DNA from: Macrostomum lignano
Lineage: Eukaryota
Length of the DNA stretch: 64,000 bases
NCBI GenBank assembly: GCA_002269645.1
Contig: NIVC01002045.1
Location: 1-64,000, forward strand
Reading direction: 5' to 3'
Shown: positions 1 through 64,000 of the stretch, piece by piece
How the letters are laid out: every line of letters begins with the position of its first letter
How positions within the stretch are numbered: the stretch's first letter is position 1
Made by a program: the position numbers and the translations under genes
The notes under the pieces: model-generated
Seen by the model: only the letters and a program-made list of their open reading frames with translations
Told to the model about the DNA's origin: nothing
Database searches by the model: none

Positions 1-1015
1 ATTAGTTTTCGCCGAAAACAGTGATTCACTACAGAAAAGACTTCGTGCTGTGAAGTCTAGGCTGGCAGAAAAGCATGTCACCATCAACGAAATCAAATGC
101 ATCGAGGCGACTGATGAAATATCATTTCTGGATTTAAAATTTCTGCTGCTGGCATCCAACCTGATGATCGATTGGTTGAGAAAATCCGCAGCATCGCACA
201 ACCCAAAGACAAGAAGGAACAGGAACGATTCGTTGGTCTAATAAACTTCTTTGGAAGGCTAGTACCCAACTTCTCTGGAAAGATTCAGCCGCTAAATCGA
301 CTGCGCAGAGCGGACGCCAACTTTCAGTGGACAGCTGAGTGTGACCGAGCCCTCAGACAACTCAAGACGGAGATTGCCTCTCAACCCATAGTCCAGCCAT
401 ACTCATTAGAAAAGGAACTCACTCTTACCACAGTTGCCTCCAAGGGAGCGCTTGCAGGAGTGGTCACGCAAGATGGCCATCCTGTGATCTATATTTCTCA
501 TCTATATGACTCATCTAACGATTCGGCGGAAGTCTGCGAAGCCATTGATTGCGTTGCCTTCGAGCCGTCTGTCATTCCCAGGAACTGGGTTGCCGCAGAG
601 CTAGAGTTGGATGAGCTCATAAAAAAGTGATGCACCGAATTCGCTCGGGAATGGTGATGCGCGTCTTTGGTTGAAGGTAACTTTGAATGGCGGCCTCGAT
701 TGCAGAAAACTCCAATTCGTCGATCTTCTTTGGGGCCACCAGAGATGTTAGCTTTTCAAGTGCTGGCAGAAAGTTATCCGCAATTTCTCTGTTGGTGCCT
801 TCATCTTTCCATTTCTTGGCTCGAGCGAGCGCACGGAATGCTGTTAGCCACGTCAGGGCACGCTCAGGTTCTGAAAGTTCGATGCGTCAAGTGCTTGCGA
901 CGCCATTGTGATGCTCAGATGGCAACTCTAGTGCTTGACGATGACGAATAACGAAGCTCGTATCTTGCTTTGCTTGTTTATTTGGCTTTAGGACCACATT
1001 AATGATAGCGGGGCT
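1..1015 (+). mobile_element. Ty3/Gypsy LTR retrotransposon, degenerate pol remnant (RT C-terminus, connection, RNase H start)
   Basis: ORF 172-630 (KIRSIAQPKDKKEQERFVGLINFFGRLVPNFSGKIQPLNRL...FQWTAECDRALRQLKTEI..QPIVQPYSLEKELTLTTVASKGALAGVVTQDGHPVIYIS) matches the Gypsy RT-thumb/RNase H pattern. ORF 50-241 carries the upstream RT end in another frame. The protein becomes unrecognisable after about 500. Confidence 0.85.
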
Positions 1016-2016
1016 TGTAACAAGATATGAAGCTAGGACACTTATATATTAGGAAGGGATAAGGGAGGCGGCATTTTGGCGCAGCGGCCATAGACTATTG
1101 CACGAGCGTATGTCAATTAATTTGAACTTCGAATAGCTCGAATATCCCCCTCATGTTTTTCTAAGCTCATTAGCAGCCGAATCATCACCTCAGGAGACAC
1201 CCAGGAGCAACAGCCGAGTGTTCTGGCTAAAGTGCAACACTGCAACCGCGCCCTTCCAGTCTCCCGTAAACAAAACCCAAAGGCCGAACCGGGAGTTGGG
1301 TCATTAAAGGCCGCCGTACACTGCTACAGCTACAGGCTCGAAGTCCAAAGTTCCCAGCCAGTGGAAAGCAGCGCAGCCTGCTGAAGACGCCTGAACCACT
1401 TTTTATCAATCCGGGTGCACTTCGAGAAGGTCACGAGCTTCAACAACAACAGCAACAACATATATTGCCACAGCTCATGCCGAAACACAAACTACGGACA
1501 CACCGCCAACTAACAACCCCTATAACCTTAGACCCGCTAAATTACTAACACCCGTGTGGTATACAACAACAACAATAACAAAATACGCAGTTAGCGTCAT
1601 AGGGCGCGCCATAAGGCCAGGTCACGAATGAACGCCACGCCGGCCGAATCCGCGGGGCGCCGGCGTCAGCCAGCAGGCAGTCGACGAAACGCCAGTAGGG
1701 TGCCTGCAGCGTTAGCAGCAGCACCTCCTGCACCGGCTCTGGGCAGTACGACTCGGTGCGGATGATGTGGCCTGCCAGCTGGAGTCGCCGACGGCGCAAC
1801 AGGTCGTTTGGACGGACCAGGCCGGTGCGGCGATACAAAGCCGCGTTGGTCACTCGCTCGTAGCCGATCTTGAAGGCGGCGCGCAGCAGGCCAGCGTGCG
1901 CTGCGTCAACTTGTTGCTCGAGCGACTCCGTCAGCGTCCACGTCTCTGCGTTGTACAGCAGGACGGTCTCGATCACGCCGCCCTCTGGCGGTCAGGTCAC
2001 GAGCTTCAATACTACA
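1016..2016 (+). mobile_element. Probable 3' LTR of the Gypsy element, interrupted by an RTE insertion
   Basis: Purine-rich ATAGCGGGG precedes TGTAAC at 1016. Removing the TSD-flanked insertion 1444-1993 restores an end TACTACA (2010-2016), giving TG...CA termini. Confidence 0.55.
1444..1993 (-). mobile_element. 5'-truncated RTE-clade non-LTR retrotransposon (C-terminal ORF fragment)
   Basis: ORF 1545-1976 ([34 protein letters not shown]...LQLAGHIIR) is homologous to 55393-56250. (CAA)n tails are present. The 16-bp TSD AGGTCACGAGCTTCAA lies at 1428-1443 and 1994-2009. Confidence 0.85.
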
Positions 2017-3578
2017 TCAGAATCAGCCTACAGTAGGCCAGTCTCTTAGACGACAATTAACACCTGTAGTGTAAATGAAGGCATTCAGGCAATCTACTCA
2101 ACTAATGTATTGACAGTTTAGGGTTGAGATATTTCGTTTAAGAGTTAGTCTCTGCACTCTTAATGCAAGTTTCCTTGCAAAACCGAATGCACAGGTTCGT
2201 ACACAAGAGTTGCCAGAAGTTTGAAAGTAAGCAATGTCGAGATGAACTCGGTTGTTCACTATACCGAGATAGGTGGTTTTCCCACAAATTCCCTTCACAT
2301 TCTTTTCTTGCTACTTTTCAGTAGCCAATCGCTTATACATGTAGACCCGTAGCAGATAGCGCAAGATGCTTCTTACTGCAATAAAATTTAAAAGACTCTT
2401 TCAACTGTTGAAAGCCTGGGCGTCTAATGCATCAAAAAAGCGACTTGAAGAGTCGTTTGCCATATGCTGCCTCTCTCGGCAGTAAACTGAAGTTCTACAA
2501 AAACCGCTCGATATAGAATGAGACGTTCGCTGATTTCTAGTGGACAAATTTTTGTTCTTACGAGTACACTACTTAATCCTTATACGGTATTCATTAAGCA
2601 ATACAGCTGTAAAGTGTGCATATCTCCACAAAACCAACCCTCAGGTCACCAAAGTTCTGCCTGTAGCTAAAGCTGTTTTTAGATATTTAGCTGCCTACGT
2701 TCATTGTCTTATACACGCATTTTATTTAGCAGAAAGCGCAGTCTAAATGAATTGACCAGTGTTTAGATCTGACAGAACATTATTGCTTATCAAACCGAAG
2801 CACTTTTATGATTAAACAGAACTCAGATATCAGTGGATGAAAGGATCGTACGAGTATAAAACTTCAACACCGAGATTTGAGATTGGTATCTATGCTTTAA
2901 CAGTTTCAGTCATAGACAAATAGTCGCTGGGGTCAGTAGATGTCGAAAACGGCTTTAAGTTTCTGCCCCATATGGCACTCTACATGCACATGTAATACTA
3001 AGCAATTTTAATACTTTTAGATTATGCAAAACAAAAATAACCAGCTCAGAGAAGCAGTCGTATGCCTCACATTCCTCGATGTTCGTAGCTTGTCTTCTTT
3101 CCGTGTAAAGTTAAAATTTAAGTGAAGAAGTGTATATTGGCTTAGCGTTCTGTACTTCAATTTGCCATAGACATTTCAAACTGTAGAGTTCCAGTTAAAT
3201 GAATTGACGAGTTCGCAAGTTTTTAGATCAGACAGAACTTTATTACTTATCGAACTTGCTGCCCTGGCCATAGACAGTCTATTATCAAACCTTGGGATCT
3301 AACGCGGTTTTTACATTTTTATATGCAAACAAACAAGCCACGGGCTTAACTGGAAGATTTATAATTTCTAGACAATTTGAATACGCCACTGAAAATACAG
3401 CATGGATGCAGTTGCACTCAATAGCACTGCCTCTATTCAACGCTTAAGTCCACAGCAAGATGGGTAAGTCAGTTGTAACCAATATGCTAAATAAACTGCC
3501 TGTCGGTAAGCATGTGATTGATTTCAGAAAAAAACGGCTCAACCGATTTTCTTGTAACTTGTCCGATATATCAATTTT

Positions 3579-3780
3579 TATCCTTGAGCAAGACACTTAA
3601 CTCTGCATTGCTTCAGTTCACCAGCTGTAAAATGGGTGCCAGCATTAGCTGGGGCATTAAGGGTGTGTGTGGCGACCCCTCCTCCCCCGGGTCCTTGGAT
3701 TGAACGCCGTACGCAGCCTGCAGATGCGCCGCGCAATAGCTGCGGCTGAGCTTTCGGTTGCACATCTGCCCATTAGGGCA
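3579..3780 (+). mobile_element. SINE, 5'-truncated (CORE/Meta-like central domain plus 3' tail)
   Basis: CCTTGAGCAAGACACTTAACTCTGCATTGCTTCAGTTCACCAGCTGTAAAATGGG and the tail GATGCGCCGCGCAATAGCTGCGGCTGAGC are shared with 26928-27205 and 56296-56570. The tRNA head is missing. Confidence 0.7.
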
Positions 3781-4014
3781 TGTGTACTCAATTAAAATTC
3801 ATTGTTAATTTTACCAATATAAATATACTAAAAATGGATATCAATCTAACAAAGATGAAGTGGCTTGAGCCAAAACTGGTGCCACAGCAGTCTGTGAACT
3901 TGTACTCGTATTGTAGAAAATTCGTTTGGCTAATGACCAATTTAATAGTCATGAAATGGACAATTTAGAGAAAGTATTCAACTATCTTTCCCGCTTTTAT
4001 ACCAAAGGCAAAGC

Positions 4015-5368
4015 TGCGTCAATGGAGAATTCAGCCAGAAATGGAGTCTGGAGCCGAGCCTGCGTGACTCAGCCAGCTCTGAGGCAGTGCGAAGCTCTGG
4101 TGAAGTCGGGAATCAATACCAGGAACAGGCCTGCTGCATGATCTCCGGACCGTTGAAGGTTCGACTGAAGCGGCAGAAGCAGCCGACAGAGGCGGTTTCC
4201 ACAAAGCAAGCATCGGCTAAGGCTCCAGATGTGACGTCTTTGACACCAGCTCGAAACAAAGACGATCCGAAAGCCGCAGAATCCATGGTGGACAACTCGT
4301 CGCAGACTGAACCTAACAAAGCTGCTGATGAGGAGCAAGATACTGTCTTCGACTCTGTGAGGCACCTGTTTTAGTTAATAAAATTGACATCGACATTAAA
4401 ATTTTGCAGAGATTTAACATGCGCTCATTTAAAGAAAACAACGGGGGCACCGGGGGGACACAGAGGGACACAGGGGGGCACAGGGGAAGACAGGGGACAC
4501 AAGGGGATACAAGGGGATACAAGGGGACACAGGGGGAGACAGGTGACTCAAGTGGACACAAGGGGATACAGCGGGCACACGCTGAACACGCTCAAATTAG
4601 ACATTATGGGCACTCCTAGAACGGAGATGAACTGATCCGCACAATCTACAGGCCGATGCAGCTCCGCGGGGCAGCAAAGCCGCTCTGAACGGCATCGTCT
4701 GGCTGGAGACTCCGGGCAGCCTGCTGGTTCTCCGCGACGTCATCTGGCGGGGCCGTCGTTACGTCGGCGCTCTTTTGCCGGAAGAGGCGGCGCCGGTGCC
4801 TACGGCGCACAGCAAGACCGCTCGCCGCCGAAGTGGCAGACGACGCCGCCGTCAGCGCCGTCTTCAAGATCGCCAACAACGGCGGGAGTGCCAGCCTCTG
4901 GCATGCAGTCAGACACCTTTGCTACCGGAAATGGTTTCGAAGGTGCCGCTGCTCACCGAACAGTCCTGCGATGGCTCTGTTGTATATCGCATTTCCTTGA
5001 AGCGCCCGCAAAGTCAGGAAAGTTGCAGCAAAACTTCTGACCAAATCAAGATGGAAGACGGGTCCAAACAATTGAAGCTGGAAGAGAGCAGCATAGATGA
5101 GGCTAAATCGGAGCAGGTAAATCCAAAAGACGGCGCAGGCTATACGGCCGACTGCAACGAAGAAGACAAAGCAGACAACAGCAAGTCTACCTGCGCATAC
5201 AGCGACATCAGCGATGACGACGAAACCGCAGTTCCTGCCGCCCTGCCGCCGGCGCCCAGGAACGGCACTCTCGCCTTTCTTCACTATGGAATTCCACCCG
5301 AGCGTGCTAGCGCCTATGCGCGGTGCCTACTGGAACAGCAGCAACGGCTGATAGGAATGCTGCAATAA
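4015..5368 (+). CDS. Possible host gene or pseudogene, low-complexity charged protein of unknown function (open frames 4015-4374 and 4775-5368)
   Basis: GC-rich open frames in AT-rich surroundings with motifs LKVRLKR, YRISLKR and AYSDISDDDE. The two frames are separated by a minisatellite. No exon structure was established. Confidence 0.3.
4441..4575. repeat. Minisatellite, about 9-10 bp units (AGGGGACAC / AGGGGATAC)
   Basis: Direct tandem iterations are visible in the sequence. Confidence 0.85.
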
Positions 5369-6630
5369 GGTTGAAAAGAAACACTATAGCTAGATGGGCT
5401 GTTTAATTTTAAGCGTTGGAAGGTTTTCACCTCAGTTATTTGTTACACCTTAATAAACCTTGCGTTATTTGCTAGTCTATAGTGCTAGTACGTTCGTAGT
5501 GTTTGTTTTGATTCTTAAATAGAACTAATTTGTTGATGCCAGCGTCTCTAAAAATTCGGATTTTGCTACTTACAGCATGATATAGCGCTTCTTTATTGAA
5601 ACGAGGGGAAATTCACGAATATATCACTTGTATCAGTAATTAGTCAATTTCATATCACAACTGAACTGCTAAATATTATAAATATTGATGTCAACTTTGC
5701 GGTTCGAATAGTATTATTAGCAACTATTGTTGTATTATAGCACAAGCCGCAAAAACAGCTGCTCAATATAATCTATCGTACTTCTTCGATTTACAGAATA
5801 AGCAGAGAAGAATATCAGAAGACGAGTCTGTTTCGTTATGTTCATTGACTGAATTTCTGCTCACTCAATTTTTATTAAGATTTGGCCTCTTGTGAGAGGT
5901 TTTAAAGAATAGAGACCAAAGTGTGCAGGTTCTGCAAATGATCTCCATGATCCGATAAAATTTAAAGACTTGAATACCGGACACACCAGAGTATAAGGTG
6001 TCTCCATTGTACAGGACAAAAATCTGAACAATCTGTCGAAAAAGTTGCCTTCTACGTGCAAGGGATTCATTGATACATACATTTTAATAATCGGCTTTTA
6101 ACTTGTACTTTCGCACTATTTGCAAGTGTTGCGCCCTTCTAGTCCAGTAGTCCTTGGAAAAGACCGCTCAAAATGTGCCTCTAGTCAGAAAGGCATTTTC
6201 GCCTGTCTGCCCTGAGCTGAAAGCTACAAGCGTAACTGTCTGCAACCCAAGGGCCGCATGAGCTCAGCAGTGAATTCGACAGAAGGTAAGGTTACTGTTG
6301 GAAATTTGTGAAACTTGAGAGTTGGTTTCAGGGTCTCATTCGCTCTCTCTCACAAAGTAGCTATCAGCTTTACCCAGATAGTCCCGGTCTTCGATCCAAG
6401 CACACTTATTGATCGAAATTCAGAAGAGAGATTCTCTTCTTTTAAGCAGCGCTTCTTGGCGGCGAGCTTCTCAGCGAATCTTAGAATTAAAGACTATAGA
6501 CATTTCCACCCAAGATGGATTAATAAAATTATATGGTATATGGTTTTTGAATTTTGGAAAAGCCAGATAGATAGTCTTCATGCAAAACAGTTGACTACCA
6601 AAAAAGGACCAGAGTTCGCTGGTTTAATCT

Positions 6631-6643
6631 CTGATTGGCTCGC
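6631..6643 (+). promoter_or_regulatory. Inverted CCAAT box (CTGATTGGCT) upstream of receptor copy A
   Basis: Lies 250 bp before the ATG. The same decamer occurs upstream of all four copies. Confidence 0.5.
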
Positions 6644-6880
6644 GGATAGAACGCCAGATTAATAAGCCAAGACGCGTTTAGGAGTCTGCTGCTAAAATCC
6701 CCACGCAGCAGACAGAAGACCTACCAACCATGTATCAGATAGCTTCAGCAAAACCAGGCAAGCCGACATTGCTTCTAAACTGGTAAACGCTTTCAAAGTA
6801 GATTCGACCCACACAACGAGGACTAAACCATTTGCCTGGCTGCTACAAGCAACAAAGAACCAAAGAAATATTGCGACAAC

Positions 6881-9800
6881 ATGAAGCTGAGGGAGCTGTG
6901 GACGCTGCTTTTTGTGCTGCAGTTGCTGCCACAAGCGCTAACGCAGACTGTGCACGAGTCCAACTCCACCGACTTGCTGTTTGCCAAAATCTTCGACATT
7001 CGCTACTCCATGGTCAATCCGCCCAGAGTGAATGGGACATTCAATGTCACATTTGACATGGCCATAGCCCAGCTGCTGGAGCTCGTGAGTTCACCGCATC
7101 TTATTTCATAATTACAAGCAATAACCTACCTTGCAACCAACAACAGGTTAAAGTTACCAATGAAATACGAGTATAATTAGTTGGATTAGTCAGATTAGTC
7201 AGACTACTCAAGTAGAATGACGGGAAAACACGATTCTTGAGAATATTTAGGTGGCAGATTTGACCGAAAAAATACATTACAGCGATAGGAGGTTTTCATT
7301 TTTTTCAGCACAGAAATTGTTATTGCTTTTGATTGGAGGCTCAGTACTCAAGTAGTCCTTGCATCCTTTATATAGACTACTAGCAAAGTTTCAGATAAAT
7401 TTAAACTAATTCTAGCGTTTCTAAACATACACTTTCATTCTTTTATTCTTACCTTATTGAACAAATAATTTCAGAATGAAATCAAGCAAACCATCTCAAT
7501 GCTTACGTGGAGAAGAATGGTAAATAGATGAACTGATTACAGATGCTTGTTCATTTTCTAAAATGCAACTGACAAGTAAATACAATAGAAAGCTCTTGAA
7601 TTTTTCAGACCTGGTACGACACCAGACTGTCCTGGCGAAATCGAGTCTTCAACGGCAACCTGAGCTTCAACTCTGTCCAGTCAATCAAAATTCCAAATAG
7701 TCAGATCTGGAAGCCGGATTTGGTCGTGTACAATGAGTACGCTGGTTGATTGCCCTTTTCATTGCTTACTTAATCATTATTACTCTTAGAACCTGGTTCT
7801 GATATAATCGTCTATCGTCTAGCATTCCATCAGTCATATCGACTGTCGAGTAAGAACTGATTTTTTCGCTACTGAGGGCCCAGGATTTCAAGTTTCAAAC
7901 GATTGTTAAGGTCCAGAGCTTAGCGATAGACGAAATCGGGATTCGTCACTTATCAATTGTATTTCTGGGTTGACTCTAAACCTGAAGTTTTATGTATCTA
8001 TGCATCATACTTGACTCTGTAAGTGGAAAAACGCGTCACCAATCAACCCGACCTCTGCAGCGTTCGAGAAACAGAGCTCGACTGGTCCTTCTACTACGCC
8101 ACAGTTCGGTCCGACGGCTTTGTTCGACTAAACACGCCGCAGCTGATGAAGATGTCCTGCGCCATCAATGTCGAATACTTTCCGTACGATAAGCAGTCGT
8201 GCAGGATGAAGATTGGCAGCTGGACAATGGACGGCATCGAGCTGAACTTGCTGAACATCAGCTCCCATGCGGATCTGTCATCGTTGGAGGAAGACAATGA
8301 GTACTGCGTGATCGGGGCGCCTCTGAAGCGAAACGAGATCAAATACGCGTGCTGTAGTGCACCCTACCCCGACATTACGTACAGAATTTTGCTGCAGGTA
8401 ACTGATTACGCTAATAATAGATGCTGCTTGCCAACTGACAGCTATGGGTTGGGGCTTTTGAATATATATTGGTATTCCGATGGTGTTCCGATGGTGTACC
8501 GATGGTGTAACGATGGTGTGCCTATAGTGTTCCGATGGTGTACCGATGGTGTACCGATGGTGTACCGATGGTGTACCGATGGTGTACCGATGGTGTTCCG
8601 ATGGTATTCCGATGGTATTCCGATGGTGTTCCGATGGTGTACCGATGGTGTACCGATGGTGTGCCCATAGTGTTCCGATGGTGTGCCCATAGTGTTCCGA
8701 TGGTGTACCGATGGTGTACCGATGGTGTGCCCATAGTGTTCCGATGGTGTAACGATGGTGTACCGATGGTGTGCCCATAGTGTTCCGATGGTGTACTGAT
8801 AGTGTTCCGATGGTGTACCGATGGTGTACCGATGGTGTACCGATGGTGTACCGATGGTGTACCGATGAAATACTGATGGTGTACCGATGGTGTACCGCCA
8901 GGACCAAATTTTGCACATGACTGGACAGATTCATTGTGCCTTTGCCCTGGTTGGGAATGACAAAGCAGCACCAGGTTAAATAGCTCGTAGTAACTCATTC
9001 AAAGCATTGATCGTAAGCATACTTACGCAGATCATGCTCAACGTACTCTAAACAAATAGTTTCAGTCTAAACACTTCCATAGCGCATCATTCATGAATTA
9101 AGGTCATACTCATTCTAACTCTACTTTGTCCATCCTTCCCTGCTCTCCTGACAACGGGGTCCGGTTTACATGGTAATCAATTTATTCTACATGACGGAAA
9201 AGTTGGTTTTCCTGGATCGCGTGTGTCAGGCTGCACTCCGAGAACAGTCACTTAACTAGAATTCGCCGCGCAGCTGTGGTTGCATAGGAATGGAATTGAG
9301 CCAGAGAGAAGCACTAGGGGAGCGGATGAATGGCAGACGGACGAACTTCCTGCTCACGGCTCTCCCTTAGCAACACTGATCCATAATTTCCCGAGCACTC
9401 TGTTACCATGGCTGCCTATTGGCACTTGAGTTTGACCCGGAAGGATATAAACGATAGCCGCGAATAAAAGCTGTGCCGGCATTGAGGTTTGCTGCTACGC
9501 CCGCAAGCTGAAACAATTGCAAGCTGGCCGATTTATTTGGCTGCACAGAGGATATGCCTAGCAGTCCGGGAAAGACCAAAGTCGTTTGATTTCTATTCTG
9601 CAGGCTTTCCGTCAACCAAGGGGCAGGCCAATTTACTGGGGGGACTTAATTAACGCTCAAAGCAAGGAGAAACCAAGAATGACAGTGAATAGAAGTGGAA
9701 GCTGGAGGAGAACAAATGTCTTGGTTAAAATATGTTCTTGAAGATGTAGCATACTGAGAAGCCGAAAGAGCTGGAAGATAAAGGCTGTTCTATAAAAGCG

Positions 9801-11984
9801 CCCAAGCAATTGTAGGCTGGTAATACATAATTAATTAATGCCTCTGGGAACATCATTGAGCAAATTAGACGCCCACTGATGGTCCAGAGAGCCAAGCTCT
9901 CTGGCAGTTGCAACGAGACAGACTTTTTCTGTGCGGTCTAGTGCCTACGCAAACATAGGCTCCAGTGAGGTACTTTTCAGTCAAACAGATGAGTAACTGC
10001 AATATTTGATGTGTCAGTGACTGCAATTTAGTTATTGCGCGTATTCTGCCATATTAGCCGTATATGGAATTAGATACATTTCCCTAAGTGCGAGCTGGTA
10101 TGATTAAAACCTTGGAATAATTGAAGTATTCGTCAAGCGCGTCGAAGCACAGAAGTGCATTCGTTGAAACTTGACGATACATTAAAATCTTTCGGGTTTT
10201 TCCCCACAAACCGTTTCAGCGCAAGCCGCTGTACTACGAGATCAACCTCATCATGCCCTGCATCGCCATCCTCATTGTGGCCCTGTTCGGCTTCCGACTG
10301 CCGCCCGAGTCCGGCGAGCGGATCTCCTTGTGCGTCACGGTGCTGCTGGCGCTCAGCGTATTTCTGCAGCTGGCCAGCGAGCACACGCCGACTCAGAGCG
10401 ACGTTGTGCCGCTCATCTGTGAGTTTCTGTCGTGAACGTGGCGAAGGGAATGATGAGGCAAGCTCCGTGTCTCGAACTCCTAAGTTATCCTACCGCTGCC
10501 ACACCAACATACTTGTGCAAGATGCAGATACGGTAGCTCAAGCTGCTCAGCAGTAACCCCCGTTGCCTCTACTGCCTGTGCTAATTAGAGCTGGGATGGT
10601 ACAAGTTCTGTACTTGGGGTTTTATAAAGTACGATCGGCTGAAATGGCTAGCAGACCAGGCAGAAGTCATTTGGCTGCACTTCAAGGCGGGTCACATCGG
10701 ACGCAATTGTAATTTGTAATTTATAGTATACGTGTGGATTCGGGATTAAAACAAACAACTAGTGGAAAGTAGTTGAAGCAAATGAAGATGAAGTCAATTC
10801 GGTGTGAGCAGCAATTCGAAGTCGGCGTCATCCCTCACCGTGACTTAAAAGTATCCATTTGCCCTCGACGTCCGTCCAACGTCGGGTACGTTTCGTACGT
10901 CGGCCCTCTTACGTCGGGTCGGGTAAATCAAAGTCCACATTTGATTCAAGGATAGGCAGATGATCAAAGCTTTGCTATCTAACCAATCAACTATTAGCAG
11001 ACGCGTCGGTGCAGGGAGGTAAAAACCGAAACAAAAACCAAAACCAAAACCAGCAAGCCAAAGGTCTTACTTTGAATAACCAATTATGAAGCATGCTCCC
11101 AATCTCGGGTGGCTTAATTTTTTTACTCGGAAAAGTTAAAAGCAATACTACCATAGGCTGCATTGACTCATTCAATTCTATACTAAAAAATATTTATTTT
11201 TCAGCTCGCTACTTCATGGCCGCCATCGGAATGTCCTCAATGTGCGTGCTGGGCAGCATCTTGGTCCTGCTGCTGCACTTCAACGGCAAGCAGGCCAGAC
11301 CGATGGGCTCCAGAACTGAGCTGTTCTTCACTCTGCTGTGCCGCCTCATCTGCTACCCGGGCTTCGAGGAATCTGGCGCCTGCCGGGGCGGCAACCGCAG
11401 CGATAGAGTTCGCCCCGATGTCAGCAGAAAACTAAATGCAACTGTGAAGCACTGGGTTAGTTGTCAGGGAGTTAATGGGGTTTCCTAAAAAGCCTTCATA
11501 GCCTCCATGCTACCCACCAGCCTTCCCCATGTGAATCCGACAGGCCAACCCGAGCAAAAATAGCAGCGGACGAAGCACCGGCAGTCGCTCGCCTCAAAGT
11601 TCCACCACAGCCATCAACAATGACATGGAGGTCGAGGAAGTTGATATAGCTCAATACAGAGTTCGACCTGCTCCTACAGTCCAGGCCAAGGTGCCACCGA
11701 CGCTGCCTCCACCTCAGCAGCTGCCAGAGTGGGCCGCTGATGCTCTGGATCGGGTTGATGCCACATTATTTGACATTCGCTTAGCTCTGGCTCGGTCGCA
11801 GGACTCAAAACGACGTGAAAGACGCTGGGAGGACGCCGCCCAGGTCACGGACCGGCTGCTATTCTACATAGCCATCACCGGCTTCATCGGACTCAGCGTC
11901 GCGGTCTTCATGGTGCGGCCCAGCGAAGCCATCAGCGCCGCCGCCAACTGCAAGCAGCTGCGCGCCGCTACGATGGGCACCTGA
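6881..11984 (+). CDS. Nicotinic acetylcholine receptor-like alpha subunit, copy A (534 aa predicted, 7 exons, apparently intact)
   Basis: Exons 6881-7084, 7475-7519, 7609-7736, 8061-8397, 10220-10418, 11205-11455, 11544-11984, all GT-AG and phase-compatible. Signal peptide, WKPDLVVYN (loop A), Cys-loop CAINVEYFPYDKQSC, GSWTMDG (loop B), YACCSAPYPD (loop C with vicinal Cys), M1-M2 [29 protein letters not shown]3, and M4 [11 protein letters not shown]. Confidence 0.93.
8470..8896. repeat. Minisatellite of 11-bp units (GATGGTGTACC) with GATGGTGTGCCCATAGTGTTCC variants, intron 4 of copy A
   Basis: Directly visible tandem array. It explains the repetitive ORFs at 8278-8998. Confidence 0.95.
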
Positions 11985-13152
11985 CGAGGAGATGTTTGAG
12001 TCTCAGGTGACTTTCCAAAAGCATCTGAATCGCGAGTTATGAAGGCAAAGACAACAATTTCGAAGCAGCAGGTTTTTATTTAGACCTTCAGCAGTTTGCT
12101 GAAGCAGAAATTTGACAATGTTTTCCACTGAAAATGCTGGAGAGAGTTTCGGAACTACTAATATAGTTCTTTGTTAATTTGCAACTGCTTGATACATGTA
12201 CTGACTGTAAGCCTAAATTCAGTCTTAACCTGCTCGTCTTGTATGGTTTGTGCAGGGTAGCGCTACGGGCATAGATTATTTTTATTTGAACGAATAGCCT
12301 AATGGAGTACACATTTCGCAGTGCACCCCTACACGTATTTTTAATGCCGGTCAATTACTATGAGTAGTGCTTATTAAACCAAACACCCTTCTTTGACTTT
12401 ATCAATTTATGCCATCATTAATATTCCTACCAATATGCCATGCATAATCACTTTCTAGGTTAGCTGTTCTACATATTCTTACGCATGAAATGCATAAAAA
12501 TATTGTTATTATTAACAGTAATATTTTATTAATTCTTAAACACACAAAATACGTTATTTTTGAGCGATTGCAATATTATCTTACAAAGCCTTCTTTCCCC
12601 AAAAATTCGACTACAAAGAAAGTTTCAAATCGTGATGTTCATTACATATTACCTATCAAAGTGCTTAAAGCAGGAACCAAAACCAAAAGTCGGATCTGCC
12701 CTCGCTGTACAGCGAAGTCGGTGAAGCACCGCACCTGTTCGCGTGTGCGTCTCACTTCCAGTGCATGGCTCTGCTCTTTTCAGCAGATGTAAAACTTTAC
12801 AACCTGCTTCTAACATTCCGACTGTTCAACGTCTTTCTACGTCTGCCATGTGTTGAACCAGTCTCTCTGCTGGATCACTCTACTGAATAACTAATATTTC
12901 ATAGACATCCATAGTCAACTTGCTTTATTGCACTTCCTGTAAGAATTATTTTCTCTTTCTACGCTCGTAATTGGCGAATTTTAGCCATAGAAGATTGAAG
13001 TTTCCAAATCGATTTGTAGTGACTGGCTGCTAACTGGCTATTCAGCAGCATTCACTAGCTTTCTTTAAGAGCTCTGTGTTCCGCTGCACAGCAGCTCAGT
13101 CCACCTGACCTAGAGAGAGACACCCTGTGCTGGGCCTAAGTGTTTACTGCCC

Positions 13153-13859
13153 GATGACTCATCGCCCGAGCAGGCGCGGGCAGCCACACACAACAATGTC
13201 TTCCCACTCGCGCTGAGGAGGCATAGCAGGATGACTCATCACCTGCCCTGAGTGTAATGGCTGCCTAGAGGGAGTAAACAGGATGACTCATCCGCCCAAA
13301 TCTATTTTTAGCACAGAAAAGCACGTGACTATGCACGCTAGTTGTGCGTTTCAGCTGACCTTGAGTCCCGCCACGGCGGCGTGACAGGGTTACCTTATTT
13401 GGAAGTTGGCCTTGAGTCACGCACCTCTCGCACGACTCGAAGGACCAAATAAGGAAGTTTCACGCGCTCACCGCATGAAACTCACGTGACTTTTGGGGGT
13501 CCGATCGGCTATAAATACAGAGCATCTGGGAGCCGTTTTTCCCCAGATCGTCGTGCTTCGAGCGTTCGCGTCTGTCCGGCGACCGGAGCTGCCTCTCTGC
13601 CTCCGAGCTCTCCTCTCTCATTTCAGGATTTCAGGTTTTTCAGGTTCGAGCAGCAATTTTAAGAACGATCAACTGTCCAGACATTTTCAGATTTGCAAAA
13701 TCTTCAAGTCAAACTGCCTACGATGCTATGCTCCACGGTTAATACTCAGACTGTGCAGGTGAAAGTTTTTCGCGTCAATTTGCACCTTTTAAAATCTGTT
13801 CATTGACAAATCTACAAATGTTTGTAGATTCGGAGTTCCGGAAGTTTCTAGAGAATTCA
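13153..13859 (+). promoter_or_regulatory. Clustered regulatory module: AP-1 sites, E-boxes, TATA box, heat-shock element
   Basis: GATGACTCATC at 13153, 13230 and 13282; TGAGTCA at 13413; CACGTGAC near 13322 and 13483; TATAAATA at 13510; alternating nTTCn/nGAAn units at 13835-13859 (5 units, one GAG mismatch). Confidence 0.5.
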
Positions 13860-14029
13860 TATTGTGCTGGTGTGGCCTCGGCAAGCATTCATGCCATAAA
13901 TATAAATACACAATCTTACCTTATCCGAAAGCTCCCATGAAAAAAAATTTCTGCTTTACTTTCAATAACAAATTTGAGTTAAATATTACTTTTGAGTCTA
14001 AAGATGAGTTTCCCTACTCATCCTTTCAG

Positions 14030-14325
14030 CGGTAGAGAAACAGAGCTCGAATTTTCCTTCAATACGCCACAGTTCGGTCCGACGGCTCCGTGCAGCTGAA
14101 CACGCCCTATCTGTTGAAGACTTCGTGCAGCTGAACACGCCCCATCTGTTGAAGACTTCCGACTGCTCCGACAGTCAAGGCCAAAATGATGCCCCAACAG
14201 CTGCCGCAATGGGCTGCTGATGCTTTAGAATCAATCGAGTTGATGCAACCAAGAAGTCCAAGCTGCGCGAGCGTCTCTGGGAGGACGCCGCTCAGATTTC
14301 GGGACCGGCTGATGTTCAACAAGTG
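14030..14325 (+). pseudogene. Collapsed fifth receptor paralogue: exon-4 start fused to mid exon-7
   Basis: TTTCAG acceptor followed by ...AGAAACAGAGCTCGA...TACGCCACAGTTCGGTCCGACGGC, which matches copy A exon 4. A 35-bp tandem duplication lies at 14089-14158. Then ...CAGCTGCCGCAATGGGCTGCTGATGCT...TGGGAGGACGCCGCTCAG...GACCGGCTGATGTTC matches exon 7. Confidence 0.85.
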
Positions 14326-14490
14326 TAGATTGGCTGGCCAATCGCTGTTAGCGGGGCCGGGGGCTTGTCGTCGCCCTGTTTGGGGGTGCTTGGTCCGGGG
14401 GTGGGTGCGCCGCCCCCGGGGCGGGGGTGGGTGTCTGTGGGGCCTTTTTAGCCCCGTGCGTTGTGCTCAACTCAACTTACTCTGGGTACT

Positions 14491-15483
14491 ATGAGTTTGC
14501 GTAGGATGACTGTAAATCAGCTACGTGAAGAATTGAGTGATAGGGGCCTGAGCACGCACGGCTACAAGAAAGACCTGGTCAGCAGACTCTCCACTGCGAT
14601 GAACCAGAGCGAAGCAGCTAGTCGGCGGGAACAAGCGGCGTCAAACTCCGCGGAGACCGACAGCGAAGGTCGGCGGCAGCAGCAGCAACAACGGCTGGAG
14701 GCAGGGGAGGCGCTGGACCTAGCAGAGCTCCGGCGGAAGATAGCTAGCCTGGAATCGGAGACGGCAGCAATGCGCCAGCAGCTGGAAGGCCGATTTAGAC
14801 CAGGTGAGGTGGACCAACAGCTTCTTAATGAGCCCTCTGATTTTAGTAGCGACATGAATATCCCGAGTATGCTCAGAGGTCCCGGGTTCGAGACCAGGCT
14901 CGAGCCCTCAGTAGCTCAACTAGGGCTACGGGCGGCACCACTCGTCGTTGCGGATTTCTGCGGTTGCGACCCTCGGACGGCGCCGGCGAGTCGTAGGGAA
15001 AAGGTGCTGCATCCAACCGCCAATCAGCCTAAACCCGAATCGCTGGGAATCGGTCAGTGGATAGTCGGCAACGCGCGCATCCTCGACGCCCTGATCTCTA
15101 GGGGACAGCTCGACCTGGAAGGCGTTCGGCAGTACTTGCAGTACAATGTGCAGATCGGTGAGCTGGTCGAGGCAGGTTACGACACCACCAGGATCATGCG
15201 GTTCGACGACGCATTTAGAAGAGAGCAGCAGGCGGGCATGCAAGACTGGGCGCGACCGAGTTTCTCGCTGGTGGCACGGCACCTCATCGCCCCGCAGCAG
15301 ACTCCACAACATGCCCGTTCTCGCATGGACAGGAAGATTCCGGTGATCCAAGGTGCGCCCGTGTGCCTCAAGTTCAATACCCGTGGTGGCTGCAAGTTCC
15401 AGAATTGCAAGTACACTCATGCGTGCCGGGTCTGCTTGCGCTCGGACCACGGCGAGACGCAACACGCGGCAAAAAACGAATAG
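14491..15483 (+). CDS. Ngaro-like ORF1 (Gag-like, 330 aa): N-terminal SAP domain, coiled coil, C-terminal CCCH/CCHH-type zinc finger
   Basis: LRRMTVNQLREELSDRGLSTHGYKKDLVSRL fits the SAP consensus. C-terminal CLKFNTRGGCKFQNCKYTHACRVCLRSDHGETQH. The frame is uninterrupted. Confidence 0.8.
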   Translation: MSLRRMTVNQLREELSDRGLSTHGYKKDLVSRLSTAMNQSEAASRREQAASNSAETDSEGRRQQQQQRLEAGEALDLAELRRKIASLESETAAMRQQLEGRFRPGEVDQQLLNEPSDFSSDMNIPSMLRGPGFETRLEPSVAQLGLRAAPLVVADFCGCDPRTAPASRREKVLHPTANQPKPESLGIGQWIVGNARILDALISRGQLDLEGVRQYLQYNVQIGELVEAGYDTTRIMRFDDAFRREQQAGMQDWARPSFSLVARHLIAPQQTPQHARSRMDRKIPVIQGAPVCLKFNTRGGCKFQNCKYTHACRVCLRSDHGETQHAAKNE

Positions 15484-17051
15484 CCGCGGCTCCAGTGGCC
15501 CCGGCAAGCTGGCAGCCGCAAATTATAATCCCAAGTTTTTACTCCATTCGCGACATCAATTTCAATCCGAGTGGCTCCCTTGACGCAAAAGACTGGGCGA
15601 AGGAGCTGGACGGCGACTCCGACGGGCCTTTTTTAATTGACGGAGTCCAAAACGGCTTCGCGCTCACTACTGAAACAGATTTTAAGCCTTCCGAAGTTGA
15701 GAACTACTCGTCCGCCATTGAGTACAAGACGCTGGTTGAAGAGCAATTGCAGCGTGAGATCGCCAGCGGGCGGTATGTGTCAGTCAGCCGACGTCCGTGC
15801 AAGATCTCCGCGCTTGGAGCCATCCCGAAAGAGGACGGTGGAGTCCGTATCATCCACGACTGCAGTCGTCCGGAAGGCTGTGCGGTCAACGACCACTTTA
15901 TCGCAGACCACAAGATTAAGTTTGAAACGGTTAGCGGCCTCTGCTCACAACTCAAGCCCGGTGACTTCACGGCCAAGATCGATCTCAAGGAGGCGTATCG
16001 CTCAGTAGGTGTTCATCCTTCTTCTCTCGACGCTCTGGGCATCAAATGGCAATTTAGCGGTGACAGCGAGCCTACCTACCTGGTCGACACCCGGCTGAGC
16101 TTCGGCGCTGCGGCCTCGGTGTACCATTTCAACAGGCTGTCTAAGGCGGTGGTGCGCATGATGCAACGGCGCGGGTTCACCTGCGTTGGCTACCTCGACG
16201 ACTTCGCTGTGGCCGGGAGCACCTACGAGTCCTGTGTCGAGGCTTACGAGAGCTTGAGGAGCCTGGCGACGAGCCTCGGTTTCACCATCAACGAAAAGAA
16301 GTCTAGCGGGCCGTCGCGGCACACGGTTTTCCTGGGCATCCTGATTGACACAGAGTCGGGGATGCTGAGCATCCCACCGGCCAAGCTCAGTGCACTCGAA
16401 GACGCACTTGGGAGCTGCTTGCATCGACGCGGTGCCATCAGCAAGCGCGACCTTCAGCGGATCTGCGGCAAGCTGTCCTGGGTGAGCAGCGTGACCAGGA
16501 AAGGCTGAGCTTCCATCCACCCTCTACTGATGCTGGCGAGCCGGGCGACTAGACCTGGGGACAAATTGCGGCTGACCCCGCACCTCACTGAGCTGCTGCA
16601 CTGGTGGAGGAGAAGCCTTCAGTCCGTTGGCTGCGCGCCCATCTGGCCTCGCTACGCGCGAAGGATCGTCATCGAGACTGACGCCTGCAACTCGGGTGGT
16701 GCCTGCATTGTTCGGGAGGCCAATAAATCCGACTGGCTCTACATCAACTGGAAGAACGACGCTGGTGGCCGTTTTGCTTCGGCTCACATCAACGTTAAGG
16801 AGACCATCACGCCTGTCCTCAGCATCCTCGCGGCCCCGGGCCGCTTCGACGGTGCGGACATCGTCGTGTACAGCGACAGCTCGGCGGCTGTCGGTGCGCT
16901 GAACAAGCTCAGCTCGCCATGTAACGACGTCAACCGGCTCCTGCACACGCTGTCGCTTGCCTGCGACGCATGGGGTCTGCGGCTGCGGGCCTTTCACGTT
17001 CCAGGCGCCTTCCAGGTCCTGGCGGACCCGGCCTCTCGCCTTGCTTCTTGA
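15471..17051 (+). pseudogene. Ngaro-like pol (RT-RNase H) with a single in-frame stop
   Basis: ORFs 15363-16508 and 16530-17051 are in the same frame, separated by TGA at 16506-16508 in the context G-*-ASI. This is consistent with a CGA(Arg) to TGA change. Confidence 0.85.
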
Positions 17052-18165
17052 GTACCGCATGACCGGCAGCTGGGAGAGTCCCGCATGACCGGCATCTGTG
17101 AAAGCACAAGCGAGGCCAATATTATTCAACACATCGCAACTTAGAATAGTTGCGTTCAAACGTATTAGAACTATTTTCTGTGAGTAGTATGCATAGTAGA
17201 ATCATTTTCGTTTTTAACCTCTTTTTATAAGTTGATGAACATATTTTTTATCCTAAGTGTGATAAAATAAATTGCGATACTGCAAACAGTTTCGGCCCTA
17301 AGCAAACCTACTGGATTCAGAGATTTTAAAACTATTGTCCCTATTTGCAAATCGCCGTCGATATGTGGTCTGCTGAATTGTAGACCACACATACCTCCGC
17401 TTTCCACATTGTTTTCTGAAACTGCGTCAATTAATTTGCTCCATTTCACAATGACAATACTCAAAACTGACTTCGCGTACTTGAGAAAAAGCCAAAAATA
17501 AAAAAATGACAATTATTACAAATGACTGAAAAATAATACTAATTCGCATAAGAGGCTCACACTACACTTAACGTTCCTCTTCTGGAGCTCAGAAGCTCAG
17601 ATAAATAACGCGTACGTGTAATGCTTTATTTCTATTTTCATCGGAAGCAATTCTGCAAATGCTTGCGTTGGTTCATTAGCGATTAAAAAAGCAGTACTGT
17701 AATCTCCTTGCTTGTACTTGGTGCATCTTTGGGTTTGGACTGACTGTTTCTGCTTCTTCTAAGAACAATTCTCAGTCTGAATGCTGCCCTCAACACTACG
17801 AGCGTATTGAGATGATGCTTCAGATGCCGAGACGCTGAGACAATGCAGCATATTTCATGTTCTGAGCTGCCTTTCTTTTATTGATTCCGCAGCGCCGGAG
17901 CTGCCCGAGCAGCTCCTCTCTGCGTGTCCAAATGCATCTTTCCGATGCCAGCTTCATCACTTGGAGCACCCGCAGAGCCAGAATTCAAGAGACTGTTCAG
18001 TTGAGTTGTAGAAAGGACTTCTCTCATTGGCCCTCACTCTCCGGGCTTTGGACGCTGGCAGTCTGCGTCTTACCATGCAGAGTGGGGCGTTGGCTCCTTG
18101 GGGTCTCAAAATTCTCCGGCCAAACTGCTCAGTGCTTCACTCCCTTCCCTACCACACCTGCTACC

Positions 18166-20040
18166 CAGAGACTTCTAAATATAACAGCTGGACCGGCAAG
18201 GGTTTTGGCCCCCTTGCAAGATGAGGCCTGTTTTTCTAGCCAATAGCTCAGGGCCTAAAGCAGTTTTGCATTGAAACTGAACAAAAAACACAGCATTAAC
18301 TGGGAAGCATCTATAGTTTTTGATATCGCAAACAATTTAAAGATTTTTAATAAAAATTTATTTTTGAAAGTTTCCTTTCACTAACTTCATAAACGAATAT
18401 AGTAATTAATTCAATGTATTGACACGCGTTCATATTCATAATTGTATTGAATTGTAAGCACAACAAAAACGGATGCTGTTACGTACGCTCAAGTTGGTAT
18501 ATTATAGGTATCTAGTCAATTGAATATTAAACTATTATAGAATGCAAAAATACAGAAATGATTGCCAGATTAGGTGCTAGTTAGCTTTACAGGTGAATTT
18601 TTTTTGTCTGGACGGGCTAGTAGAAATCGAAGGCAAATAATTGCTTTAATAAAAGCAAATGATAAATAATTGGTGAACGGGATGCAAATTTCGCAGGAAA
18701 ATGGAGTGCTTGCTGAAGACTATCTAGCATTATTTAGTAAGTTTCAGCGCCTTTTTACTCATCAAAATATTTAAAATTGTTGTTTAGCTTAGAACTTTCA
18801 CTTAGACTATTTATCTTTTTGAAAGAACTATCTTAGTAGATTCAATTGGTTCACTTGCTCTGCGTTATATTCCTTGATTTACTACATTGGCACATCACGA
18901 ACAGAAAAGAATTTTTACACGTAGCACAAATAAATTAAAGTGAAATAAAAGACTGTCACAAAACATAAAGCCATCTCACTTAGCTATCGGTGCTGAGGCC
19001 AGAAAGCTTCGCTACCATTAGGTTTAAAATACCACTGATGGAAGTAGCCTTGCCTTGCTTGTCACCAACAAAATCAATTACCTTTTTCTTGGACAGTGCT
19101 GAGCCCTTCATACCAATTGAAACTACGCTATCCGGCCCAATACAGATGGAGCACGAGATCTGGCAGATGGGCATCACATTCAGCATGTAGATGCACAATT
19201 GGTTGTCGCAAATACTAGTGTGAAAACCAGAAGGTCGATCTTTCTCTTCGTCAAGTAATTGCTGAATTTGAGTGGGTGAGATTTCGCTGATTGAGTCGCG
19301 GGCGAAGAAATCATCAATCTCTTCCTGACGACGGATATTGTCCAAGTCAAGCCGAGCTGCAGATAGTGCCGAAGAGGTGCTTCGAGCTGGACGTTGAGGC
19401 TTAGATAAGTAGGCCGGTGCGTTCGCAAAAATTGATGGCACAGCATCAGGCTTCAAATAGCGTTTCTGTAGCGGCTCGCCGTACGTCAATTGCGCCAAGT
19501 GTCACGAGAGGTTTGCACGAAATCTTGATCAGTGAAATGCTCCGAGCATATTCGCGAATTCTTCGTGGGCACAAAATCTTTTCGTGGATTCGCCTTCATC
19601 CACTCTTCCAAAAGACGCGGATTTTTTAGTGGGAAAGAATGAAAACTTACATTCTTGGGTGTGTCAAAGCTGTCATAACCATTTTTGCAGCCCTTTTCCG
19701 AACACCCTTTTACCATGCTTAACGCTTCAATAAATTCACGACTTGATAATAAATCAAAATGAAATTTTAATAAAAATCTATTCGAAATAAAAATTTATGC
19801 TCTTCTTTCTTCTTTCTCACAAAGGAAAATTTAACAGAGAGGAAAAATCTAGAGATACGAGCGTACTTGGGAGTGGAAATGCAGAGGAACACTGCCTTTT
19901 GTAGGTTAGGGAATGAGTAATGCTAGTCTGGCTTCAGTATTTTTCCCCATTTCCCGTGCAAAAAGCTGGCCTCATCTTGCAAAGAAAACTATGATTCATA
20001 TTTTTCCTTCCGCTCCAGCTGTTATCTTCAGAGCTCTCTG
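18166..20040 (-). mobile_element. P-superfamily (THAP-bearing) DNA transposon, internally deleted
   Basis: Imperfect TIRs CAGAGACTTCTAAATATAACAGCTGG / CCAGCTGTTATCTTCAGAGCTCTCTG, plus subterminal TTGCAAGATGAGGCC / GGCCTCATCTTGCAA. The 8-bp TSD CTGCTACC lies at 18158-18165 and 20041-20048. The element is absent at the paralogous sites near 39790 and 59495. Confidence 0.85.
18980..19716 (-). pseudogene. THAP zinc-finger transposase N-terminus, frameshifted
   Basis: [12 protein letters not shown]...[17 protein letters not shown]...RICSEHF continues after a frameshift near 19490 as LKPDAVPSIF, the THAP AVPTIF motif. No catalytic core was seen. Confidence 0.85.
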
Positions 20041-20559
20041 CTGCTACCCATCTTTTCTCCGACATGAACCATGCGAATCTGGATTGGGAGGCTTTCTAAA
20101 ACAGAAACGACTAAGCCCTGCTCCTACTTCCCAAGCCCCGGCTGTCCACACAACCCACCGCATTCCACTCGCTCCGCCCTGTCTTGAGAAGCGGCCACAA
20201 TATACAGCCAGAATTTGTCTGCAAGCAGAACCCCGTGGATGTTTTTGACGAGACGTTGGATTGACTGTGTATTTGGCTGCGATATGCATGTATTTGTTAT
20301 TGTAGGAGGTCGAAAGCATTAGGCCTAAAGAATCTAAGCGGGGCTCCAGGGGCGATAGCAAGCAGAGGACAAGCTGCAGGTTAAGACATAGGCAATTCGC
20401 AATCATTACGAATAATGCTTGACTAATGGGACTTGCTAGTCATACTATTTCATGCCTCCTCTTAAATAGAGCCGGGAATAAATAAGTGTGAACAGGGGTG
20501 CGAAACGAACAATGGTGGGAGCAACCGGGTGACAAGGAAGTTGTGCAGAGGGAAGTTAA

Positions 20560-21100
20560 TATGGATTTAGGATGCATATCCAGGAACGTTTGATTGTTTC
20601 AAAGGTCCTGTAGTCACAAGTGATCTTTATCACGGTGGTCGCGCACAGGAGGCCGCAGCACCACTCTTTATCAAGCACCCATGAGGTGTTGCTGCCCTTA
20701 TTCATCAGAAACTCAACTCTGGATGCAGATGTGTCAGTTAGCTGGCTGGTAGAGAATCTACTGGCACTACGAGAAGGTAGAAATGAGGAGTACTCGAAGT
20801 TGGCGTCCGAAGACGAGTTCTGCGGGACACTGACTGCGGCGCAGCGATGAGTTCAAATGATGGAGCAGAATCCTCTGAAGAAAGGAGGTGAAATCTGCGG
20901 GAATAATGCGTTCCGTCCGTTTCTTTGTTCTATACAATGCACGGAATGCCGTATGCCAAGTAAGAGCGCGTTCAGGTGCGTCCAGGTTCAGAGGTCCACA
21001 ACTTCCTGCACTTGTAGCTCCTCCCCGCGTCTCTGCCTGTCCTCTGCTTGTTGTCGCCTTTGGAGTCCAGCTTAGGTTATTTAGGCCCGAGGCTCTCAAG
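20560..21100 (-). mobile_element. Decayed Gypsy-like integrase C-terminal remnant
   Basis: CPAELVFGRQLR resembles the SPAELxFGRxLR integrase tail. The surrounding frame is broken. Confidence 0.35.
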
Positions 21101-21302
21101 GCTCTCCTAGTAAATACATGCCTTTCGCAGCTGAATACACAGTCAATCCAACGTTAATTTTTGAAAATGTACTACTTAAATGTAAGAGGCTTTTTACTCT
21201 AAAGAGTAAAAACGAAATTGGAAAACGTGGCTAAATCAAAAAGGAGCTGAATTTGAAATGAAGGCAAAGCGGCCAAAAAAGTACAGGGCAGCTCTCGTGT
21301 CC

Positions 21303-21315
21303 CTGATTGGCTCGC
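21303..21315 (+). promoter_or_regulatory. Inverted CCAAT box upstream of copy B
   Basis: CTGATTGGCTCGC, 178 bp before the ATG, is identical to the copy A motif. Confidence 0.5.
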
Positions 21316-21480
21316 ATGGCTACTGTTTGAAAAGCTGCTCAAACTCAAATATCAGCGGATAACCACAGGAGCAGCCACAGCCTCTCTGAGCAAGTCGACA
21401 TACATCTAAGAGAATAAATTCTTATCCATAAATTCGGCTTTTGAGACGCGAAGGTTCAAATTTTTCAACTGGAAATCGGC

Positions 21481-24400
21481 ATGCGATTGAAGACTGCGCT
21501 GTTCTCCGCATTGCTGAGCACCCTGCTGCTGCAGCTGCTGCCACCAGCGCTGATGCAGAGCGTGCACGAATCCAGCTCCGCCGACTTGCTGTTCTCCAAG
21601 ATTTACGAAGCTCATCTCTCGTTGATCCCTCCGCCTAAAGTGAACGGTACATTTAATGTCACCTTTGACATGGCCATTGCGCAGCTACTGGAGCTCGTGA
21701 GTAACTGACTCTGATTGCTATTCTGCTGTTTCGCTAAACTAATCAACTAATTTTTCATGTAACTTTTTTCTTGTGTCAAGTGTAAAAAAGTAATGTTCCT
21801 TTCCTTCATCAATTCGATACTGGTTTCCAAACAGCATTGTACTTTGAATTCTGGTGTCCAAATACTTTTTACAGAATAATGGATTGCATCTTATGATCTT
21901 TTTATGGAAATATTTACCTCTTGAAACATTTTTGACTATTTGTACCCCAAACAATACCTGATTTTATTAAATAACGCAATGTAAAGACGATAAGAGGTTT
22001 ATCCTGTTGGAATGTTGGAATGCATTGGGGATTCAACGAATACATTATATCGTTAATTACAGACAGCTTATAACTACTACTTTTTCCTTCACTTGCTTCA
22101 GGACGAACTCAAGCAGACAGTCTCCATGCTCACCTGGAGGAGAATGGTGAGTGTGCTCACTACCTTAAACACGTGTAGCCTGATTACGGCAGTACTCAAG
22201 TTGCTTTGATTTTGCAGTCCTGGTACGACACCAGACTGTCATGGCGGAGTCGCGTCTTCGATGGCAACCTGAGCTTCAACTCTATCAGCAGCATCAAGAT
22301 TCCAAACAGCCAGATCTGGAAGCCGGACTTGGTCGTGTACAATGAGTGAGTCGAAATGTTTGTTTGATCTTCCAGTTAGAATTTAGATGTCAATCAAAAC
22401 TAATGAAATCACCAAACCGTCCACCCTCCGCAGTGTGAGAAAAACGGAGCTCGACTGGTCCCTCTACTACGCGTCAATTCAATCAGACGGCCTCGTTCGA
22501 CTCAACACCCCCCAGCTGATGAAGCTGTCCTGCCCAATCAATGTCCAACTGTTTCCTTACGATAAGCAGGTGTGCAGGATGAAGATCGGCAGCTGGACAA
22601 TGGATGGTTTTGAGCTCAACTTGCTCAACGCGAGCACGCACGCTGACCTGTCCTCGATGGCGGAGGACAACGAGTTCTGCCTCGTCAAGGCGCCGCTGGA
22701 GCGAAACGTGATAAAGTACGCGTGCTGCGATGCGCCTTACCCGGACATTACGTACAGCATTTTGCTGCAGGTAAATGCGGCTTGTCAACCGGGCACGTTT
22801 TGGAGCTGTTCGGTGCACTTTCTACGCTAGGGTTGAGCATAGCGATTACAGAGCGTACATGTAGCTCGCATGTGCTGATTGGTTGGCTAAAATTCAAGCA
22901 TGCGTGCGTATGGGAACATTTCGTAGTTTTTGACCCTGCAATTCTGTGAAAAATGTGCGGTATTTCTTTCGTATCGCCCTCAGTGTTGCTTTGTGCTGGC
23001 TTTGCTGGGAGCATAGACTTTTTTAACTGTGAATTAAATGTGGAGTTTATCTGTGTTTTGCAGGAAAGTTTTGGATCGCAAATAGGTGAGGTTGTTTCAT
23101 AAACTAAGTCTGACGACGCGTAAATTTAGTTCTAACTTAAAGTGCAGCTTAGCAATGAGTTGTGAGCGCTTTTCATCAACTTTTAGGATTCACTAGCACT
23201 CCAGCCCGTTCGGGGAGTGCAAAAAGGAAAATGAAAATATTGCTAATATATTAAAGAATAGACCCATGCGATGCTTCCAGTAAGCCTGGGCATCTCAGCG
23301 ATTCCACCAGCTGTAAGCCTTGACAATAACATCTTAGCAATGCTCCCAGTAAGCCTTGACATCTCAACAATCCCACAAGCCTTGACATCTTAGAAATTCC
23401 CCATAAGCCTTGACATCCCAGCAATTCCCCATAGGCCTTGACATCTTAGCAATTCCCCCAGCTGTAAGCCTTGACATCTTAGCAATTCCCCTAGCTATAA
23501 GCCTTGACATCTTAGCAATTCCCTATTAAGCCTTGACAACTCAGCAATTTCCTCTTAAACCTAGCACAATGTCGTTGAGGCATTTCTGTTCAAGTGATTA
23601 TGCACTTTAGTAACACCCGACTTTAATTCAAACAATCAGTTCCGGATTCAAACAATTCAAGTTGAAGACAAAGAAAGATATTCATAAATTTTACAATTAA
23701 ATAAGCTAGGTATAGCTATTTATAACCCAAAGCATCAGCTCAAGAATTGAAGTTTAGTCTATGGCCATAGACGTGTTGAGCTCTCACTGCAAGAAAAATA
23801 CACTAATTAGATAGGGAGAATACAGTTTTTAAAATATTTAATCCCTTTAGCATTGAACAATTTCCTAGCCACGACCCATGTACCGTCATGGAGAAATTTC
23901 TGATCGAATGGTGCAAGTTTGGTGGAAATCGGTTGAGCCGTTTTTTCTATTATCTATCGCACAGACAGACAGACAGACAGACAGAGACAGCTTAGATTTA
24001 GATATATAGATTTTTAGCTTGGATCCTGGCCAAGATTTAGAAAAGTGTGGTTGAGTAACTTATTAAAAATTTTCACCATGGACGCTTCCACATAGGAATT
24101 GTACCATGACCTTTTTGCCCGCTGGGCACTTATTCTTGCCTTTTAATGCCATAGACTACATTTAAGCCCGCTTGCAGGACTTTAATGCTTTAAACTTACT
24201 TTAATGCAAATTTGCGGGCAGTTAATGACATATAAAATACGATTGCTTATTTAATCGTTAAAAAATTGTACTATTCTGAGCCGGAATGTGTTGTCTGTGG
24301 TAATTTTTAACAAAAACTAGGATATGTATCAGATTAAACATGCCTTTTGAGGGAGTTATTTGTATAAATCACGAGGGCCTGAGGCCCGAGGGATTTATGA

Positions 24401-27400
24401 AAATAACTCCTGAAAAAGGCATGTGTAATCTCGTATAAACCATAGACATAAAGACTTTATGGGATATTATTGAATATTACCAAATAAAATCCCGGAGAAC
24501 GCAAATATTGTCACGGAAAGTCTTTATTTCTATGGATTATTATATCATATAATCTCCTCGAAATCAGGAGCAATCGAATTTAATATATGATAAACGCCGT
24601 TTAATTCATCATAGTCTATGGTTAGAATATCCTCGGCTGCAATCAATGGTCCTCGGCTTGCTACGCTCGCCTCGAGACCATTAAACGCAGCCTCGGACAT
24701 TCTAACCACAGAATGTGAATTAAACGGCGTTTATTATTTACTTAACGCCCGATTATTCTGTCCCACTTTGTCAAGGACACAAATGTCTATGGCACAATAA
24801 TAGTAATACCCATACTTTAAGGGCGTTAATGGAAAAGTCAGAGGGCGCCTCTCCCTAAAATAATACGAATAGCTAAATGGATCGAATCCCTTATAATTTT
24901 ATAGAGTTTAATGCGCGCACTATCAACTTTTTACGGCGCCCTCTGACTTTCCATTAACGCCCTTAAAGCATGGGTATTAATGTACTATACAAACCATCAT
25001 GCCATAACGTTTTTCATGAAGGTTAAAACATGCACTGTATTTCATAAGGACTGCATGGAAAGAAAGTCAGAAAAGACCAGCTTGGATATGGAGAAGAGGC
25101 GCCCAAACTTTCCGATAAAGAAGTTGAAGTACTTTTAAATTTGGCACGAGAGAGACCCAGCCAAGCATAGGGATGCTGATACAAACAGTCAGAATGGACG
25201 CTAACTTTGAAGTTAGAACATAGGAAAACAACCTAAAGATATGCTCCACAGACACAGTTTTGTACCAAAAATACACTCAAAAGAGACAAGAGGCAAGAGA
25301 CAAAAGCGCCCACCCTTTTCTCGGGAGAATCTCGTTTCAGTTTAGTGTCAAATTGGAGACTCTGGGCCATAGAAATTTGTTCTGATGTGCGACTCAATGC
25401 TCAAGATCCCACAGGATCCCATCCGTCAGGAAAGTGAGAACAGGAACCGAGAACAGGGAACTGAATGCTGTGAAGTGGCATTAATCATACCAATGGAATT
25501 GTACGGCTCGTACCAATCATACCAAAGCGTTCTCTGTCATTCATTTGTCGAACCATTACGTCAACAGATGAATGGATTCCTCTAAGAACCGCTTCTGCCT
25601 CCAACCTCAAGTTTTCAAGAGACACTCGCTCTAGCATATCCTACCAGGTACTGTTGGAAAGTACGACGCTGAAAAGGCCCTTGAGCTTCGACAGCATGTT
25701 TACCTTTGTCTTTTTTCATAAGTCAGAGAGCAATGCAAATGCTCTCAGTGATGGCCTAACCTGGAATCCATCTGACAAGCTTATCCCTGGAAACCGATTT
25801 CTAGAATTTGATTGTGCATATATAGGCTGTAGTCCTACACAGAAACGGCTGCTGGGAAAGCAAACGAGCTGCTTGTAAGGTTGCAAGGAATTGCGATAAA
25901 AGATATTGGGATTGATTAGCGACGATTACAGCATTTTCTATAGTCACTCCATTGCTCAGGCTATAAGCACGTGAAGCTAGCAGATAGCTAGCAGGAAAAT
26001 GCGGGATTAAACGATTCTGGGACTGACTATTGATTGATGCCAATAAAAATCGTGCACTCTGTGTTGGAGGCCGGCACAAAAGCTGCAGTTGCTGACCGGC
26101 ACAGAAGCAGAAAATGTATCCCTAATAGAAATTAAAGATTTTTAGGCTGATTGTTGCGATAATTTTAGCTCAGGTGTCTACAGACTGGCGCTCATAAATC
26201 ATGTTGAAAATATTCTGCCACTTTGAATCTACTACCAGCGTATTAAATACTTTGCTCTACTCTGCTAATCTCATCACAGGTATTAACTGGGCATCCACTG
26301 CTCCAGAGCAGAGAGCAGAGATTCCAGAATCGAGCCTGGCACGTACTGTAAGGGCATTGTGCTAGAACATTGTAGGCTGCAGCCCCCTTCATCCTGCAAA
26401 CAGCTCAATTTCAACAGCTGACTGATTTGCAAACACTCAACCCCTTCCAGCGCAAGCCGCTGTACTACGAGATCAACCTCATCATGCCCTGCATCGCCAT
26501 CCTCATTGTGGCCCTGTTCGGCTTCCGACTGCCGCCCGAGTCCGGCGAGCGGATCTCCCTGTCCGTCACGGTGCTGCTGGCGCTCAGCGTGTTTCTGCAG
26601 CTGGCCAGCGAGCACACGCCGACTCAGAGCGACGTTGTGCCGCTCATGTGTGAGTCTGCGAGTGCTGCGCTACCCCAGCTTTGTAGCTAATTGTTTAGCC
26701 TGTAAAACTTATTTAATTGTTTGCAGATATTTCTGCACTTGTTAGCACCAGTTCCCTCACACTGAGCAAACACAGGGCTGAAAATGCTCTTGCAGGGCAA
26801 GATAAAACCGCACGCTAAAAGTACACAGACAGGTCATGGCTACAGCCGGTCAGGCGAGAGCAATGCGACTCATACAATAGGACACACTGTTGCAACATGT
26901 ACGCCAACATGGGTTTGTAGCTAACAGGGGTTGCAGCCTCGTAGTAACAGCGTCGGACTCCCGGCTGAAAAGTCAAGGGTTCTATTATCGACCCACTCGG
27001 AACAATTTGAGCGAAAACTCTTAACTCTGCATTGCTTCAGTTCACCTAACTGTAAAATGGATTTCAGCATTAGCTGGGGGTCATTGAGGATGTGTGGTAA
27101 CCCCCCAGTCCTTGGACTGAATAGTTGTACGCAGCCTTCAGATGCGCCGCGTAATAGCTGCGGCTGAGCTGTTTGGTTGCACATCATACAGCGGCCCTGA
27201 CTTTCAGACATGTGCATTGTGAACTCTCTTAGCCTTGAATGTTGGCCCTCATTTGGGGTGTGAATTGAACAACACCCCCGGCCAATTTCCGTGAGGTGAG
27301 CAAGCTCTAAACTATTGGAACCAGTGTCGTGGGCTTGAGAGCCAGCGTTTTTGAGCGTACCACGGAGCTGTTAAGCTTATACTTATACTCTAGTCTCTGA

Positions 27401-29938
27401 AACTGAATACAGTGGGCTTAGTAGGCATACACTAGAGATACTACACGTACTACACATACACTTTTCAGCCCGCTACTTCATGGTCGCCATCGGCATGTCC
27501 TCGTTGTGCGTTCTGGGCAGCATCCTGGTGCTGCTGCTGCAATCCAACGGCAAGCAGGCCAAGCGAATGGGCCACCAAACTGAGCTGTTCTTCACTCTGC
27601 TGTGCCGCCTCATCTGCTATCCGGGCTTCCAGGAAGCTGGAGCGAACGCCAGCGGCTGCAGAGGTGACGGAGGCACCCACGGAGGCAACAGGCACCAGAA
27701 TCGCGTCAACAGGCGCTCGGTAGGCTATCGATTTTCCTAAAAATCATTTTAGTGCAGGAAGCTCGGTTCCATGGAACAATTAAACTTCCAGCGTTTTTAA
27801 GATGAGTGTACGGAGTTGTAGTGTCAGTGGAGGTTTCGAAGCCCCAGCTCACTGTTACTATTCGTATTATAAAGAGAGCGGTCTCTGGGTGTTGGGACGC
27901 TCCGAGTAGATAAATTGCCTTCTTTGGCATTTGGAACGCGTAGTTTCGGCCTGATGCAGCGTGGGGTGCTGGGAGTTCACAAAGCACTCCTATGCAAGTA
28001 CAGGTAGCAGTAATGACAGCAGTACCGAATGATACCTCTGGTCCCGTAACTATATATGCTACCGAACAGCCAATAAGGATGCAATAGCCTTTACTGATAC
28101 GACTAGGGTAACAGTTCGAGCAATTGCAAATGTATAAATATAGGGGCAGCACTTACCAGTCGAGTCAGTTCTACACCATTTTACCTTCAATTTCATTCTC
28201 AAAACTCCAATTCACTTTAGACAATCAAAAGTTGAACTTCGACACTTCTAGCTCTGTACATGTAAATCTACGAGTACATTCGTTTTAGACAAACTCCTTT
28301 TCAATATCGACAGAAAGCGCAAATTTGTATGAGGAAGAAAGCCTATACAATAGGCTTTATGTTGTTGTAAATGTTATTGGCGTATGTTGTTGGCACTGAC
28401 AAAACTCCATTTCCTTTCCGTCAAAATGCAAATAATATCCACAATCTATTGACGCAACTTCTATTAACTCTGGTTCACTTTCGTCAAAGTACGTCAAAGT
28501 AGTGAATCAGAGTTTATAGAAGTCTTCTGATTGTCTAAGGTGAATCGAAGTTCGAATAAAATTGAAGGAAAACTTGTGTAATTGCAATAGCCTTCTGTTT
28601 GTACTGACCGCTGGGATTTAGTCCGTTTATTTCCCGTCTCTTCGCAGTGAAAAGGATTTTCGAAATAACCGCCTTTACGCAAATCGGCCAATAAATATAC
28701 TCAAACGCCTGCCCGAACAAAAGGGGGAGAGAGAAACAGGGCAAGGGGCACAGCCAATCACGCGGAGGGCAGAGCCACGCAGGGCTGAAATACATCTGAG
28801 AGATAAGAAAAAAGGCTCACTGCCAACCAATCAGCTTCCAGCACAGGCGCGCACGATAGGGTGGGGCCTAATGGACATGGCGTCAACCCCCTAACCAAGT
28901 CCGCACTGTTTTGGAGGGGTCTACGACGTTTCCCAGCCGGACGTTTGCCAGCCGACGTTTGCCAGCCGACGTTTGCCAGCCGACGTTTGCCAGCCGACGT
29001 TTGCCAGCGGGACGGTTGCCAGCCGACGTTTGCCTTTACTTTAGACTTTAGTTGTGAGACGCTTCGTTGTCTTCTTATTGACCTTGATGTCAGTGACGCT
29101 TTGGTGCTGCTAGTTTGGACAGTTTTAGTTACATCGGCTGCTTTGGTATCTGTTACTAAAACCTACTTAAAATATCAAGAAGACGAAGAGTGTTCTAGTG
29201 AGCAGTAGTTTGTTAGTATCCTGTATAACCTGTCCGCAGTTTTTTTAAATGCAAGTACATGTAAGCCTAGAGAGGGCATAATTCTTTAACAAGTGTCCGG
29301 CTGGTAAAAGTCCCGCTGGCATACGTCGCCGGCAAACGTCGCTATCCCGTTTTGGAGTGGCTGGCCCAAAGAGCCAAACTAAAACTGAGCAGTGCCCATG
29401 CACTATAGAGTCTTGCGAAGAATTAAAATCAACATAACAATGAGCCATTTACTAGAAAAATGTCACGCATAATTCTTTTATTTTGCAGATTAGCCCGAGC
29501 AAAAGCAGCAACGGCAGAAGCAACAGCAGAGGCAAAAACACCATTTCGCCGACAGCCTCGTCTACCATCGTGTCCAGCAGCATGGATATGGAGGAGATTG
29601 ACATTGATGAACTGCGCGTCCGAGCTGAGCGCAGTTCGACTGCTGATGTGCCGCCGCCACCGTCTCCTCAGCTGCCGCCGCCGCAGTGGGCGGCTGATGC
29701 TCTGAACCGAGTCAGCTCAACCCTGACGGAGATTCATCTGGCCATGGCCCAGTCGAAGGACTCCAAGCGATGGGAGCGACGTTGGGAGGACGCCGCCCAG
29801 GTCACGGACAGGCTGATGTTCTACATCTCCATGGTGGGCTTCATCGGACTCATCCTGACCGTCTTGATAGTCCGACCCAGCGAAGCCATTAGCGCCGCCA
29901 CCGACTGCAAGCAGTTTCGCACCGCCTCGATGATCTGA
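21481..29938 (+). CDS. Nicotinic acetylcholine receptor-like alpha subunit, copy B (541 aa predicted, apparently intact)
   Basis: Exons 21481-21696, 22102-22146, 22218-22345, 22434-22770, 26451-26649, 27469-27719, 29489-29938. Internal exon sizes 45/128/337/199/251 are identical to copy A. Loop C is YACCDAPYPD. Confidence 0.94.
23281..23555. repeat. Minisatellite, about 9 units of about 28-33 bp (TAAGCCTTGACATCTTAGCAATTCCC)
   Basis: Directly visible in intron 4 of copy B. Absent from copies C and D. Confidence 0.9.
23870..24010 (-). mobile_element. Helitron/Helentron-associated non-autonomous element end (DINE-like)
   Basis: The minus strand reads ATCTATATAT...(CTGT)n...AAACGGCTCAACCGATTTCCACCAAACTT, the same layout as 30123 onward. 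Confidence 0.45.
24332..24733. repeat. Three consecutive fold-back (palindromic) modules
   Basis: Inverted arms at 24332-24430, at 24440-24458/24517-24535, and at 24591-24733 (TAAACGCCGTTTAATTCA / TGAATTAAACGGCGTTTA). Confidence 0.85.
24806..24977. mobile_element. MITE with about 44-bp TIRs and TA target duplication (Tc1/mariner-like)
   Basis: ATACCCATACTTTAAGGGCGTTAATGGAAAAGTCAGAGGGCGCC / GGCGCCCTCTGACTTTCCATTAACGCCCTTAAAGCATGGGTAT, flanked by TA at 24804 and 24978. Confidence 0.8.
26928..27205 (+). mobile_element. tRNA-derived SINE with CORE/Meta-like domain, intron 5 of copy B
   Basis: Degenerate A and B boxes, then TTAACTCTGCATTGCTTCAGTTCACCTAACTGTAAAATGG and the shared 3' tail. It occupies the same site as the copy C insertion. 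Confidence 0.7.
28917..29348. mobile_element. Mutator-like MITE
   Basis: The 9-bp TSD GTTTTGGAG lies at 28908-28916 and 29349-29357. GGG...CCC termini. The left TIR contains tandem GACGTTTGCCAGCC units, mirrored once on the right. Confidence 0.8.
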
Positions 29939-30122
29939 CAGAGAGATCTGACCGAGTATTCCGCCAGATTTAAAGTAGAAATGCCACAAAAACTGTTTGC
30001 AGTCATTTCTTTGTGCGCTCGAATGGACCTGAGCAGGTTCGAACTCGCATCAAACATAATAACATTACCGTTGTAAGAAAGGAAGCCAATTACCAGTTAC
30101 CTGAGTTCGACTCCGGGCTTCA

Positions 30123-30380
30123 TCTATACCAATAAAAGTGAAAGCCCTGTCTGTCTGTGTGTCTGTGTACGAATTACTTCGCTATGGACTCCCAAACTGC
30201 TCAACCAAATTAAACTAAATTTTACACTCACCCTAAACCGTAGATCTTATATTCCGGAAAGTGTCATAGGCCAACGATCATATATACACAAGATGGGCCA
30301 CTCATTAACCGCTAATGTGGCCATAGAAGTAAATGTGAAAAAAATTTGCAACTCGCGACAGCGCGAAAATCAACTACTGA
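30123..30380 (+). mobile_element. Helitron-like non-autonomous element
   Basis: Starts TC after A, exactly where similarity to the copy C downstream region (about 57915) breaks. (CTGT)n tract. Subterminal hairpin TCGCG-ACAG-CGCGA near 30355. Confidence 0.45.
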
Positions 30381-30874
30381 ACTCAATTTACATTAGTAGT
30401 CAATTTCGTTAGTAGTTTCTGCAGTGCATGAATCATTCCTAGTTGGATTGAGCATAGCTTTTTATTTAATTCATGAGAAATTCTATCAAATTCTCAAAAA
30501 ATAGTTTCTATGTCCCTAAGCTACTGAATTCAAAATTTAAGCACAAGTTACGAAAAACAGCAGTCGCGCTTTCTCTATTGCTGCAACACAAAGTGGCCTA
30601 CCTAGGAAATAGAAGATCTATATGTCATAAGTTACCTTAAATTTTCTTAAATCTAGTCTTCCTACCTAAAAAGCAAAAAAACTGCTAAAAAGTGGATTTA
30701 TTTGCTAATTCCACCATAGCGCCGCTCCACTTTAACCAATCATCTTCAAATTTGATACAAACAATCTCTTTAACTATTTTGACACGATAATGTAAAATTT
30801 TAAAGTTAATCCCGAACGGCGCTGTGAACTTTTAAAGTTAGTCTGCTTTTTGTCAGGGGAGCACTAGAGCACGA

Positions 30875-31460
30875 GGCAGGAAGTTTCCCCGCCGAGACTT
30901 TCCCGCAGCGAGGTTTTCCCGAGAGAATTTTTCCCGCAGGGTTTTTCCAGTCCAACTTTCAAGTCAAATACAGTCTATAGACAATGCTAGACTAGATTAG
31001 AACTAGCCTAGACAAGATTATACTAGACTGGATTGGACTAGACTAGACTGGATTGGACTAGACTAGACTGGATTGGACTAGACTAGACTGGATTGGACTA
31101 GACTAGACTGGATTAGACTAGACTAGACTGGATTGGACTAGACTAGACTAGTCCACCCTAAGATATCCCTCAGATTTACCCTTAGATATCCCTCAGTTCA
31201 CCCTTAGATATCCCTCAGATTCACCCTTAGATATCCCTCAGATTCACCCTTAGATATCCCACCCTTAGTTTAGACGCTAGACTAAACTAAGCTAGACTAG
31301 GCTAGGCTAGACTAAACATTCACTAGACTAGATTAAAAAAGACTAGATTAGAACTAGATTAAGCTAGATTTCAAATCCGATTGGATTGGAAATTCCAACT
31401 GGAAAAAACCTGCAGGAAATGCTCGCGCGGGCAAACCTCGGCGGGAAAACTTCCTGCGGG
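30875..31460. mobile_element. MITE with long TIRs enclosing two minisatellites
   Basis: GCAGGAAGTTTCCCCGCCGAG / CTCGGCGGGAAAACTTCCTGC and GCAGGGTTTTTCCAGT / ACTGGAAAAAACCTGC. Internal 20-bp array (GACTAGACTGGATTGGACTA, about x6) and 23-bp array (CACCCTTAGATATCCCTCAGATT, about x5). The TSD was not resolved. Confidence 0.7.
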
Positions 31461-33064
31461 AAATTCTCATAGACTCTTTGTTTGTTTTGTCAGCGAGACA
31501 GCCACCATAACCGCCGCCTCTCCCCCCTTCCCTTATCTGGCCAGATGTGTAAAAGGGGTTTTAAAATTGACTAACTTTCGGCTGCCATAAGTTTGCTCCA
31601 TGTGATCTTCCTGCAGCGTGATCTTCCGTAGGGAAGAAATTGGCTCGTCTTGTCGCCCGAAGGAACTGGACGAACCGTGGGATGCTGTCGGGCTGGCAGA
31701 CCTCGTCAATGGACGGGTTCGGCCCGAGGTAGCGTAGCCGGTCTCTCGTAAAAAAGAGCAGTGGCAGACAAAGTGCTGAGCATATTCGTTGTCATATTAG
31801 CAAAAAGGGAAAAGTTCACTCTCGAGGTCGCCTCGGAGAAAGCAGTGTCTGTCGAGGTAGCCATGGCCTAGCCATGGCCTGTAAGGGTCATGGCAAGGGC
31901 GCGAGTTTTGTTCCTTGAATACGAGTATCCTTCCGGTTTTGGTTCAGAAGGATGTTCCTGAGCCTGCGAGAGGAGCACGGAACCGCGACTGCTAACAGTT
32001 CTGGGTGCCCGCCCATCTATCCCTGTGAAGGGGATCACAGGGAATGTGCCCGTAGATGGGATAGGGACCAGGGGCTCAGAGCCTAGGAAGGAGCCAGCGC
32101 CGCCCCTCTTAGCGAGGATGTTTGCCAACTCGTTTCCAAAGAACCCTGCGTGCCCTGGGATCCACTTCAGCCTGACAGTATTGCTACTGGCCAGGAGGTT
32201 GAGCTGCCGGGCACAGTCAGCGACTGTCCGGGAGTTCGTGTTGGTGTGGCAAAGGGCCTGTAAGGCCGCTTGGCTGTCAGAGTGGATGAGGATAGTCTCT
32301 CCTCTCGTACCCTTGGCCCATTTTGGAAGATCGTAGAAAGTCTGACAGTGTGCTGGGGTGTGCTGTGCTGCTAAAAATAAAAAACTATTTGTGGCCGTGC
32401 GATGGCTGAACATGTACATGATCCACCTGGGGAGATGTGAGTGCGTTTTCCTCTCACAGGGGGCTCTTTGGAACGTTATCGAAGGCGCTAATGATGTCCA
32501 GGAAGATCCCCAGTGCGAAGCCGTTTCCAGGCATGGCCTTCTCTAGTTTATCGCCCAGGACAGGCAACGCGCTTTCGGTGGAGCTACCCGCCCGAAAGGC
32601 GTGCTGGTTCTCGCTGAGAGGCTTGTCTTCATCTCCCCAGAGAGAAGGCGCCAGAGCATCAGTCTCTCCATCAAGCTTGACCATGGAGGTCAGTCGGATC
32701 GGTCTGAAGGATTTGATAGAATGGTATTCCGGGCGCCCTGGCTCAGGGATAAAAATCCCCTTTGCCTCGGTCCAAGCCTGAGGGACATAACGAAGCGTTA
32801 TGCATGGCCGAGAAAGGCTGCAAAGCTTACGCAGGAAACCTGGGCATTTAACCGCCTCTCTTAGGAGGGCAGGTACGATACCTTCGGGTCCTGGAGCTTT
32901 GAAAGGTTTGAATGAGTTAGCCGCTCTTCTCGTGATGCTGTCCTCCGTGATGATAGAGGCAGCCAGAGCGTGACCTCCTTCCAAGTGATCCGGAGTGGTC
33001 TGGTTAGCCGTCTCCTTGGGGAAAAACGCAGAGAGCATTACGTCAAGCGTATCCCTGGGTTATC

Positions 33065-33141
33065 GCATACGAAGGCGTATTCAGCATGCCAGTGAAGTAT
33101 GAGACAGACTAGGCCTACGAGCTAAGGTCTGCGATGCTTCA
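33065..33141 (+). ncRNA. Candidate HDV-like self-cleaving ribozyme at the element 5' end
   Basis: Aligns without gaps to 52223-52147(-). Compensatory changes fall in the putative P1, P2 and P3. P4 (CAGAC/GUCUG) is followed by CGA. See findings. Confidence 0.55.
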
Positions 33142-36100
33142 CGCCTGCCCCTATCTTTAGCACGTCAAGGCTGGTGGGAGGTCTGCACCCTCTATTTGCT
33201 TCTGGCAGCTGCAGACCCCCCCCCCCACGCTGTCTCGCAAGTCGACCCAGTGGTACTCGTCCCCGCGTGTGTTCAAGGCAGACCCTAGGGCTGCTGGACA
33301 GACTGGGCTCCGGCGCTGGGGACCCATCCTGTGGCTTCGGCCGAATTTGGGCATGCGGGTCTGGCTTGCCAGCCTGCAGGCCGTGGTACTGCTTAACGTA
33401 CCCTCTAATGCCTAAGGTGTTTGACCGTGCCGATGGGCTGGAAGGCCGGTCGCTAGCGGTCCCTTTTTCAAACCGGCTGGCTTGGGGTGTCGGCCAGTCG
33501 GGTACTCAACTCGCATAACGAGTAGCCCTCCCCCGCTTTTCAGCTATGGCCACTAATGCCAATTTTACCAATGAAACTGCCCCGTCGCCACTGGCCCACC
33601 GTGATCAGCCGCTCCGGTAGCTACCACTGGTAGCTCCAACGTCAAACCTGGTCCAACCGGGCCAGCTAACGCTGCTGCCGAGCACCCTGGCCGCCATTCT
33701 AGTCGACCGCGCACGGCCGAGTCCCGACGGCAGCGAAACATCCGCCGCAACCGTAAGCGGCAGGAGAAGCGGGCTGCTGCTGCGTCAGCAGAGGGCGGAC
33801 AAGCCGCGGTGAGGCCTTCGGGAACCACCGCAGCGGGAAGGCCCTCTGGGGAGTCCGGTGGCGCGGCTGGGCCGTAAGGAACCGCCGTGTCCTCGGACTC
33901 TCAGGGGGGCAACCCTGCCGGCCTACCGCCTTCCAAGGACAAAGCGGCCCCGCTCAAGACCTCCGAGTCCTACGCCTCCAAGGTCAAGCAGCCGCTGCAA
34001 CCCGCCGTGATGATCCTCGGCGGAGATTTCGACCTGACGCCCGAGCAGCTCGACGTCGCGTAGCGTACCATCGACGAGGTCCTACTCAAACTAACCCTTG
34101 AGGGCGTCTTCGTGGACATCGCCAAGTCCACCAAGGCGAACAGGTGCATCCTTCTGTGGTGAAAATCCGAGGAGAGCACCCAGCTCCTGCGGGATCAGCT
34201 GCCCCAAGTTCGACTGGCACAGCGACCTGGGCCAGCTGACCTTCGCCCTGGAGAGCGAGCGGCCGAAGACCATCCGCCATCGGATTTGGGTCCCGGCCGA
34301 CAGTGCAATCAAGTCCGGGGAGCAGCTGCGGCAGCTCCTGCTCAAGCGGCACCCGGATCTCGACGCCAGTGGTCTTGTGTAACCACAACACGGTCCGCAA
34401 GGGCACGACCGGAGCCACCGTCATCCTCGGCCTGACGGAGGGATGGGCCAAGCGGCTACCGCATGGCTCAAACCTCCACCTTAGTCACCACCAACTGACC
34501 ATCCTCCGCTGTGAGGAGGGCAAAGTGGAGACTAAGAACGACGGGAAGCGCGCCGCACCCGGAGTTGGGGCTCAGGCTCCGCCGGCCAAGCGGCAGCAGC
34601 AACCCGATCCCGAGCCTAACAAGGCCATTCTCGTTGCTGAGTCTGCCTCGCGCGGACGTAGACCCGCCCGCAGTAACCGGCGGTCCGGGCTAATCCAGCG
34701 CGCACTCGACGAAGCTCAGTCTCTGAGACTCCACCTCGAGCGGACTCGTGCCACTCGTAAAACTACTCAAAGCCAACCAAAGGAACTGGACGACGGCACG
34801 GCTCAGCCATCCAACTGGTGGGATTGCCAGACTCCCGACGGCGGGGCGCAAGGCGAAGGCAGCAGCCGTACCCCAGTCGCTGGGGAGGAGGGCGGTGCAG
34901 CGCGGCTAGGTGACTCACCTGCCGTGGGTGCCGTGTCCGCCTCCAGGCTGAGCCTGAGCCAATGGAAATTGACGACTCACCGATGAGGCTTAGAATCAGT
35001 TGCTTTTCTCCTCCCCTCGACAGTAGACATGACCGTCTCCCAGGGTATTCACTGCTTGCAGGTCAACCTGCAGCACAGCACAGCTTCAGTCAACCTCTTG
35101 AAGCACACTGACCAACACGCACCAGGGATTATCCTTATCCAGGAACCTTGGACGCTAAGGGGCAGCCCCCAACAAGTCCCCACCGGCTACCAGTGTCTAA
35201 CCGCTGGCACCCGGGAGGGAAACCTGGCACCAAGATCCTGCATCATGGTGTCCAGTTCTATTAACGCATGGCTCAGATCGGACCTGTCCACCAGGGACAT
35301 CTGCGTCATCCAATCCGAAGACATACTCCCTGGGAGGACTACCCTCATCACCTCGGTTTACCTACCGGGCGACGGCGAGATGATCCCAGGAGAGCTTGTC
35401 ACACTGGTCGAGCTCTGCTCCTCCAGAAATTATGAGCTGCTTGTGGCAGGCGATATCAACGCCCACCACACCCACTGGGGCAGTTCTGATATTAACCAGA
35501 GAGGTGAAGACTTCCTGGCTTATATAGCTACTACAACCCTTGAGTTCTGTAACTCGGGTAGTACCCCTACCTTCAATAACGGACGCCGATCGGAGGTGCT
35601 GGATGCCACCCTCGCCACGCCCAGGCTCTTCCAGAGCACTAGGGAGTGGCAGGTGCTTCCTGAGGCGTCCCTCTCCGATCACAAGTTCATCTCTTTCACG
35701 CTGGCCAGCGCCCGAAACGCAGGCCAGCTTTACTGGAAACGGAATGCTAGGAATACCGATTGGACCGCCTTCAGGCTTGCCGTGGAGGAGACCTATCGTT
35801 GCACTAGCACTCCAGTCTCCATCAAAACCTGCGAGGAAGCAGATGAATCTGTGGCCGTACTTACGGACTCGCTCACTGCTGCCTGCGAAGCCTCATGCCC
35901 ACTAAAGGCATATAAAGGCAAACAGTCGGCCCCATGGTGGAAGCCGCAGCTTGGCGACCTCCGTCGCAGAGCCAAAAGGCTTCACCGTAGGGCCCATAAA
36001 ACTAAAAACCCGGCCGACCAAACCGCCTACCTGAACTCCATCCACGAGTTCAAGAGGCAGGTTAGGAACGCCAAAACCAACAAGTGGCGCGAATACTGTG

Positions 36101-38759
36101 AGGAACTTGAGGGCTCCCGCCCCACCTCCAGAATCGTTAAAGCCCTCACTCTGGACAAAATGTCCAAACTCTCCTCAGTAAAGAGAGCCAACGGCTCGCT
36201 CACTGAGAACCCAGGAGAAACGCTGGAGGCGATGCTAACAGCGTTTTTCCCGAACGAGCCAGCCAGGCCCGACCCCCCTGATCACTCAGTGGGCGGACAC
36301 GTACTGGCTGACTCAATCATCACGGAGGACCACGTTACTAAAGCAGTCTCCTCCTTCAAACCCTTCAAATCCCCAGGACCGGACGGCGTTGTGCCAGCGT
36401 TCCTGCGAGAGGCGGTGAAATGCACCGGTTTCCTGCGGAACCTTTGCCGGCTTCTGAAATTTTGCATTGTTCTCGGCTTTGTTCCGAAACCCTGGACCGA
36501 GGCCAAGGTGGTTTTTATCCCCAAGGCCGGCCGACTGGACTACCGGTCCATTAAATCTTTCAGACCAATTAGCCTCACCTCCACACTGGTAAACCTGTTG
36601 GAAAGACTGGTGCTTTGGCGCCTCCTCTCTGTGGAACTGAAGAACACGCCGCTCAGTGAGAACCAGCACGCCTTCCGGGCAGGCAGGTCCACGGAGAGCG
36701 CGCTTCACGTTTTGGTTGACATGCTGGAGAAAGCTGTTCTTGGTAATGGCTACGCTCTCGCTGTCTTCCTCGACATTGTTGGAGCCTTCGATAATGTCCT
36801 CTTTAAGGCTTTTCACAGAGCTCTACGTGCTAGAGGAACCCACTCGCACCTCACCTGGTGGATCATGTATATGATCAACCACCGTACTGCCATCGCACAC
36901 CTGTTGGGCCACCAACGGACGGTAACTGCAGCAAAGGCAGCCCCCAGGGTGGTGTCCTCTCTCCAGTTCTCTGGAACATGGTGATCAATGAGCTCCTCTA
37001 GGACAGCCATCTTGACCCCATCCTTACGGTCGGTTATGCCGATGATGTCAGCCGTGGCATCCGGACCGTCACCTGAAACCCTTAGGGATCTTCTGCAAAA
37101 CTTTATTCGCTCTGCTGAACAATGGGCGGACAGGTGCGGTCTCAGGCTCACCGAGACCAAAACTGTCGCGATCATGTTCACCAGCAGGGTTAATTGGCGC
37201 ATTCGCCCACTGAAGCTTTACGGGGTGGAAACCCCATCCTGAAGCAAACCAAGTGTCTCGGCGTTACGCTGGACCACCGGCTGAGCTGGTTCACCCACGT
37301 TTAGGCCAAAACCAAAAAAGCCCTCGCGATTCTTGCGCAACTGCGCAGAGCCGTTGGCACCACCTGGGGCCTCACCCCAAAGCGGCTCTGGTGAATCTAT
37401 ACCGCAATGTTCCGGCCGGCCGTCACTTACGATTAAAACCTGCCACGAAGCCCTTAAAAAGGTGCAGGGACGCGCGTGCCGCATTATCTTGAATGCCCCG
37501 CTCTCTGCTCCCTTTGTCGGCCTAAAACCACCCGCCGGCTCATCGAGGCTGGCGTTAGCTTCAAGCCACAAAGAGCGATGGCGAAGCGCAAGCTTCTGCC
37601 GCACTCTGACCTGTGCCTTAAAGTTCTGGAGGAGAGTGGGAGTGCGGCTGTCATTTCGGACGCTGTGCCGCGCTCCCTCAATCTCTACCAACGCTTCAAG
37701 GTCACAATCCCCTCTAGGGAGAACGCCAACGACAGCTGGGCCCCTCAGGAGGTTTACTGCTTTACTGACGGATCCTCCAAAGACGGTTTATCCGGCTTTG
37801 GAGTCTGCATCCTTATCAATGGCCGCGTGATCGTCACTCACGCCCAACACACTGGTAGACTCTCCAGCGTCTTCCAGAACGAAGTCCTTGCCATCAGCTC
37901 CTGTGCAGCTGAGCTCCACTGCAGGGACTTCAAAGACAGAAGAATCTTCTTCCACTCTGACAGCCAGGCCGCTTTGCAGGCCGTGTCACACCAATACGAA
38001 CTCCCGAACAGTCCTCGACTGTATCGGGCAGCTCAACAAGCTGGCTCGGAGCAACAACGTCCGGCTTACGTGGATCCCAGGACACGCCGGCTTCAAAGGT
38101 AACGAGCTCGCCGACTCCCTCGCTAAGGCGGGTTGTTCCGGATCGCTCCTTGGCCCCGTGCCCCTGGCCCCCATCCCCGCCACAGTCATTAACCGTCAGA
38201 TTAACGACTGGGCGGACATCCTGCACTTGCGCAGATGGGATGGTATTTCCAACTGCCGCCAATCCCGTGCAATCCCGTCCCGCCCAATCCGCCCCTCAAG
38301 CTGCGGAGAATCCTTTTAATCCAAAATCGAAAAGATATCCGCGCTCTCAATATGACCTTCACAGGTCACGGTTGCTTTGCCAGGCACTGTTTCCTCCGAA
38401 GTGTTCGCCGGAGCGAACTCTGCCCTTTCTGCAACCTCGAGAGCGAAGACGCCAAGCACTTCGTCTGCTACTGCCCGGCCTTCAACGGAGACCGGCTCAA
38501 CCACCTCAGGCCCAACCCGTCCCTGGACGACGCTTGCCGGCCCGAGAACATCCCACGGCTCATCCGGTTCCTCCGGGCCACCAAGCGAGCCTCCGTCTTC
38601 CCCACCGAAGACAACGCTGCTGACAGGACCGGCAGACCTCTCTGACCGGCCCCGCGCCCTAGCCTATGCGGGCCTTTCTGGGATTAGCGGAATGGGCGAC
38701 GCTCGCCTCCCCGCTGCGTCTTCGGACCGCCCTGCAGCTAAGTCAAAGTAAGTCAAAGT
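33065..38759 (+). mobile_element. Full-length I-group (LOA/R1-like) non-LTR retrotransposon, ORFs disrupted
   Basis: ORF1 remnant at about 33546-34986. ORF2 from 35029: AP endonuclease (LQVNLQHS, IQEPW, GDINAHH, SDH), RT (FRPISLTS, QHAFRAGRSTE, GYADD), RNase H (FTDGSS, SDSQAAL, WIPGHAGFKGNELAD) and a CxxC-H-C knuckle. Tail (TAAGTCAAAG)2. 13-bp TSD TCCCTGG(G/A)TTATC at 33052-33064 and 38760-38772. Confidence 0.93.
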
Positions 38760-40093
38760 TCCCTGGATTATCTGTCGACGTGCCGTCGGTGCGTTTAACC
38801 GAGGAAAGCTTAGACAGTTTGTCCAGCGTAAGCGCTTTCACAATTCTGAAGGTGGGGCGTGAGCTCTCTAGCTCCGTGCAGTATTGACGCCATTTCTGAG
38901 CTTTCGCGTTCCTAACCTGCCTTTTAAACTTATGAATTGCTTCATGATAGGCGGTTTGGTCCTATGGGCTCTTGGTTTTAGTTGCTCTGTGGTGGAGTCT
39001 CTTAGCTCTGCGACGGAGGTTGCCGAGCTCGGGATTCCACCATGGCGCAAATGTTTGTCCTTTATGGGCTTTTAAATGGCAGGATGTCTCAAAGGCGGCG
39101 GTTAGCGTTTCTTTCAGCACAGTGGTGCACTCATCCGATTCTTGGCATGACGTGATCGTTGATAGTTGGCAGGAAAACCGATGGAACTCCCTTAGGGCTA
39201 GCCCGACGGTTTCCCAATCAGTGTTTCTGGCTTTCCGTCTCCACGTAACGCGATTTGCGCTGCGCGTGGCCATCAGGTTAAAGGAAATGAACTTGTGACG
39301 AAGGGGGATGATGCCGAAAGCACCCGCAACGCCATAGTGCTTTGACAGTGGCATCGATCACTTCCGACCACCGTCCGTTGTCAAAAGTAGGGGTGGACCC
39401 AGAGTTACAGAACTCGAAGGTCGTGGCGGCAACGTAGGCTAACAGTTCTTTGCCTTTTTGATTAATCCCTTGCGTGTCTCGGTGCCGTCACTACCAGCCC
39501 CTCCGCCTTGTTGGTCAGGTCGATGCAGGTGACATCAGCCTTCTGGTGAGTGATAGCCTCGAATAAGTCAGTCAGCACCTCCCCTGGCCCTCTGGCTGTT
39601 GGAGAGGAGCGCGAGAAGTGCGGACCCGCCCAAGATGCGCTAAGAGTTGAGCTGTAGAGAGAGCTTTCCTTATCTGGCCTTCATTCTCTGGTCTTGGGAC
39701 GCAGGCAGTTTGCAGCTTGCCATTCAGAGCGGGGCTTTGGCTCCTTGGGGTCTCAAAAGTTTGCTTCACTCCCTTCCCTACCTTTACCAACCCCGCCATC
39801 CAGCTTTTCTGCGCCATGAACCATTGGCATATGCAAAAGCCCCCGGCCCGACTTTCCAAGCCCCGGCTGTCGACACCAACACCCCGCATTCCCCTTGCTC
39901 CACTCTGCCCCAGTGTCCCAGCAACAATACAGCCAGAGTTTGTCTCAAAACTTAACCCCCACAAGTCCATAAAGACGCTTTGGATCTTTTTGGCAATTCC
40001 TTTTGGGAAGCCAGAGTTAAAAAACAAAATTGAAAAAACGGCTAAAACAATGATGAGCTCAAGCTTGAAATGCAGGCCTAACCGTCAGCGTTG

Positions 40094-40103
40094 CTGATTG
40101 GCT
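40094..40103 (+). promoter_or_regulatory. Inverted CCAAT box upstream of copy C
   Basis: CTGATTGGCT, 170 bp before the ATG. Confidence 0.5.
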
Positions 40104-40263
40104 GATTGTCTCGCATTGCTGCTGTTTGAAACGCTGCTAAAACTCAAATAGCTGCATCCTGCCAGAACACAGGAGGAGCCACAGCCTCTCTAAGCCAAAA
40201 GAGAAAAAAATCTTTTGAGACGAGAGGGTTAATTTTTCAACTTTTTTTCAACTACAAGCGGGC

Positions 40264-43200
40264 ATGCGGTTGAAGACTGCGCTGTTCTCTGCATTGCTGA
40301 GCACCCTGCTGCTGCAGCTGCTGCCACCAGCGTTGATGCAGAGCGTGCACGAATCCAGCTGCGCTGACTTGCTGTTCTCCAAGATTTACGACGCTCATCT
40401 CTCGATGATTCCTCCGCCTAAAGTGAACGGTACATTTAATGTCACCTTTGACATGGCCATCGCGCAGCTACTGGAGCTCGTGAGTTCACTGACTCTGATT
40501 GCTATTCTGCCGCTTCGCTATACGACCGACTTCTTTGCTTTTGTCAAGTGTAAAAAAGCAATGCTCATTTCTTTCCTCGAGTTGGCACTGCGGGCAGTTT
40601 TCCAAACAGAACTTTTAGAATGCATAAATGAAGCTTATAATCAACATTGACTGCGAAGACCAAAGCGTTTCCACCCACTAGGGCCGTCGTCAGGGTATAT
40701 TTTATCGATGAAACACAAAAAAACTAAATATATAACCTATATTGTATAATCAAATGCGTCAAATCAAAAAGGGGGAGGAACGAGCGTTCTAAAGAGAATG
40801 AAAGTGAAAGTGAACGAGAAATATAGAGATAAGAGAAAGCACGAAGGGGGTAAGTATAAAATTTACGCACGAAAAACTGGTCCACCTCAGAAAACCCTAA
40901 AAAGGTGACCCGCACTGCTATGCAACAGCTGAGGCTACAGTTAGTTTATTCAAGTCGAGCCAAATCAGTCCAAATCAGGATTTCCTTTGCAGCTTCGACG
41001 TGAAGTCGATTTTTACCGTTGTCCGTTTGTAGCTGTCTATTGATCTCGCCACTGATCATGTGTACAATCTTAATCCCCTTAGACGCTGTCCAAGAAGTCG
41101 TTAGGCTTTGCTACCTCCGGCATCTTCCTGTTTGATGACAAATATTATCGCCAGATAGATTACTGAGCCATGGGAAGCCGACTTGCTCCTACTCTTACCA
41201 ATGTTTGCATGGCGCACTAGGAAACAGAGTGGATGTTCCTCTTGACTTCCTACTCTGTCCCTTCTAACCTGTTGAAAAATAAACTAGAGAGATCTTTTCG
41301 GAACTGGTGCAACACTACGATTAGGACTGTTTTTCACAACTGTCAAGGTTTGTCAATTTGTCGGCAAACCAAGACCCGTGTTCCTCGTTCTCTGGCGGCA
41401 GGTGTCGTGTACAAATTTTGTTGTTCTGATGATCAGAATGTCTCGTATGTGGGAAAAACCAAAAGACACCTGCACACTAGAGTTAGGGAGCATTGGTTGA
41501 AGAAGTCTGCTATTCAGGACCAGCTAATGGAATGCAAGAGCCGCCTTGACAGAGAACCAATCAAGCCTTTTTAAAAATATTGACCGTTCCAATTCGGAGT
41601 ACAAACTTTGGCATTCTGAAATCGTTGCACAATACCCCAGCCTCAACGTTCAGCCGTTGCATAGTGGTGCGGGCCACCTTAGTGTACTTAGTTCTTTTGT
41701 GCGTACATTATATATTTGCATCCTTCGTGCTCTTACTCTCTATTTCTCGCTCATTTTCACCCTCACCTGTTTTCAGTGTTGGGCAAAGTTCCGGCACTTC
41801 CGGCACTTTTAGTACCGGAAGTTACTTTTTTTAAAGCGGCACTTTTTCCTGTTCTTTTTTTAGAATGCCGGACTTGGGTAACGGAAGTTACTTTTTGATA
41901 AGTCCGGTACCTCCGGTACTTTGAAATGGGATTAAGGAAAGAGTACAAAAAATAAAGGGAATAATCAATGGTTTTATATTTTCTTAAAAGTTAAAACTAG
42001 AAATGAATTTGAAAAAAAATCATACTGAAAAACCTTAATTGGTATTTAAATTTTTTTGCTATAATGCTTGTACGAGCGTAACTTGAACTGAAAAAACGAA
42101 GTGAAAGCGAAAAACGAAAACTACACTAATTCAACATTTAGAAAAGAGAAGACAAATAAACTGATTACTAATTCAGCAATTCCAATGGAATCAACTCATA
42201 TTGATCTTGTGTCTGAATCTGCCCAGTCTGGCAACAATGAGGCTGAGAATGAGATAGCAAACTCTTCTGGGCCTATGCCAAAAAGCAAGGCTCACCCATG
42301 GCCACATTTGGCAAAATATTTTTCTCCGAAGATGTGGATCAACGAGACAAGCCTAGCTCTTGTTTGCCAACTATGCTTGCCAGCGCAGCAAACAATTAGA
42401 GGCCATGTTTCTACTCTGCAAAACCTTAAAAAACGCATTCAGGCTAAGCACCCATCTGAAGTCAAGAAGGTAAGACGTCACGCAAGATTTTTAAAACGCT
42501 ATTTTGTTTACTAACCTTTTTACTTGTCTCAATTTCACCATTTATTTTTTTAGTTTGAGGACTGCAGAATATACTGTATATTCTGTGTTGAGGACTGCTG
42601 CCGGGCAGGTTCCTGTAGAGGCAGAGCCAAGAAGCGTTTAGAGTGCTCACCTACATGTAGTCCACTAGCGCCTCAGCAGCCAGACAGATGGCCAAAACTG
42701 CTGGTACACCTTCAGCCTCTGTATCTACTGAGAGTGTCACTATAACAACCAAGCAGAAGCAGCCACAACTGCGTCAATGCTCAATCTCAGAGGCCATGGC
42801 TTCTTCATCCAACTACAAATCTGGCCAGTCTGTTTCACAGGAGGATGTGAACACTGCTTTAGTAAACTGCTTTGTAGAAAATATGCTGCCGCTGCATTTG
42901 GTGGAGTCACCATCATTCATCCACCTAGTGAAGACTCTTAATCCATTCAAGGATATTCCATCGCGACGTACATTGGGCAGAAGAATCTGTTCAGCTTTCA
43001 CTGAAATGGAGCAGCGGCTTCAAAGGTTGTTTTTAATGCTCTTTCGTTCATCCCCCTTTTTGATTTGACACCTTGGACTATACAATCGTTATACATTGAG
43101 CTTTTTTGTGTTTCATCGATAAAATATACCGTGACGACGACCCCAGTGGGTTGAAACGCGTTGGTCTTCGCAGTCAATGCTGATTTTAACCTTAATTTGT

Positions 43201-46200
43201 TTATTATTGATTAAGCCAGCAACTGTACCATGTTTTAGAATGCAGGACCGGATGCGCCTGTCTGCGATCTTGAAGCGTCCAAGTACTTTTTAAAGAATAA
43301 ATGATTGCATCTTTCCTACAAAATATTAACCTCTTGAAACATGATTAGCTATTTGTACCCTGACTATTACCTACTTTTATTTAAATTGCGCAATGTAAAG
43401 AATATCAAAGGTTTTTCCTGTTGGAAAGCATTGAAGATTCAACTAATACATGCTATCATTAATTACGGACAGCTCATAGCTACAGGTTTAATCCTTCAAT
43501 TTCTTCAGGACGAACTCAAGCAGACAGTCTCCATGCTCACCTGGAGGAGAATGGTGAGTGTGCTTAGTTCTTTAAAAAAATATTTCCTGATTACGCCTCT
43601 ACTCAAGTTGCATTGATGCTGCAGTCCTGGTACGACACCAGACTATCATGGCGGGGTCGCGTCTTCGATGGCAACCTGAGCTTCAACTCTATCAGCAGCA
43701 TTAAAATTCCAAACAGCCAGATCTGGAAGCCGGACTTGGTCGTGTACAATGAGTGAGCCGAAATGCTTGTTTGATCTTCCATTTAGAATTGCCAAGTAAG
43801 TTGCGAAAGCCGCGTCGCCTACTGATTGCGGCCAAGCCTGCTCTGAAAGCTGATAGCGTCAATCAAAACTAATGAAATCACCAAACCGTCCACCCTTCGC
43901 AGTGTGAGGAAAACGGAGCTCGACTGGTCCCTCTACTACGCGTCAATTCAATCTGACGGCCTCGTTCGACTCAACACCCCCCAGCTGATGAAGCTATCCT
44001 GCCCAATCAATGTCCAACTGTTTCCTTATGATAAGCAGGTGTGCAGGATGAAGATCGGCAGCTGGACAATGGATGGTTTTGAGCTCAACTTGCTCAACGC
44101 GAGCACGCACGCTGACCTGTCCTCGATGGCGGAGGACAACGAGTTCTGCCTCGTCAAGGCGCCGCTTGAACGACACTTGATAAAGTACGCGTGCTGCGCT
44201 GCTCCGTACCCGGACATTACGTACAGCATTTTGCTGCAGGTAAATGCGGCTTGTCAACCGGGCACTTTTTGGAGCTGTTCGGTGCACTTTCGATGCCAGG
44301 GCTTGAGCGTATCAGAGCTTACATGTAGCTCGCGTGTGCGATTTGTTGGCTAAAATGAGGGCATGAGAGCCTGTGGGAACTTTTCGTGGTTTCGTATTAT
44401 AAATTTTGACCATTGACGCTCCCAAAAGGAATTGAAAACATCATGCCATAATGTGTTTATTATGGTTCATTCATACGCTGACTCTATGGAAAGCAAACAA
44501 GAAAAAAAGACCAGCTTGGATATGGAGAAAAGGCGCCCAAACTTTCCAATAAAGAAGTTGAAGTACTTTTAAATTTAGTACGGGACAGACCCATTTTGAG
44601 AGCCAAGCATAGGGATGCTGATACAAACATTCAGAAAAAAAACAGTGAAATAGACGCTAATTCTGAAGCTAGACCTTCGGAAAACAACCCAAGTGACCTA
44701 AATAAATGATTTACGGACACAGTTTTGTACCATGAATACACTGAGCAAGACAAAAGCGTCCACCTTTTTCTTGGGAGAATTTTGTCTCAGTTTAGTGGCA
44801 AATCGGAGACTCTCCGGGCCATAGACATTTGTTCTGATGTGCGACTCAGTTACGTATTGCTCAATCCACAGTTAAGATAGACAGTTCTGGGAAAACTAAT
44901 GACAACAGGAAATGAGAATAGGGAACTAAATGCTGTGAAGTGGCATCGATCATACCAATAGCAGCAAGCGTTCTCCGTCAGTCATTTGTCGAACCATTAC
45001 GCCAACAGATAAATAGACTGTTTTAAAATCGCTTCTGCCTCAAAAATAAACTTTATTGTCCATGGTTGTTCTCAGCAAGCGTCCCACGTTTAACCCAACC
45101 ATAGACAAATTTTGTCTATGGTTGCCATCGAATATATAAACTAATTTTGTCTATGGTTGCCATCGAATATATAAACTAATTTTGCCTATGGTTGCCATCG
45201 AATATATAAACTAATTTTGCCTATGGTTGCCATCGAATATATAAACTAATTTGTCTATGGTTGCCATCGAATATATAAACTAATTTTGTCTATGATTGCC
45301 ATCGAATATATAAACTAATTTGTCTATGGTTGCCATCGAATATATAAACTAATTTTGTCTATGATTGCCATCGAATATATAAACTAATTTTGTCTATGGT
45401 TGCCATCGAATATATAAACTAATTTGTCTATGGTTGCCATCGAATATATAAACTAATTTGTCTATGGTTGCCATCGAATATATAAACTAATTTTGCCTAT
45501 GGTTGCCATCGAATATATAAACTAATTTGTCTATGGTTGAACTGCCTGTTGGATCGATTTACCACTCAACTAAAAGGCGAAATCTCCCGAGAAAAGTGTG
45601 GACAATTTTGTCTGTTGCATAGGATTTGTGTCCCAAACAGCTTCCCATAGGTGGGAACTATGCTTAATCCTAGCTAAGAATAACCCCCAGCTTTATGCAA
45701 AGCATCAATCTAAGTTTCAATCTAAGTTGGATCTCCAACTTTGCTTTATGAAACAGCCCCCTTCAGCATCTCAAGCTGTCAGAGTAAGGCTAGAAAAAAG
45801 CCTAATCGTAGCTAACAAAGTTTTCAAGAAACACTCTCTTTAAAATCTCCAACTGTTAGAGAATATGATGCTGAAAAGGCCCTTGAGCATCGACAGCATG
45901 TTTACCTTTGTCTTTTTTCATAAGTCAGAGAGCAATGCAAATGCTCTCAGTGATGGCCTAACCTGGAATCCATCTGACAAGCTTATCCCTGGAAACCGAT
46001 TTCTAGAATTTGATTGTGCATATATAGGCTGTAGCCCTACACAGAAACGGCTGCTGGGAAAGCAAACGAGCTGCTTGTAAGGTTGCAAGGAATTGCGATA
46101 AAAGATATTGGGATTGATTAGCGACGATTACAGCATTTTCTATAGTCACTCCATTGCTCAGGCTATAACCACGTGAAGGGAACCTGCTCATAAATGCTTT

Positions 46201-49200
46201 TTTAATTCTTTGCATGCAGTTTTCGTGGTTGGGGGTTAGCGTTTTGGCAGAGGCAGAGAGCTAGCAGGAAAATGCGGGATTAAATGATTCTTGGAGTGAC
46301 TGTAGATTGATGCCAATAAAAATTGTGCAGCTTTGTGTTGGAGGCCAGCACTTAGACTTAGACTTAGCTGCAGGGGGCTCCGCGCGTCCGGAAGCAGCGA
46401 GGAGGCGTTGCCGCCCATTTCGCTAACCCTTGGCGACCACGGGCAGCTAGTGCTGCGGTGTCGCGCAGGGAGTTCCGGTGGCGCCGGCGTCCGCAGCGCG
46501 GTCCCCCTCCGGAGAGTCCAGGAGGTGGATTGTCGCTCGCCCGGTAGCCCTTAGGTAGCGGACGAGCTGGCAGAGATTCTCGGGCCTGAAAACGTCGTAG
46601 AGGTCCGGGTTTGGGCCGAGGTAGGTGAGCCTGTCCTGAGTAAAGGCGGGGCATTCACAGATGAAGTGCTCCGCATTCTCGACGCCGGAGAGGCAGAAGG
46701 GGCATTCCTCACTGCGGATTTTCTCCTGGAGGTAACGATGCCTGGCAAGACAGCCATGACCCGAGAGGGCCATGGTAACCGCCCTGATGTCCCTGCGGTT
46801 GAGTCCAAGCAGGGCCCTGCGAAGGGCGGAGGAGGGACAGGGGACAGCCGCGCGGGATTGCCGGCAGTCGGGGACGTTAGCCCACCTCTCCCTGTGCTCA
46901 GAAGCCACCCACTGGTTGATCCGAGTGGTGACAACGGCGATGGGGGTGGGGGCCACGGGCAGGGGACCAGTGAAAGAACCGGTCGAGCCAGCCTTGGCCA
47001 GGCGATCGGCCAGCTCGTTGCCGGGGTGGCCCGAGTGCCCGGGGATCCACCTTAGGGACACCTTGTTGGAGGCGCCTAAGCGGTTGAGCTGCCCGATGCA
47101 GTCGAGGACTGTACGCGAGCAGGTGGTGGTGCGCTTAAGGGCGTGAATCGCCGCTTGACTGTCCGAGTGGAGGGTAATTTCCTTCCCCCAGACGTGCTGG
47201 TTGTACAGCTCCATGGCGCAGGAGCTGATGGCGAGAACTTCGTTCTGGAAGACGGTGGAGCAGGTGCCGGTGTGTTGGGAGAAGGTCGCCACAGTTCTCC
47301 CTCCAGACACGATGCAGTAGCCGTAACCAGAGGCGGAGTTGATTTGGGACCCGTCAGTGAAGCAGTGGATTTCATGGGGTTTCCAGTTGTCTCTCGCTTC
47401 ATGGCGTGGTGGAATGCTGGTTTTGAATTTGAGCGGGGGGCAGAGCGTGGACGGGATTCCGTCCGAGAGGGTCAGCAGGCCTCTCGCTGCTTCCAGGTCT
47501 CGCAGGCTGAGGTCGCCATGCGGCCGGAGGTTCCGCTTTCTGAAGGCAAACTGCTTCTGGATTTGGACACCCGCGTCAAGCAGACGACGGGTGGTTTTCA
47601 TAGCCTCCCCTCTAACAAAGAGGTCGAGGGGGGGGAATGTCCAAGAAGGAGTTCATGCCACCGAAGGGCGTAGAGGGAGCCGCGCTCATGATAGCTCGAC
47701 AAGCGCGGCCTTGCACCCTATTTAAAACCTCAAGAACCCCTTTCACCTCTAGGGCACTGTTCCAAATGAAGCCGGCGAAGGAGATGGCCGGTCTAACAAT
47801 GGCAGTGTAAATCCACCAGAGGCGGCGGGGGGTGAGGCCCCAGGTAGCACCGAAAGCTCTGCGGATCTGCGCGAGTCGCGAGAGCTTTGCGGGGTCCAGC
47901 TCAACCTGTGGTTGAGGGTGACGCCCAGACATCTAGTTTGTTTCTCCATGGCAACAGGTTTGCCATAGAGGGAGAGCGGTTCGATCCTCCAGTTTCGGCG
48001 GCTGGTGAACATGATAGCCACGGTTTTAGACTCAGAGAACCTGAGACCGCAGCTATGTGCCCAGCGCTCGGCACGGTGGATGAAGGCTTGAAGGAGGTCC
48101 CTGAGGATCGCGGGCGATGGTCCAGCCACAGTGGCGGTAACATCGTCCGCATAGCCGACCTTCTGAACAGGGTCCGGATGCGGGCTGCAAAGCAGCTCGT
48201 CCATGACTAAGTTCCAGAGGATCGGGCTGAGGACTCCACCTTGCGGTCCGCCTTTCTGGACTTCCACGGAGCGTGAGTGTCCCAGGAGGTGCGAGGTGGC
48301 AGTACGATGGGAGACCATGTACATGATCCAGCGGGTGAGGTGCTCGTGCGTGCCCCGGGATTCCAGGGCTCGCTTAAAGGCTTCAAAGAGCACATTGTTG
48401 AAAGCACCATCAATGTCGAGGAAAAGCGACAGCGCGTATCCATTGCCAAGCACGGCGCGCTCCAGCTTGTCGACAATGGCGTGCAGCGCACTTTCGATGG
48501 AGCGTCCAGGACGAAAGGCGTGCTGATTAGGGGAGAGCGGGGAGTTCCTCAGCTCAACGAGGAGAAGGCGCCAGAGCACCAGCCGTTCCATCAGTTTGAG
48601 GAAGAAGGACGTCAGACTAATAGGGCGGTAAGCTTTGGCGGAGTGATAGTCTCCCTTTCCTGGCTTGGGTATGAAGACTACCGTAGCCTCTTGCCAGGCT
48701 TTTGGCACATACCCGAGGGTAATGCTGGCCTTGAAGAGGTTGCAGAGGAGGCCGAGAAACCTGTCATTTTTAACTGCCTCATGAAGGAAGGCAGGATAAA
48801 TGTTGTCAGGACCCGGGGACTTGAAAGGAGAGAAGGATTTTGCGGCGCGAGCCGTCCTCTCTCTAGTAATGATGGTCGAAGCCAGGATCTGTCCACCCGG
48901 AGAGTGGTCCGGTGGGCCTAGCTGCTGTGCGGCACGTGGGAAAGAGCTGGTGAGCATAATGTCCAGCGATTCCCCAGGGTTCTCAGCGAGCCGGCCGTCC
49001 GGTCTTTTAATAACTGAGAGCTTTGACATTTTGTCGAGGGTGAGAGCATTAACTACGCGCGAAGTAGGGCGGGTGCCTTCTAACTCCGCGCAGTTTTGGC
49101 GCCATTTGTCGGACTTGGCTTTCCTGGTTTCACGCTTAAAGTCGCGGATCGCTTCTTGATAGGCGGCCAGGTCAGCTGGGTCCTTGCTCTTGCGAGCTAG

Positions 49201-52200
49201 CCGTTGGAGGCACTTTGCCTTGCGCCGGAGGGATCCGAGCGCCGGGTGCCACCAGGGGGCGGATTTCTTGCCTTTGTAGGCTTTAAGAGGACAGGAAGCC
49301 TCATGGGCTGTCAGGACGGTCTTGCTGAGCAAGTCTGCAAGGTCATCCACTTCCTGACAGGTGGTTGGAGCGACGGTAGTCAGCTGATCTGTCTGGCATT
49401 TCAGGGTTTCCGTGAAAGCCGTCCAGTCTGTGTTCCGGAAGTTCCTTTTCCACAGAATGTGAGGCTTGGGGCAAGAGGATTGCAAATGAAAACGAACGAA
49501 GCGATGGTCAGACAGAGACTCCTCTTCGTCCCACACCTCCTAGTCCTTGACTAAAGGAGCCAAGCCATGGGAGACGAGGGTAACGTCGAGGGCCTCCGTC
49601 CATCGCCCGTTGTCAAAGGTGGGGGTTCCACCAATGTTGCAAAACTCAGTGTTGGTGGTGCAGATGTAAGCAAGGAGTTCCTCGCCTCTGCTATTGGAAG
49701 TATTACTGCCCCAGTGGGTGTGGTGAGCGTTGATGTCGCCCGCCACCAGCAGCTCGAACCTACGGTTAGAGCAGTAGTCCACGAGGGAGGTGAGGTTGGG
49801 TGGAACCGCGGGGCCATCGCCAGGGATATAAATCGAGGCGATTATGACCGTGCGGTTGGTGATAATGTGGTTGGACTGAATGACACAGAGATCTCTGTCA
49901 GAGAGGTCCGGTCTGTGCCAAGCTTTGAGATGGGTAGACACGAACATGGCTGCTCTGGGGTTTTGAGGGTCCTGAAAACAGTCAAAACCAGCAGGAATAT
50001 TCGGAATCTTACCTTTCTTTGTCCAGGGCTCATGGAGTAGGATGATGCCCGGTTTCGCAAAGTTTGCCACCCGCATCAGGTTGGTCGAGGCCGCGATGCA
50101 GTGGTGTAGGTTTAGCTGCAGGATGTCCACTCCGGGGATTCCACGAGTGGTTCGCGCAGCTTCTTGCCGGCTCAAGGCGAGTTGTGCAGGAGAGCTGCCT
50201 CTTCTGCCTCGCCGATAGCTTCAGACTCCAGCTCCATGGGCTCCTCCCGGATGGATCCATGGTCGAGGGCAATGTCGCTGCCTGGGCGGCATTCTCGCTC
50301 TCGGCCTGGTTTTCCGGGGGGGGGCGCAGTGGTGACACTGGGCTGGCGGTGGCTGCGGTTGGGGGCCTTGGCGGTGTCCAGCAGCTGCTTCGCGCGCTGA
50401 GTCAGACCAGAGCGGATAGTGTTCCGGGCGGGTTTCCGGCCCTTTCCACGTCCGCCTGTTGCTGCAGCTTTCGCGGCTTTCCCTCTGACGGGGTCCACGT
50501 CCTCGGAGGGGTCGTGACGGCCGGGAGCTTCTTTTCCTGGGCGTTTCCGCCCGGCAGAGCCCCCGACAGCCCGCTTACGCTTCTCCGGGGGCGGTGGGCG
50601 GGTGGCGTCAGACTCAAAGCTAAAGAGCTGAATCTGCAACAGCCCGACAGAGATGATGGACATGTCCGGGTAGCGGAGCATCCAGCTATCCGACAGTCCA
50701 AGAATAGCCGTGAAACCGTCTCCGCCCGGCTTGGAGATGGTCTCGTGAACTACGACACCGTTTGCCGGTAGCTCCGGGTTGGAAGCCACTAGCAGGTGAC
50801 GCAGCTCGTCGGCCTTGGTGATGCAGCTGCGAGCCGGGATCCAGGCACGGTGCCGGTGTGTCCGGGGTCGCTCGTCCTCCCTGTAGATGAACAGGTTCTC
50901 CAGCTCCGTACCCCAGTCGAAGGTTTTCAGCAGCTCGAGGAGCTGCTGTCCTGACTGGCTGTCGGCGGGCTGGATATGGAGGGCTTGGTCCTCGACTTTC
51001 GTCTTTTGGACTCGAATAGTAGTGCCGCTCAAGGCCATCTTGACCAGGTGGGAGTCCAACCTGCGCCAGATAAGGTCGAGCTGTTCGGCCGTAAGAGGCG
51101 TCTCCTGGCCTTGGATAACCAGGGCCGGCTGCCTCTTGGCCATAGCCGCGTAGGTTCGCTTTGGCTTTGTGGTTTGGCCAGCGCCCCCCGCTTTGGATCC
51201 CTCCACAGCCGTGGGAGCTACCACACGGGCAGAGGTCCGGTCACGGGAGGGGCCAGCCGCACCAGGAGCTTCGGCGGCACCTGACGCATCAGACCGGCGC
51301 GCGGGGTCCACCCCCTTGTCGGATGTCGGCTCCTCCGCGGGGTTCGCAGAGTTACCGGCACCCTCCTCAGAGGTGGCCGGAGGGGCGGCTTTCGCATTCC
51401 TCCGTTCCTCCGCTTTGCGCTGGAGAAAGGCTTTGTAGCGAGCAATGCTACGGGCCTTCTTTTTCGAAATCTGAGGTCCGCTGTCTTGTCCAGCCACTCC
51501 GGTATTATCCTGAGCGGCGGCAGCGGCAGATTGAGAGGCACCGGGGGTTCCGGTGTTGCGAATGTCCGGCTGGGCCGCGGTGCCAACCTCGGTTGGTGCT
51601 CGAGCAGCCTCGGACGTGTCGGAGGTAAATGAATACTCCATGAGTCGCTGAAAGGCGAGTGGGGACTAGAGGTGAGAAGCCGCTGGGCCGTAACCCCAAA
51701 CCCAACAACCAGGCCAAGAGGTAGCGACCGGGGGGTGGCTTAAGCCCGTACCGGCCCGACCGCTAGCAACCGAGAAACTCCCCGGCTAAGAGCCCGGCTT
51801 GGAGAAACCAGAGGCCGAACCAAAGGACCATCAGCGCGGTACTACACTGGGCCCTTGGGGGAAGCAGGAGGACTGCCTCCGGAGCCTGCGGACTGGCCGC
51901 ATACCCTGTTAAGGTCAGAGGGTGATACCTGTTCCTCAGAGCCGTGGCCAGAGGTACCTGATACGCACAGGTTCACTTCCGGGCCAAAAGGCCACGGATG
52001 GGTTGCCGCCGCCGGAGCCCAGTCAGTCCAGCAGCCCTAGGGCTGCCTTGAACACATGCGGGGCGCGAACCCCTGGGTCGGCTTGCGAGTCAGCTTGGAG
52101 AGAGTTCTCCTGCCATTCCTGCACCAGAATAGAGGGGGTGCAGGTGTGTAGGATCGCAGACCTTAGCTCGTAGGCCTAGTCTGTCTCATGCTACACAGGC

Positions 52201-55200
52201 ATGCTATACCCGCCATTGCATGCTGGAGGCCAGCACAAAAGCTGCAGTTGCTGACCGACACAGAAGCAGAAAATGTATCCCTAATAGAAATTAAATACTT
52301 TTAGGCTGATTGTTGCGATAATTTTAGCTCAGGTGTCTACAGACTGGCGCTCATAAATCATATTGAAAATATTCTGCCACTTTGAATCTACTACCAGCGT
52401 AATAAATACTTTGCTCTACTCTGCTAATCTCATCACAGGTATTAACTGGGCATCCTCTGCTCCGCTAATTGCCTGTGGTCTTCACTTGGCATCTTTTCAA
52501 CCGGTATTATTCGAGGGGTTTCCAATAATAGCAGTTAAAATTCGATGTACCGACTGAACGCGAAGGCAGAATCTAATGTAACAGGCATCACTGAATTTAT
52601 AAACATTCCACAGTTCTAATAGACGTTTATTTCTGTAAAAGTTATGGCTAAAGCTGCAACAAGGGGTAAAGGGTAAAGTTACGCCAAGCCGAGGCCATAC
52701 AGTCTGCCATGCAGAATCGCCGTTAACTGATGACTTTTGGACAAAGTGACCCCTTAACTAAACTAATTCACCTCCTGGAATCAGTGTCCACTGCAGATTC
52801 AACTATTTGGCGGGCGAAAACAACTCTAATAGCATAAACCGATGCTCAATTGCTTGTATATATTTTAGCTCGCACCATCGCAGTGACAGCGTGCCAGTGA
52901 GATAGAAAGAGCGTGCATAGCTTCTTAGCTTCTCCCATTGCCTTTGGAAGCACACAAAGCGGCGATGACCTTTTTGCAGAATGCACCAAATATCAAAAGA
53001 ACAGCGTACGCTCAAACTCAAGGGCTCGACTTAACGCAACTCCACCCCTTAAACTCCTAAAATATCTTGGCCAAGAACTTCCCAGCAGAAACTCCTCTAT
53101 CCACTCACTCTCGCAACTGCAAAGCGTCTCTACGTCCATGGCCTAAGGATAACCGACCACAGAACCTTCTGAGTCTCCCGAACAGCTACCACCTGACTTT
53201 GGTTAGTTACCTGTTGATAAATTCTTACGTAACAAGCGAGGAGCAGCATGGAATTGGGGGAAGCAAACGCAAAGAAAGTTGGTGGTAAGCCGTCTGCAGA
53301 GGCAGAACAGCAGTCAGATGCTGCTAAGATACGCTGAGAGGCTTCAACTAGTGCAAGAACAAGTGGGCCGAGCAGCATGCTTGTAGGCAATCTAAGAGTT
53401 GCGAACGAGTGGTAGCAGAGGCAGAAATGCGAGACTCTGAGACAGTGCTACAACAATGCGTTTAGGGAGATCAGAGAGAGGGGGAGAGCTGCGGGGCATT
53501 CTGACCACGCAGGCTATTTTGTGAATCAGGAAGTTCCACAAGTAGCCACTGCAGTCACTGATTCAGCTGGGTAGGCCAAGGATAATCCTCAGCTAAGCAG
53601 TAAAGCATGATTACAGCTTTGCCTTTTTGTCAGGCATTTACGACGTATAACCTGAATGGATTCCTGAATACATTCCTGTACTTTTGAGCATCTGCATTTC
53701 TTGATGGAGATAGATGCGTATGTGCTCAAAGCCGATGGTTTTCAATGAAGGTTTTCAATATGAGCCGGCTAGCAGAGCATTTTATATGTGATAATCAATT
53801 CTGACGTCTGCATGAAATCCTAGTTTTTACTCAGCAAGACTTTAGTTTATTTCTGAAGGAGAGGGAGAGAGGGAGAGAGAATAAAATAGCTCATTTCATA
53901 AACTCTGTTGCATTAAATTCTGATTTTCAATTTAGTCGGTACACCGATTTTTATCTCAACTTTTGGACACCTCTCGTAGTCATGTGCTTCATTATAATGT
54001 TTTAAACGATTTTACATCGTTTTATATTTTCCCGACGGTAGCCGCAAGTGTCAAATGCGTCATTGTCACACAACCGGCGAGAGGCATTACTGCCCATTCG
54101 ACCATAGACAACTCTATAGTTGAGAAAAACAAACTTGTGAGAAAAATAACCTCAAAAGCTGATGTTTATACTCAGTATAGTATGCTAGGTACTGGTATAT
54201 ATATTTTGGTAAACGAACGTATGAAACATTTATCAGCGCTACTAGACTTAAAAAACGGATTCAAGGTTGTTTCGTCAAATGCCGTTTCGTCTAAGAGATT
54301 TTTTGGAGAGTCGTTTCGTCTAACGGAGATTTGAAGCAACTGGAAAGCAAGATAATGATTAATATGTGATGGAGAAGTAATTTTACAGACATCAGTGAGA
54401 TGTGGTGTGTACGCCATAACTTGAAAGCTGCATTTGTTTGTAAAAAATGTTTACAATTTGGCGTTCACTGCACGACACGTTTAAAAGTACCTAGTGGGTT
54501 ACGACACTAAGAGAAGAAGACGTCACTACATTCAATGAAAAATTGGTCATTAAATCATGAAGATAATACAGCGAGTGTCAGACGACTCCACTGAGCAGGC
54601 ACATACGAGCGTAAGCGCGGGGATACGTACGCAGTCACACACACAGGCACACACAAGTGTGTACAGCCGCTCCAACTTTAATTATCGTTAGAAATGTACA
54701 CCTACTTCACTGTTCCTTGGGGGTTGGCGCTCAAGGGCGTTGATTGCACGAGCAGACTCAAGCAGAGATTCCAGAATCGAGCCTGGGCCGCTGGCACATA
54801 CTGTAAGAACACTGCGCTAGAACATTGTACGCTGCAGCCCCCTTCATCCTGCAAACAGCTCAATTTCAACAGCTGCATTGATTGATTTGCAAACAATCAA
54901 CCCCTTCCAGCGCAAGCCGCTGTACTACGAGATCAACCTCATCATGCCCTGCATCGCCATCCTCACTGTGGCCCTGTTCGGCTTCCGACTGCCGCCCGAG
55001 TCCGGCGAGCGGATCTCCCTGTCCGTCACGGTGCTGCTGGCGCTCAGCGTGTTTCTTCAGCTGTCCAGCGAGCACACGCCGACTCAGAGCGACGTTGTGC
55101 CGCTCATGTGTGAGTCTGCGAGTCATGCGCTACCCCAGCTTTGTAGCTAATTGTTTAGCCTGTAAAACTTATTTAATTGTTTGCAGATATTTCTGCACTT

Positions 55201-57721
55201 GTTAAGCACCAGTTCCCTCACACTGAGAAAACACAGGGCTGAAAATGCTCTGGCAGGGCAAGATAAAACCGCACGCTAAAAGTACACAGACAGGTCATGG
55301 CTACAGCCGGTCAGGCGAGAGCAGTGCGACTCATACAACAACAAACAACAACAAAGGACGACAACCCAAGGCCGAAGCCAGAGGGGCTGCCGTCAAAAGG
55401 CACGCGCAAGAGCAGAGTGGCGCAGAATTGTCAGTCCACGAGGGTCAGAGATCTCAGCGTCAGTCAATAGCAGTTCAGGATAGCGTAGCGCCCTCGCCTG
55501 ACCACGCCGCCGGGGCCCCTGCAGGGAAAGCAGCAGCACGTCCTGCAGTGGCTCGGGGCAGCGCTGCTCCGCACGGATGACGTGGCCAGCCAGCTGCAGG
55601 CGCCGGATGCGCAGCAGCTGACTTGGCCGGCAGAGCTGGGCCCGGCGATAGAGCTCATCGTTGCTGGTGTTGGTGACGGCAGTCGGCGAATAGTGGACGC
55701 CGAAGGCGGCTCGCAGGAGTCCGGCGTGGGCGGCATCGAGTTGCTTCTCCTGTGTGCCGTTCAGAGTCCACGTTTGAGCGTTGTAGAGAAAGACGGTCTC
55801 TATGACGGCTTGAAACAACCGCCCTCTCAGCCGATCCGGCAGCGTGGGGCACTGCAGGACAGTCCGCAGGGTGCGAAAGGCTGCCCAGGCAAGCGCCCTG
55901 CGTCGCGCCATGTCGTCCAGGATGTCGGGCACTTGACCGCCGAGATAGATGAAGGTCTCGCAGCGCGGCAGCAATGCCGCTTGCCCATTTACGTTGTGGC
56001 AGAAGATCTCGCCGTTGAGGTCATTTGGGACGGTCAGCACCATTGTTTTCTTGGTGTTCACGGACAGCCCGACCATTGCCGCCGCCGCAGTCAGCTTCTC
56101 CAGCAGATGCTGAGCACCTTCGATTGAGCTGGACAGCAGCGCCAGGTCGTCCGCGTACGCCAGGACAGAGAGTCGTCTTTCGACTCTCTGTCCTGAGAGT
56201 GCGTTTCTGCTCTGTCGCAGGACAAGCAGCCGACACCCCGACTCATACAATAGGACACACTGTTGCTAAGGCCACATGGGTTTGTAGCTAACAATGGTTT
56301 TAGCCTAGTGGATGGAGCGTCGGACTCCCGGCTGAAAAGTCAGGGGTTCCATTCTCGACCCACTCGGAACAATTTGAGCGAAGACACTTAACTCTGCATT
56401 GCTTCAGTTCACCTAACTGTAAAATGGATTTCAGCATTAGCTGGGGGTCATTGAGGATGTGTGGTAACCCCCCAGTCCTTGGACTGAATAGTTGTACGCA
56501 GTCTTAAGATGCGCCGCGCAATAGCTGCGGCTGAGCTGTTTGGTTGCACATCAGACAGCGGCCCTGACTTTCTTCTAATCGTCAGACATGTGCATTGTGA
56601 ACTCTCTTAGCCTTGAATGTTGGCCCTCATTTGGGGTGTGAATTGAACAACACCCCCGGCCAATTTCCGTGAGGTGAGCAAGCTCTAAAATATTGTAACC
56701 AGTGTCGTGGGCCCGAGAGCCAGCGTTTTTGAGCGTACCACGGAGCTGTTAAGCTTATACTTATACTCTAGTCCCTGAAACTGAATACAGTGGGCTTAGT
56801 AGACATACACTAGAGATACTACACGTACTACACATACGCGTAGACATACACATACGCTTTTCAGCCCGCTACTTCATGGTCGCCATCGGCATGTCCTCGT
56901 TGTGCGTTCTGGGCAGCATCCTGGTGCTGCTGCTGCAATCCAACGGCAAGCAGGCCAAGCGAATGGGCCACCGAACTGAGCTGTTCTTCACTCTGCTGTG
57001 CCGCCTCATCTGCTATCCGGGCTTCCAGGAAGCTGGAGCGAACGCCAGCGGCTGCAGAGGTGACGGAGGCACCCACGGAGGCAACAGGCACCAGAATCGC
57101 GTCAACAGGCGCTCGGTAGGCTGCCGATTTCTCAGAGTGGTTTAATGCAATGAATCAAATCTCAGTGTCTTTAAAATAAACAGTGGTTTTCGTTGTATTA
57201 CGAGCGTAACATGCACATAAGAAGGAGCCATTTGCTAGAAAAACGTCACGCATAATTCTTTCATTTTGCAGATTAGTCCGAGCGAAAGCAGCAACAGCAG
57301 AAGCAACAGCAGAGGCAAAAACATCATTTCGCCGACAGCCTCGTCTACCATCGTGTCCAGCAGCATGGATGTGGAGGAGATTGACATTGATGAACTGCGC
57401 GTCCGAGCTGAGCGCAGTTCGACTGCTGATGTGCCGCCGCCACCGTCTCCCCAGCTGCCGCCGCCGCAGTGGGCGGCTGATGCTCTGAACCGAGTCAGCT
57501 CAACCCTGACGGAGATTCGCCTGGCCATGGCCCAGTCGGAGGACTCCAAGCGATGGGAGCGACGTTGGGAGGACGCCGCCCAGGTCACGGACAGGCTGAT
57601 GTTCTACATCTCCATAATAGGCTTCATCGGACTCATCCTGACCGTCTTGATAGTCCGACCCAGCGAAGCCATCAGCGCCGCCACCGACTGCAAGCAGCTG
57701 CGCGCCGCCTCGATGACCTGA
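40264..57721 (+). CDS. Nicotinic acetylcholine receptor-like alpha subunit, copy C (541 aa predicted, exons intact, introns expanded by TEs)
   Basis: Exons 40264-40479, 43509-43553, 43625-43752, 43903-44239, 54911-55109, 56865-57115, 57272-57721. Loop C is [10 protein letters not shown]. Confidence 0.92.
40659..40696 (-). ncRNA. Minimal type I hammerhead ribozyme motif (inverted pLTR copy)
   Basis: The minus strand reads ACC-CTGACGA-C-GGCCC-TAGT-GGGTG-GAA-ACGCTT-T-GGT. The core is intact and the stem III palindrome is mutated. Confidence 0.6.
41774..43024 (+). mobile_element. hAT DNA transposon, 5' portion only, nested in the Penelope pLTR
   Basis: TIR start CAGTGTTGGGCAAAGTT with subterminal CCGGCACTT/CCGGTACTT repeats. 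BED finger (VCQLCLP...[14 protein letters not shown]) in 42101-42514. Dimerisation region ([17 protein letters not shown]...IPSRRTL) in 42688-43068. Right end missing. Confidence 0.85.
43128..43165 (+). ncRNA. Minimal type I hammerhead ribozyme motif (sense pLTR copy)
   Basis: ACC-GTGACGA-C-GACCC-CAGT-GGGTT-GAA-ACGCGT-T-GGT. The palindromic ACGCGT is intact, but core C3 is replaced by G. Confidence 0.55.
45110..45539. repeat. Satellite: 12 full units plus 1 partial of 35-36 bp (TTTGTCTATGGTTGCCATCGAATATATAAACTAAT)
   Basis: Directly counted. Preceded by an inverted copy of the unit's first 14 bp (CAACCATAGACAAA). Confidence 0.95.
46447..50175 (-). pseudogene. ORF2 (APE-RT-RNase H-CCHC), interrupted
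   Basis: Segments 49540-50175, 47749-49536, 47612-47932 and 46447-47601. In-frame TAG at 49540-49542 (probably W), a frameshift or deletion near 47915, and a further stop near 47612. Confidence 0.9.
50172..51641 (-). CDS. ORF1 of the LOA/R1-like element (489 aa, uninterrupted)
   Basis: Long ORF directly upstream of the endonuclease. Homologous to the broken ORF1 at 33546-34986 ([10 protein letters not shown] vs SYASKVKQP; HRAWIPA vs HRIWVPA). Confidence 0.85.
   Translation of the reverse strand: MEYSFTSDTSEAARAPTEVGTAAQPDIRNTGTPGASQSAAAAAQDNTGVAGQDSGPQISKKKARSIARYKAFLQRKAEERRNAKAAPPATSEEGAGNSANPAEEPTSDKGVDPARRSDASGAAEAPGAAGPSRDRTSARVVAPTAVEGSKAGGAGQTTKPKRTYAAMAKRQPALVIQGQETPLTAEQLDLIWRRLDSHLVKMALSGTTIRVQKTKVEDQALHIQPADSQSGQQLLELLKTFDWGTELENLFIYREDERPRTHRHRAWIPARSCITKADELRHLLVASNPELPANGVVVHETISKPGGDGFTAILGLSDSWMLRYPDMSIISVGLLQIQLFSFESDATRPPPPEKRKRAVGGSAGRKRPGKEAPGRHDPSEDVDPVRGKAAKAAATGGRGKGRKPARNTIRSGLTQRAKQLLDTAKAPNRSHRQPSVTTAPPPGKPGRERECRPGSDIALDHGSIREEPMELESEAIGEAEEAALLHNSP
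52147..52223 (-). ncRNA. Candidate HDV-like ribozyme, second variant
   Basis: The first nucleotide (G at 52223) abuts the TSD. 37 nt are identical to 33099-33135. Confidence 0.55.
55339..56238 (-). mobile_element. 5'-truncated RTE-clade non-LTR retrotransposon in intron 5 of copy C
   Basis: ORF 55393-56250 ([10 protein letters not shown]...FIYLGG...[14 protein letters not shown]). (CAA)n tail. 12-bp TSD CGACTCATACAA at 55327-55338 and 56239-56250. The empty site is in copy B near 26866. Confidence 0.92.
56296..56570 (+). mobile_element. tRNA-derived SINE with CORE/Meta-like domain, intron 5 of copy C
   Basis: A box TAGCCTAGTGG and B-box-like GGTTCCATTC, followed by the central domain and tail seen in the other two copies. 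Confidence 0.75.
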
Positions 57722-59802
57722 CAGAGGTATCCGACCGAGTGCTCCGCCAGATTTAAAGTAGAAATGCCACAAAAACTGTTTGCAGTCAGTTTTTTGAACG
57801 CTCGAATGGACCTGAGCAGGCTCAAAATTGCACCCAATATTATACTATTCCCGTTGTAAAATAGGAAGCCAATTTGCTCAGAAGTACCAGTTATCTGAGT
57901 TCGACTCCCGGCTTCATATTACTTATTGTCAGATTTATCCATATAATCTGACAAAAGTCGTATCATTTCCTATTTACTCCATGTATTTTGCGTTTTGTTG
58001 CCCCAATTGGGCCGTTTTACTTTCCTATTGTGTGCACGATCTATTTAGAGCGTATAGCAATTGTACGATCGATAATTTAGGCCTTTCCGTGCGCGTGGCG
58101 CACGAAGAGGTCCAGTTTATCACTTTAAATATATAGTCTGGCCCTCGCCTTGGTTTATTACCCTTTCTATTCACTTTCTCACCACCGACTTATACGACCG
58201 CGTGTTTCTAGCTTCAAGTGTTAGTTCAGTTAATTATTTGTCCCACCAGCAATCGAACACTTATAATACTTTGGGGCTTATGCATGAAGTTGGTTTTGGA
58301 CTTGTTGTTTAGTCCACACCCATTAGGGCCAACCCTCAGTGTGTGTGTGTGCGCGCGTGTGTGCACATGTTCCAGCTCAGGGCTTAGTGGAATGGACACA
58401 ACCTTCTCAACGGCTGCGGGTGGACTTGTCGTGTTGATTTCCGGGATAAATGGTATGTCTCAGTACAGACATAGGATGGTTTTCCTTTGTCGTGTACTTT
58501 TGCATGCCTGCTCCGTTTGAGTTCAGCAAATTTGAGCATAATCTGCTACTAGAGAGTACTCTTAGAATTCGCTGTTCGCGAAAGCTGCATATTTTATAGA
58601 ACTGACCGGCATTCTGCTTTGCTATTCTCACACTGAGTTTATTCTTGTCCATTGTATTTCAGCAACACAACTCTATATTCGTGACTTCATATTCTACTAC
58701 TATGAGTAACACTTTGAGTGTGTGGTAAATTTTGTTATAATTTGTGCGTTCAAATTTAACAGAAATTTTTGTTGTGAGTAGTATGCATAGTAGTATCTTT
58801 TTTCGTTTTAGAAGCTGTTTTGATAAAGTCGATAACATTTTTTATTCTACGAAAGTTTACCCGATAGCATTCCTCTGCGCCCTACTTGAAAAAATGACAA
58901 GTCCAAAAGCAGGTAAGTTGAAGTTTTTTATGATGAAAGATATGTTTGTGTAATGCATGTATCTTACAATTACAATGCAGGTTGCTTCTTATTCATCTGT
59001 TATTATTCTGCAAATAATTGCATTGCTTCATTATTTTGTTAAAAAGCAATACTTGTGATTTCCTTGTTTGTACTTTCTGTACCTCTGATTTACCTATGAC
59101 CGACTGTTTGTTTTTCCTTTCAAGGATAATTACCAGTCTGAATGCAGTCTGAATGCAAATAGAGATATTGCTGTGGCACCCTGAGACAAGTCTGCGTCTT
59201 TTATATTTGGAGAGCTGCTTTTGTTTTACTGATTCCGCAGTGCTGGAGCTACTCTCCTCTCTGTGTGTTCAAGTACATCTTTCCAATGCCAGCTTCATCA
59301 GTTGGTGCATCCGCATTGCCAAGAGTTCAAGAGACACTCGCTCACGGAGTTGAGTTGTAGAAAGAGCTTTCAGTACCGGTATTTGGCCTTCATTCTCTGG
59401 TCTGGGGACGCAGGCAGTTGGCAGCTTGCCATACAGAGTGGGGGCTCCTTGGGGTCTCAAAAGTTTGCTTCACTCCCTTCCCTAACCCTACCAACCCCGC
59501 CACCCAGCTTTTCTCCGCCATGAACCATTGGCATATGCGTAGACGGCTACGCCCCTCCCCTACTATCCAAGCCCCGGCTGTCGACACCAGTACCCCGCAT
59601 TCCCCTTGCTCCACCCTGTCCCAGTGTCCCAGCTACAATAAAGGCAGAGTTTGTCTCCAAACGGAACCCCCACAAGTCCAAAAAGACGCTTTGGATATTT
59701 TTGGCAATTCCTACACTTGCTGGAAGGCAGAGTAAAAAAACAAAATTGAACAAAACGGCTAGAGCAATAATACTCGTAAGCTCAAGCTTGAAATGCTGGT
59801 CG

Positions 59803-59812
59803 CTGATTGGCT
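59803..59812 (+). promoter_or_regulatory. Inverted CCAAT box upstream of copy D
   Basis: CTGATTGGCT, 178 bp before the ATG. Confidence 0.5.
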
Positions 59813-59980
59813 GATTGTCTCGCATTGCTGCTGTTTGAAACGCTGCTAAAACTCAAATAGCTGCATCCTGCCAGAAGCGGATAACACAGGAGGAGCCACA
59901 GCCTCCCTAAGCCAAAAGAGAAAAAAATCTTTTGAGACGAGAGGGTTAATTTTTCAACTTTTTTTCAACTACAAGCGGGC

Positions 59981-61339
59981 ATGCGGTTGAATACTGCGCT
60001 GTTCTCCGCATTGCTGAGCACCCTGCTGCTGCAGCTGCTGCCACCAGCGTTGATGCAGAGCGTGCACGAATCCAGCTCCGCCGACTTGCTGTTCTCCAAG
60101 ATTTACGACGCTCATCTCTCGATGATTCCTCCGCCTAAAGTGAACGGTACATTTAATGTCACCTTTGACATGGCCATTGCGCAGCTACTGGAGCTCGTGA
60201 GTTCACTGACTCTGATTGCTATTCTGCCGCTTCGCTATACGACCGCTACTTTATACGTTGATTCGCTCAATTAGCGAAAAAATGATACTAATACTAAACA
60301 AAAAATAACTAATAATAAATATTAGTCGACGAATTGTTTCTTTGTAAATTTTTCCTCTGTTTCAAGCCGAAAGAAGTAAATGTTCTTCTCTTTGATGGGA
60401 TCGATACTGCAGGCACGTGATATTTTCAAATCGAGTGCAAGATCGGGTGCGCCTCCACTGCGGGTTGAAAGCGTCCCAGCAGTTTTACAGAATAAGAAAG
60501 GATTGGCAGGCGAGAGTAATGCAAATAAGATCAGAGGTTTATCCTGTTGTTTAACCGGTAATGCTCTAGAGTTTAATGAACTCATGCTATCATTAGTTAC
60601 AGACAACTTTATTACAGAGTTAATTAGTTACAGACAGCATTGCTGCAACGTTATCCTTCACTTGCTTCAGGACGAACTCAAGCAGACAGTCTCCATGCTC
60701 ACCTGGAGGAGAATGGTGAGTGTATTGACTGCCTTAAACACCTGTTGCCTGATTACGGCAGTACTCAAGTTGCTTTGATTTTGCAGTCCTGGTACGACAC
60801 CAGACTATCATGGCGGGGTCGCGTCTTCGATGGCAACCTGAGCTTCAACTCTATCGGCAGCATCAAGATTCCAAACAGCCAGATCTGGAAGCCGGACTTG
60901 GTCGTGTACAATGAGTGAGTCGAAATGTTTGTTTGATCTTCCATTTAGAATTTAGATGTCAATCAAAAATAATGAAATCACCAAACCGTCCACCCTCCGC
61001 AGTGTGAGGAAAACGGAGCTCGACTGGTCCCTCTACTACGCGTCAATTCAATCAGACGGCCTCGTTCGACTCAACACCCCCCAGCTGATGAAGCTGTCCT
61101 GCCCAATCAATGTCCAACTGTTTCCTTATGATAAGCAGGTGTGCAGGATGAAGATCGGCAGCTGGACAATGGATGGTTTTGAGCTCAACTTGCTCAACGC
61201 GAGCACGCACGCTGACCTGTCCTCGATGGCGGAGGACAACGAGTTCTGCCTCGTCAAGGCGCCGCTGGAGCGAAACGTGATAAAGTACGCGTGCTGCGAT
61301 GCGCCTTACCCGGACATTACGTACAGCATTTTGCTGCAG
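59981..61339 (+). CDS. Nicotinic acetylcholine receptor-like alpha subunit, copy D, exons 1-4 only (the rest is presumably beyond the window)
   Basis: Exons 59981-60196, 60671-60715, 60787-60914, 61003-61339. Exon 4 differs from copy B by two silent changes that I could find. Confidence 0.9.
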
Positions 61340-62850
61340 GTAAATGCGGCTTGTCAACCGGGCACGTTTTGGAGCTGTTCGGTGCACTTTCTACGCTAGG
61401 GTTGAGAACTGCCATTTCAGAGCGTACATGTAGCTCGCGTGTGCTGATTGGTTGGCTAAAATTCAAGCATGCGTGCGTACGGTAACATTTCCTGGTTTGT
61501 CACCCTGTGATTCTGTGGAAATATTTTTCATTTCGCTGTCACTGTTGCTTAGAGCTGGCTTAGCTGCAAATATCGACATTCTACTTGTGAATTAAATTAG
61601 GGGTTTTTCTGTGTTTCGCTCAAGTTTAGATGGAAAACAGCACTGCAGTCTGCCAGACTAAGGTTGAGAAACGAAATTACTCGCAGCTAGCAAAAATTTC
61701 AAAAAACTCCCATTCTAAAATCTCCTACCGTTAGAGAAAACGATGCTGAAAAATACCCTTGAGCTTCGAGAGCATGTTTGCCCTGTCTTTTTCTTGAGTT
61801 TGGAGAGCGATGCGTGATAATGAGACATAATGGAGAGCAAATACGCTCGGTGAGGGCCAAACCTGGAACCAGTTCTACCAAGCTTACTCAGCCGAGTTCC
61901 TGCATTTAATTCCGGGTACAGGCTGTAGCTAGAATGGCCTACAAGCTGCCTGCGCAAGGCTGCAAGACATGGTGATAAAAGATCTTGGGATTAATTTATT
62001 TAGTCCATTGCTCAGGCTTTAAGGTGTGTGAAGGGAACCTACTCATAAATGTTTTTTTTCATTCTTTGCATGCAGGCAGTGGAACGAGAGGACGCAGCTG
62101 TGGCGTAGACCAGTTGCTGCTGTAGGGGCTGTGGCAGAGGCAGAGAGCCAGCAGAAAAATGAGGGATGAAATGGCTCTGGAATTGACTGTTGATTACTTT
62201 GGGCACCGGCACTGAAACTTCGAGTGAGAGCTCAGCTCAATCCCAAGCAAGCGGGAACACACTGCTGTCCAAGGCAGAAGCAGAAAAATGCACCCTTAAT
62301 ATCACATGAAGGCTTTTAGGCTGATTGTTGCAATAATTTTAGCCCCGGTGTATGACTGGCGCTCATTGATCAAATTGAAAATATTCTGCCACTTTGCCTC
62401 TACTATTTAATGCTTTACTCTGCTCCTTCTATTCCATATACATGTATTAACTGGGCATTCGCTGCTCGTCTAATTGCCTGTGATCTTAATTTGGCATCTT
62501 TTCTACCGGTATTATCCAAGGGGGTTCCGATAATAGCAGGAAAATAACAGTCGATGAACCGACAGAGTTCAAGTCCAGAAATTAATGTATCTGGCATCAC
62601 TGAATGAAGCGGCACCAAGCCGAGGGCAACCAGTCAAACAGTCAGTAATGCAGCATCGCCATCAACTGATGAATTCTTTGACGAATTGACGCGAGTTTGA
62701 AGCTTGGTAAGGAAAATCTTTCACATTTGCAACAGGGTGTCCATAGTCGCCTGGTGTCACCCGTTAAAGTAGCCGACAGCGTCTCAGAGATATTAAGAGA
62801 CTAACTGAGGATGCCTAGCAGTTGAGGCTTGCCCACTGCGGAGGCTTGAT

Positions 62851-64000
62851 CAGAGACATCAGAGACATCAGAGACATCAAAGACATCAGAGACATCATAG
62901 ACATCAGAGACATCAGAGACATCAGAGACATCAGAGACATCAGAGACATCAGAGACATCAGAGACATCAGAGACATCAGAGACATCAGAGACATCAGAGA
63001 CATCATAGACATCAGAGACATCAGAGACATCAAAGACATCAGAGACATCATAGACATCAGAGACATCAGAGACATCAGAGACATCATAGACATCAGAGAC
63101 ATCATAGACATCAGAGACATCAGAGACATCAGAGACATCATAGACATCAGAGACATCAGAGACATCATAGACATCATAGACACCAGAGACATAAGAGACA
63201 TCAGAGACACCAGAGACACCAGAGACATCAGAGACACCAGAGACATCAGAGACACCAGAGACACCAGAGACATCAGAGACACCAGAGACATCAGAGACAC
63301 CAGAGACATCAGAGACACCAGAGACATCAGAGACACCAGAGACATCAGAGACACCAGAGACATCAGAGACACCAGAGACATCAGAGACACCAGAGACATC
63401 AGAGACACCAGAGACATCAGAGACATCAGAGACATCAGAGACATCAGAGACATCATAGACATCATAGACACCAGAGACATCAGAGACACCAGAGACATCA
63501 GAGACACCAGAGACATCAGAGACACCAGAGACATCAGAGACACCAGAGACATCAGAGACACCAGAGACATCAGAGACACCAGAGACATCAGAGACACCAG
63601 AGACATCAGAGACACCAGAGACATCAGAGACACCAGAGACATCAGAGACACCAGAGACATCAGAGACACCAGAGACATCAGAGACACCAGAGACATCAGA
63701 GACACCAGAGACATCAGAGACACCAGAGACATCAGAGACACCAGAGACATCAGAGACACCAGAGACATCAGAGACACCAGAGACATCAGAGACACCAGAG
63801 ACATCAGAGACACCAGAGACATCAGAGACACCAGAGACATCAGAGACACCAGAGACATCAGAGACACCAGAGACATCAGAGACACCAGAGACATCAGAGA
63901 CACCAGAGACATCAGAGACACCAGAGACATCAGAGACACCAGAGACATCAGAGACACCAGAGACATCAGAGACACCAGAGACATCAGAGACACCAGAGAC
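62851..64000. repeat. 9-bp satellite (AGAGACATC / AGAGACACC), about 128 units, running off the window
   Basis: Directly visible. The distal part alternates the two variants as an 18-bp unit. Confidence 0.98.

Follow-up and report, generated by a model that had tools for sequence, protein, structure and literature searches.

The window (the whole stretch of DNA analysed here, 64,000 nucleotides) carries a head-to-tail cluster, on a single strand, of three complete and one partial acetylcholine receptor (AChR)-like ion channel genes together with a decayed fragment (Table 1). In all likelihood, this cluster is a genuine group of tandem paralogues encoding alpha-type subunits of cation-selective, acetylcholine-gated pentameric channels, in the genome of an invertebrate that is probably a lophotrochozoan. 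The first-pass annotation had described a same-strand tandem series of alpha-type nicotinic receptor-like genes plus a relic, and all of these elements were found where it had placed them, from the ATG of gene A (6881) to the final base of gene D exon 4 (61339).

Table 1. Positions of the receptor genes, their exons and the other features located in the window
Feature	Position	Strand	Description
Gene A	6881-11984	+	Complete, 7 exons, 534 aa; alpha-type nicotinic receptor-like, divergent older paralogue
Gene A exons	6881-7084, 7475-7519, 7609-7736, 8061-8397, 10220-10418, 11205-11455, 11544-11984	+	
Relic of a fifth copy	14027-14370	+	Frameshifted; 5' portion of exon 4 fused to segments of exon 7
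Retroelement	14461-17159		Directly after the relic
Gene B	21481-29938	+	Complete, 7 exons, 541 aa
Gene B exons	21481-21696, 22102-22146, 22218-22345, 22434-22770, 26451-26649, 27469-27719, 29489-29938	+	
Gene C	40264-57721	+	Complete, 7 exons, 541 aa; introns 1 and 4 lengthened by transposon insertions
Gene C exons	40264-40479, 43509-43553, 43625-43752, 43903-44239, 54911-55109, 56865-57115, 57272-57721	+	
LINE	46447-51641	-	Inside gene C intron 4 (10.7 kb)
Gene D	59981-61339	+	Truncated by the window end; only exons 1-4 present, each intact
Gene D exons	59981-60196, 60671-60715, 60787-60914, 61003-61339	+	
Satellite, 18 bp	62851-64000		Fills the window end, after gene D exon 4
Exon 4	A 8061-8397; B 22434-22770; C 43903-44239; D 61003-61339	+	Encodes the Cys-loop, loop B and loop C
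Exon 5 (TM1-TM2, pore lining) with short flanks	A 10207-10424; B 26438-26655; C 54898-55115	+	Apparent gene-conversion tract

All 25 exons of genes A to D are open, without internal stops, and every intron has GT-AG borders. Genes A, B and C each contain six introns, whose positions are conserved. The internal exons have the same sizes in all copies (45/128/337/199/251 bp; for gene D, exons 1-4 are those present in the window), as previously claimed for the four copies. The exon 6 donor and the exon 7 acceptor were picked by phase and signal strength only; their junction lies in the unconserved cytoplasmic loop and is the least certain of the models. For gene D, homology of intron 4 to those of B and C extends as far as position ~62605, and tblastn gave no match to exons 5-7 after 61339 within the window; any remaining exons would be located past the window end.

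In blastn, the relic and exon 4 of gene A (8058-8160) are 80.6% identical. Its tblastn matches, one covering residues 138-160 (14057-14131) and the other residues 431-506 (14165-14370), lie in different frames. A processed pseudogene was considered and rejected, since pieces of non-adjacent exons are joined, with frameshifts and a local duplication. The reverse transcriptase of the neighboring retroelement (15363-16508) has relatives that are 40-51% identical, the few named ones being from amphioxus, acorn worm and Macrostomum. The LINE is I-like; its relatives are only 26-37% identical and all the named ones are from insects. Macrostomum lignano and other helminth or Ensembl-only gene sets were considered as a possible source of UniParc entry UPI0007A292C2, but transposons without close matches speak against any species that has a deposited proteome. 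A search of the window against Rfam gave no match, and neither did a search for a 36-base satellite pattern among prokaryotic genome contigs. Exact look-ups of four ORFs of the window matched no recorded contig.

The predicted products are typical Cys-loop receptor subunits of the alpha type. They match, over nearly the full length of the domains, Neur_chan_LBD (PF02931; E-value of 3.6e-43 in A and 2.6e-44 in B) and Neur_chan_memb (PF02932; 5.1e-26 in A and 3.2e-26 in B). The best solved-structure matches of gene B are human nicotinic alpha-6, alpha-4 and alpha-7 (E-value ~1e-59), and the betaine receptor ACR-23 is also among the structural matches. In an alignment of 15 sequences, both cysteines, the F-P and the D of the Cys-loop (C-x13-C) are invariant; the Cys-loop of gene A reads CAINVEYFPYDKQSC, and B, C and D share another version. 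The four copies all have the vicinal cysteines (KYACC), which align with the YECC of human alpha-4 and the YNCC of human alpha-6. The aromatic box is complete, with VVYND in loop A, GSWTMDG in loop B, KYACC.APYPD in loop C and MLTW in loop D; its residues align with those of 13 other receptors as well as human alpha-4/alpha-6 and are invariant in the 15-sequence alignment. The vicinal cysteines and the five aromatic-box positions reported initially are thus borne out by alignment to human alpha-4/alpha-6, and the readings WTMDG for WTYDG in loop B and PP for RP at the N-terminus were confirmed. TM2 aligns with that of human alpha-4 and carries Glu -1', Leu 9', Val 13' and Glu 20' (according to the established numbering of pore positions), as in cationic nicotinic receptors, and the pore has no Pro-Ala-Arg insertion. 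The channels would therefore be expected to pass cations.

Several residues near the pocket are unusual. Besides the replacement of Tyr by Met in loop B, the Trp of the GEW motif (which we take to be loop F) is replaced by Phe or Tyr and is adjacent to an extra conserved Cys. Manual transfer of human alpha-7 numbering presumably identifies the loop E positions, which would be polar (L109 replaced by S, Q117 by R and L119 by N). The loop between beta2 and beta3 is lengthened by six inserted residues, NLSFNS, which include an N-glycosylation site, and the long C-terminal tail carries a Cys.

The protein databases hold no close relative of these proteins. The exhaustive representative protein search, with the translation of gene B exon 4 as query, gave a single protein above 50% identity, a mis-annotated fragment of gene A itself. 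This fragment, a 174-aa mis-model in which exon 4 is read into the adjoining intron, is the sole database trace of the array: the 5.8-billion-protein collection yielded neither a transcript nor a correctly annotated protein for any of the copies, and a scan of JGI metagenome contigs gave no relative of gene B. The best database relatives share 30-39% identity over the full length, and the nearest named ones are alpha-7, alpha-9/10 and ACR-16-like sequences. In a neighbor-joining tree, A, B and C lie beside Owenia P0027 and Lingula P0033, P0038 and P0049, in a wider clade with bivalves, Plakobranchus and Ridgeia; the clade containing the window genes includes annelid, brachiopod, bivalve and gastropod sequences only. 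Only 53 of 100 bootstraps place Owenia in the sister group, and the crustacean sequences P0042 and P0106 are equally near by raw distance. With weak support, the genes appear to be grouped with alpha-9/10-like receptors of annelids and brachiopods, and the sequence comparisons support a family that would be lineage-restricted.

Exon identity among B, C and D is 95.8-100%, and exon 4 of A and B shares 80.7% DNA identity, in agreement with the earlier description of B, C and D as near-identical in exons and of A as about 20% diverged in exon 4. Synonymous divergence is 0.04-0.07 among B, C and D (dS 0.064 and dN/dS 0.28 for B-C) and 0.59-0.83 between A and these copies (dN/dS 0.17-0.31). Since dN/dS ranges from 0.15 to 0.31 in all six gene pairs and the open reading frames are intact, the genes look functional; they are presumably expressed. 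The non-coding identity between copies is a mosaic (66-98%), with many intron segments at 72-85% and intron or upstream segments down to 66%. Furthermore, over the 218-bp tract that includes exon 5, gene A is 96.8% identical to B and 95.4% identical to C, and exon 5 itself is 98.0% identical between A and B. For this pair, dS is 0.039 in exon 5 versus 0.47-0.91 in the other measurable exons (Fisher p = 1.3e-10). Exons that are far more alike than introns and an exon 5 that is near-identical in A and B point to gene conversion, which causes exon similarity to overstate recency. Hence, of the recent lineage-specific expansion proposed by the first-pass annotation, the lineage-specific part is supported by the restricted family, whereas the word recent has to be qualified.

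Most likely, the array would have grown by unequal crossing-over, the unit being a gene with ~0.6-1 kb of upstream sequence. An older split would separate A and the relic from the B/C/D type, B, C and D being the younger copies. Transposons would have been inserted later, in introns and spacers. Short-tract gene conversion would keep the exons alike, most strikingly the TM1-TM2 exon, and all copies are under purifying selection.

Although several gene segments show 92-97% identity among B, C and D, a range that can be reached between alleles of very heterozygous marine invertebrates, it is highly improbable that the assembler joined haplotypes wrongly or created the copies by some other false duplication. 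In upstream and intron segments, identity between these copies is only 66-85%, and three similar copies plus A and the relic exceed what two haplotypes can account for. Moreover, the copies have their own transposons and differ in the length of intron 1 (405 bp in B, 3029 bp in C and 474 bp in D) and of intron 4 (3680 bp in B and 10671 bp in C), there are no N gaps, and A is at a dS of ~0.6-0.8 from the other copies. We also consider it unlikely that the array is silent or decaying and that its young intact-looking copies are unused. The 25 open exons have canonical splice sites, and a dN/dS of 0.15-0.31, even for A versus B/C at a dS of ~0.6, indicates long-lasting purifying selection. This has to be set against the relic, which shows that copies die at this locus, against introns that are accumulating transposons and against database proteins that match none of the copies other than as a mis-predicted fragment. 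However, the last point is explained at least equally well by poor species sampling, since the transposons of the window are also without close matches.

The array, taken as a true paralogue cluster, is a real gene family expansion, but one of an ordinary kind that is known from invertebrates such as molluscs and annelids. Molluscs harbor tandem nicotinic receptor arrays, and annelids show expansions of 52-129 genes (Jiao et al. 2019, PMC6896357). These include same-strand local arrays of 2-12 paralogues that arose step by step through tandem duplication and contain degenerate members, and the arrayed receptors are highly diverged from vertebrate subunits (PMC6896357). The window resembles these arrays by its same-strand local tandem duplicates, its degenerate member and the divergence of its genes from vertebrate subunits. 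However, the expanded mollusc genes are mostly intron-poor retrogene derivatives, whereas the window genes keep six introns, including an ancient 45-bp exon. An origin by retroposition, as in the mollusc expansion, was thus rejected on the basis of the six introns at conserved positions in each complete copy; judging from the gene structures, the expansion appears to result from segmental tandem duplication only.

Like vertebrate alpha-7, alpha-9 and alpha-10 and nematode ACR-16, the window genes have vicinal cysteines, an aromatic box, the loop D Trp and a cationic pore. Their intron positions presumably match those of CHRNA7, i.e. the 45-bp exon and the break before TM3. They differ from these receptors by an identity of only 27-34% over the full length, by Met instead of Tyr in loop B, PP instead of RP, the NLSFNS insertion, the extra Cys of the GEW motif and the long Cys-containing C-terminal tail. 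The cephalopod chemotactile receptors, a lineage-specific, locally duplicated and non-cholinergic nicotinic-like offshoot in a lophotrochozoan, are considered here as a lead only. They have lost acetylcholine-binding residues, whereas the window genes keep all the canonical ones. Therefore, this model does not fit the window genes.

The binding site, with its aromatic box intact and its vicinal cysteines in place, speaks for acetylcholine or a comparable quaternary amine and against a new class of ligand, and the proposal that the receptors are chemosensory or toxin-adapted rather than synaptic is not supported. The ligand is presumably acetylcholine or a close quaternary amine, but given the unusual residues next to the pocket, the specificity may be for something else. 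It is improbable that the subunits form receptors for another ligand, for example betaine, choline or an environmental amine, or serve as chemosensory or toxin-tolerant receptors. Nicotinic-type families did give rise to betaine receptors, such as the ACR-23 found among the structural matches, and the cephalopod chemotactile receptors are another of their products; the loop B Met, the Phe/Tyr and Cys of the GEW motif, the polar loop E assigned above, the 6-residue insertion between beta2 and beta3 and the lineage restriction of the family would all be in keeping with another ligand. However, a change of ligand class has usually been accompanied by the loss of some aromatic-box or vicinal-Cys residues, and here these residues are kept under constraint in copies at a dS of ~0.6. 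A bolder version, somewhat harder still to credit, is that of an orphan alpha-type clade whose pocket was re-tuned to a non-acetylcholine ligand (loop B Met, GEW-motif Phe/Tyr and polar loop E), with a pore held identical by exon-limited gene conversion; the new Cys of the GEW motif may then bond with that of the extended, extracellular C-terminal tail. If true, different binding domains would have been bolted to one standard pore. As for assembly, the first-pass annotation viewed each subunit as potentially homomeric, which has no support beyond the presence of the residues: the presumed loop E positions being polar, the loop D Trp alone does not predict the formation of homomers. It is quite possible, if short of probable, that the subunits work only together with partners, in heteromeric receptors, and do not form homomers. 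Most alpha-type subunits need partners, the loop E positions assigned by manual numbering transfer are polar, unlike those of alpha-7, and paralogues of A type and B type with a homogenised pore exon would suit co-assembly. Conversely, the loop D Trp is present, and the nearest named relatives (alpha-7, alpha-9/10 and ACR-16-like sequences) belong to the group that contains known homomer formers.

As probable acetylcholine-gated channel genes, the window genes add one example to the local expansions of nicotinic receptors in invertebrates, in a lineage barely covered by public protein databases. Two of their features may be of specialist interest, and neither alters the current understanding of the receptor family. 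One is a textbook acetylcholine site in proteins without any relative above 50% identity among those sampled. The other is a pore exon that has been homogenised between paralogues whose synonymous sites are saturated elsewhere, a clean natural case of concerted evolution at the scale of an exon.

The comparison of the window with itself revealed four sets of co-linear similarity blocks on the same strand. Translation of these blocks, with exon boundaries read from the sequence, gave the models of four alpha-type nicotinic receptor-like gene copies, named A to D from 5' to 3' (table). Internal exons of 45, 128, 337, 199 and 251 bp have equal sizes across copies, the first exon is 204 bp long in A and 216 bp in B to D, and the last one is 441 bp long in A and 450 bp in B and C. 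The donor of exon 6 and the acceptor of exon 7, both within the unconserved cytoplasmic loop, were picked by phase and signal only. A tblastn search with the A and B proteins detected no further receptor copy in the window except the relic. Since nothing receptor-like was found in the window upstream of A, the 5' edge of the array lies inside the window. The first-pass annotation had described a tandem array of alpha-type nicotinic receptor-like genes plus a relic: gene models, domains and alignments bear out both array and family, and the proposed span (6881-61339) starts exactly at the ATG of A and stops at the final base of D exon 4. Intron 4 of D is homologous to intron 4 of B and C as far as ~62605 and is interrupted by an 18-bp satellite (CAGAGACATCAGAGACAC, >64 copies, 95% matches) from 62851 to the window end (64000), which has no exact 36-base match among prokaryotic genome contigs. 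Furthermore, three consecutive ORFs on the plus strand (4087-5368) encode charged, low-complexity sequence, which may be part of a host gene or transposon debris; the 197-aa ORF among them has no Pfam match.

Coordinates of the receptor copies, associated retroelements and extra cysteines
Feature	Position	Strand	Content or context
Gene A	6881-11984	+	seven exons, canonical GT-AG introns, frame uninterrupted
Gene B	21481-29938	+	seven exons, canonical GT-AG introns, frame uninterrupted
Gene C	40264-57721	+	seven exons, canonical GT-AG introns, frame uninterrupted
Gene D	59981-61339	+	first four exons intact; any further exons would lie beyond the window
Relic	14057-14370 (tblastn span)	+	5' piece of exon 4 with frameshifts and a partial duplication, next to exon 7 pieces
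Retroelement	14461-17159		directly 3' of relic; SAP-domain ORF, reverse transcriptase, one further ORF
LINE, I-like	46447-51641	-	C intron 4; four long open ORFs
Extra Cys 1	Cys 208/212, exon 4		next to GEW motif, EFCLV / EYCVI
Extra Cys 2	Cys 524/532, exon 7		extended extracellular C-terminal tail, DCKQ / NCKQ

Proteins A and B match the ligand-binding and the membrane domain profiles of neurotransmitter-gated channels almost end to end. A comparison with all solved structures ranks human nicotinic alpha-6, alpha-4 and alpha-7 first (E ~1e-59); muscle-type, beta, DEG-3/DES-2 and betaine receptor ACR-23 structures obtain lower scores. Residue-level alignment indicates that the Cys-loop (C-x13-C with FPYD), the Tyr of loop A (VVYND), the Trp of loop B (GSWTMDG) and loop C (Tyr-Ala-Cys-Cys...Pro-Tyr-Pro-Asp) are present; the Trp of loop D, encoded by the 45-bp exon, is also kept. 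TM2 displays the cation-channel pattern (Glu at -1', Leu 9', Val 13', Glu 20') and carries a Gln at 16'. Two substitutions reported at first pass are real: Met replaces the loop B Tyr found in most relatives (His, Phe and Gln also occur at this position among alpha-9/10-like relatives) and the N-terminal Arg-Pro is changed to Pro-Pro. The beta2-beta3 loop has a 6-residue insertion (NLSFNS) that includes a glycosylation site, and the GEW motif, which we take to be loop F, shows Phe or Tyr and an extra Cys. Positions 109, 117 and 119 of what is presumably loop E, mapped by hand using alpha-7 numbering, are polar residues. The C-terminal tail is extended and contains a conserved Cys. Two extra cysteines are common to A, B and C and missing in 13 aligned relatives; a disulfide between the tail Cys and that of the exon 4 domain is conceivable. 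Since the pocket is retained, a cholinergic (or choline/betaine-like) ligand would be the default. Homomeric assembly, chemosensory use and toxin adaptation, raised as possibilities at first pass, gain no support from the sequence.

It is very unlikely that the copies result from two haplotypes or from mis-assembly, since two haplotypes cannot explain an array in which an old paralogue and a relic accompany three similar copies. In addition, the window has no N gaps, and intron lengths and transposon content differ from copy to copy: intron 4 of C harbors a nearly intact I-like LINE, intron 1 of C has ~2.6 kb extra and intron 6 of B ~1.7 kb extra. Upstream and intron identity between the same copy pairs is a mosaic ranging from 66% to 98%. 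Copy number, transposons and absence of gaps thus speak against the mis-joined haplotypes that the first-pass annotation had considered. Moreover, dN/dS is 0.15-0.31 in all six pairwise comparisons, among them A versus B/C, where such low values at a dS of ~0.6 require sustained purifying selection.

In the LINE of intron 4 of C, the four ORFs correspond to ORF1 (489 aa), endonuclease, reverse transcriptase (595 aa) and RNase H; this element probably inserted not long ago. Relatives in a more advanced state of decay, with 65-71% identity, are present between B and C (31868-39400), and the nearest database relatives of the LINE show only 26-37% identity. The retroelement adjacent to the relic has scattered relatives at 40-51% identity, in amphioxus, acorn worm and Macrostomum; insertion of this element may have accompanied the loss of the relic copy. 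Tandem repeats also differ between copies: an 11-bp repeat (CCGATGGTGTA, ~38 copies, 8477-8897) in intron 4 of A, which B, C and D lack and which yields long, spurious ORFs in a number of frames on either strand, and a 35-bp repeat (12.7 copies, 95% matches, 45101-45539) in intron 4 of C, which is absent from B.

A word-indexed search of 5.8 billion proteins found no relative of full-length B above 39% identity, and a scan of metagenome contigs found no relative of B. When exon 4 was compared exhaustively with 1.84 billion cluster representatives, 3439 relatives were retrieved, only one of them close. This protein (P0026, UniParc-only entry UPI0007A292C2, 174 aa) is identical to exon 4 of A when translation continues beyond its splice donor into the 11-bp repeat of the intron (8023-8670), and is evidently gene A as mis-modelled in an earlier public annotation of the same species. 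The next-best exon 4 matches, from Owenia fusiformis, Acropora and Lingula, are 44-49% identical (27-34% over the full length). A neighbour-joining tree built from 81 sequences places A, B and C beside an Owenia protein (P0027) and three Lingula sequences, with weak support for Owenia in the sister group (53/100 bootstraps). Every named member of the enclosing clade is a lophotrochozoan (oysters, Mytilus, Pinctada, Mactra, Tegillarca, Plakobranchus and Ridgeia); by raw distance, two crustacean sequences are equally near to A, B and C.

The exons of B, C and D are very close (dS 0.04-0.07). Outside them, identity is only 72-85% in many intron and upstream segments, some of which lie less than 100 bp from others reaching 92-98%. 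For exon 5, which encodes TM1-TM2, A and B share 98.0% identity (dS 0.039); elsewhere in this pair, exon 2 is saturated and the remaining exons have a dS of 0.47-0.91 (Fisher p = 1.3e-10). This pore exon is 96-98% identical between A and B/C, versus 68-86% for the other exons of those pairs, and the similar tract (10207-10424, versus 26438-26655 and 54898-55115) stops 6-13 bp from the exon edges. On this pattern, the pore exon of A and B/C is best read as a case of exon-limited gene conversion. In the simplest scenario, tandem duplication came first and short-tract gene conversion then recurred. The spacer 3' of the relic and its retroelement (17151-18111) is 70-80% identical to the C-D spacer (58745-59462), a likeness hinting that an ancestral two-gene unit was once duplicated, the relic and B being the counterpart of C and D. 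Coding sequences of A, B and C have a GC content of 56-58% and a GC3 of 0.73-0.79, versus ~40% GC for non-transposon introns; this strong codon bias may add some synonymous constraint, lowering dS somewhat, which bears on the dating of the duplications. The recent expansion initially proposed holds only in part, as exon similarity may make the duplications look considerably younger than they are: exons of B, C and D are indeed alike, but gene conversion inflates this likeness and many non-coding segments are only 72-85% identical.

Bivalves carry 99-217 nicotinic receptor genes and annelids 52-129; in oyster and pearl-oyster, more than half of them belong to tandem arrays of 2-12 genes that arose stepwise in a lineage-specific manner and include degenerate members (Jiao et al. 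2019, PMC6896357). The Macrostomum array is of the same kind. However, it is intron-rich (six introns, with the ancient 45-bp exon kept), unlike most of the expanded mollusc genes, which are retrogene-derived, and its branch is without sampled orthologues. Its genes also differ from cephalopod chemotactile receptors, which have lost the cholinergic pocket. The array is a further case of a known expansion type, the apparent exon-limited homogenisation of the pore exon being its most noteworthy detail.

What the first reader, a model, noticed from the sequence alone, without database searches (positions are those of the whole stretch)
10220..10418. Pore exon homogenised between otherwise diverged paralogues
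Seen: exon 5 (M1-M2-M2/M3 loop) differs at only 4 of 199 nt between A and B, and the first 108 nt are identical, including all synonymous sites. By contrast, A and B differ at 16 of 78 nt in the first 26 full codons of exon 4 and 7 of 60 nt at the start of exon 6, and the introns flanking exon 5 are unalignable. B and C differ at 3 of 199 nt. Inference: exon-limited gene conversion keeps the channel module uniform while the ligand-binding domain diversifies, so subunits could co-assemble with different ligand specificity. RNA-level constraint (editing, splicing element) or cDNA-mediated conversion are alternatives.
Basis: partly seen in the sequence, partly recalled or inferred. Interest (0 to 1): 0.72.

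Follow-up and report, generated by a model that had tools for sequence, protein, structure and literature searches.

The report
Pore exon copied between receptor paralogues
In a tandem cluster of nicotinic-receptor-like genes from an unidentified invertebrate, the 199-base exon for the channel pore is almost identical between two otherwise old and diverged copies, most likely because it was recently copied from one gene to the other by gene conversion, a well-known process seen here in a new gene family.

Summary
The window holds a same-strand tandem array of seven-exon, alpha-type nicotinic-receptor-like genes: A, B, C and the first four exons of D.

A and B differ at 4 of 199 nt in exon 5 (M1-M2), and the first 108 nt are identical. 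Synonymous divergence (dS) is 0.04 in exon 5 against 0.47-0.91 in the other measurable exons, and 0.73 for all the other exons pooled. The flanking introns share no detectable similarity.

- **Not codon bias:** P is about 3e-11 even when exon 5's own codon usage sets the expectation.
- **Not a transmembrane-segment effect:** M3 has the same GC3 and similar amino-acid conservation, but normal synonymous divergence.
- **Constant constraint fits poorly:** the young pair B-C has 3 differences in exon 5, where 0.5 would be expected if constraint explained A-B.
- **Exchange is active in the array:** D is a three-part mosaic of C-like, B-like and older sequence.

Best explanation, at about 0.78: interlocus gene conversion confined to the only block that still has enough homology.

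The ligand-binding exons show ordinary purifying selection.

No sister-species sequence could be obtained, so the classic test (paralogues more alike than orthologues) was not possible. This is a new member of a known kind.

The parts
10220..10418 (+). Exon 5 of gene A (M1, M2 and the M2-M3 linker; 66 codons plus 1 nt). This is the homogenised block.
   Evidence: Gene model. Differs from B at 4 of 199 nt and from C at 7 of 199. dS to B is 0.039.
10217..10327 (+). Longest uninterrupted identity between A and B in genomic DNA: the acceptor CAG plus the first 108 nt of exon 5. It matches B 26448-26558.
   Evidence: Alignment and counts. In the spliced CDS the run is 120 nt, because the last 12 nt of exon 4 are also identical.
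26451..26649 (+). Exon 5 of gene B
54911..55109 (+). Exon 5 of gene C. It has three private changes relative to A and B: Ile>Thr in M1, one synonymous change, and Ala>Ser.
6881..11984 (+). Gene A, an alpha-type nicotinic-receptor-like subunit of 534 aa. Exons: 6881-7084, 7475-7519, 7609-7736, 8061-8397, 10220-10418, 11205-11455, 11544-11984.
   Evidence: All splice sites are GT/AG and the reading frame is open. Pfam Neur_chan_LBD 3.6e-43 and Neur_chan_memb 5.1e-26. Best solved relatives are nAChR alpha-4 and alpha-7, E about 1e-63.
21481..29938 (+). Gene B, 541 aa. Exons: 21481-21696, 22102-22146, 22218-22345, 22434-22770, 26451-26649, 27469-27719, 29489-29938.
40264..57721 (+). Gene C, 541 aa. 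Exons: 40264-40479, 43509-43553, 43625-43752, 43903-44239, 54911-55109, 56865-57115, 57272-57721. Intron 4 is enlarged by a LINE insertion.
59981..61339 (+). Gene D, exons 1-4 only: 59981-60196, 60671-60715, 60787-60914, 61003-61339. Its exon 5 lies beyond the end of the window.
59811..62467 (+). The mosaic in D that shows DNA-level exchange in the array. 59811-60240 is C-like (98.6%, against 90% to B). 60716-61498 is B-like (97.1%, against 92% to C). Similarity to B collapses at about 61490-61625. In 61650-62467 D is only 73-74% identical to B and C, which are 95.4% identical to each other.

Best explanation
Exon 5 of gene A and exon 5 of the B/C lineage were homogenised by non-allelic (interlocus) gene conversion between tandem, same-strand paralogues. 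This probably happened during repair of a break inside the exon. The event, or the last of several, is about as recent as the B/C/D amplification.

The tract stops at the exon edges because the flanking introns of A and B no longer share any homology. Heteroduplex DNA can form only within the 199-bp exon. Purifying selection on M1-M2 had kept that exon the most similar block in the gene, and earlier conversions may have helped.

- **Shown:** the synonymous-site identity, the exon-bounded extent, the rate discordance, and active recombination elsewhere in the array.
- **Inferred:** the repair mechanism, the direction of transfer, and the number of events.
For: 1. dS between A and B is 0.039 in exon 5, 0.47-0.91 in the other measurable exons, and 0.73 pooled.
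2. Synonymous codon differences at sites with the same amino acid are 2 of 63 in exon 5 and 104 of 300 elsewhere. Even within runs of at least 8 conserved residues outside exon 5, about a third of degenerate codons differ.
3. Codon bias cannot explain it. Using exon 5's own codon usage, 40.7 of 63 identical codons are expected and 61 are observed (P = 3.5e-11).
4. There is a matched control. M3 and M4 have the same GC3 (0.88-0.92) as M1 and M2, and M3 is 88% conserved in amino acids. Yet the start of exon 6, which encodes M3, differs at 7 of 60 nt.
5. The rates are discordant. Outside exon 5, A-B divergence is 8.5 times that of B-C (346/1401 against 42/1425). Inside exon 5 the two are equal (4 against 3). 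If constraint explained A-B, B-C should show 0.48 differences, but it shows 3, two of them amino-acid changes (Poisson P = 0.013, Fisher P = 0.035).
6. Similarity ends within 3 nt upstream of the exon and after GTGAGT downstream, and the introns share no similarity.
7. Recombination is demonstrably active in this array. D is C-like in its 5' region and B-like in exons 2-4. Its distal intron 4 is about 26% diverged from both, while B and C are 95% identical there.
8. Conversion confined to exons or to one functional domain between tandem paralogues of channels and receptors has precedents: Nav genes in newts (PMC8476164) and TLR1/TLR6 (PMC2077338).
Against: - No orthologues or further paralogues could be obtained. 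The closest database protein from another organism is 40-48% identical, so the decisive test of paralogues against orthologues was not possible.
- With three sequences, the exon 5 tree has the same topology as the gene tree.
- The synonymous-only version of the B-C test is not significant: 1 difference observed against about 0.2 expected under constraint.
- There is no exon-5-specific GC3 excess that would indicate biased gene conversion.
- At the amino-acid level, the M1-M2 conservation is within the range of other nAChR pairs.
- A 199-bp block is near the lower limit usually quoted for efficient ectopic conversion in animals. This last point is from my own knowledge and was not tested.
Confidence: 0.78

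Rival explanations
1. Extreme purifying selection on the nucleotide sequence of exon 5 itself, from an RNA-level function such as an editing duplex, splicing enhancers or mRNA structure. Synonymous sites have simply not changed since A and B duplicated.
For: - M1-M2 is the most conserved protein segment, with 2 of 66 residues differing.
- The boundaries coincide with the exon, as selection on the mature RNA would predict.
- B-C exon 5 has only 1 synonymous difference, too few to exclude some synonymous constraint.
- In gene A, a 14-nt stretch at 10246-10259 inside exon 5 is 93% complementary to the downstream intron at 10445-10458.
Against: - Exon 5 RNA folds no better than shuffled sequence (z = -0.42).
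- The 14-nt intron complement in A has no counterpart in B.
- Rfam gave no hit.
- B and C have accumulated 3 differences in exon 5, two of them amino-acid changes. That is about half the per-site rate of their other exons and about 6 times what the constraint needed to explain A-B would allow (P = 0.013).
- M3 is equally GC3-rich and equally conserved in protein, yet has normal synonymous divergence.
Confidence: 0.1
2. RNA- or cDNA-templated conversion. A reverse-transcribed copy of a B-type mRNA repaired gene A, which would explain why the tract is exon-precise. The LINE elements in the window encode reverse transcriptase.
For: - Identity stops at the exon edges in genomic DNA. In the spliced CDS it continues 12 nt into exon 4, giving a 120-nt run.
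- Four LINE-type insertions, three with a Pfam reverse-transcriptase domain, lie in and between the genes.
Against: - Introns 4 and 5 are retained in A.
- The 12 nt are four conserved codons (ILLQ), expected to match by chance about one time in five.
- The tract does not cross the exon 5/6 junction: there are mismatches at exon 5 nt 198 and exon 6 nt 2.
- Exon-bounded tracts are equally expected from DNA-level conversion when homology ends at the exon edge.
Confidence: 0.05
3. Assembly or polishing artefact. Reads from the several B-type copies were mis-mapped onto A's exon 5 during consensus polishing and overwrote its true sequence.
For: Tandem paralogue arrays are prone to such errors. The identical stretch (108-199 nt) is about the length of a short read. 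No read data are available here.
Against: - A keeps four private differences in the second half of the exon.
- Mis-mapping would need A's true exon to be already very similar.
- The flanks are unique right up to the splice sites.
- A UniParc entry is 100% identical to A over the 82 exon-4 residues it covers, and it differs in the intron-4 repeat. This shows that gene A, though not its exon 5, was recovered independently.
Confidence: 0.04

Closest known systems
Domain-limited interlocus gene conversion between tandem receptor paralogues, e.g. mammalian TLR1/TLR6 (PMC2077338)
   Same: Tandem paralogues. One functional module (there the transmembrane and TIR region, here the M1-M2 pore module) stays near-identical at the DNA level while the ligand-recognition part diverges. 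The authors offer the same adaptive reading: limited divergence of a module that must work with shared partners.
   Different: In TLR1/TLR6 the tract is about 900 bp inside a single coding exon, and conversion was shown to be independent in nine species. Here the tract is one 199-bp exon flanked by unalignable introns, and no second species is available.
Non-allelic gene conversion among tandem voltage-gated sodium channel paralogues and duplicated exons in newts (PMC8476164)
   Same: Ion-channel genes in tandem. GENECONV-type tracts of about 90-630 bp lie within exons that encode pore (P-loop) segments.
   Different: A different channel superfamily. In the newts the conversion spread adaptive toxin-resistance substitutions. 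No adaptive substitution is evident here.
Lineage-specific tandem arrays of nAChR genes in lophotrochozoans (PMC6896357)
   Same: Tandem arrays of divergent nicotinic-receptor subunit genes. The best database matches to gene A are brachiopod, mollusc and annelid nAChR-like proteins.
   Different: That paper describes expansion by retroposition and tandem duplication, mostly of intron-poor genes. A term search of its text found no use of 'gene conversion' or 'concerted'. The genes here have seven exons. The source organism of the window is unknown.
RNA-editing-associated synonymous constraint in neuronal channel exons (own knowledge: GluA2 Q/R site, insect nAChR and RDL editing, cephalopod recoding)
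   Same: It would also give exon-bounded suppression of synonymous change in a channel gene.
   Different: It requires a conserved double-stranded RNA partner. None was found, and the exon does not fold unusually well.

Membership tests
Cys-loop pentameric ligand-gated ion channel, nicotinic acetylcholine receptor type | Neurotransmitter-gated channel ligand-binding domain followed by the four-helix transmembrane domain | tested here: met
   Pfam PF02931 3.6e-43 (residues 36-241) and PF02932 5.1e-26 (residues 248-509). Best solved relatives are nAChR alpha-4 and alpha-7, E about 1e-63.
Cys-loop pentameric ligand-gated ion channel, nicotinic acetylcholine receptor type | Cys-loop: two cysteines separated by 13 residues in the extracellular domain | tested here: met
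   CAINVEYFPYDKQSC in A and [15 protein letters not shown] in B, C and D, read from the translations
Cys-loop pentameric ligand-gated ion channel, nicotinic acetylcholine receptor type | Alpha-type subunit: vicinal cysteines in loop C (YxCC) | tested here: met
   KYACC(S/D/A)APYPD in A, B/D and C
Cys-loop pentameric ligand-gated ion channel, nicotinic acetylcholine receptor type | Cation-selective pore signature (Glu at -1' before M2), and gating by acetylcholine | not testable with these tools
   The sequence has SGERISL with Glu at -1'. Ion selectivity and the agonist need electrophysiology.
Interlocus (non-allelic) gene conversion tract | A bounded segment in which paralogues are far more similar than in the flanking sequence, including at synonymous sites | tested here: met
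   dS 0.039 against 0.73. 2 of 63 against 104 of 300 synonymous codon differences. Permutation P = 2e-5 to 5e-6.
Interlocus (non-allelic) gene conversion tract | Similarity not explained by codon bias or local composition | tested here: met
   P = 3.5e-11 under exon 5's own codon usage. M3 and M4 have the same GC3 but normal divergence.
Interlocus (non-allelic) gene conversion tract | Discordant divergence time or phylogeny between the tract and the rest of the gene | tested here: inconclusive
   Branch lengths are discordant: A-B is about equal to B-C in exon 5 but 8.5 times larger elsewhere (Poisson P = 0.013, Fisher P = 0.035). Topology cannot differ with three sequences, and D's exon 5 is outside the window.
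Interlocus (non-allelic) gene conversion tract | Within the tract, paralogues of one species are more alike than orthologues between species | not testable with these tools
   No relative closer than 40-48% identity in the protein collections. A degenerate exon-5 DNA pattern found nothing in the metagenome contigs.
Interlocus (non-allelic) gene conversion tract | Donor and acceptor physically close and in the same orientation, in a region with independent evidence of exchange | tested here: met
   A, B, C and D are all on the + strand within 55 kb. D is a three-part mosaic.
Interlocus (non-allelic) gene conversion tract | GC-biased signature in the converted block | tested here: not met
   Exon 5 GC3 is 0.91, but the M3 and M4 segments outside the tract have 0.88-0.92. 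This feature is supportive when present, not obligatory.
RNA-structure or editing-constrained exon | Unusually stable or conserved RNA duplex involving the exon, such as an intronic complementary sequence conserved between paralogues | tested here: not met
   Fold z = -0.42. The only exon-intron complement is 14 nt in A and is absent in B. No Rfam family matched.
cDNA-mediated (retro) conversion | Tract that continues across splice junctions, and/or loss of the intervening introns | tested here: not met
   Introns 4 and 5 are present. Identity crosses the 4/5 junction by only 12 nt and does not cross the 5/6 junction.

The most novel reading that the evidence does not exclude
The homogenisation is recurrent and maintained by selection. 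Conversions that keep the M1-M2 pore module interchangeable among array members are favoured because the subunits co-assemble into heteropentamers, while the ligand-binding exons are kept out of the exchange. The array would then work as a combinatorial set of ligand-binding heads on one common pore. A second unexcluded novelty is that the exon-precise tract reflects RNA-templated repair.
Probability: 0.1. Interest if true: 0.65.

Novelty: new member of a known kind. Interest (0 to 1): 0.38.

Why it matters
- **Phylogeny:** it is a clean, compact example of one exon of a receptor gene having a different history from the rest of the gene. Anyone building trees or dating duplications of nicotinic-receptor expansions from transmembrane-domain alignments would be misled by such tracts.
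- **Literature:** in the papers searched, gene conversion is not discussed for these expansions. The searches listed no paper on gene conversion in nicotinic or other ligand-gated channel gene families.
- **If it proves recurrent across the array:** it would suggest that pore properties of co-expressed subunits are kept uniform while binding sites vary. That can be tested by expression in oocytes.
- **As it stands:** this is an instance of a familiar process, not a new mechanism.

Tried and rejected
- **Cross-species test.** The full-length A protein search found nothing above 40% identity. A degenerate 47-nt exon-5 pattern found nothing in the metagenome contigs.
- A permitted search with the exon 4 reading frame taken directly from the window gave only P0022, and otherwise hits of 51% identity or less, 48% at most over the full exon.
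- **P0022.** It is a UniParc entry that reads from A's exon 4 into intron 4. It has no contig on record.
- **Lingula.** The locus of the best hit holds a single receptor gene, so it is no use as a tandem-array control.
- **LINE ORF look-up** to identify the genome: not on record.
- **GC-biased conversion signature.** Rejected, because all four transmembrane segments share the high GC3.
- **Amino-acid-level control.** The M1-M2 to ligand-domain divergence ratio is 0.14 for A-B. In 25 other nAChR pairs of similar divergence the median is 0.41 and the range 0-1.16, so protein conservation alone proves nothing.
- **A second tract in exon 6.** A 42-nt identical run ([14 protein letters not shown]) was considered. 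My rough estimate, made without a tool, is that a run of that length arises by chance about one time in four at the background rate.
- **RNA structure, intronic complement and Rfam:** all negative.
- **Extra or orphan copies of exon 5 in the window:** none. There are only three.

Full report
**What is in the window.** The sequence is eukaryotic. A 40-nt probe from the flagged exon occurs three times on the + strand. Self-comparison and tblastn show a tandem array of related genes.

I built gene models by hand from conserved blocks and GT/AG sites.
- Gene A: 6881-11984, 534 aa.
- Gene B: 21481-29938, 541 aa.
- Gene C: 40264-57721, 541 aa.
- Gene D: first four exons only, 59981-61339.

The proteins have both Pfam domains of neurotransmitter-gated channels. 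Their best solved relatives are nicotinic receptor alpha-4 and alpha-7 (E about 1e-63). They carry the 13-residue Cys-loop, the vicinal cysteines of alpha-type subunits and a Glu at -1' of M2.

The best database hits are 40% identical "alpha-10-like" proteins of a brachiopod, molluscs and an annelid. The organism is probably a poorly sampled invertebrate, but it is not identified.

B, C and D are young duplicates whose introns align at 92-95%. A is much older, and its introns do not align with theirs.

**The observation.**
- A-B exon 5: 4 of 199 nt differ, and the first 108 are identical.
- First 26 codons of exon 4: 16 of 78 differ.
- Start of exon 6: 7 of 60 differ.
- B-C exon 5: 3 of 199 differ.

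Per-exon Nei-Gojobori estimates for A-B are dS 0.73, 0.54, 0.74, 0.039, 0.47 and 0.91 for exons 1, 3, 4, 5, 6 and 7. All exons but 5, pooled, give 0.73. The 15-codon exon 2 is saturated.

Among codons that encode the same amino acid, 2 of 63 differ in exon 5 and 104 of 300 differ elsewhere (Fisher P = 3e-8). Shuffling the synonymous-difference indicator along the gene gives P = 2e-5 for the longest run without change and P = 5e-6 for the emptiest 63-codon window.

Similarity ends at the splice sites. Upstream, 10 of 13 nt of the pyrimidine tract match, about what the acceptor tracts of the other exons show. Downstream, only GTGAGT matches. Sensitive blastn finds nothing shared between A's introns 4 and 5 and those of B or C.

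**Is it constraint or copying?** I ran four internal tests.
- **Codon bias.** Even if codons are drawn from exon 5's own very GC-rich usage, only 40.7 of 63 would match. 61 match (P = 3.5e-11).
- **Matched control.** High GC3 is a property of all four transmembrane segments (M1 0.92, M2 0.91, M3 0.92, M4 0.88). M3 is 88% conserved in protein, yet the start of exon 6, which encodes it, differs at 7 of 60 nt. Conserved peptide runs in other exons differ at about a third of their degenerate codons.
- **Relative rate.** Outside exon 5, A-B has 346 differences in 1401 nt and B-C has 42 in 1425, a ratio of 8.5. Inside exon 5 they have 4 and 3. If constant constraint explained A-B, B-C should show 0.48 differences. 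It shows 3, two of them amino-acid changes (Poisson P = 0.013, Fisher P = 0.035). Judged by exon 5 alone, A and B parted at about the time B and C did.
- **RNA-level function.** Exon 5 folds no better than shuffled sequence (z = -0.42). The only exon-intron complement is 14 nt in A, with no counterpart in B. Rfam finds nothing in the window.

**A caveat I checked.** At the protein level this conservation is not unusual. In 25 other nicotinic-receptor pairs with comparable divergence in the ligand-binding exon, the M1-M2 to ligand-domain divergence ratio has a median of 0.41 and ranges from 0 to 1.16. A-B is 0.14. The case therefore rests on synonymous sites and on the rate discordance, not on amino-acid identity.

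**Independent evidence that the array exchanges sequence.** D is a mosaic.
- Its promoter, exon 1 and the start of intron 1 are 98.6% identical to C and 90% to B.
- From exon 2 through exon 4 and about 150-280 nt into intron 4 it is 97.1% identical to B and 92% to C.
- Similarity to B then collapses at about 61490-61625. In distal intron 4, D is only 73-74% identical to B and C, which are 95.4% identical to each other there.

So D looks like an older paralogue whose 5' half has been overwritten, in at least two pieces, by B- and C-type sequence, with tract ends inside introns. Ectopic exchange at the DNA level is thus a fact in this locus.

**Mechanism proposed.** A break in one copy's exon 5 was repaired from the paralogous exon 5. 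Between A and the B lineage only that exon retains usable homology, so heteroduplex and mismatch correction can reach the exon edges but go no further. This gives an apparently exon-precise tract without needing an RNA intermediate.

Purifying selection on M1-M2 would keep this exon above the homology threshold for longest, and each conversion resets it. That explains why exon 5 was homogenised and not the others, without invoking selection for uniformity.

The direction of transfer and the number of events cannot be resolved:
- All four A-specific sites lie in the second half of the exon.
- A equals B at all three B-C differences.
- This fits either a B-to-A event after the B/C split or three changes private to C.

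cDNA-mediated conversion is not supported. The introns are retained, identity crosses the 4/5 junction by only 12 nt, and it does not cross the 5/6 junction. An assembly or polishing artefact cannot be excluded without reads, but it is unlikely given A's four private differences and its unique flanks.

**Comparison with what is known.** Domain- or exon-limited interlocus conversion between tandem paralogues is well documented.
- In TLR1/TLR6 the transmembrane and TIR module is homogenised while the ligand-binding part diverges (PMC2077338).
- In newt sodium-channel paralogues, converted tracts cover pore-loop exons (PMC8476164).
- Tandem arrays of nicotinic-receptor genes are well known in lophotrochozoans (PMC6896357). 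A term search of that paper found no use of "gene conversion" or "concerted".
- My literature searches listed no paper on gene conversion in nicotinic or other ligand-gated channel gene families.

I therefore rate this as a new member of a known kind.

**What could not be done.** The decisive test is whether paralogues are more alike than orthologues in exon 5. It needs a sister species or more paralogues, and none was reachable.

**Verdict.** Exon-limited gene conversion is the best explanation, at about 0.78. The adaptive "shared pore, diversified binding site" reading is possible but untested. Interest is moderate to low.

Noticed in passing
window 59811-62467 (gene D): D is a three-part mosaic. 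Its 5' region is C-like (98.6%). Exons 2-4 and the start of intron 4 are B-like (97.1%). Its distal intron 4 is only 73-74% identical to B and C, which are 95% alike there. D looks like an older paralogue whose 5' half was overwritten.
   Followed up: yes
window 14035-14388: A decayed receptor-gene relic. About 95 nt of exon 4, 81% identical to A, is followed within about 60 nt by frameshifted pieces of exon 7. Exons 5 and 6 are absent. It lies directly upstream of a LINE ORF.
   Followed up: partly
window 14461-16508 (+), 34303-36984 (+), 46447-51641 (-), 55393-56250 (-): Non-LTR retrotransposon (LINE) insertions: ORFs with Pfam hits to SAP, endonuclease, reverse transcriptase or RNase H domains (no one element has all four). 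The element at 46.4-51.6 kb sits in intron 4 of gene C and accounts for about half of that intron's 10.7 kb. A fragment lies in C's intron 5.
   Followed up: partly
window 8152-8670 (A exon 4 into intron 4): The UniParc entry UPI0007A292C2 (P0022, 174 aa) is identical to the last 82 residues of A's exon 4, then reads on into intron 4. It differs from the window only inside the 11-nt tandem repeat. It appears to be a mis-called ORF from another assembly or haplotype of the same species.
   Followed up: partly
window 8477-8897; 45101-45539; 62851-64000: Long intronic tandem repeats. An 11-nt unit x38 lies in A's intron 4, and a 35-nt unit x13 in C's intron 4. An 18-nt unit x64 (CAGAGACATCAGAGACAC) in D's intron 4 runs to the end of the window and hides D's exon 5.
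   Followed up: no
window 8340-8397, 22713-22770, 44182-44239 and 61282-61339 (loop C, at the end of exon 4): The residue just after the vicinal cysteines of loop C differs between copies: Ser in A, Asp in B and D, Ala in C. C also has RHL where B and D have RNV just upstream. These sites lie in or just upstream of loop C, which forms part of the agonist-binding site in nicotinic receptors (own knowledge).
   Followed up: no
window 11313-11354 (exon 6 of A) against B exon 6: A 42-nt run is identical between A and B, encoding [14 protein letters not shown] after M3. It is the third-longest identical run in the CDS. It may be a second small conversion patch, but it is not significant on its own.
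   Followed up: partly
window 3584-3766 and 1703-1977: Short segments upstream of gene A resemble pieces of B's and C's intron 5 (81-82%) and the LINE fragment in C's intron 5 (68%). No receptor exon lies nearby, so they are probably dispersed repeats.
   Followed up: no

Follow-up and report, generated by a model that had tools for sequence, protein, structure and literature searches.

HDV-like ribozymes at the extreme 5′ end of non-LTR retrotransposons were reportedly described by Ruminski and co-workers in 2011 for RTE elements and for Baggins, of the LOA clade, where they are said to process the 5′ end of the element RNA and possibly to aid its translation. The HDV-like ribozymes of the R2 elements from Drosophila, silkmoths and other hosts likewise occupy the 5′ end of their non-LTR elements and fold as a double pseudoknot, in which P1 comprises 6-7 bp and has its 3′ strand directly after P3/L3, P4 is variable, and J4/2 holds the catalytic C and a constrained A (PMC3774820), traits which all recur in the prediction made below. 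In R2 ribozymes the conserved parts are P3, L3 and P1.1, whereas P4 is the variable one; P2 has at least 5 bp and frequent mismatches, and J1/2 can be very long, reaching 216-498 nt in silkmoths, while in the honeybee the two strands of P1 are more than 700 nt apart (PMC3774820). For drz-Agam-2-1, a ribozyme of mosquitoes, it was found that a stable domain inserted in J1/2 speeds cleavage through a "pinching" that brings P1 close to P2 (PMC4908430). A LINE that is not site-specific, the L1Tc element of Trypanosoma cruzi, carries in its Pr77 sequence the 77-nt ribozyme L1TcRz, which cleaves at position +1, in which P1.1 can be a single pair, and whose DNA may at the same time be an internal promoter (PMC3185411, PMC3383444).

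The window analysed here is a stretch of 64,000 nt from the flatworm Macrostomum lignano (contig NIVC01002045.1) and contains two LINE copies, E1 on the + strand and E2 on the − strand. Nucleotides 1-213 of E2 (52223-52011) and 1-250 of E1 (33065-33314) are predicted to form a large HDV-like self-cleaving ribozyme, a reading to which we assign a probability of roughly three in four. An earlier note on this DNA had seen a ribozyme in a much shorter part of the same 5′ ends; the HDV-like class, the cut 5′ of the first base (G1) and the role of capping the element are retained as predictions, and the fold and coordinates that it gave are replaced. The predicted core most resembles the R2 ribozymes with a long J1/2 and drz-Agam-2-1. 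In comparison with RTE and Baggins, the host phylum (Platyhelminthes) and the element lineage are different, and no sequence similarity was found.

Ends, target sites and coding capacity of the two elements

The bounds of both elements were set by self-comparison of the window and by direct reading, independently of any similarity between their 5′ ends. E1 (33065-38759, + strand) is an end-to-end LINE copy that sits inside an older related element, E3, on the opposite strand, whose sequence is found on both sides, and a target-site duplication (TSD) of 13 bp, TCCCTGG(G/A)TTATC, borders it at 33052-33064 and 38760-38772. E2 (46352-52223, − strand), also an end-to-end copy, is flanked by the TSD TGGAGGCCAGCAC at 46339-46351 and 52224-52236, and its bounds are further set by an empty, uninserted paralogous target site at 26065-26077 (given without strand) within a segmental duplication: in the self-comparison of the window, 25609-26304 is 90-97% identical to 45818-46351 followed by 52224-52463. 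The first base after the TSD is G1 in both E1 and E2, which indicates that the transposition intermediate began at this base. The TSDs together with the empty site show that the RNA's 5′ end lies at G1, so that the choice of G1 as first element base is borne out. The homology between E1 and E2 also starts exactly at G1, their upstream flanks being unrelated. Since the target sites of the two elements are unrelated to each other, the elements do not look site-specific, unlike R1, which inserts site-specifically.

Both copies had been called full-length, which is right for the element ends and wrong for the reading frames, all of which are broken save ORF1 of E2 (50172-51641), intact with 489 aa. 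ORF2 of E2 is split into three pieces, and the decayed ORFs of E1 include an ORF2 fragment (35029-36984) in which Pfam recognizes endonuclease and RT. Pfam domains found in ORF2 are an AP-endonuclease, an RT and an RNase H; ORF1 gave no match in Pfam. The best protein matches are M. lignano entries, with 84% identity for ORF1. The LOA/R1-like affinity given in the earlier note was checked at the level of this domain content, which agrees with a place in the RNase H-bearing I/LOA/R1/Tad group and does not decide among its clades. Two ORFs, an ORF2 with AP-type endonuclease and RNase H, and a P1 lying wholly inside the element set E1 and E2 apart from R2, which is specific for 28S rDNA and is cut from an rRNA co-transcript, often at an upstream site inside the 28S sequence.

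The first 84 nt in three lineages

Starting at 33065 in E1 and at 52223 in E2, the first 84 nt of the two elements form a gapless alignment with 13 differences, at nt 5, 7, 9, 14, 15, 17, 18, 27, 31, 34, 72, 75 and 79, as confirmed by reading and by alignment, and the run of 37 identical nt noticed between them corresponds to nt 35-71. A 35-nt core has only two occurrences in the window, one in each element. A third sequence was provided by the Logan contig L001, found through an ORF1 homologue (50% identity). The contig carries one full-length element whose ORFs are intact, has the homologous G1 as its first base and can be aligned gaplessly over the same 84 nt. Its ORF2 protein is 75% identical to that of E2 and 58% to that of E1. 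The order of similarity is reversed between the two regions: across the 84 nt, E1 and E2 are 84.5% identical and E2 and L001 66.7%, whereas for the DNA of ORF2, clearly diverged between E1 and E2 as had been remarked, the values are about 66.6% and 74.8%, respectively. Protein searches with ORF1 and ORF2 yielded L001 as the single usable close relative; scans of metagenome, viral and prokaryotic collections, based on a DNA pattern and on ORF1, gave no further copies, and none turned up in the window or in related loci when these were searched with an nhmmer profile built from the 84 nt. The loci L002-L007 (33-37% ORF2 identity) showed no homologous 5′ module, Rfam ribozyme or descriptor match, a result of little weight, as it would tell only if it covered their true 5′ ends. 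The comparison set thus consists of three sequences (E1, E2 and L001), two of them from one window.

Between E1 and E2, four compensatory double changes fall in helices of at least 4 bp, a figure that random substitutions reach with P ~0.01 in a test of the 84 nt that pools rival helices. The compensatory changes therefore exceed chance, and argue for an RNA structure under selection somewhere in the 84-nt region. The earlier note had taken this structure to be a compact ribozyme of nt 1-77, with P1 at 2-6/33-37, P2 at 13-15/71-73, P3 at 16-19/29-32, P4 at 41-67 and C68 as the catalytic residue. The helices and pair changes on which it relied are all present (5-34 from A-U to G-C, 17-31 from U-A to A-U and 14-72 from U·G to G-C), pairing is kept at 18-30 and 15-71, and G1 does face A38; the alternative helix 28-36/70-78 can be drawn as well, and its pair 31-75 covaries. 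Moreover, all 8 changes between E1 and E2 at paired positions of the compact fold retain pairing, 3 of them being double changes; 88% of its cells are paired on three sequences, which 7 of 500 shuffles match, and under a relaxed compact descriptor E1 and E2 fit, as against 2-5% of shuffles.

It is the third lineage that speaks against this fold. In L001 only one of the three P2 pairs and one of the four P3 pairs are kept, and P1 contains a C3×U36 mismatch; its fit to the relaxed descriptor needs that a P1 mismatch be allowed and that P2 and P3 be shifted to non-isosteric positions, something that 37% of shuffles do likewise. A canonical compact descriptor was passed by none of the three sequences. 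On top of P4, the compact P1 and P3 bring only about −3 kcal/mol to E1 and E2 and in L001 they lower the stability, and the whole fold is 9-25 kcal/mol less stable than a competing hairpin of nt 27-79, which itself covaries. G1 would be unpaired, facing A38, with at most one pair in P1.1 and a P2 of 3 bp. Conservation is also upside down: invariant positions number 3 of 20 in the compact "P3/L3" (nt 13-32) and 20 of 27 in the compact "P4", an inversion of the R2 pattern that counts against the fold. On the loss of pairs in L001, the weak energy and the inverted conservation, the compact fold was ruled out, and its nucleotides were reassigned, nt 11-21 to the closing stem of a J1/2 domain and nt 27-79 to a hairpin within that domain. 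We give scarcely any credence to an active ribozyme made of nt 1-77 with C68 as its catalytic C.

A predicted HDV-like core in a second conserved block

Partners for nt 1-6 or 1-7 were searched across each 5′ UTR, and a perfect one was found at homologous columns within a second conserved block, which matches nt 1-7 of E1 with 202-208, nt 1-6 of E2 with 165-170 and nt 1-6 of L001 with 189-194. A reading of the 84 nt as no more than a promoter or a hairpin module, without any ribozyme, was dropped once nt 1-6 had been matched to these sites. The core so located lies 140-250 nt downstream of its former placement, and the helix order P1-J1/2-P2-P3-L3-P3′-P1′-J1/4-P4-J4/2-P2′, that of a nested double pseudoknot, is present in E1, E2 and L001.

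In E2 (− strand), the P1 5′ strand GCAUGC (52218-52223), with the predicted cut directly 5′ of 52223, forms six of six pairs with the 3′ strand at 52054-52059, including G1·U170, and is separated by a structured J1/2 domain (52083-52217) from a predicted catalytic core at 52011-52082 that shows one descriptor deviation. A P2 extension (52079-52082 with 52011-52014) precedes P2 (52073-52077 with 52018-52022) and P3 (52070-52072 with 52060-52062), the latter enclosing the L3 sequence UUCGCGC (52063-52069); the P1 3′ strand is then followed by J1/4 GU (52052-52053), P4 (52027-52051) and J4/2 CUGA (52023-52026), with the predicted catalytic C at 52026. The unconstrained MFE structure of E2 already shows the P2 extension, P2, P3 and P4.

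The same elements are found in E1 (+ strand), where the P1 5′ strand GCAUAC (33065-33070, predicted cut directly 5′ of 33065) forms five of six pairs with 33265-33270, with an A5×C202 mismatch, or seven of seven when the register is shifted by 2 nt. Single-sequence folds and RNAalifold make a structured domain of the J1/2 insertion (33071-33240), after which the descriptor scan places the 5′ strands of the P2 extension (33241-33244) and of P2 (33246-33250), and P3 (33251-33253 and 33262-33264) around the L3 UACUCGUC (33254-33261). Downstream of the P1 3′ strand come J1/4 GU (33271-33272), the P4 hairpin (33273-33298), J4/2 CAGA from 33299, whose first base is the predicted catalytic C and which thus takes, as 52026 does in E2, the role formerly given to C68, the P2 3′ strand (33303-33307) and, after a 3-nt loop, the 3′ strand of the extension (33311-33314). 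The outer P3 pair is broken (U×C), and position 2 of L3 is an A, paired to U208 in P1.1. Three defects, one pair each in P1 and P3 and the second base of L3, make E1 probably a weakened or dead copy of the ribozyme. This probable impairment agrees with the broken ORFs of E1.

In L001, P1 has six of six pairs with G1-C194, P3 is GGG/CCC, L3 is UCUCCGU, J1/4 is AG and J4/2 is CUGC. The P2 strands read CCCAG/CUGGG in E1 and E2 and CUCAG/CUGAG in L001, with a GCCG/CGGC extension, so that P2 comprises 5 bp, a 1×3 internal loop and 4 bp in the former and 6 + 4 bp in the latter. P2 and P3, as well as P3′ and P1′, are contiguous, with an additional A-U pair in L001 where P2 meets P3. P1.1, which joins L3 positions 2-3 to J1/4, is a single pair in E2 but counts two in the other sequences, and a P4 hairpin is retained in L001 with an unrelated sequence, as expected for P4 (PMC3774820). 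In its one-pair P1.1, and in the position of the predicted ribozyme at the start of a LINE, E2 resembles L1TcRz; the latter is compact, whereas E1 and E2 do not sustain a compact reading of 77 nt and have their predicted core further on than nt 140.

The published descriptor of HDV-like ribozymes (RNArobo supplement, Figs S11-S14, PMC4870747) gives P1 as G/RNNNN..:..Y, a P2, a P3 of 3 Watson-Crick pairs, L3 as TYYHCG*Y, J1/4 as RN and J4/2 as CNRA*, and limits J1/2 to at most 50 nt and P2 to 6-7 contiguous bp. As run here, it allowed a J1/2 of up to 250 nt and a P2 of at least 5 bp, and it was applied unanchored to both strands of the window. At no more than one deviation, the only core in this whole-window scan was that of E2, and its predicted site, 52223, is the first base as defined by the TSD. 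L001 has likewise no more than one deviation, and E1 has three. When nt 1 was kept as anchor and the rest was dinucleotide-shuffled, fits with at most one deviation arose in none of 20,000 shuffles of E2 and one of 20,000 of L001, and the three-deviation fit of E1 was reached by 15 of 20,000. Without anchoring, about 0.5 such cores arise by chance in each shuffled window (128 kb, both strands) under the widened descriptor; the unanchored find is therefore weak by itself, and its significance comes from the anchor at the end of the element. Two-deviation cores near 39237, 59695, 60934, 26324 and 6825 were dismissed as chance (5 against about 5.3 in shuffled windows), and a home-made "canonical" descriptor with a J1/2 of at most 60 nt was abandoned as too permissive, with dozens of matches per element.

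The fixed letters of the descriptor (G1, the U and CG of L3, and the C and A of J4/2) are present six of six in E1 and E2 and five of six in L001. The L3 consensus UYYHCG(N)Y is exact in L001 and one base off in each of the other two, and the CNRA of J4/2 is found in E1 and E2, whereas L001 misses the final A. Further departures are the J1/2 of 135-170 nt against the 50-nt limit, the single P1.1 pair of E2 and, in E1 and E2, a P2 that gives way to an internal loop after 5 bp. The ribozyme had been thought a non-canonical variant, a label that proves wrong because the relocated core is near-canonical except for its long J1/2. Over the core, 95.5% of the alignment cells are paired, a count which, like the other pair counts, comes from hand-built, N-padded alignments with a bias towards the model. 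Double changes affect P1, where A3-U becomes C3-G, and P2, where C-G becomes U-A, as well as the two pairs of P1.1; the A3 to C3 change of L001, which breaks the compact P1, is compensated (U to G) in the relocated one.

Rfam gave no ribozyme family match in the whole window at the gathering score, in the 5′ UTRs and cores at E ≤10, or in related loci. In our reading, the HDV, CPEB3 and drz models of Rfam depend on particular sequences and would fail to bridge a J1/2 as long as 135-170 nt. Ribozymes with more than 130 nt between the two strands of P1 escape Rfam models and searches for compact folds, and a descriptor anchored at TSD-defined element ends recovers them.

The absence of an Rfam match and the frequency of unanchored chance cores would also be expected if there were no catalysis, and the 5′ UTR were an internal RNA polymerase II promoter, a structured RNA bound by proteins of the element or the host, or both, with transcription initiating at G1 and the descriptor fit being a coincidence in a G+C-rich, structured leader. 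First-base internal promoters are established in related LINEs, jockey, I and F among them, and the reversal of similarity between the 84 nt and ORF2 fits a host-specific constraint or an exchange of 5′ UTRs. Internal promoters in LINEs are also stated in general terms in the R2 literature (PMC3774820). However, a DNA promoter predicts neither compensatory changes nor G·U pairs in P1, P2, P1.1 and the stems of J1/2, an anchored fit would arise by chance with a probability of about 5e-5 or less per sequence, and the conserved catalytic letters are at the required positions, which together make a non-catalytic leader unlikely. A promoter would not exclude a ribozyme, because both coexist in L1Tc Pr77/L1TcRz (PMC3383444).

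Several competing pairings can be drawn with the predicted ribozyme: a P4 register joining C198 to G171, the helix between nt 2-6 and nt 33-37, and the repeat of GCAUGC at nt 20-25. The last two suggest a conformational switch, in which the P1 5′ strand would alternate with the decoy 2-6/33-37 or with the duplicate, tuning the timing or the site of cleavage. The 5-34 pair is seen in three forms (A-U, G-C and G·U), and in E1 and E2 the P1 3′ strand can equally accept nt 20-25, so that each has a second descriptor site, at 33084 and 52204, respectively. L001, however, lacks the duplicate and gives site 1 only, its C3×U36 falls in the decoy helix, no genomic copy begins at nt 20, and the extra pairings are within chance for three sequences; a switch is accordingly considered very improbable.

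For the self-cleaving ribozyme, the following course would apply. The element would be transcribed, for example within a longer host transcript, and the J4/2 cytosine (52026 in E2, 33299 in E1), together with a bound Mg2+, would cleave the bond 5′ of G1. Such a cleavage would free the element RNA from the upstream transcript, leaving an RNA that starts at G1 with a 5′-OH, and each new copy would then begin at G1 beside its TSD and carry the whole ribozyme. The cleavage step is inferred from the established chemistry of the HDV family, whereas fold, descriptor fit, covariation and agreement with the first base of the element were computed. If confirmed, the ribozyme would explain the exact 5′ ends of dispersed elements, independently of the insertion site. 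It would also place a LINE lineage of flatworms among the hosts of HDV-like ribozymes, of which the papers searched contained no previous report from flatworms.

The J1/2 domain and its hairpin B

The 84 nt compared above comprise the P1 5′ strand (nt 1-6) and, from nt 7 onward, part of J1/2. In all three sequences J1/2 (135-170 nt) folds into a closed domain made of a closing stem and three hairpins. The closing stem joins nt 11-21 to the final ~10 nt before P2 (33075-33085 with 33229-33238 on the + strand in E1; nt 11-21 with nt 130-139 on the − strand in E2); 86.7% of it is paired, and its four double changes include G13-C to A-U and U16-A to G-C. The alternative helix and the "P4" of the compact fold together make up a single hairpin of nt 27-79, hairpin B, at 33091-33143 (+) in E1 and 52145-52197 (−) in E2. 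In the RNAalifold consensus of J1/2, compensatory changes are seen at 10 of 38 pairs.

An extra J1/2 domain with its closing stem beside P1 and P2 is also the hallmark shared with drz-Agam-2-1 (PMC4908430), in comparison with which the domain of E1, E2 and L001 is larger and contains an unusually conserved hairpin. By analogy with the "pinch" of large HDV-like ribozymes, the closed domain probably holds P1 and P2 together. If confirmed, it would provide a natural, very large structured J1/2 with which the "pinch" model could be tested. Tentatively, J1/2 might in addition be a second functional module, either an internal promoter with a dual role like that of Pr77 or a site for an element protein that links the 5′ and 3′ ends; we see this as possible, though doubtful.

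Two observations on hairpin B may be added. Its 37 nt are identical between families whose ORF2 DNA is ~67% identical, and its invariant GCUAAGGUCU resembles GCUAAGUC, a 3′-terminal motif common to the elements.

Discordant similarity of the 5′ block and ORF2

Among E1 and E2, the two end-to-end LINE copies of the window, and the related full-length element of a third lineage carried by the Logan contig L001, the order of similarity in the 84 nt starting at G1, with which the predicted HDV-like ribozyme begins, conflicts with that in ORF2. Over these 84 nt, identity is 84.5% for E1 against E2 and 66.7% for E2 against L001; in ORF2 DNA the same two comparisons give 66.6% and 74.8%. This conflict, seen at the sequence level, suggests either that 5′ UTRs were exchanged between families or that a host-specific constraint acts on them.

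A further trait of the 5′ block is a second copy of the P1 5′ strand, GCATGC, at element nt 20-25 of E1 (33084-33089, plus strand) and E2 (52199-52204, minus strand), where it generates a second predicted cleavage site compatible with the published descriptor. This hexamer is missing from L001 at nt 20-25, and none of the copies begins there.

Possible transcript ends and a splice-like site

The L001 contig (1-6492) starts exactly at element nt 1 and finishes about 545 nt beyond the element 3′ end; judged from these contig ends, it would look like a putative 5′-processed transcript with 3′ read-through. Directly upstream of the ORF1 ATG there is a sequence resembling a 3′ splice acceptor, TTTCAG|CGACYC (51642-51653, minus strand; about 585-600 in L001), and in the UniRef M. 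lignano gene model P0002 a host BTG-like exon is joined exactly at this point. The site might allow (trans-)splicing that strips off the ribozyme leader.

At the opposite end, the three elements (3/3) share the terminal sequence CCTGCAGCTAAGTC(A/T)AAG (38730-38759, plus strand, in E1; 46352-46380, minus strand, in E2; 5930-5947 in L001), and short tandem repeats occur at the 3′ ends of E1 and E2. The invariant GCTAAGGTCT at element nt 57-66 of the 5′ hairpin is similar to this common motif.

Genomic surroundings and distant relatives

E1 interrupts E3, a related LINE fragment of greater age (minus strand, in two parts at 32392-33064 and 38773-39424; ~70% identity to the E1 ORF2 region), and is therefore a nested insertion. 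A segmental duplication (25609-26304 versus 45818-46351 plus 52224-52463; 90-97% identity) contains E2 in one copy and keeps the empty target site in the other. Self-comparison of the window also revealed tandem repeat arrays at 62849-64000 (step ~54 nt), 45101-45539 (~70 nt) and 8470-8897 (multiples of ~11 nt).

As for distant relatives, the 5′ UTR of one with 37% ORF2 identity (L002 283-369; L003 111-197) partially matches metazoan SRP RNA (42.9 bits, E 2.9e-8, under the gathering score), and another carries tandem repeats with a ~52-nt unit at its contig start, upstream of ORF1 (L006 1-150).
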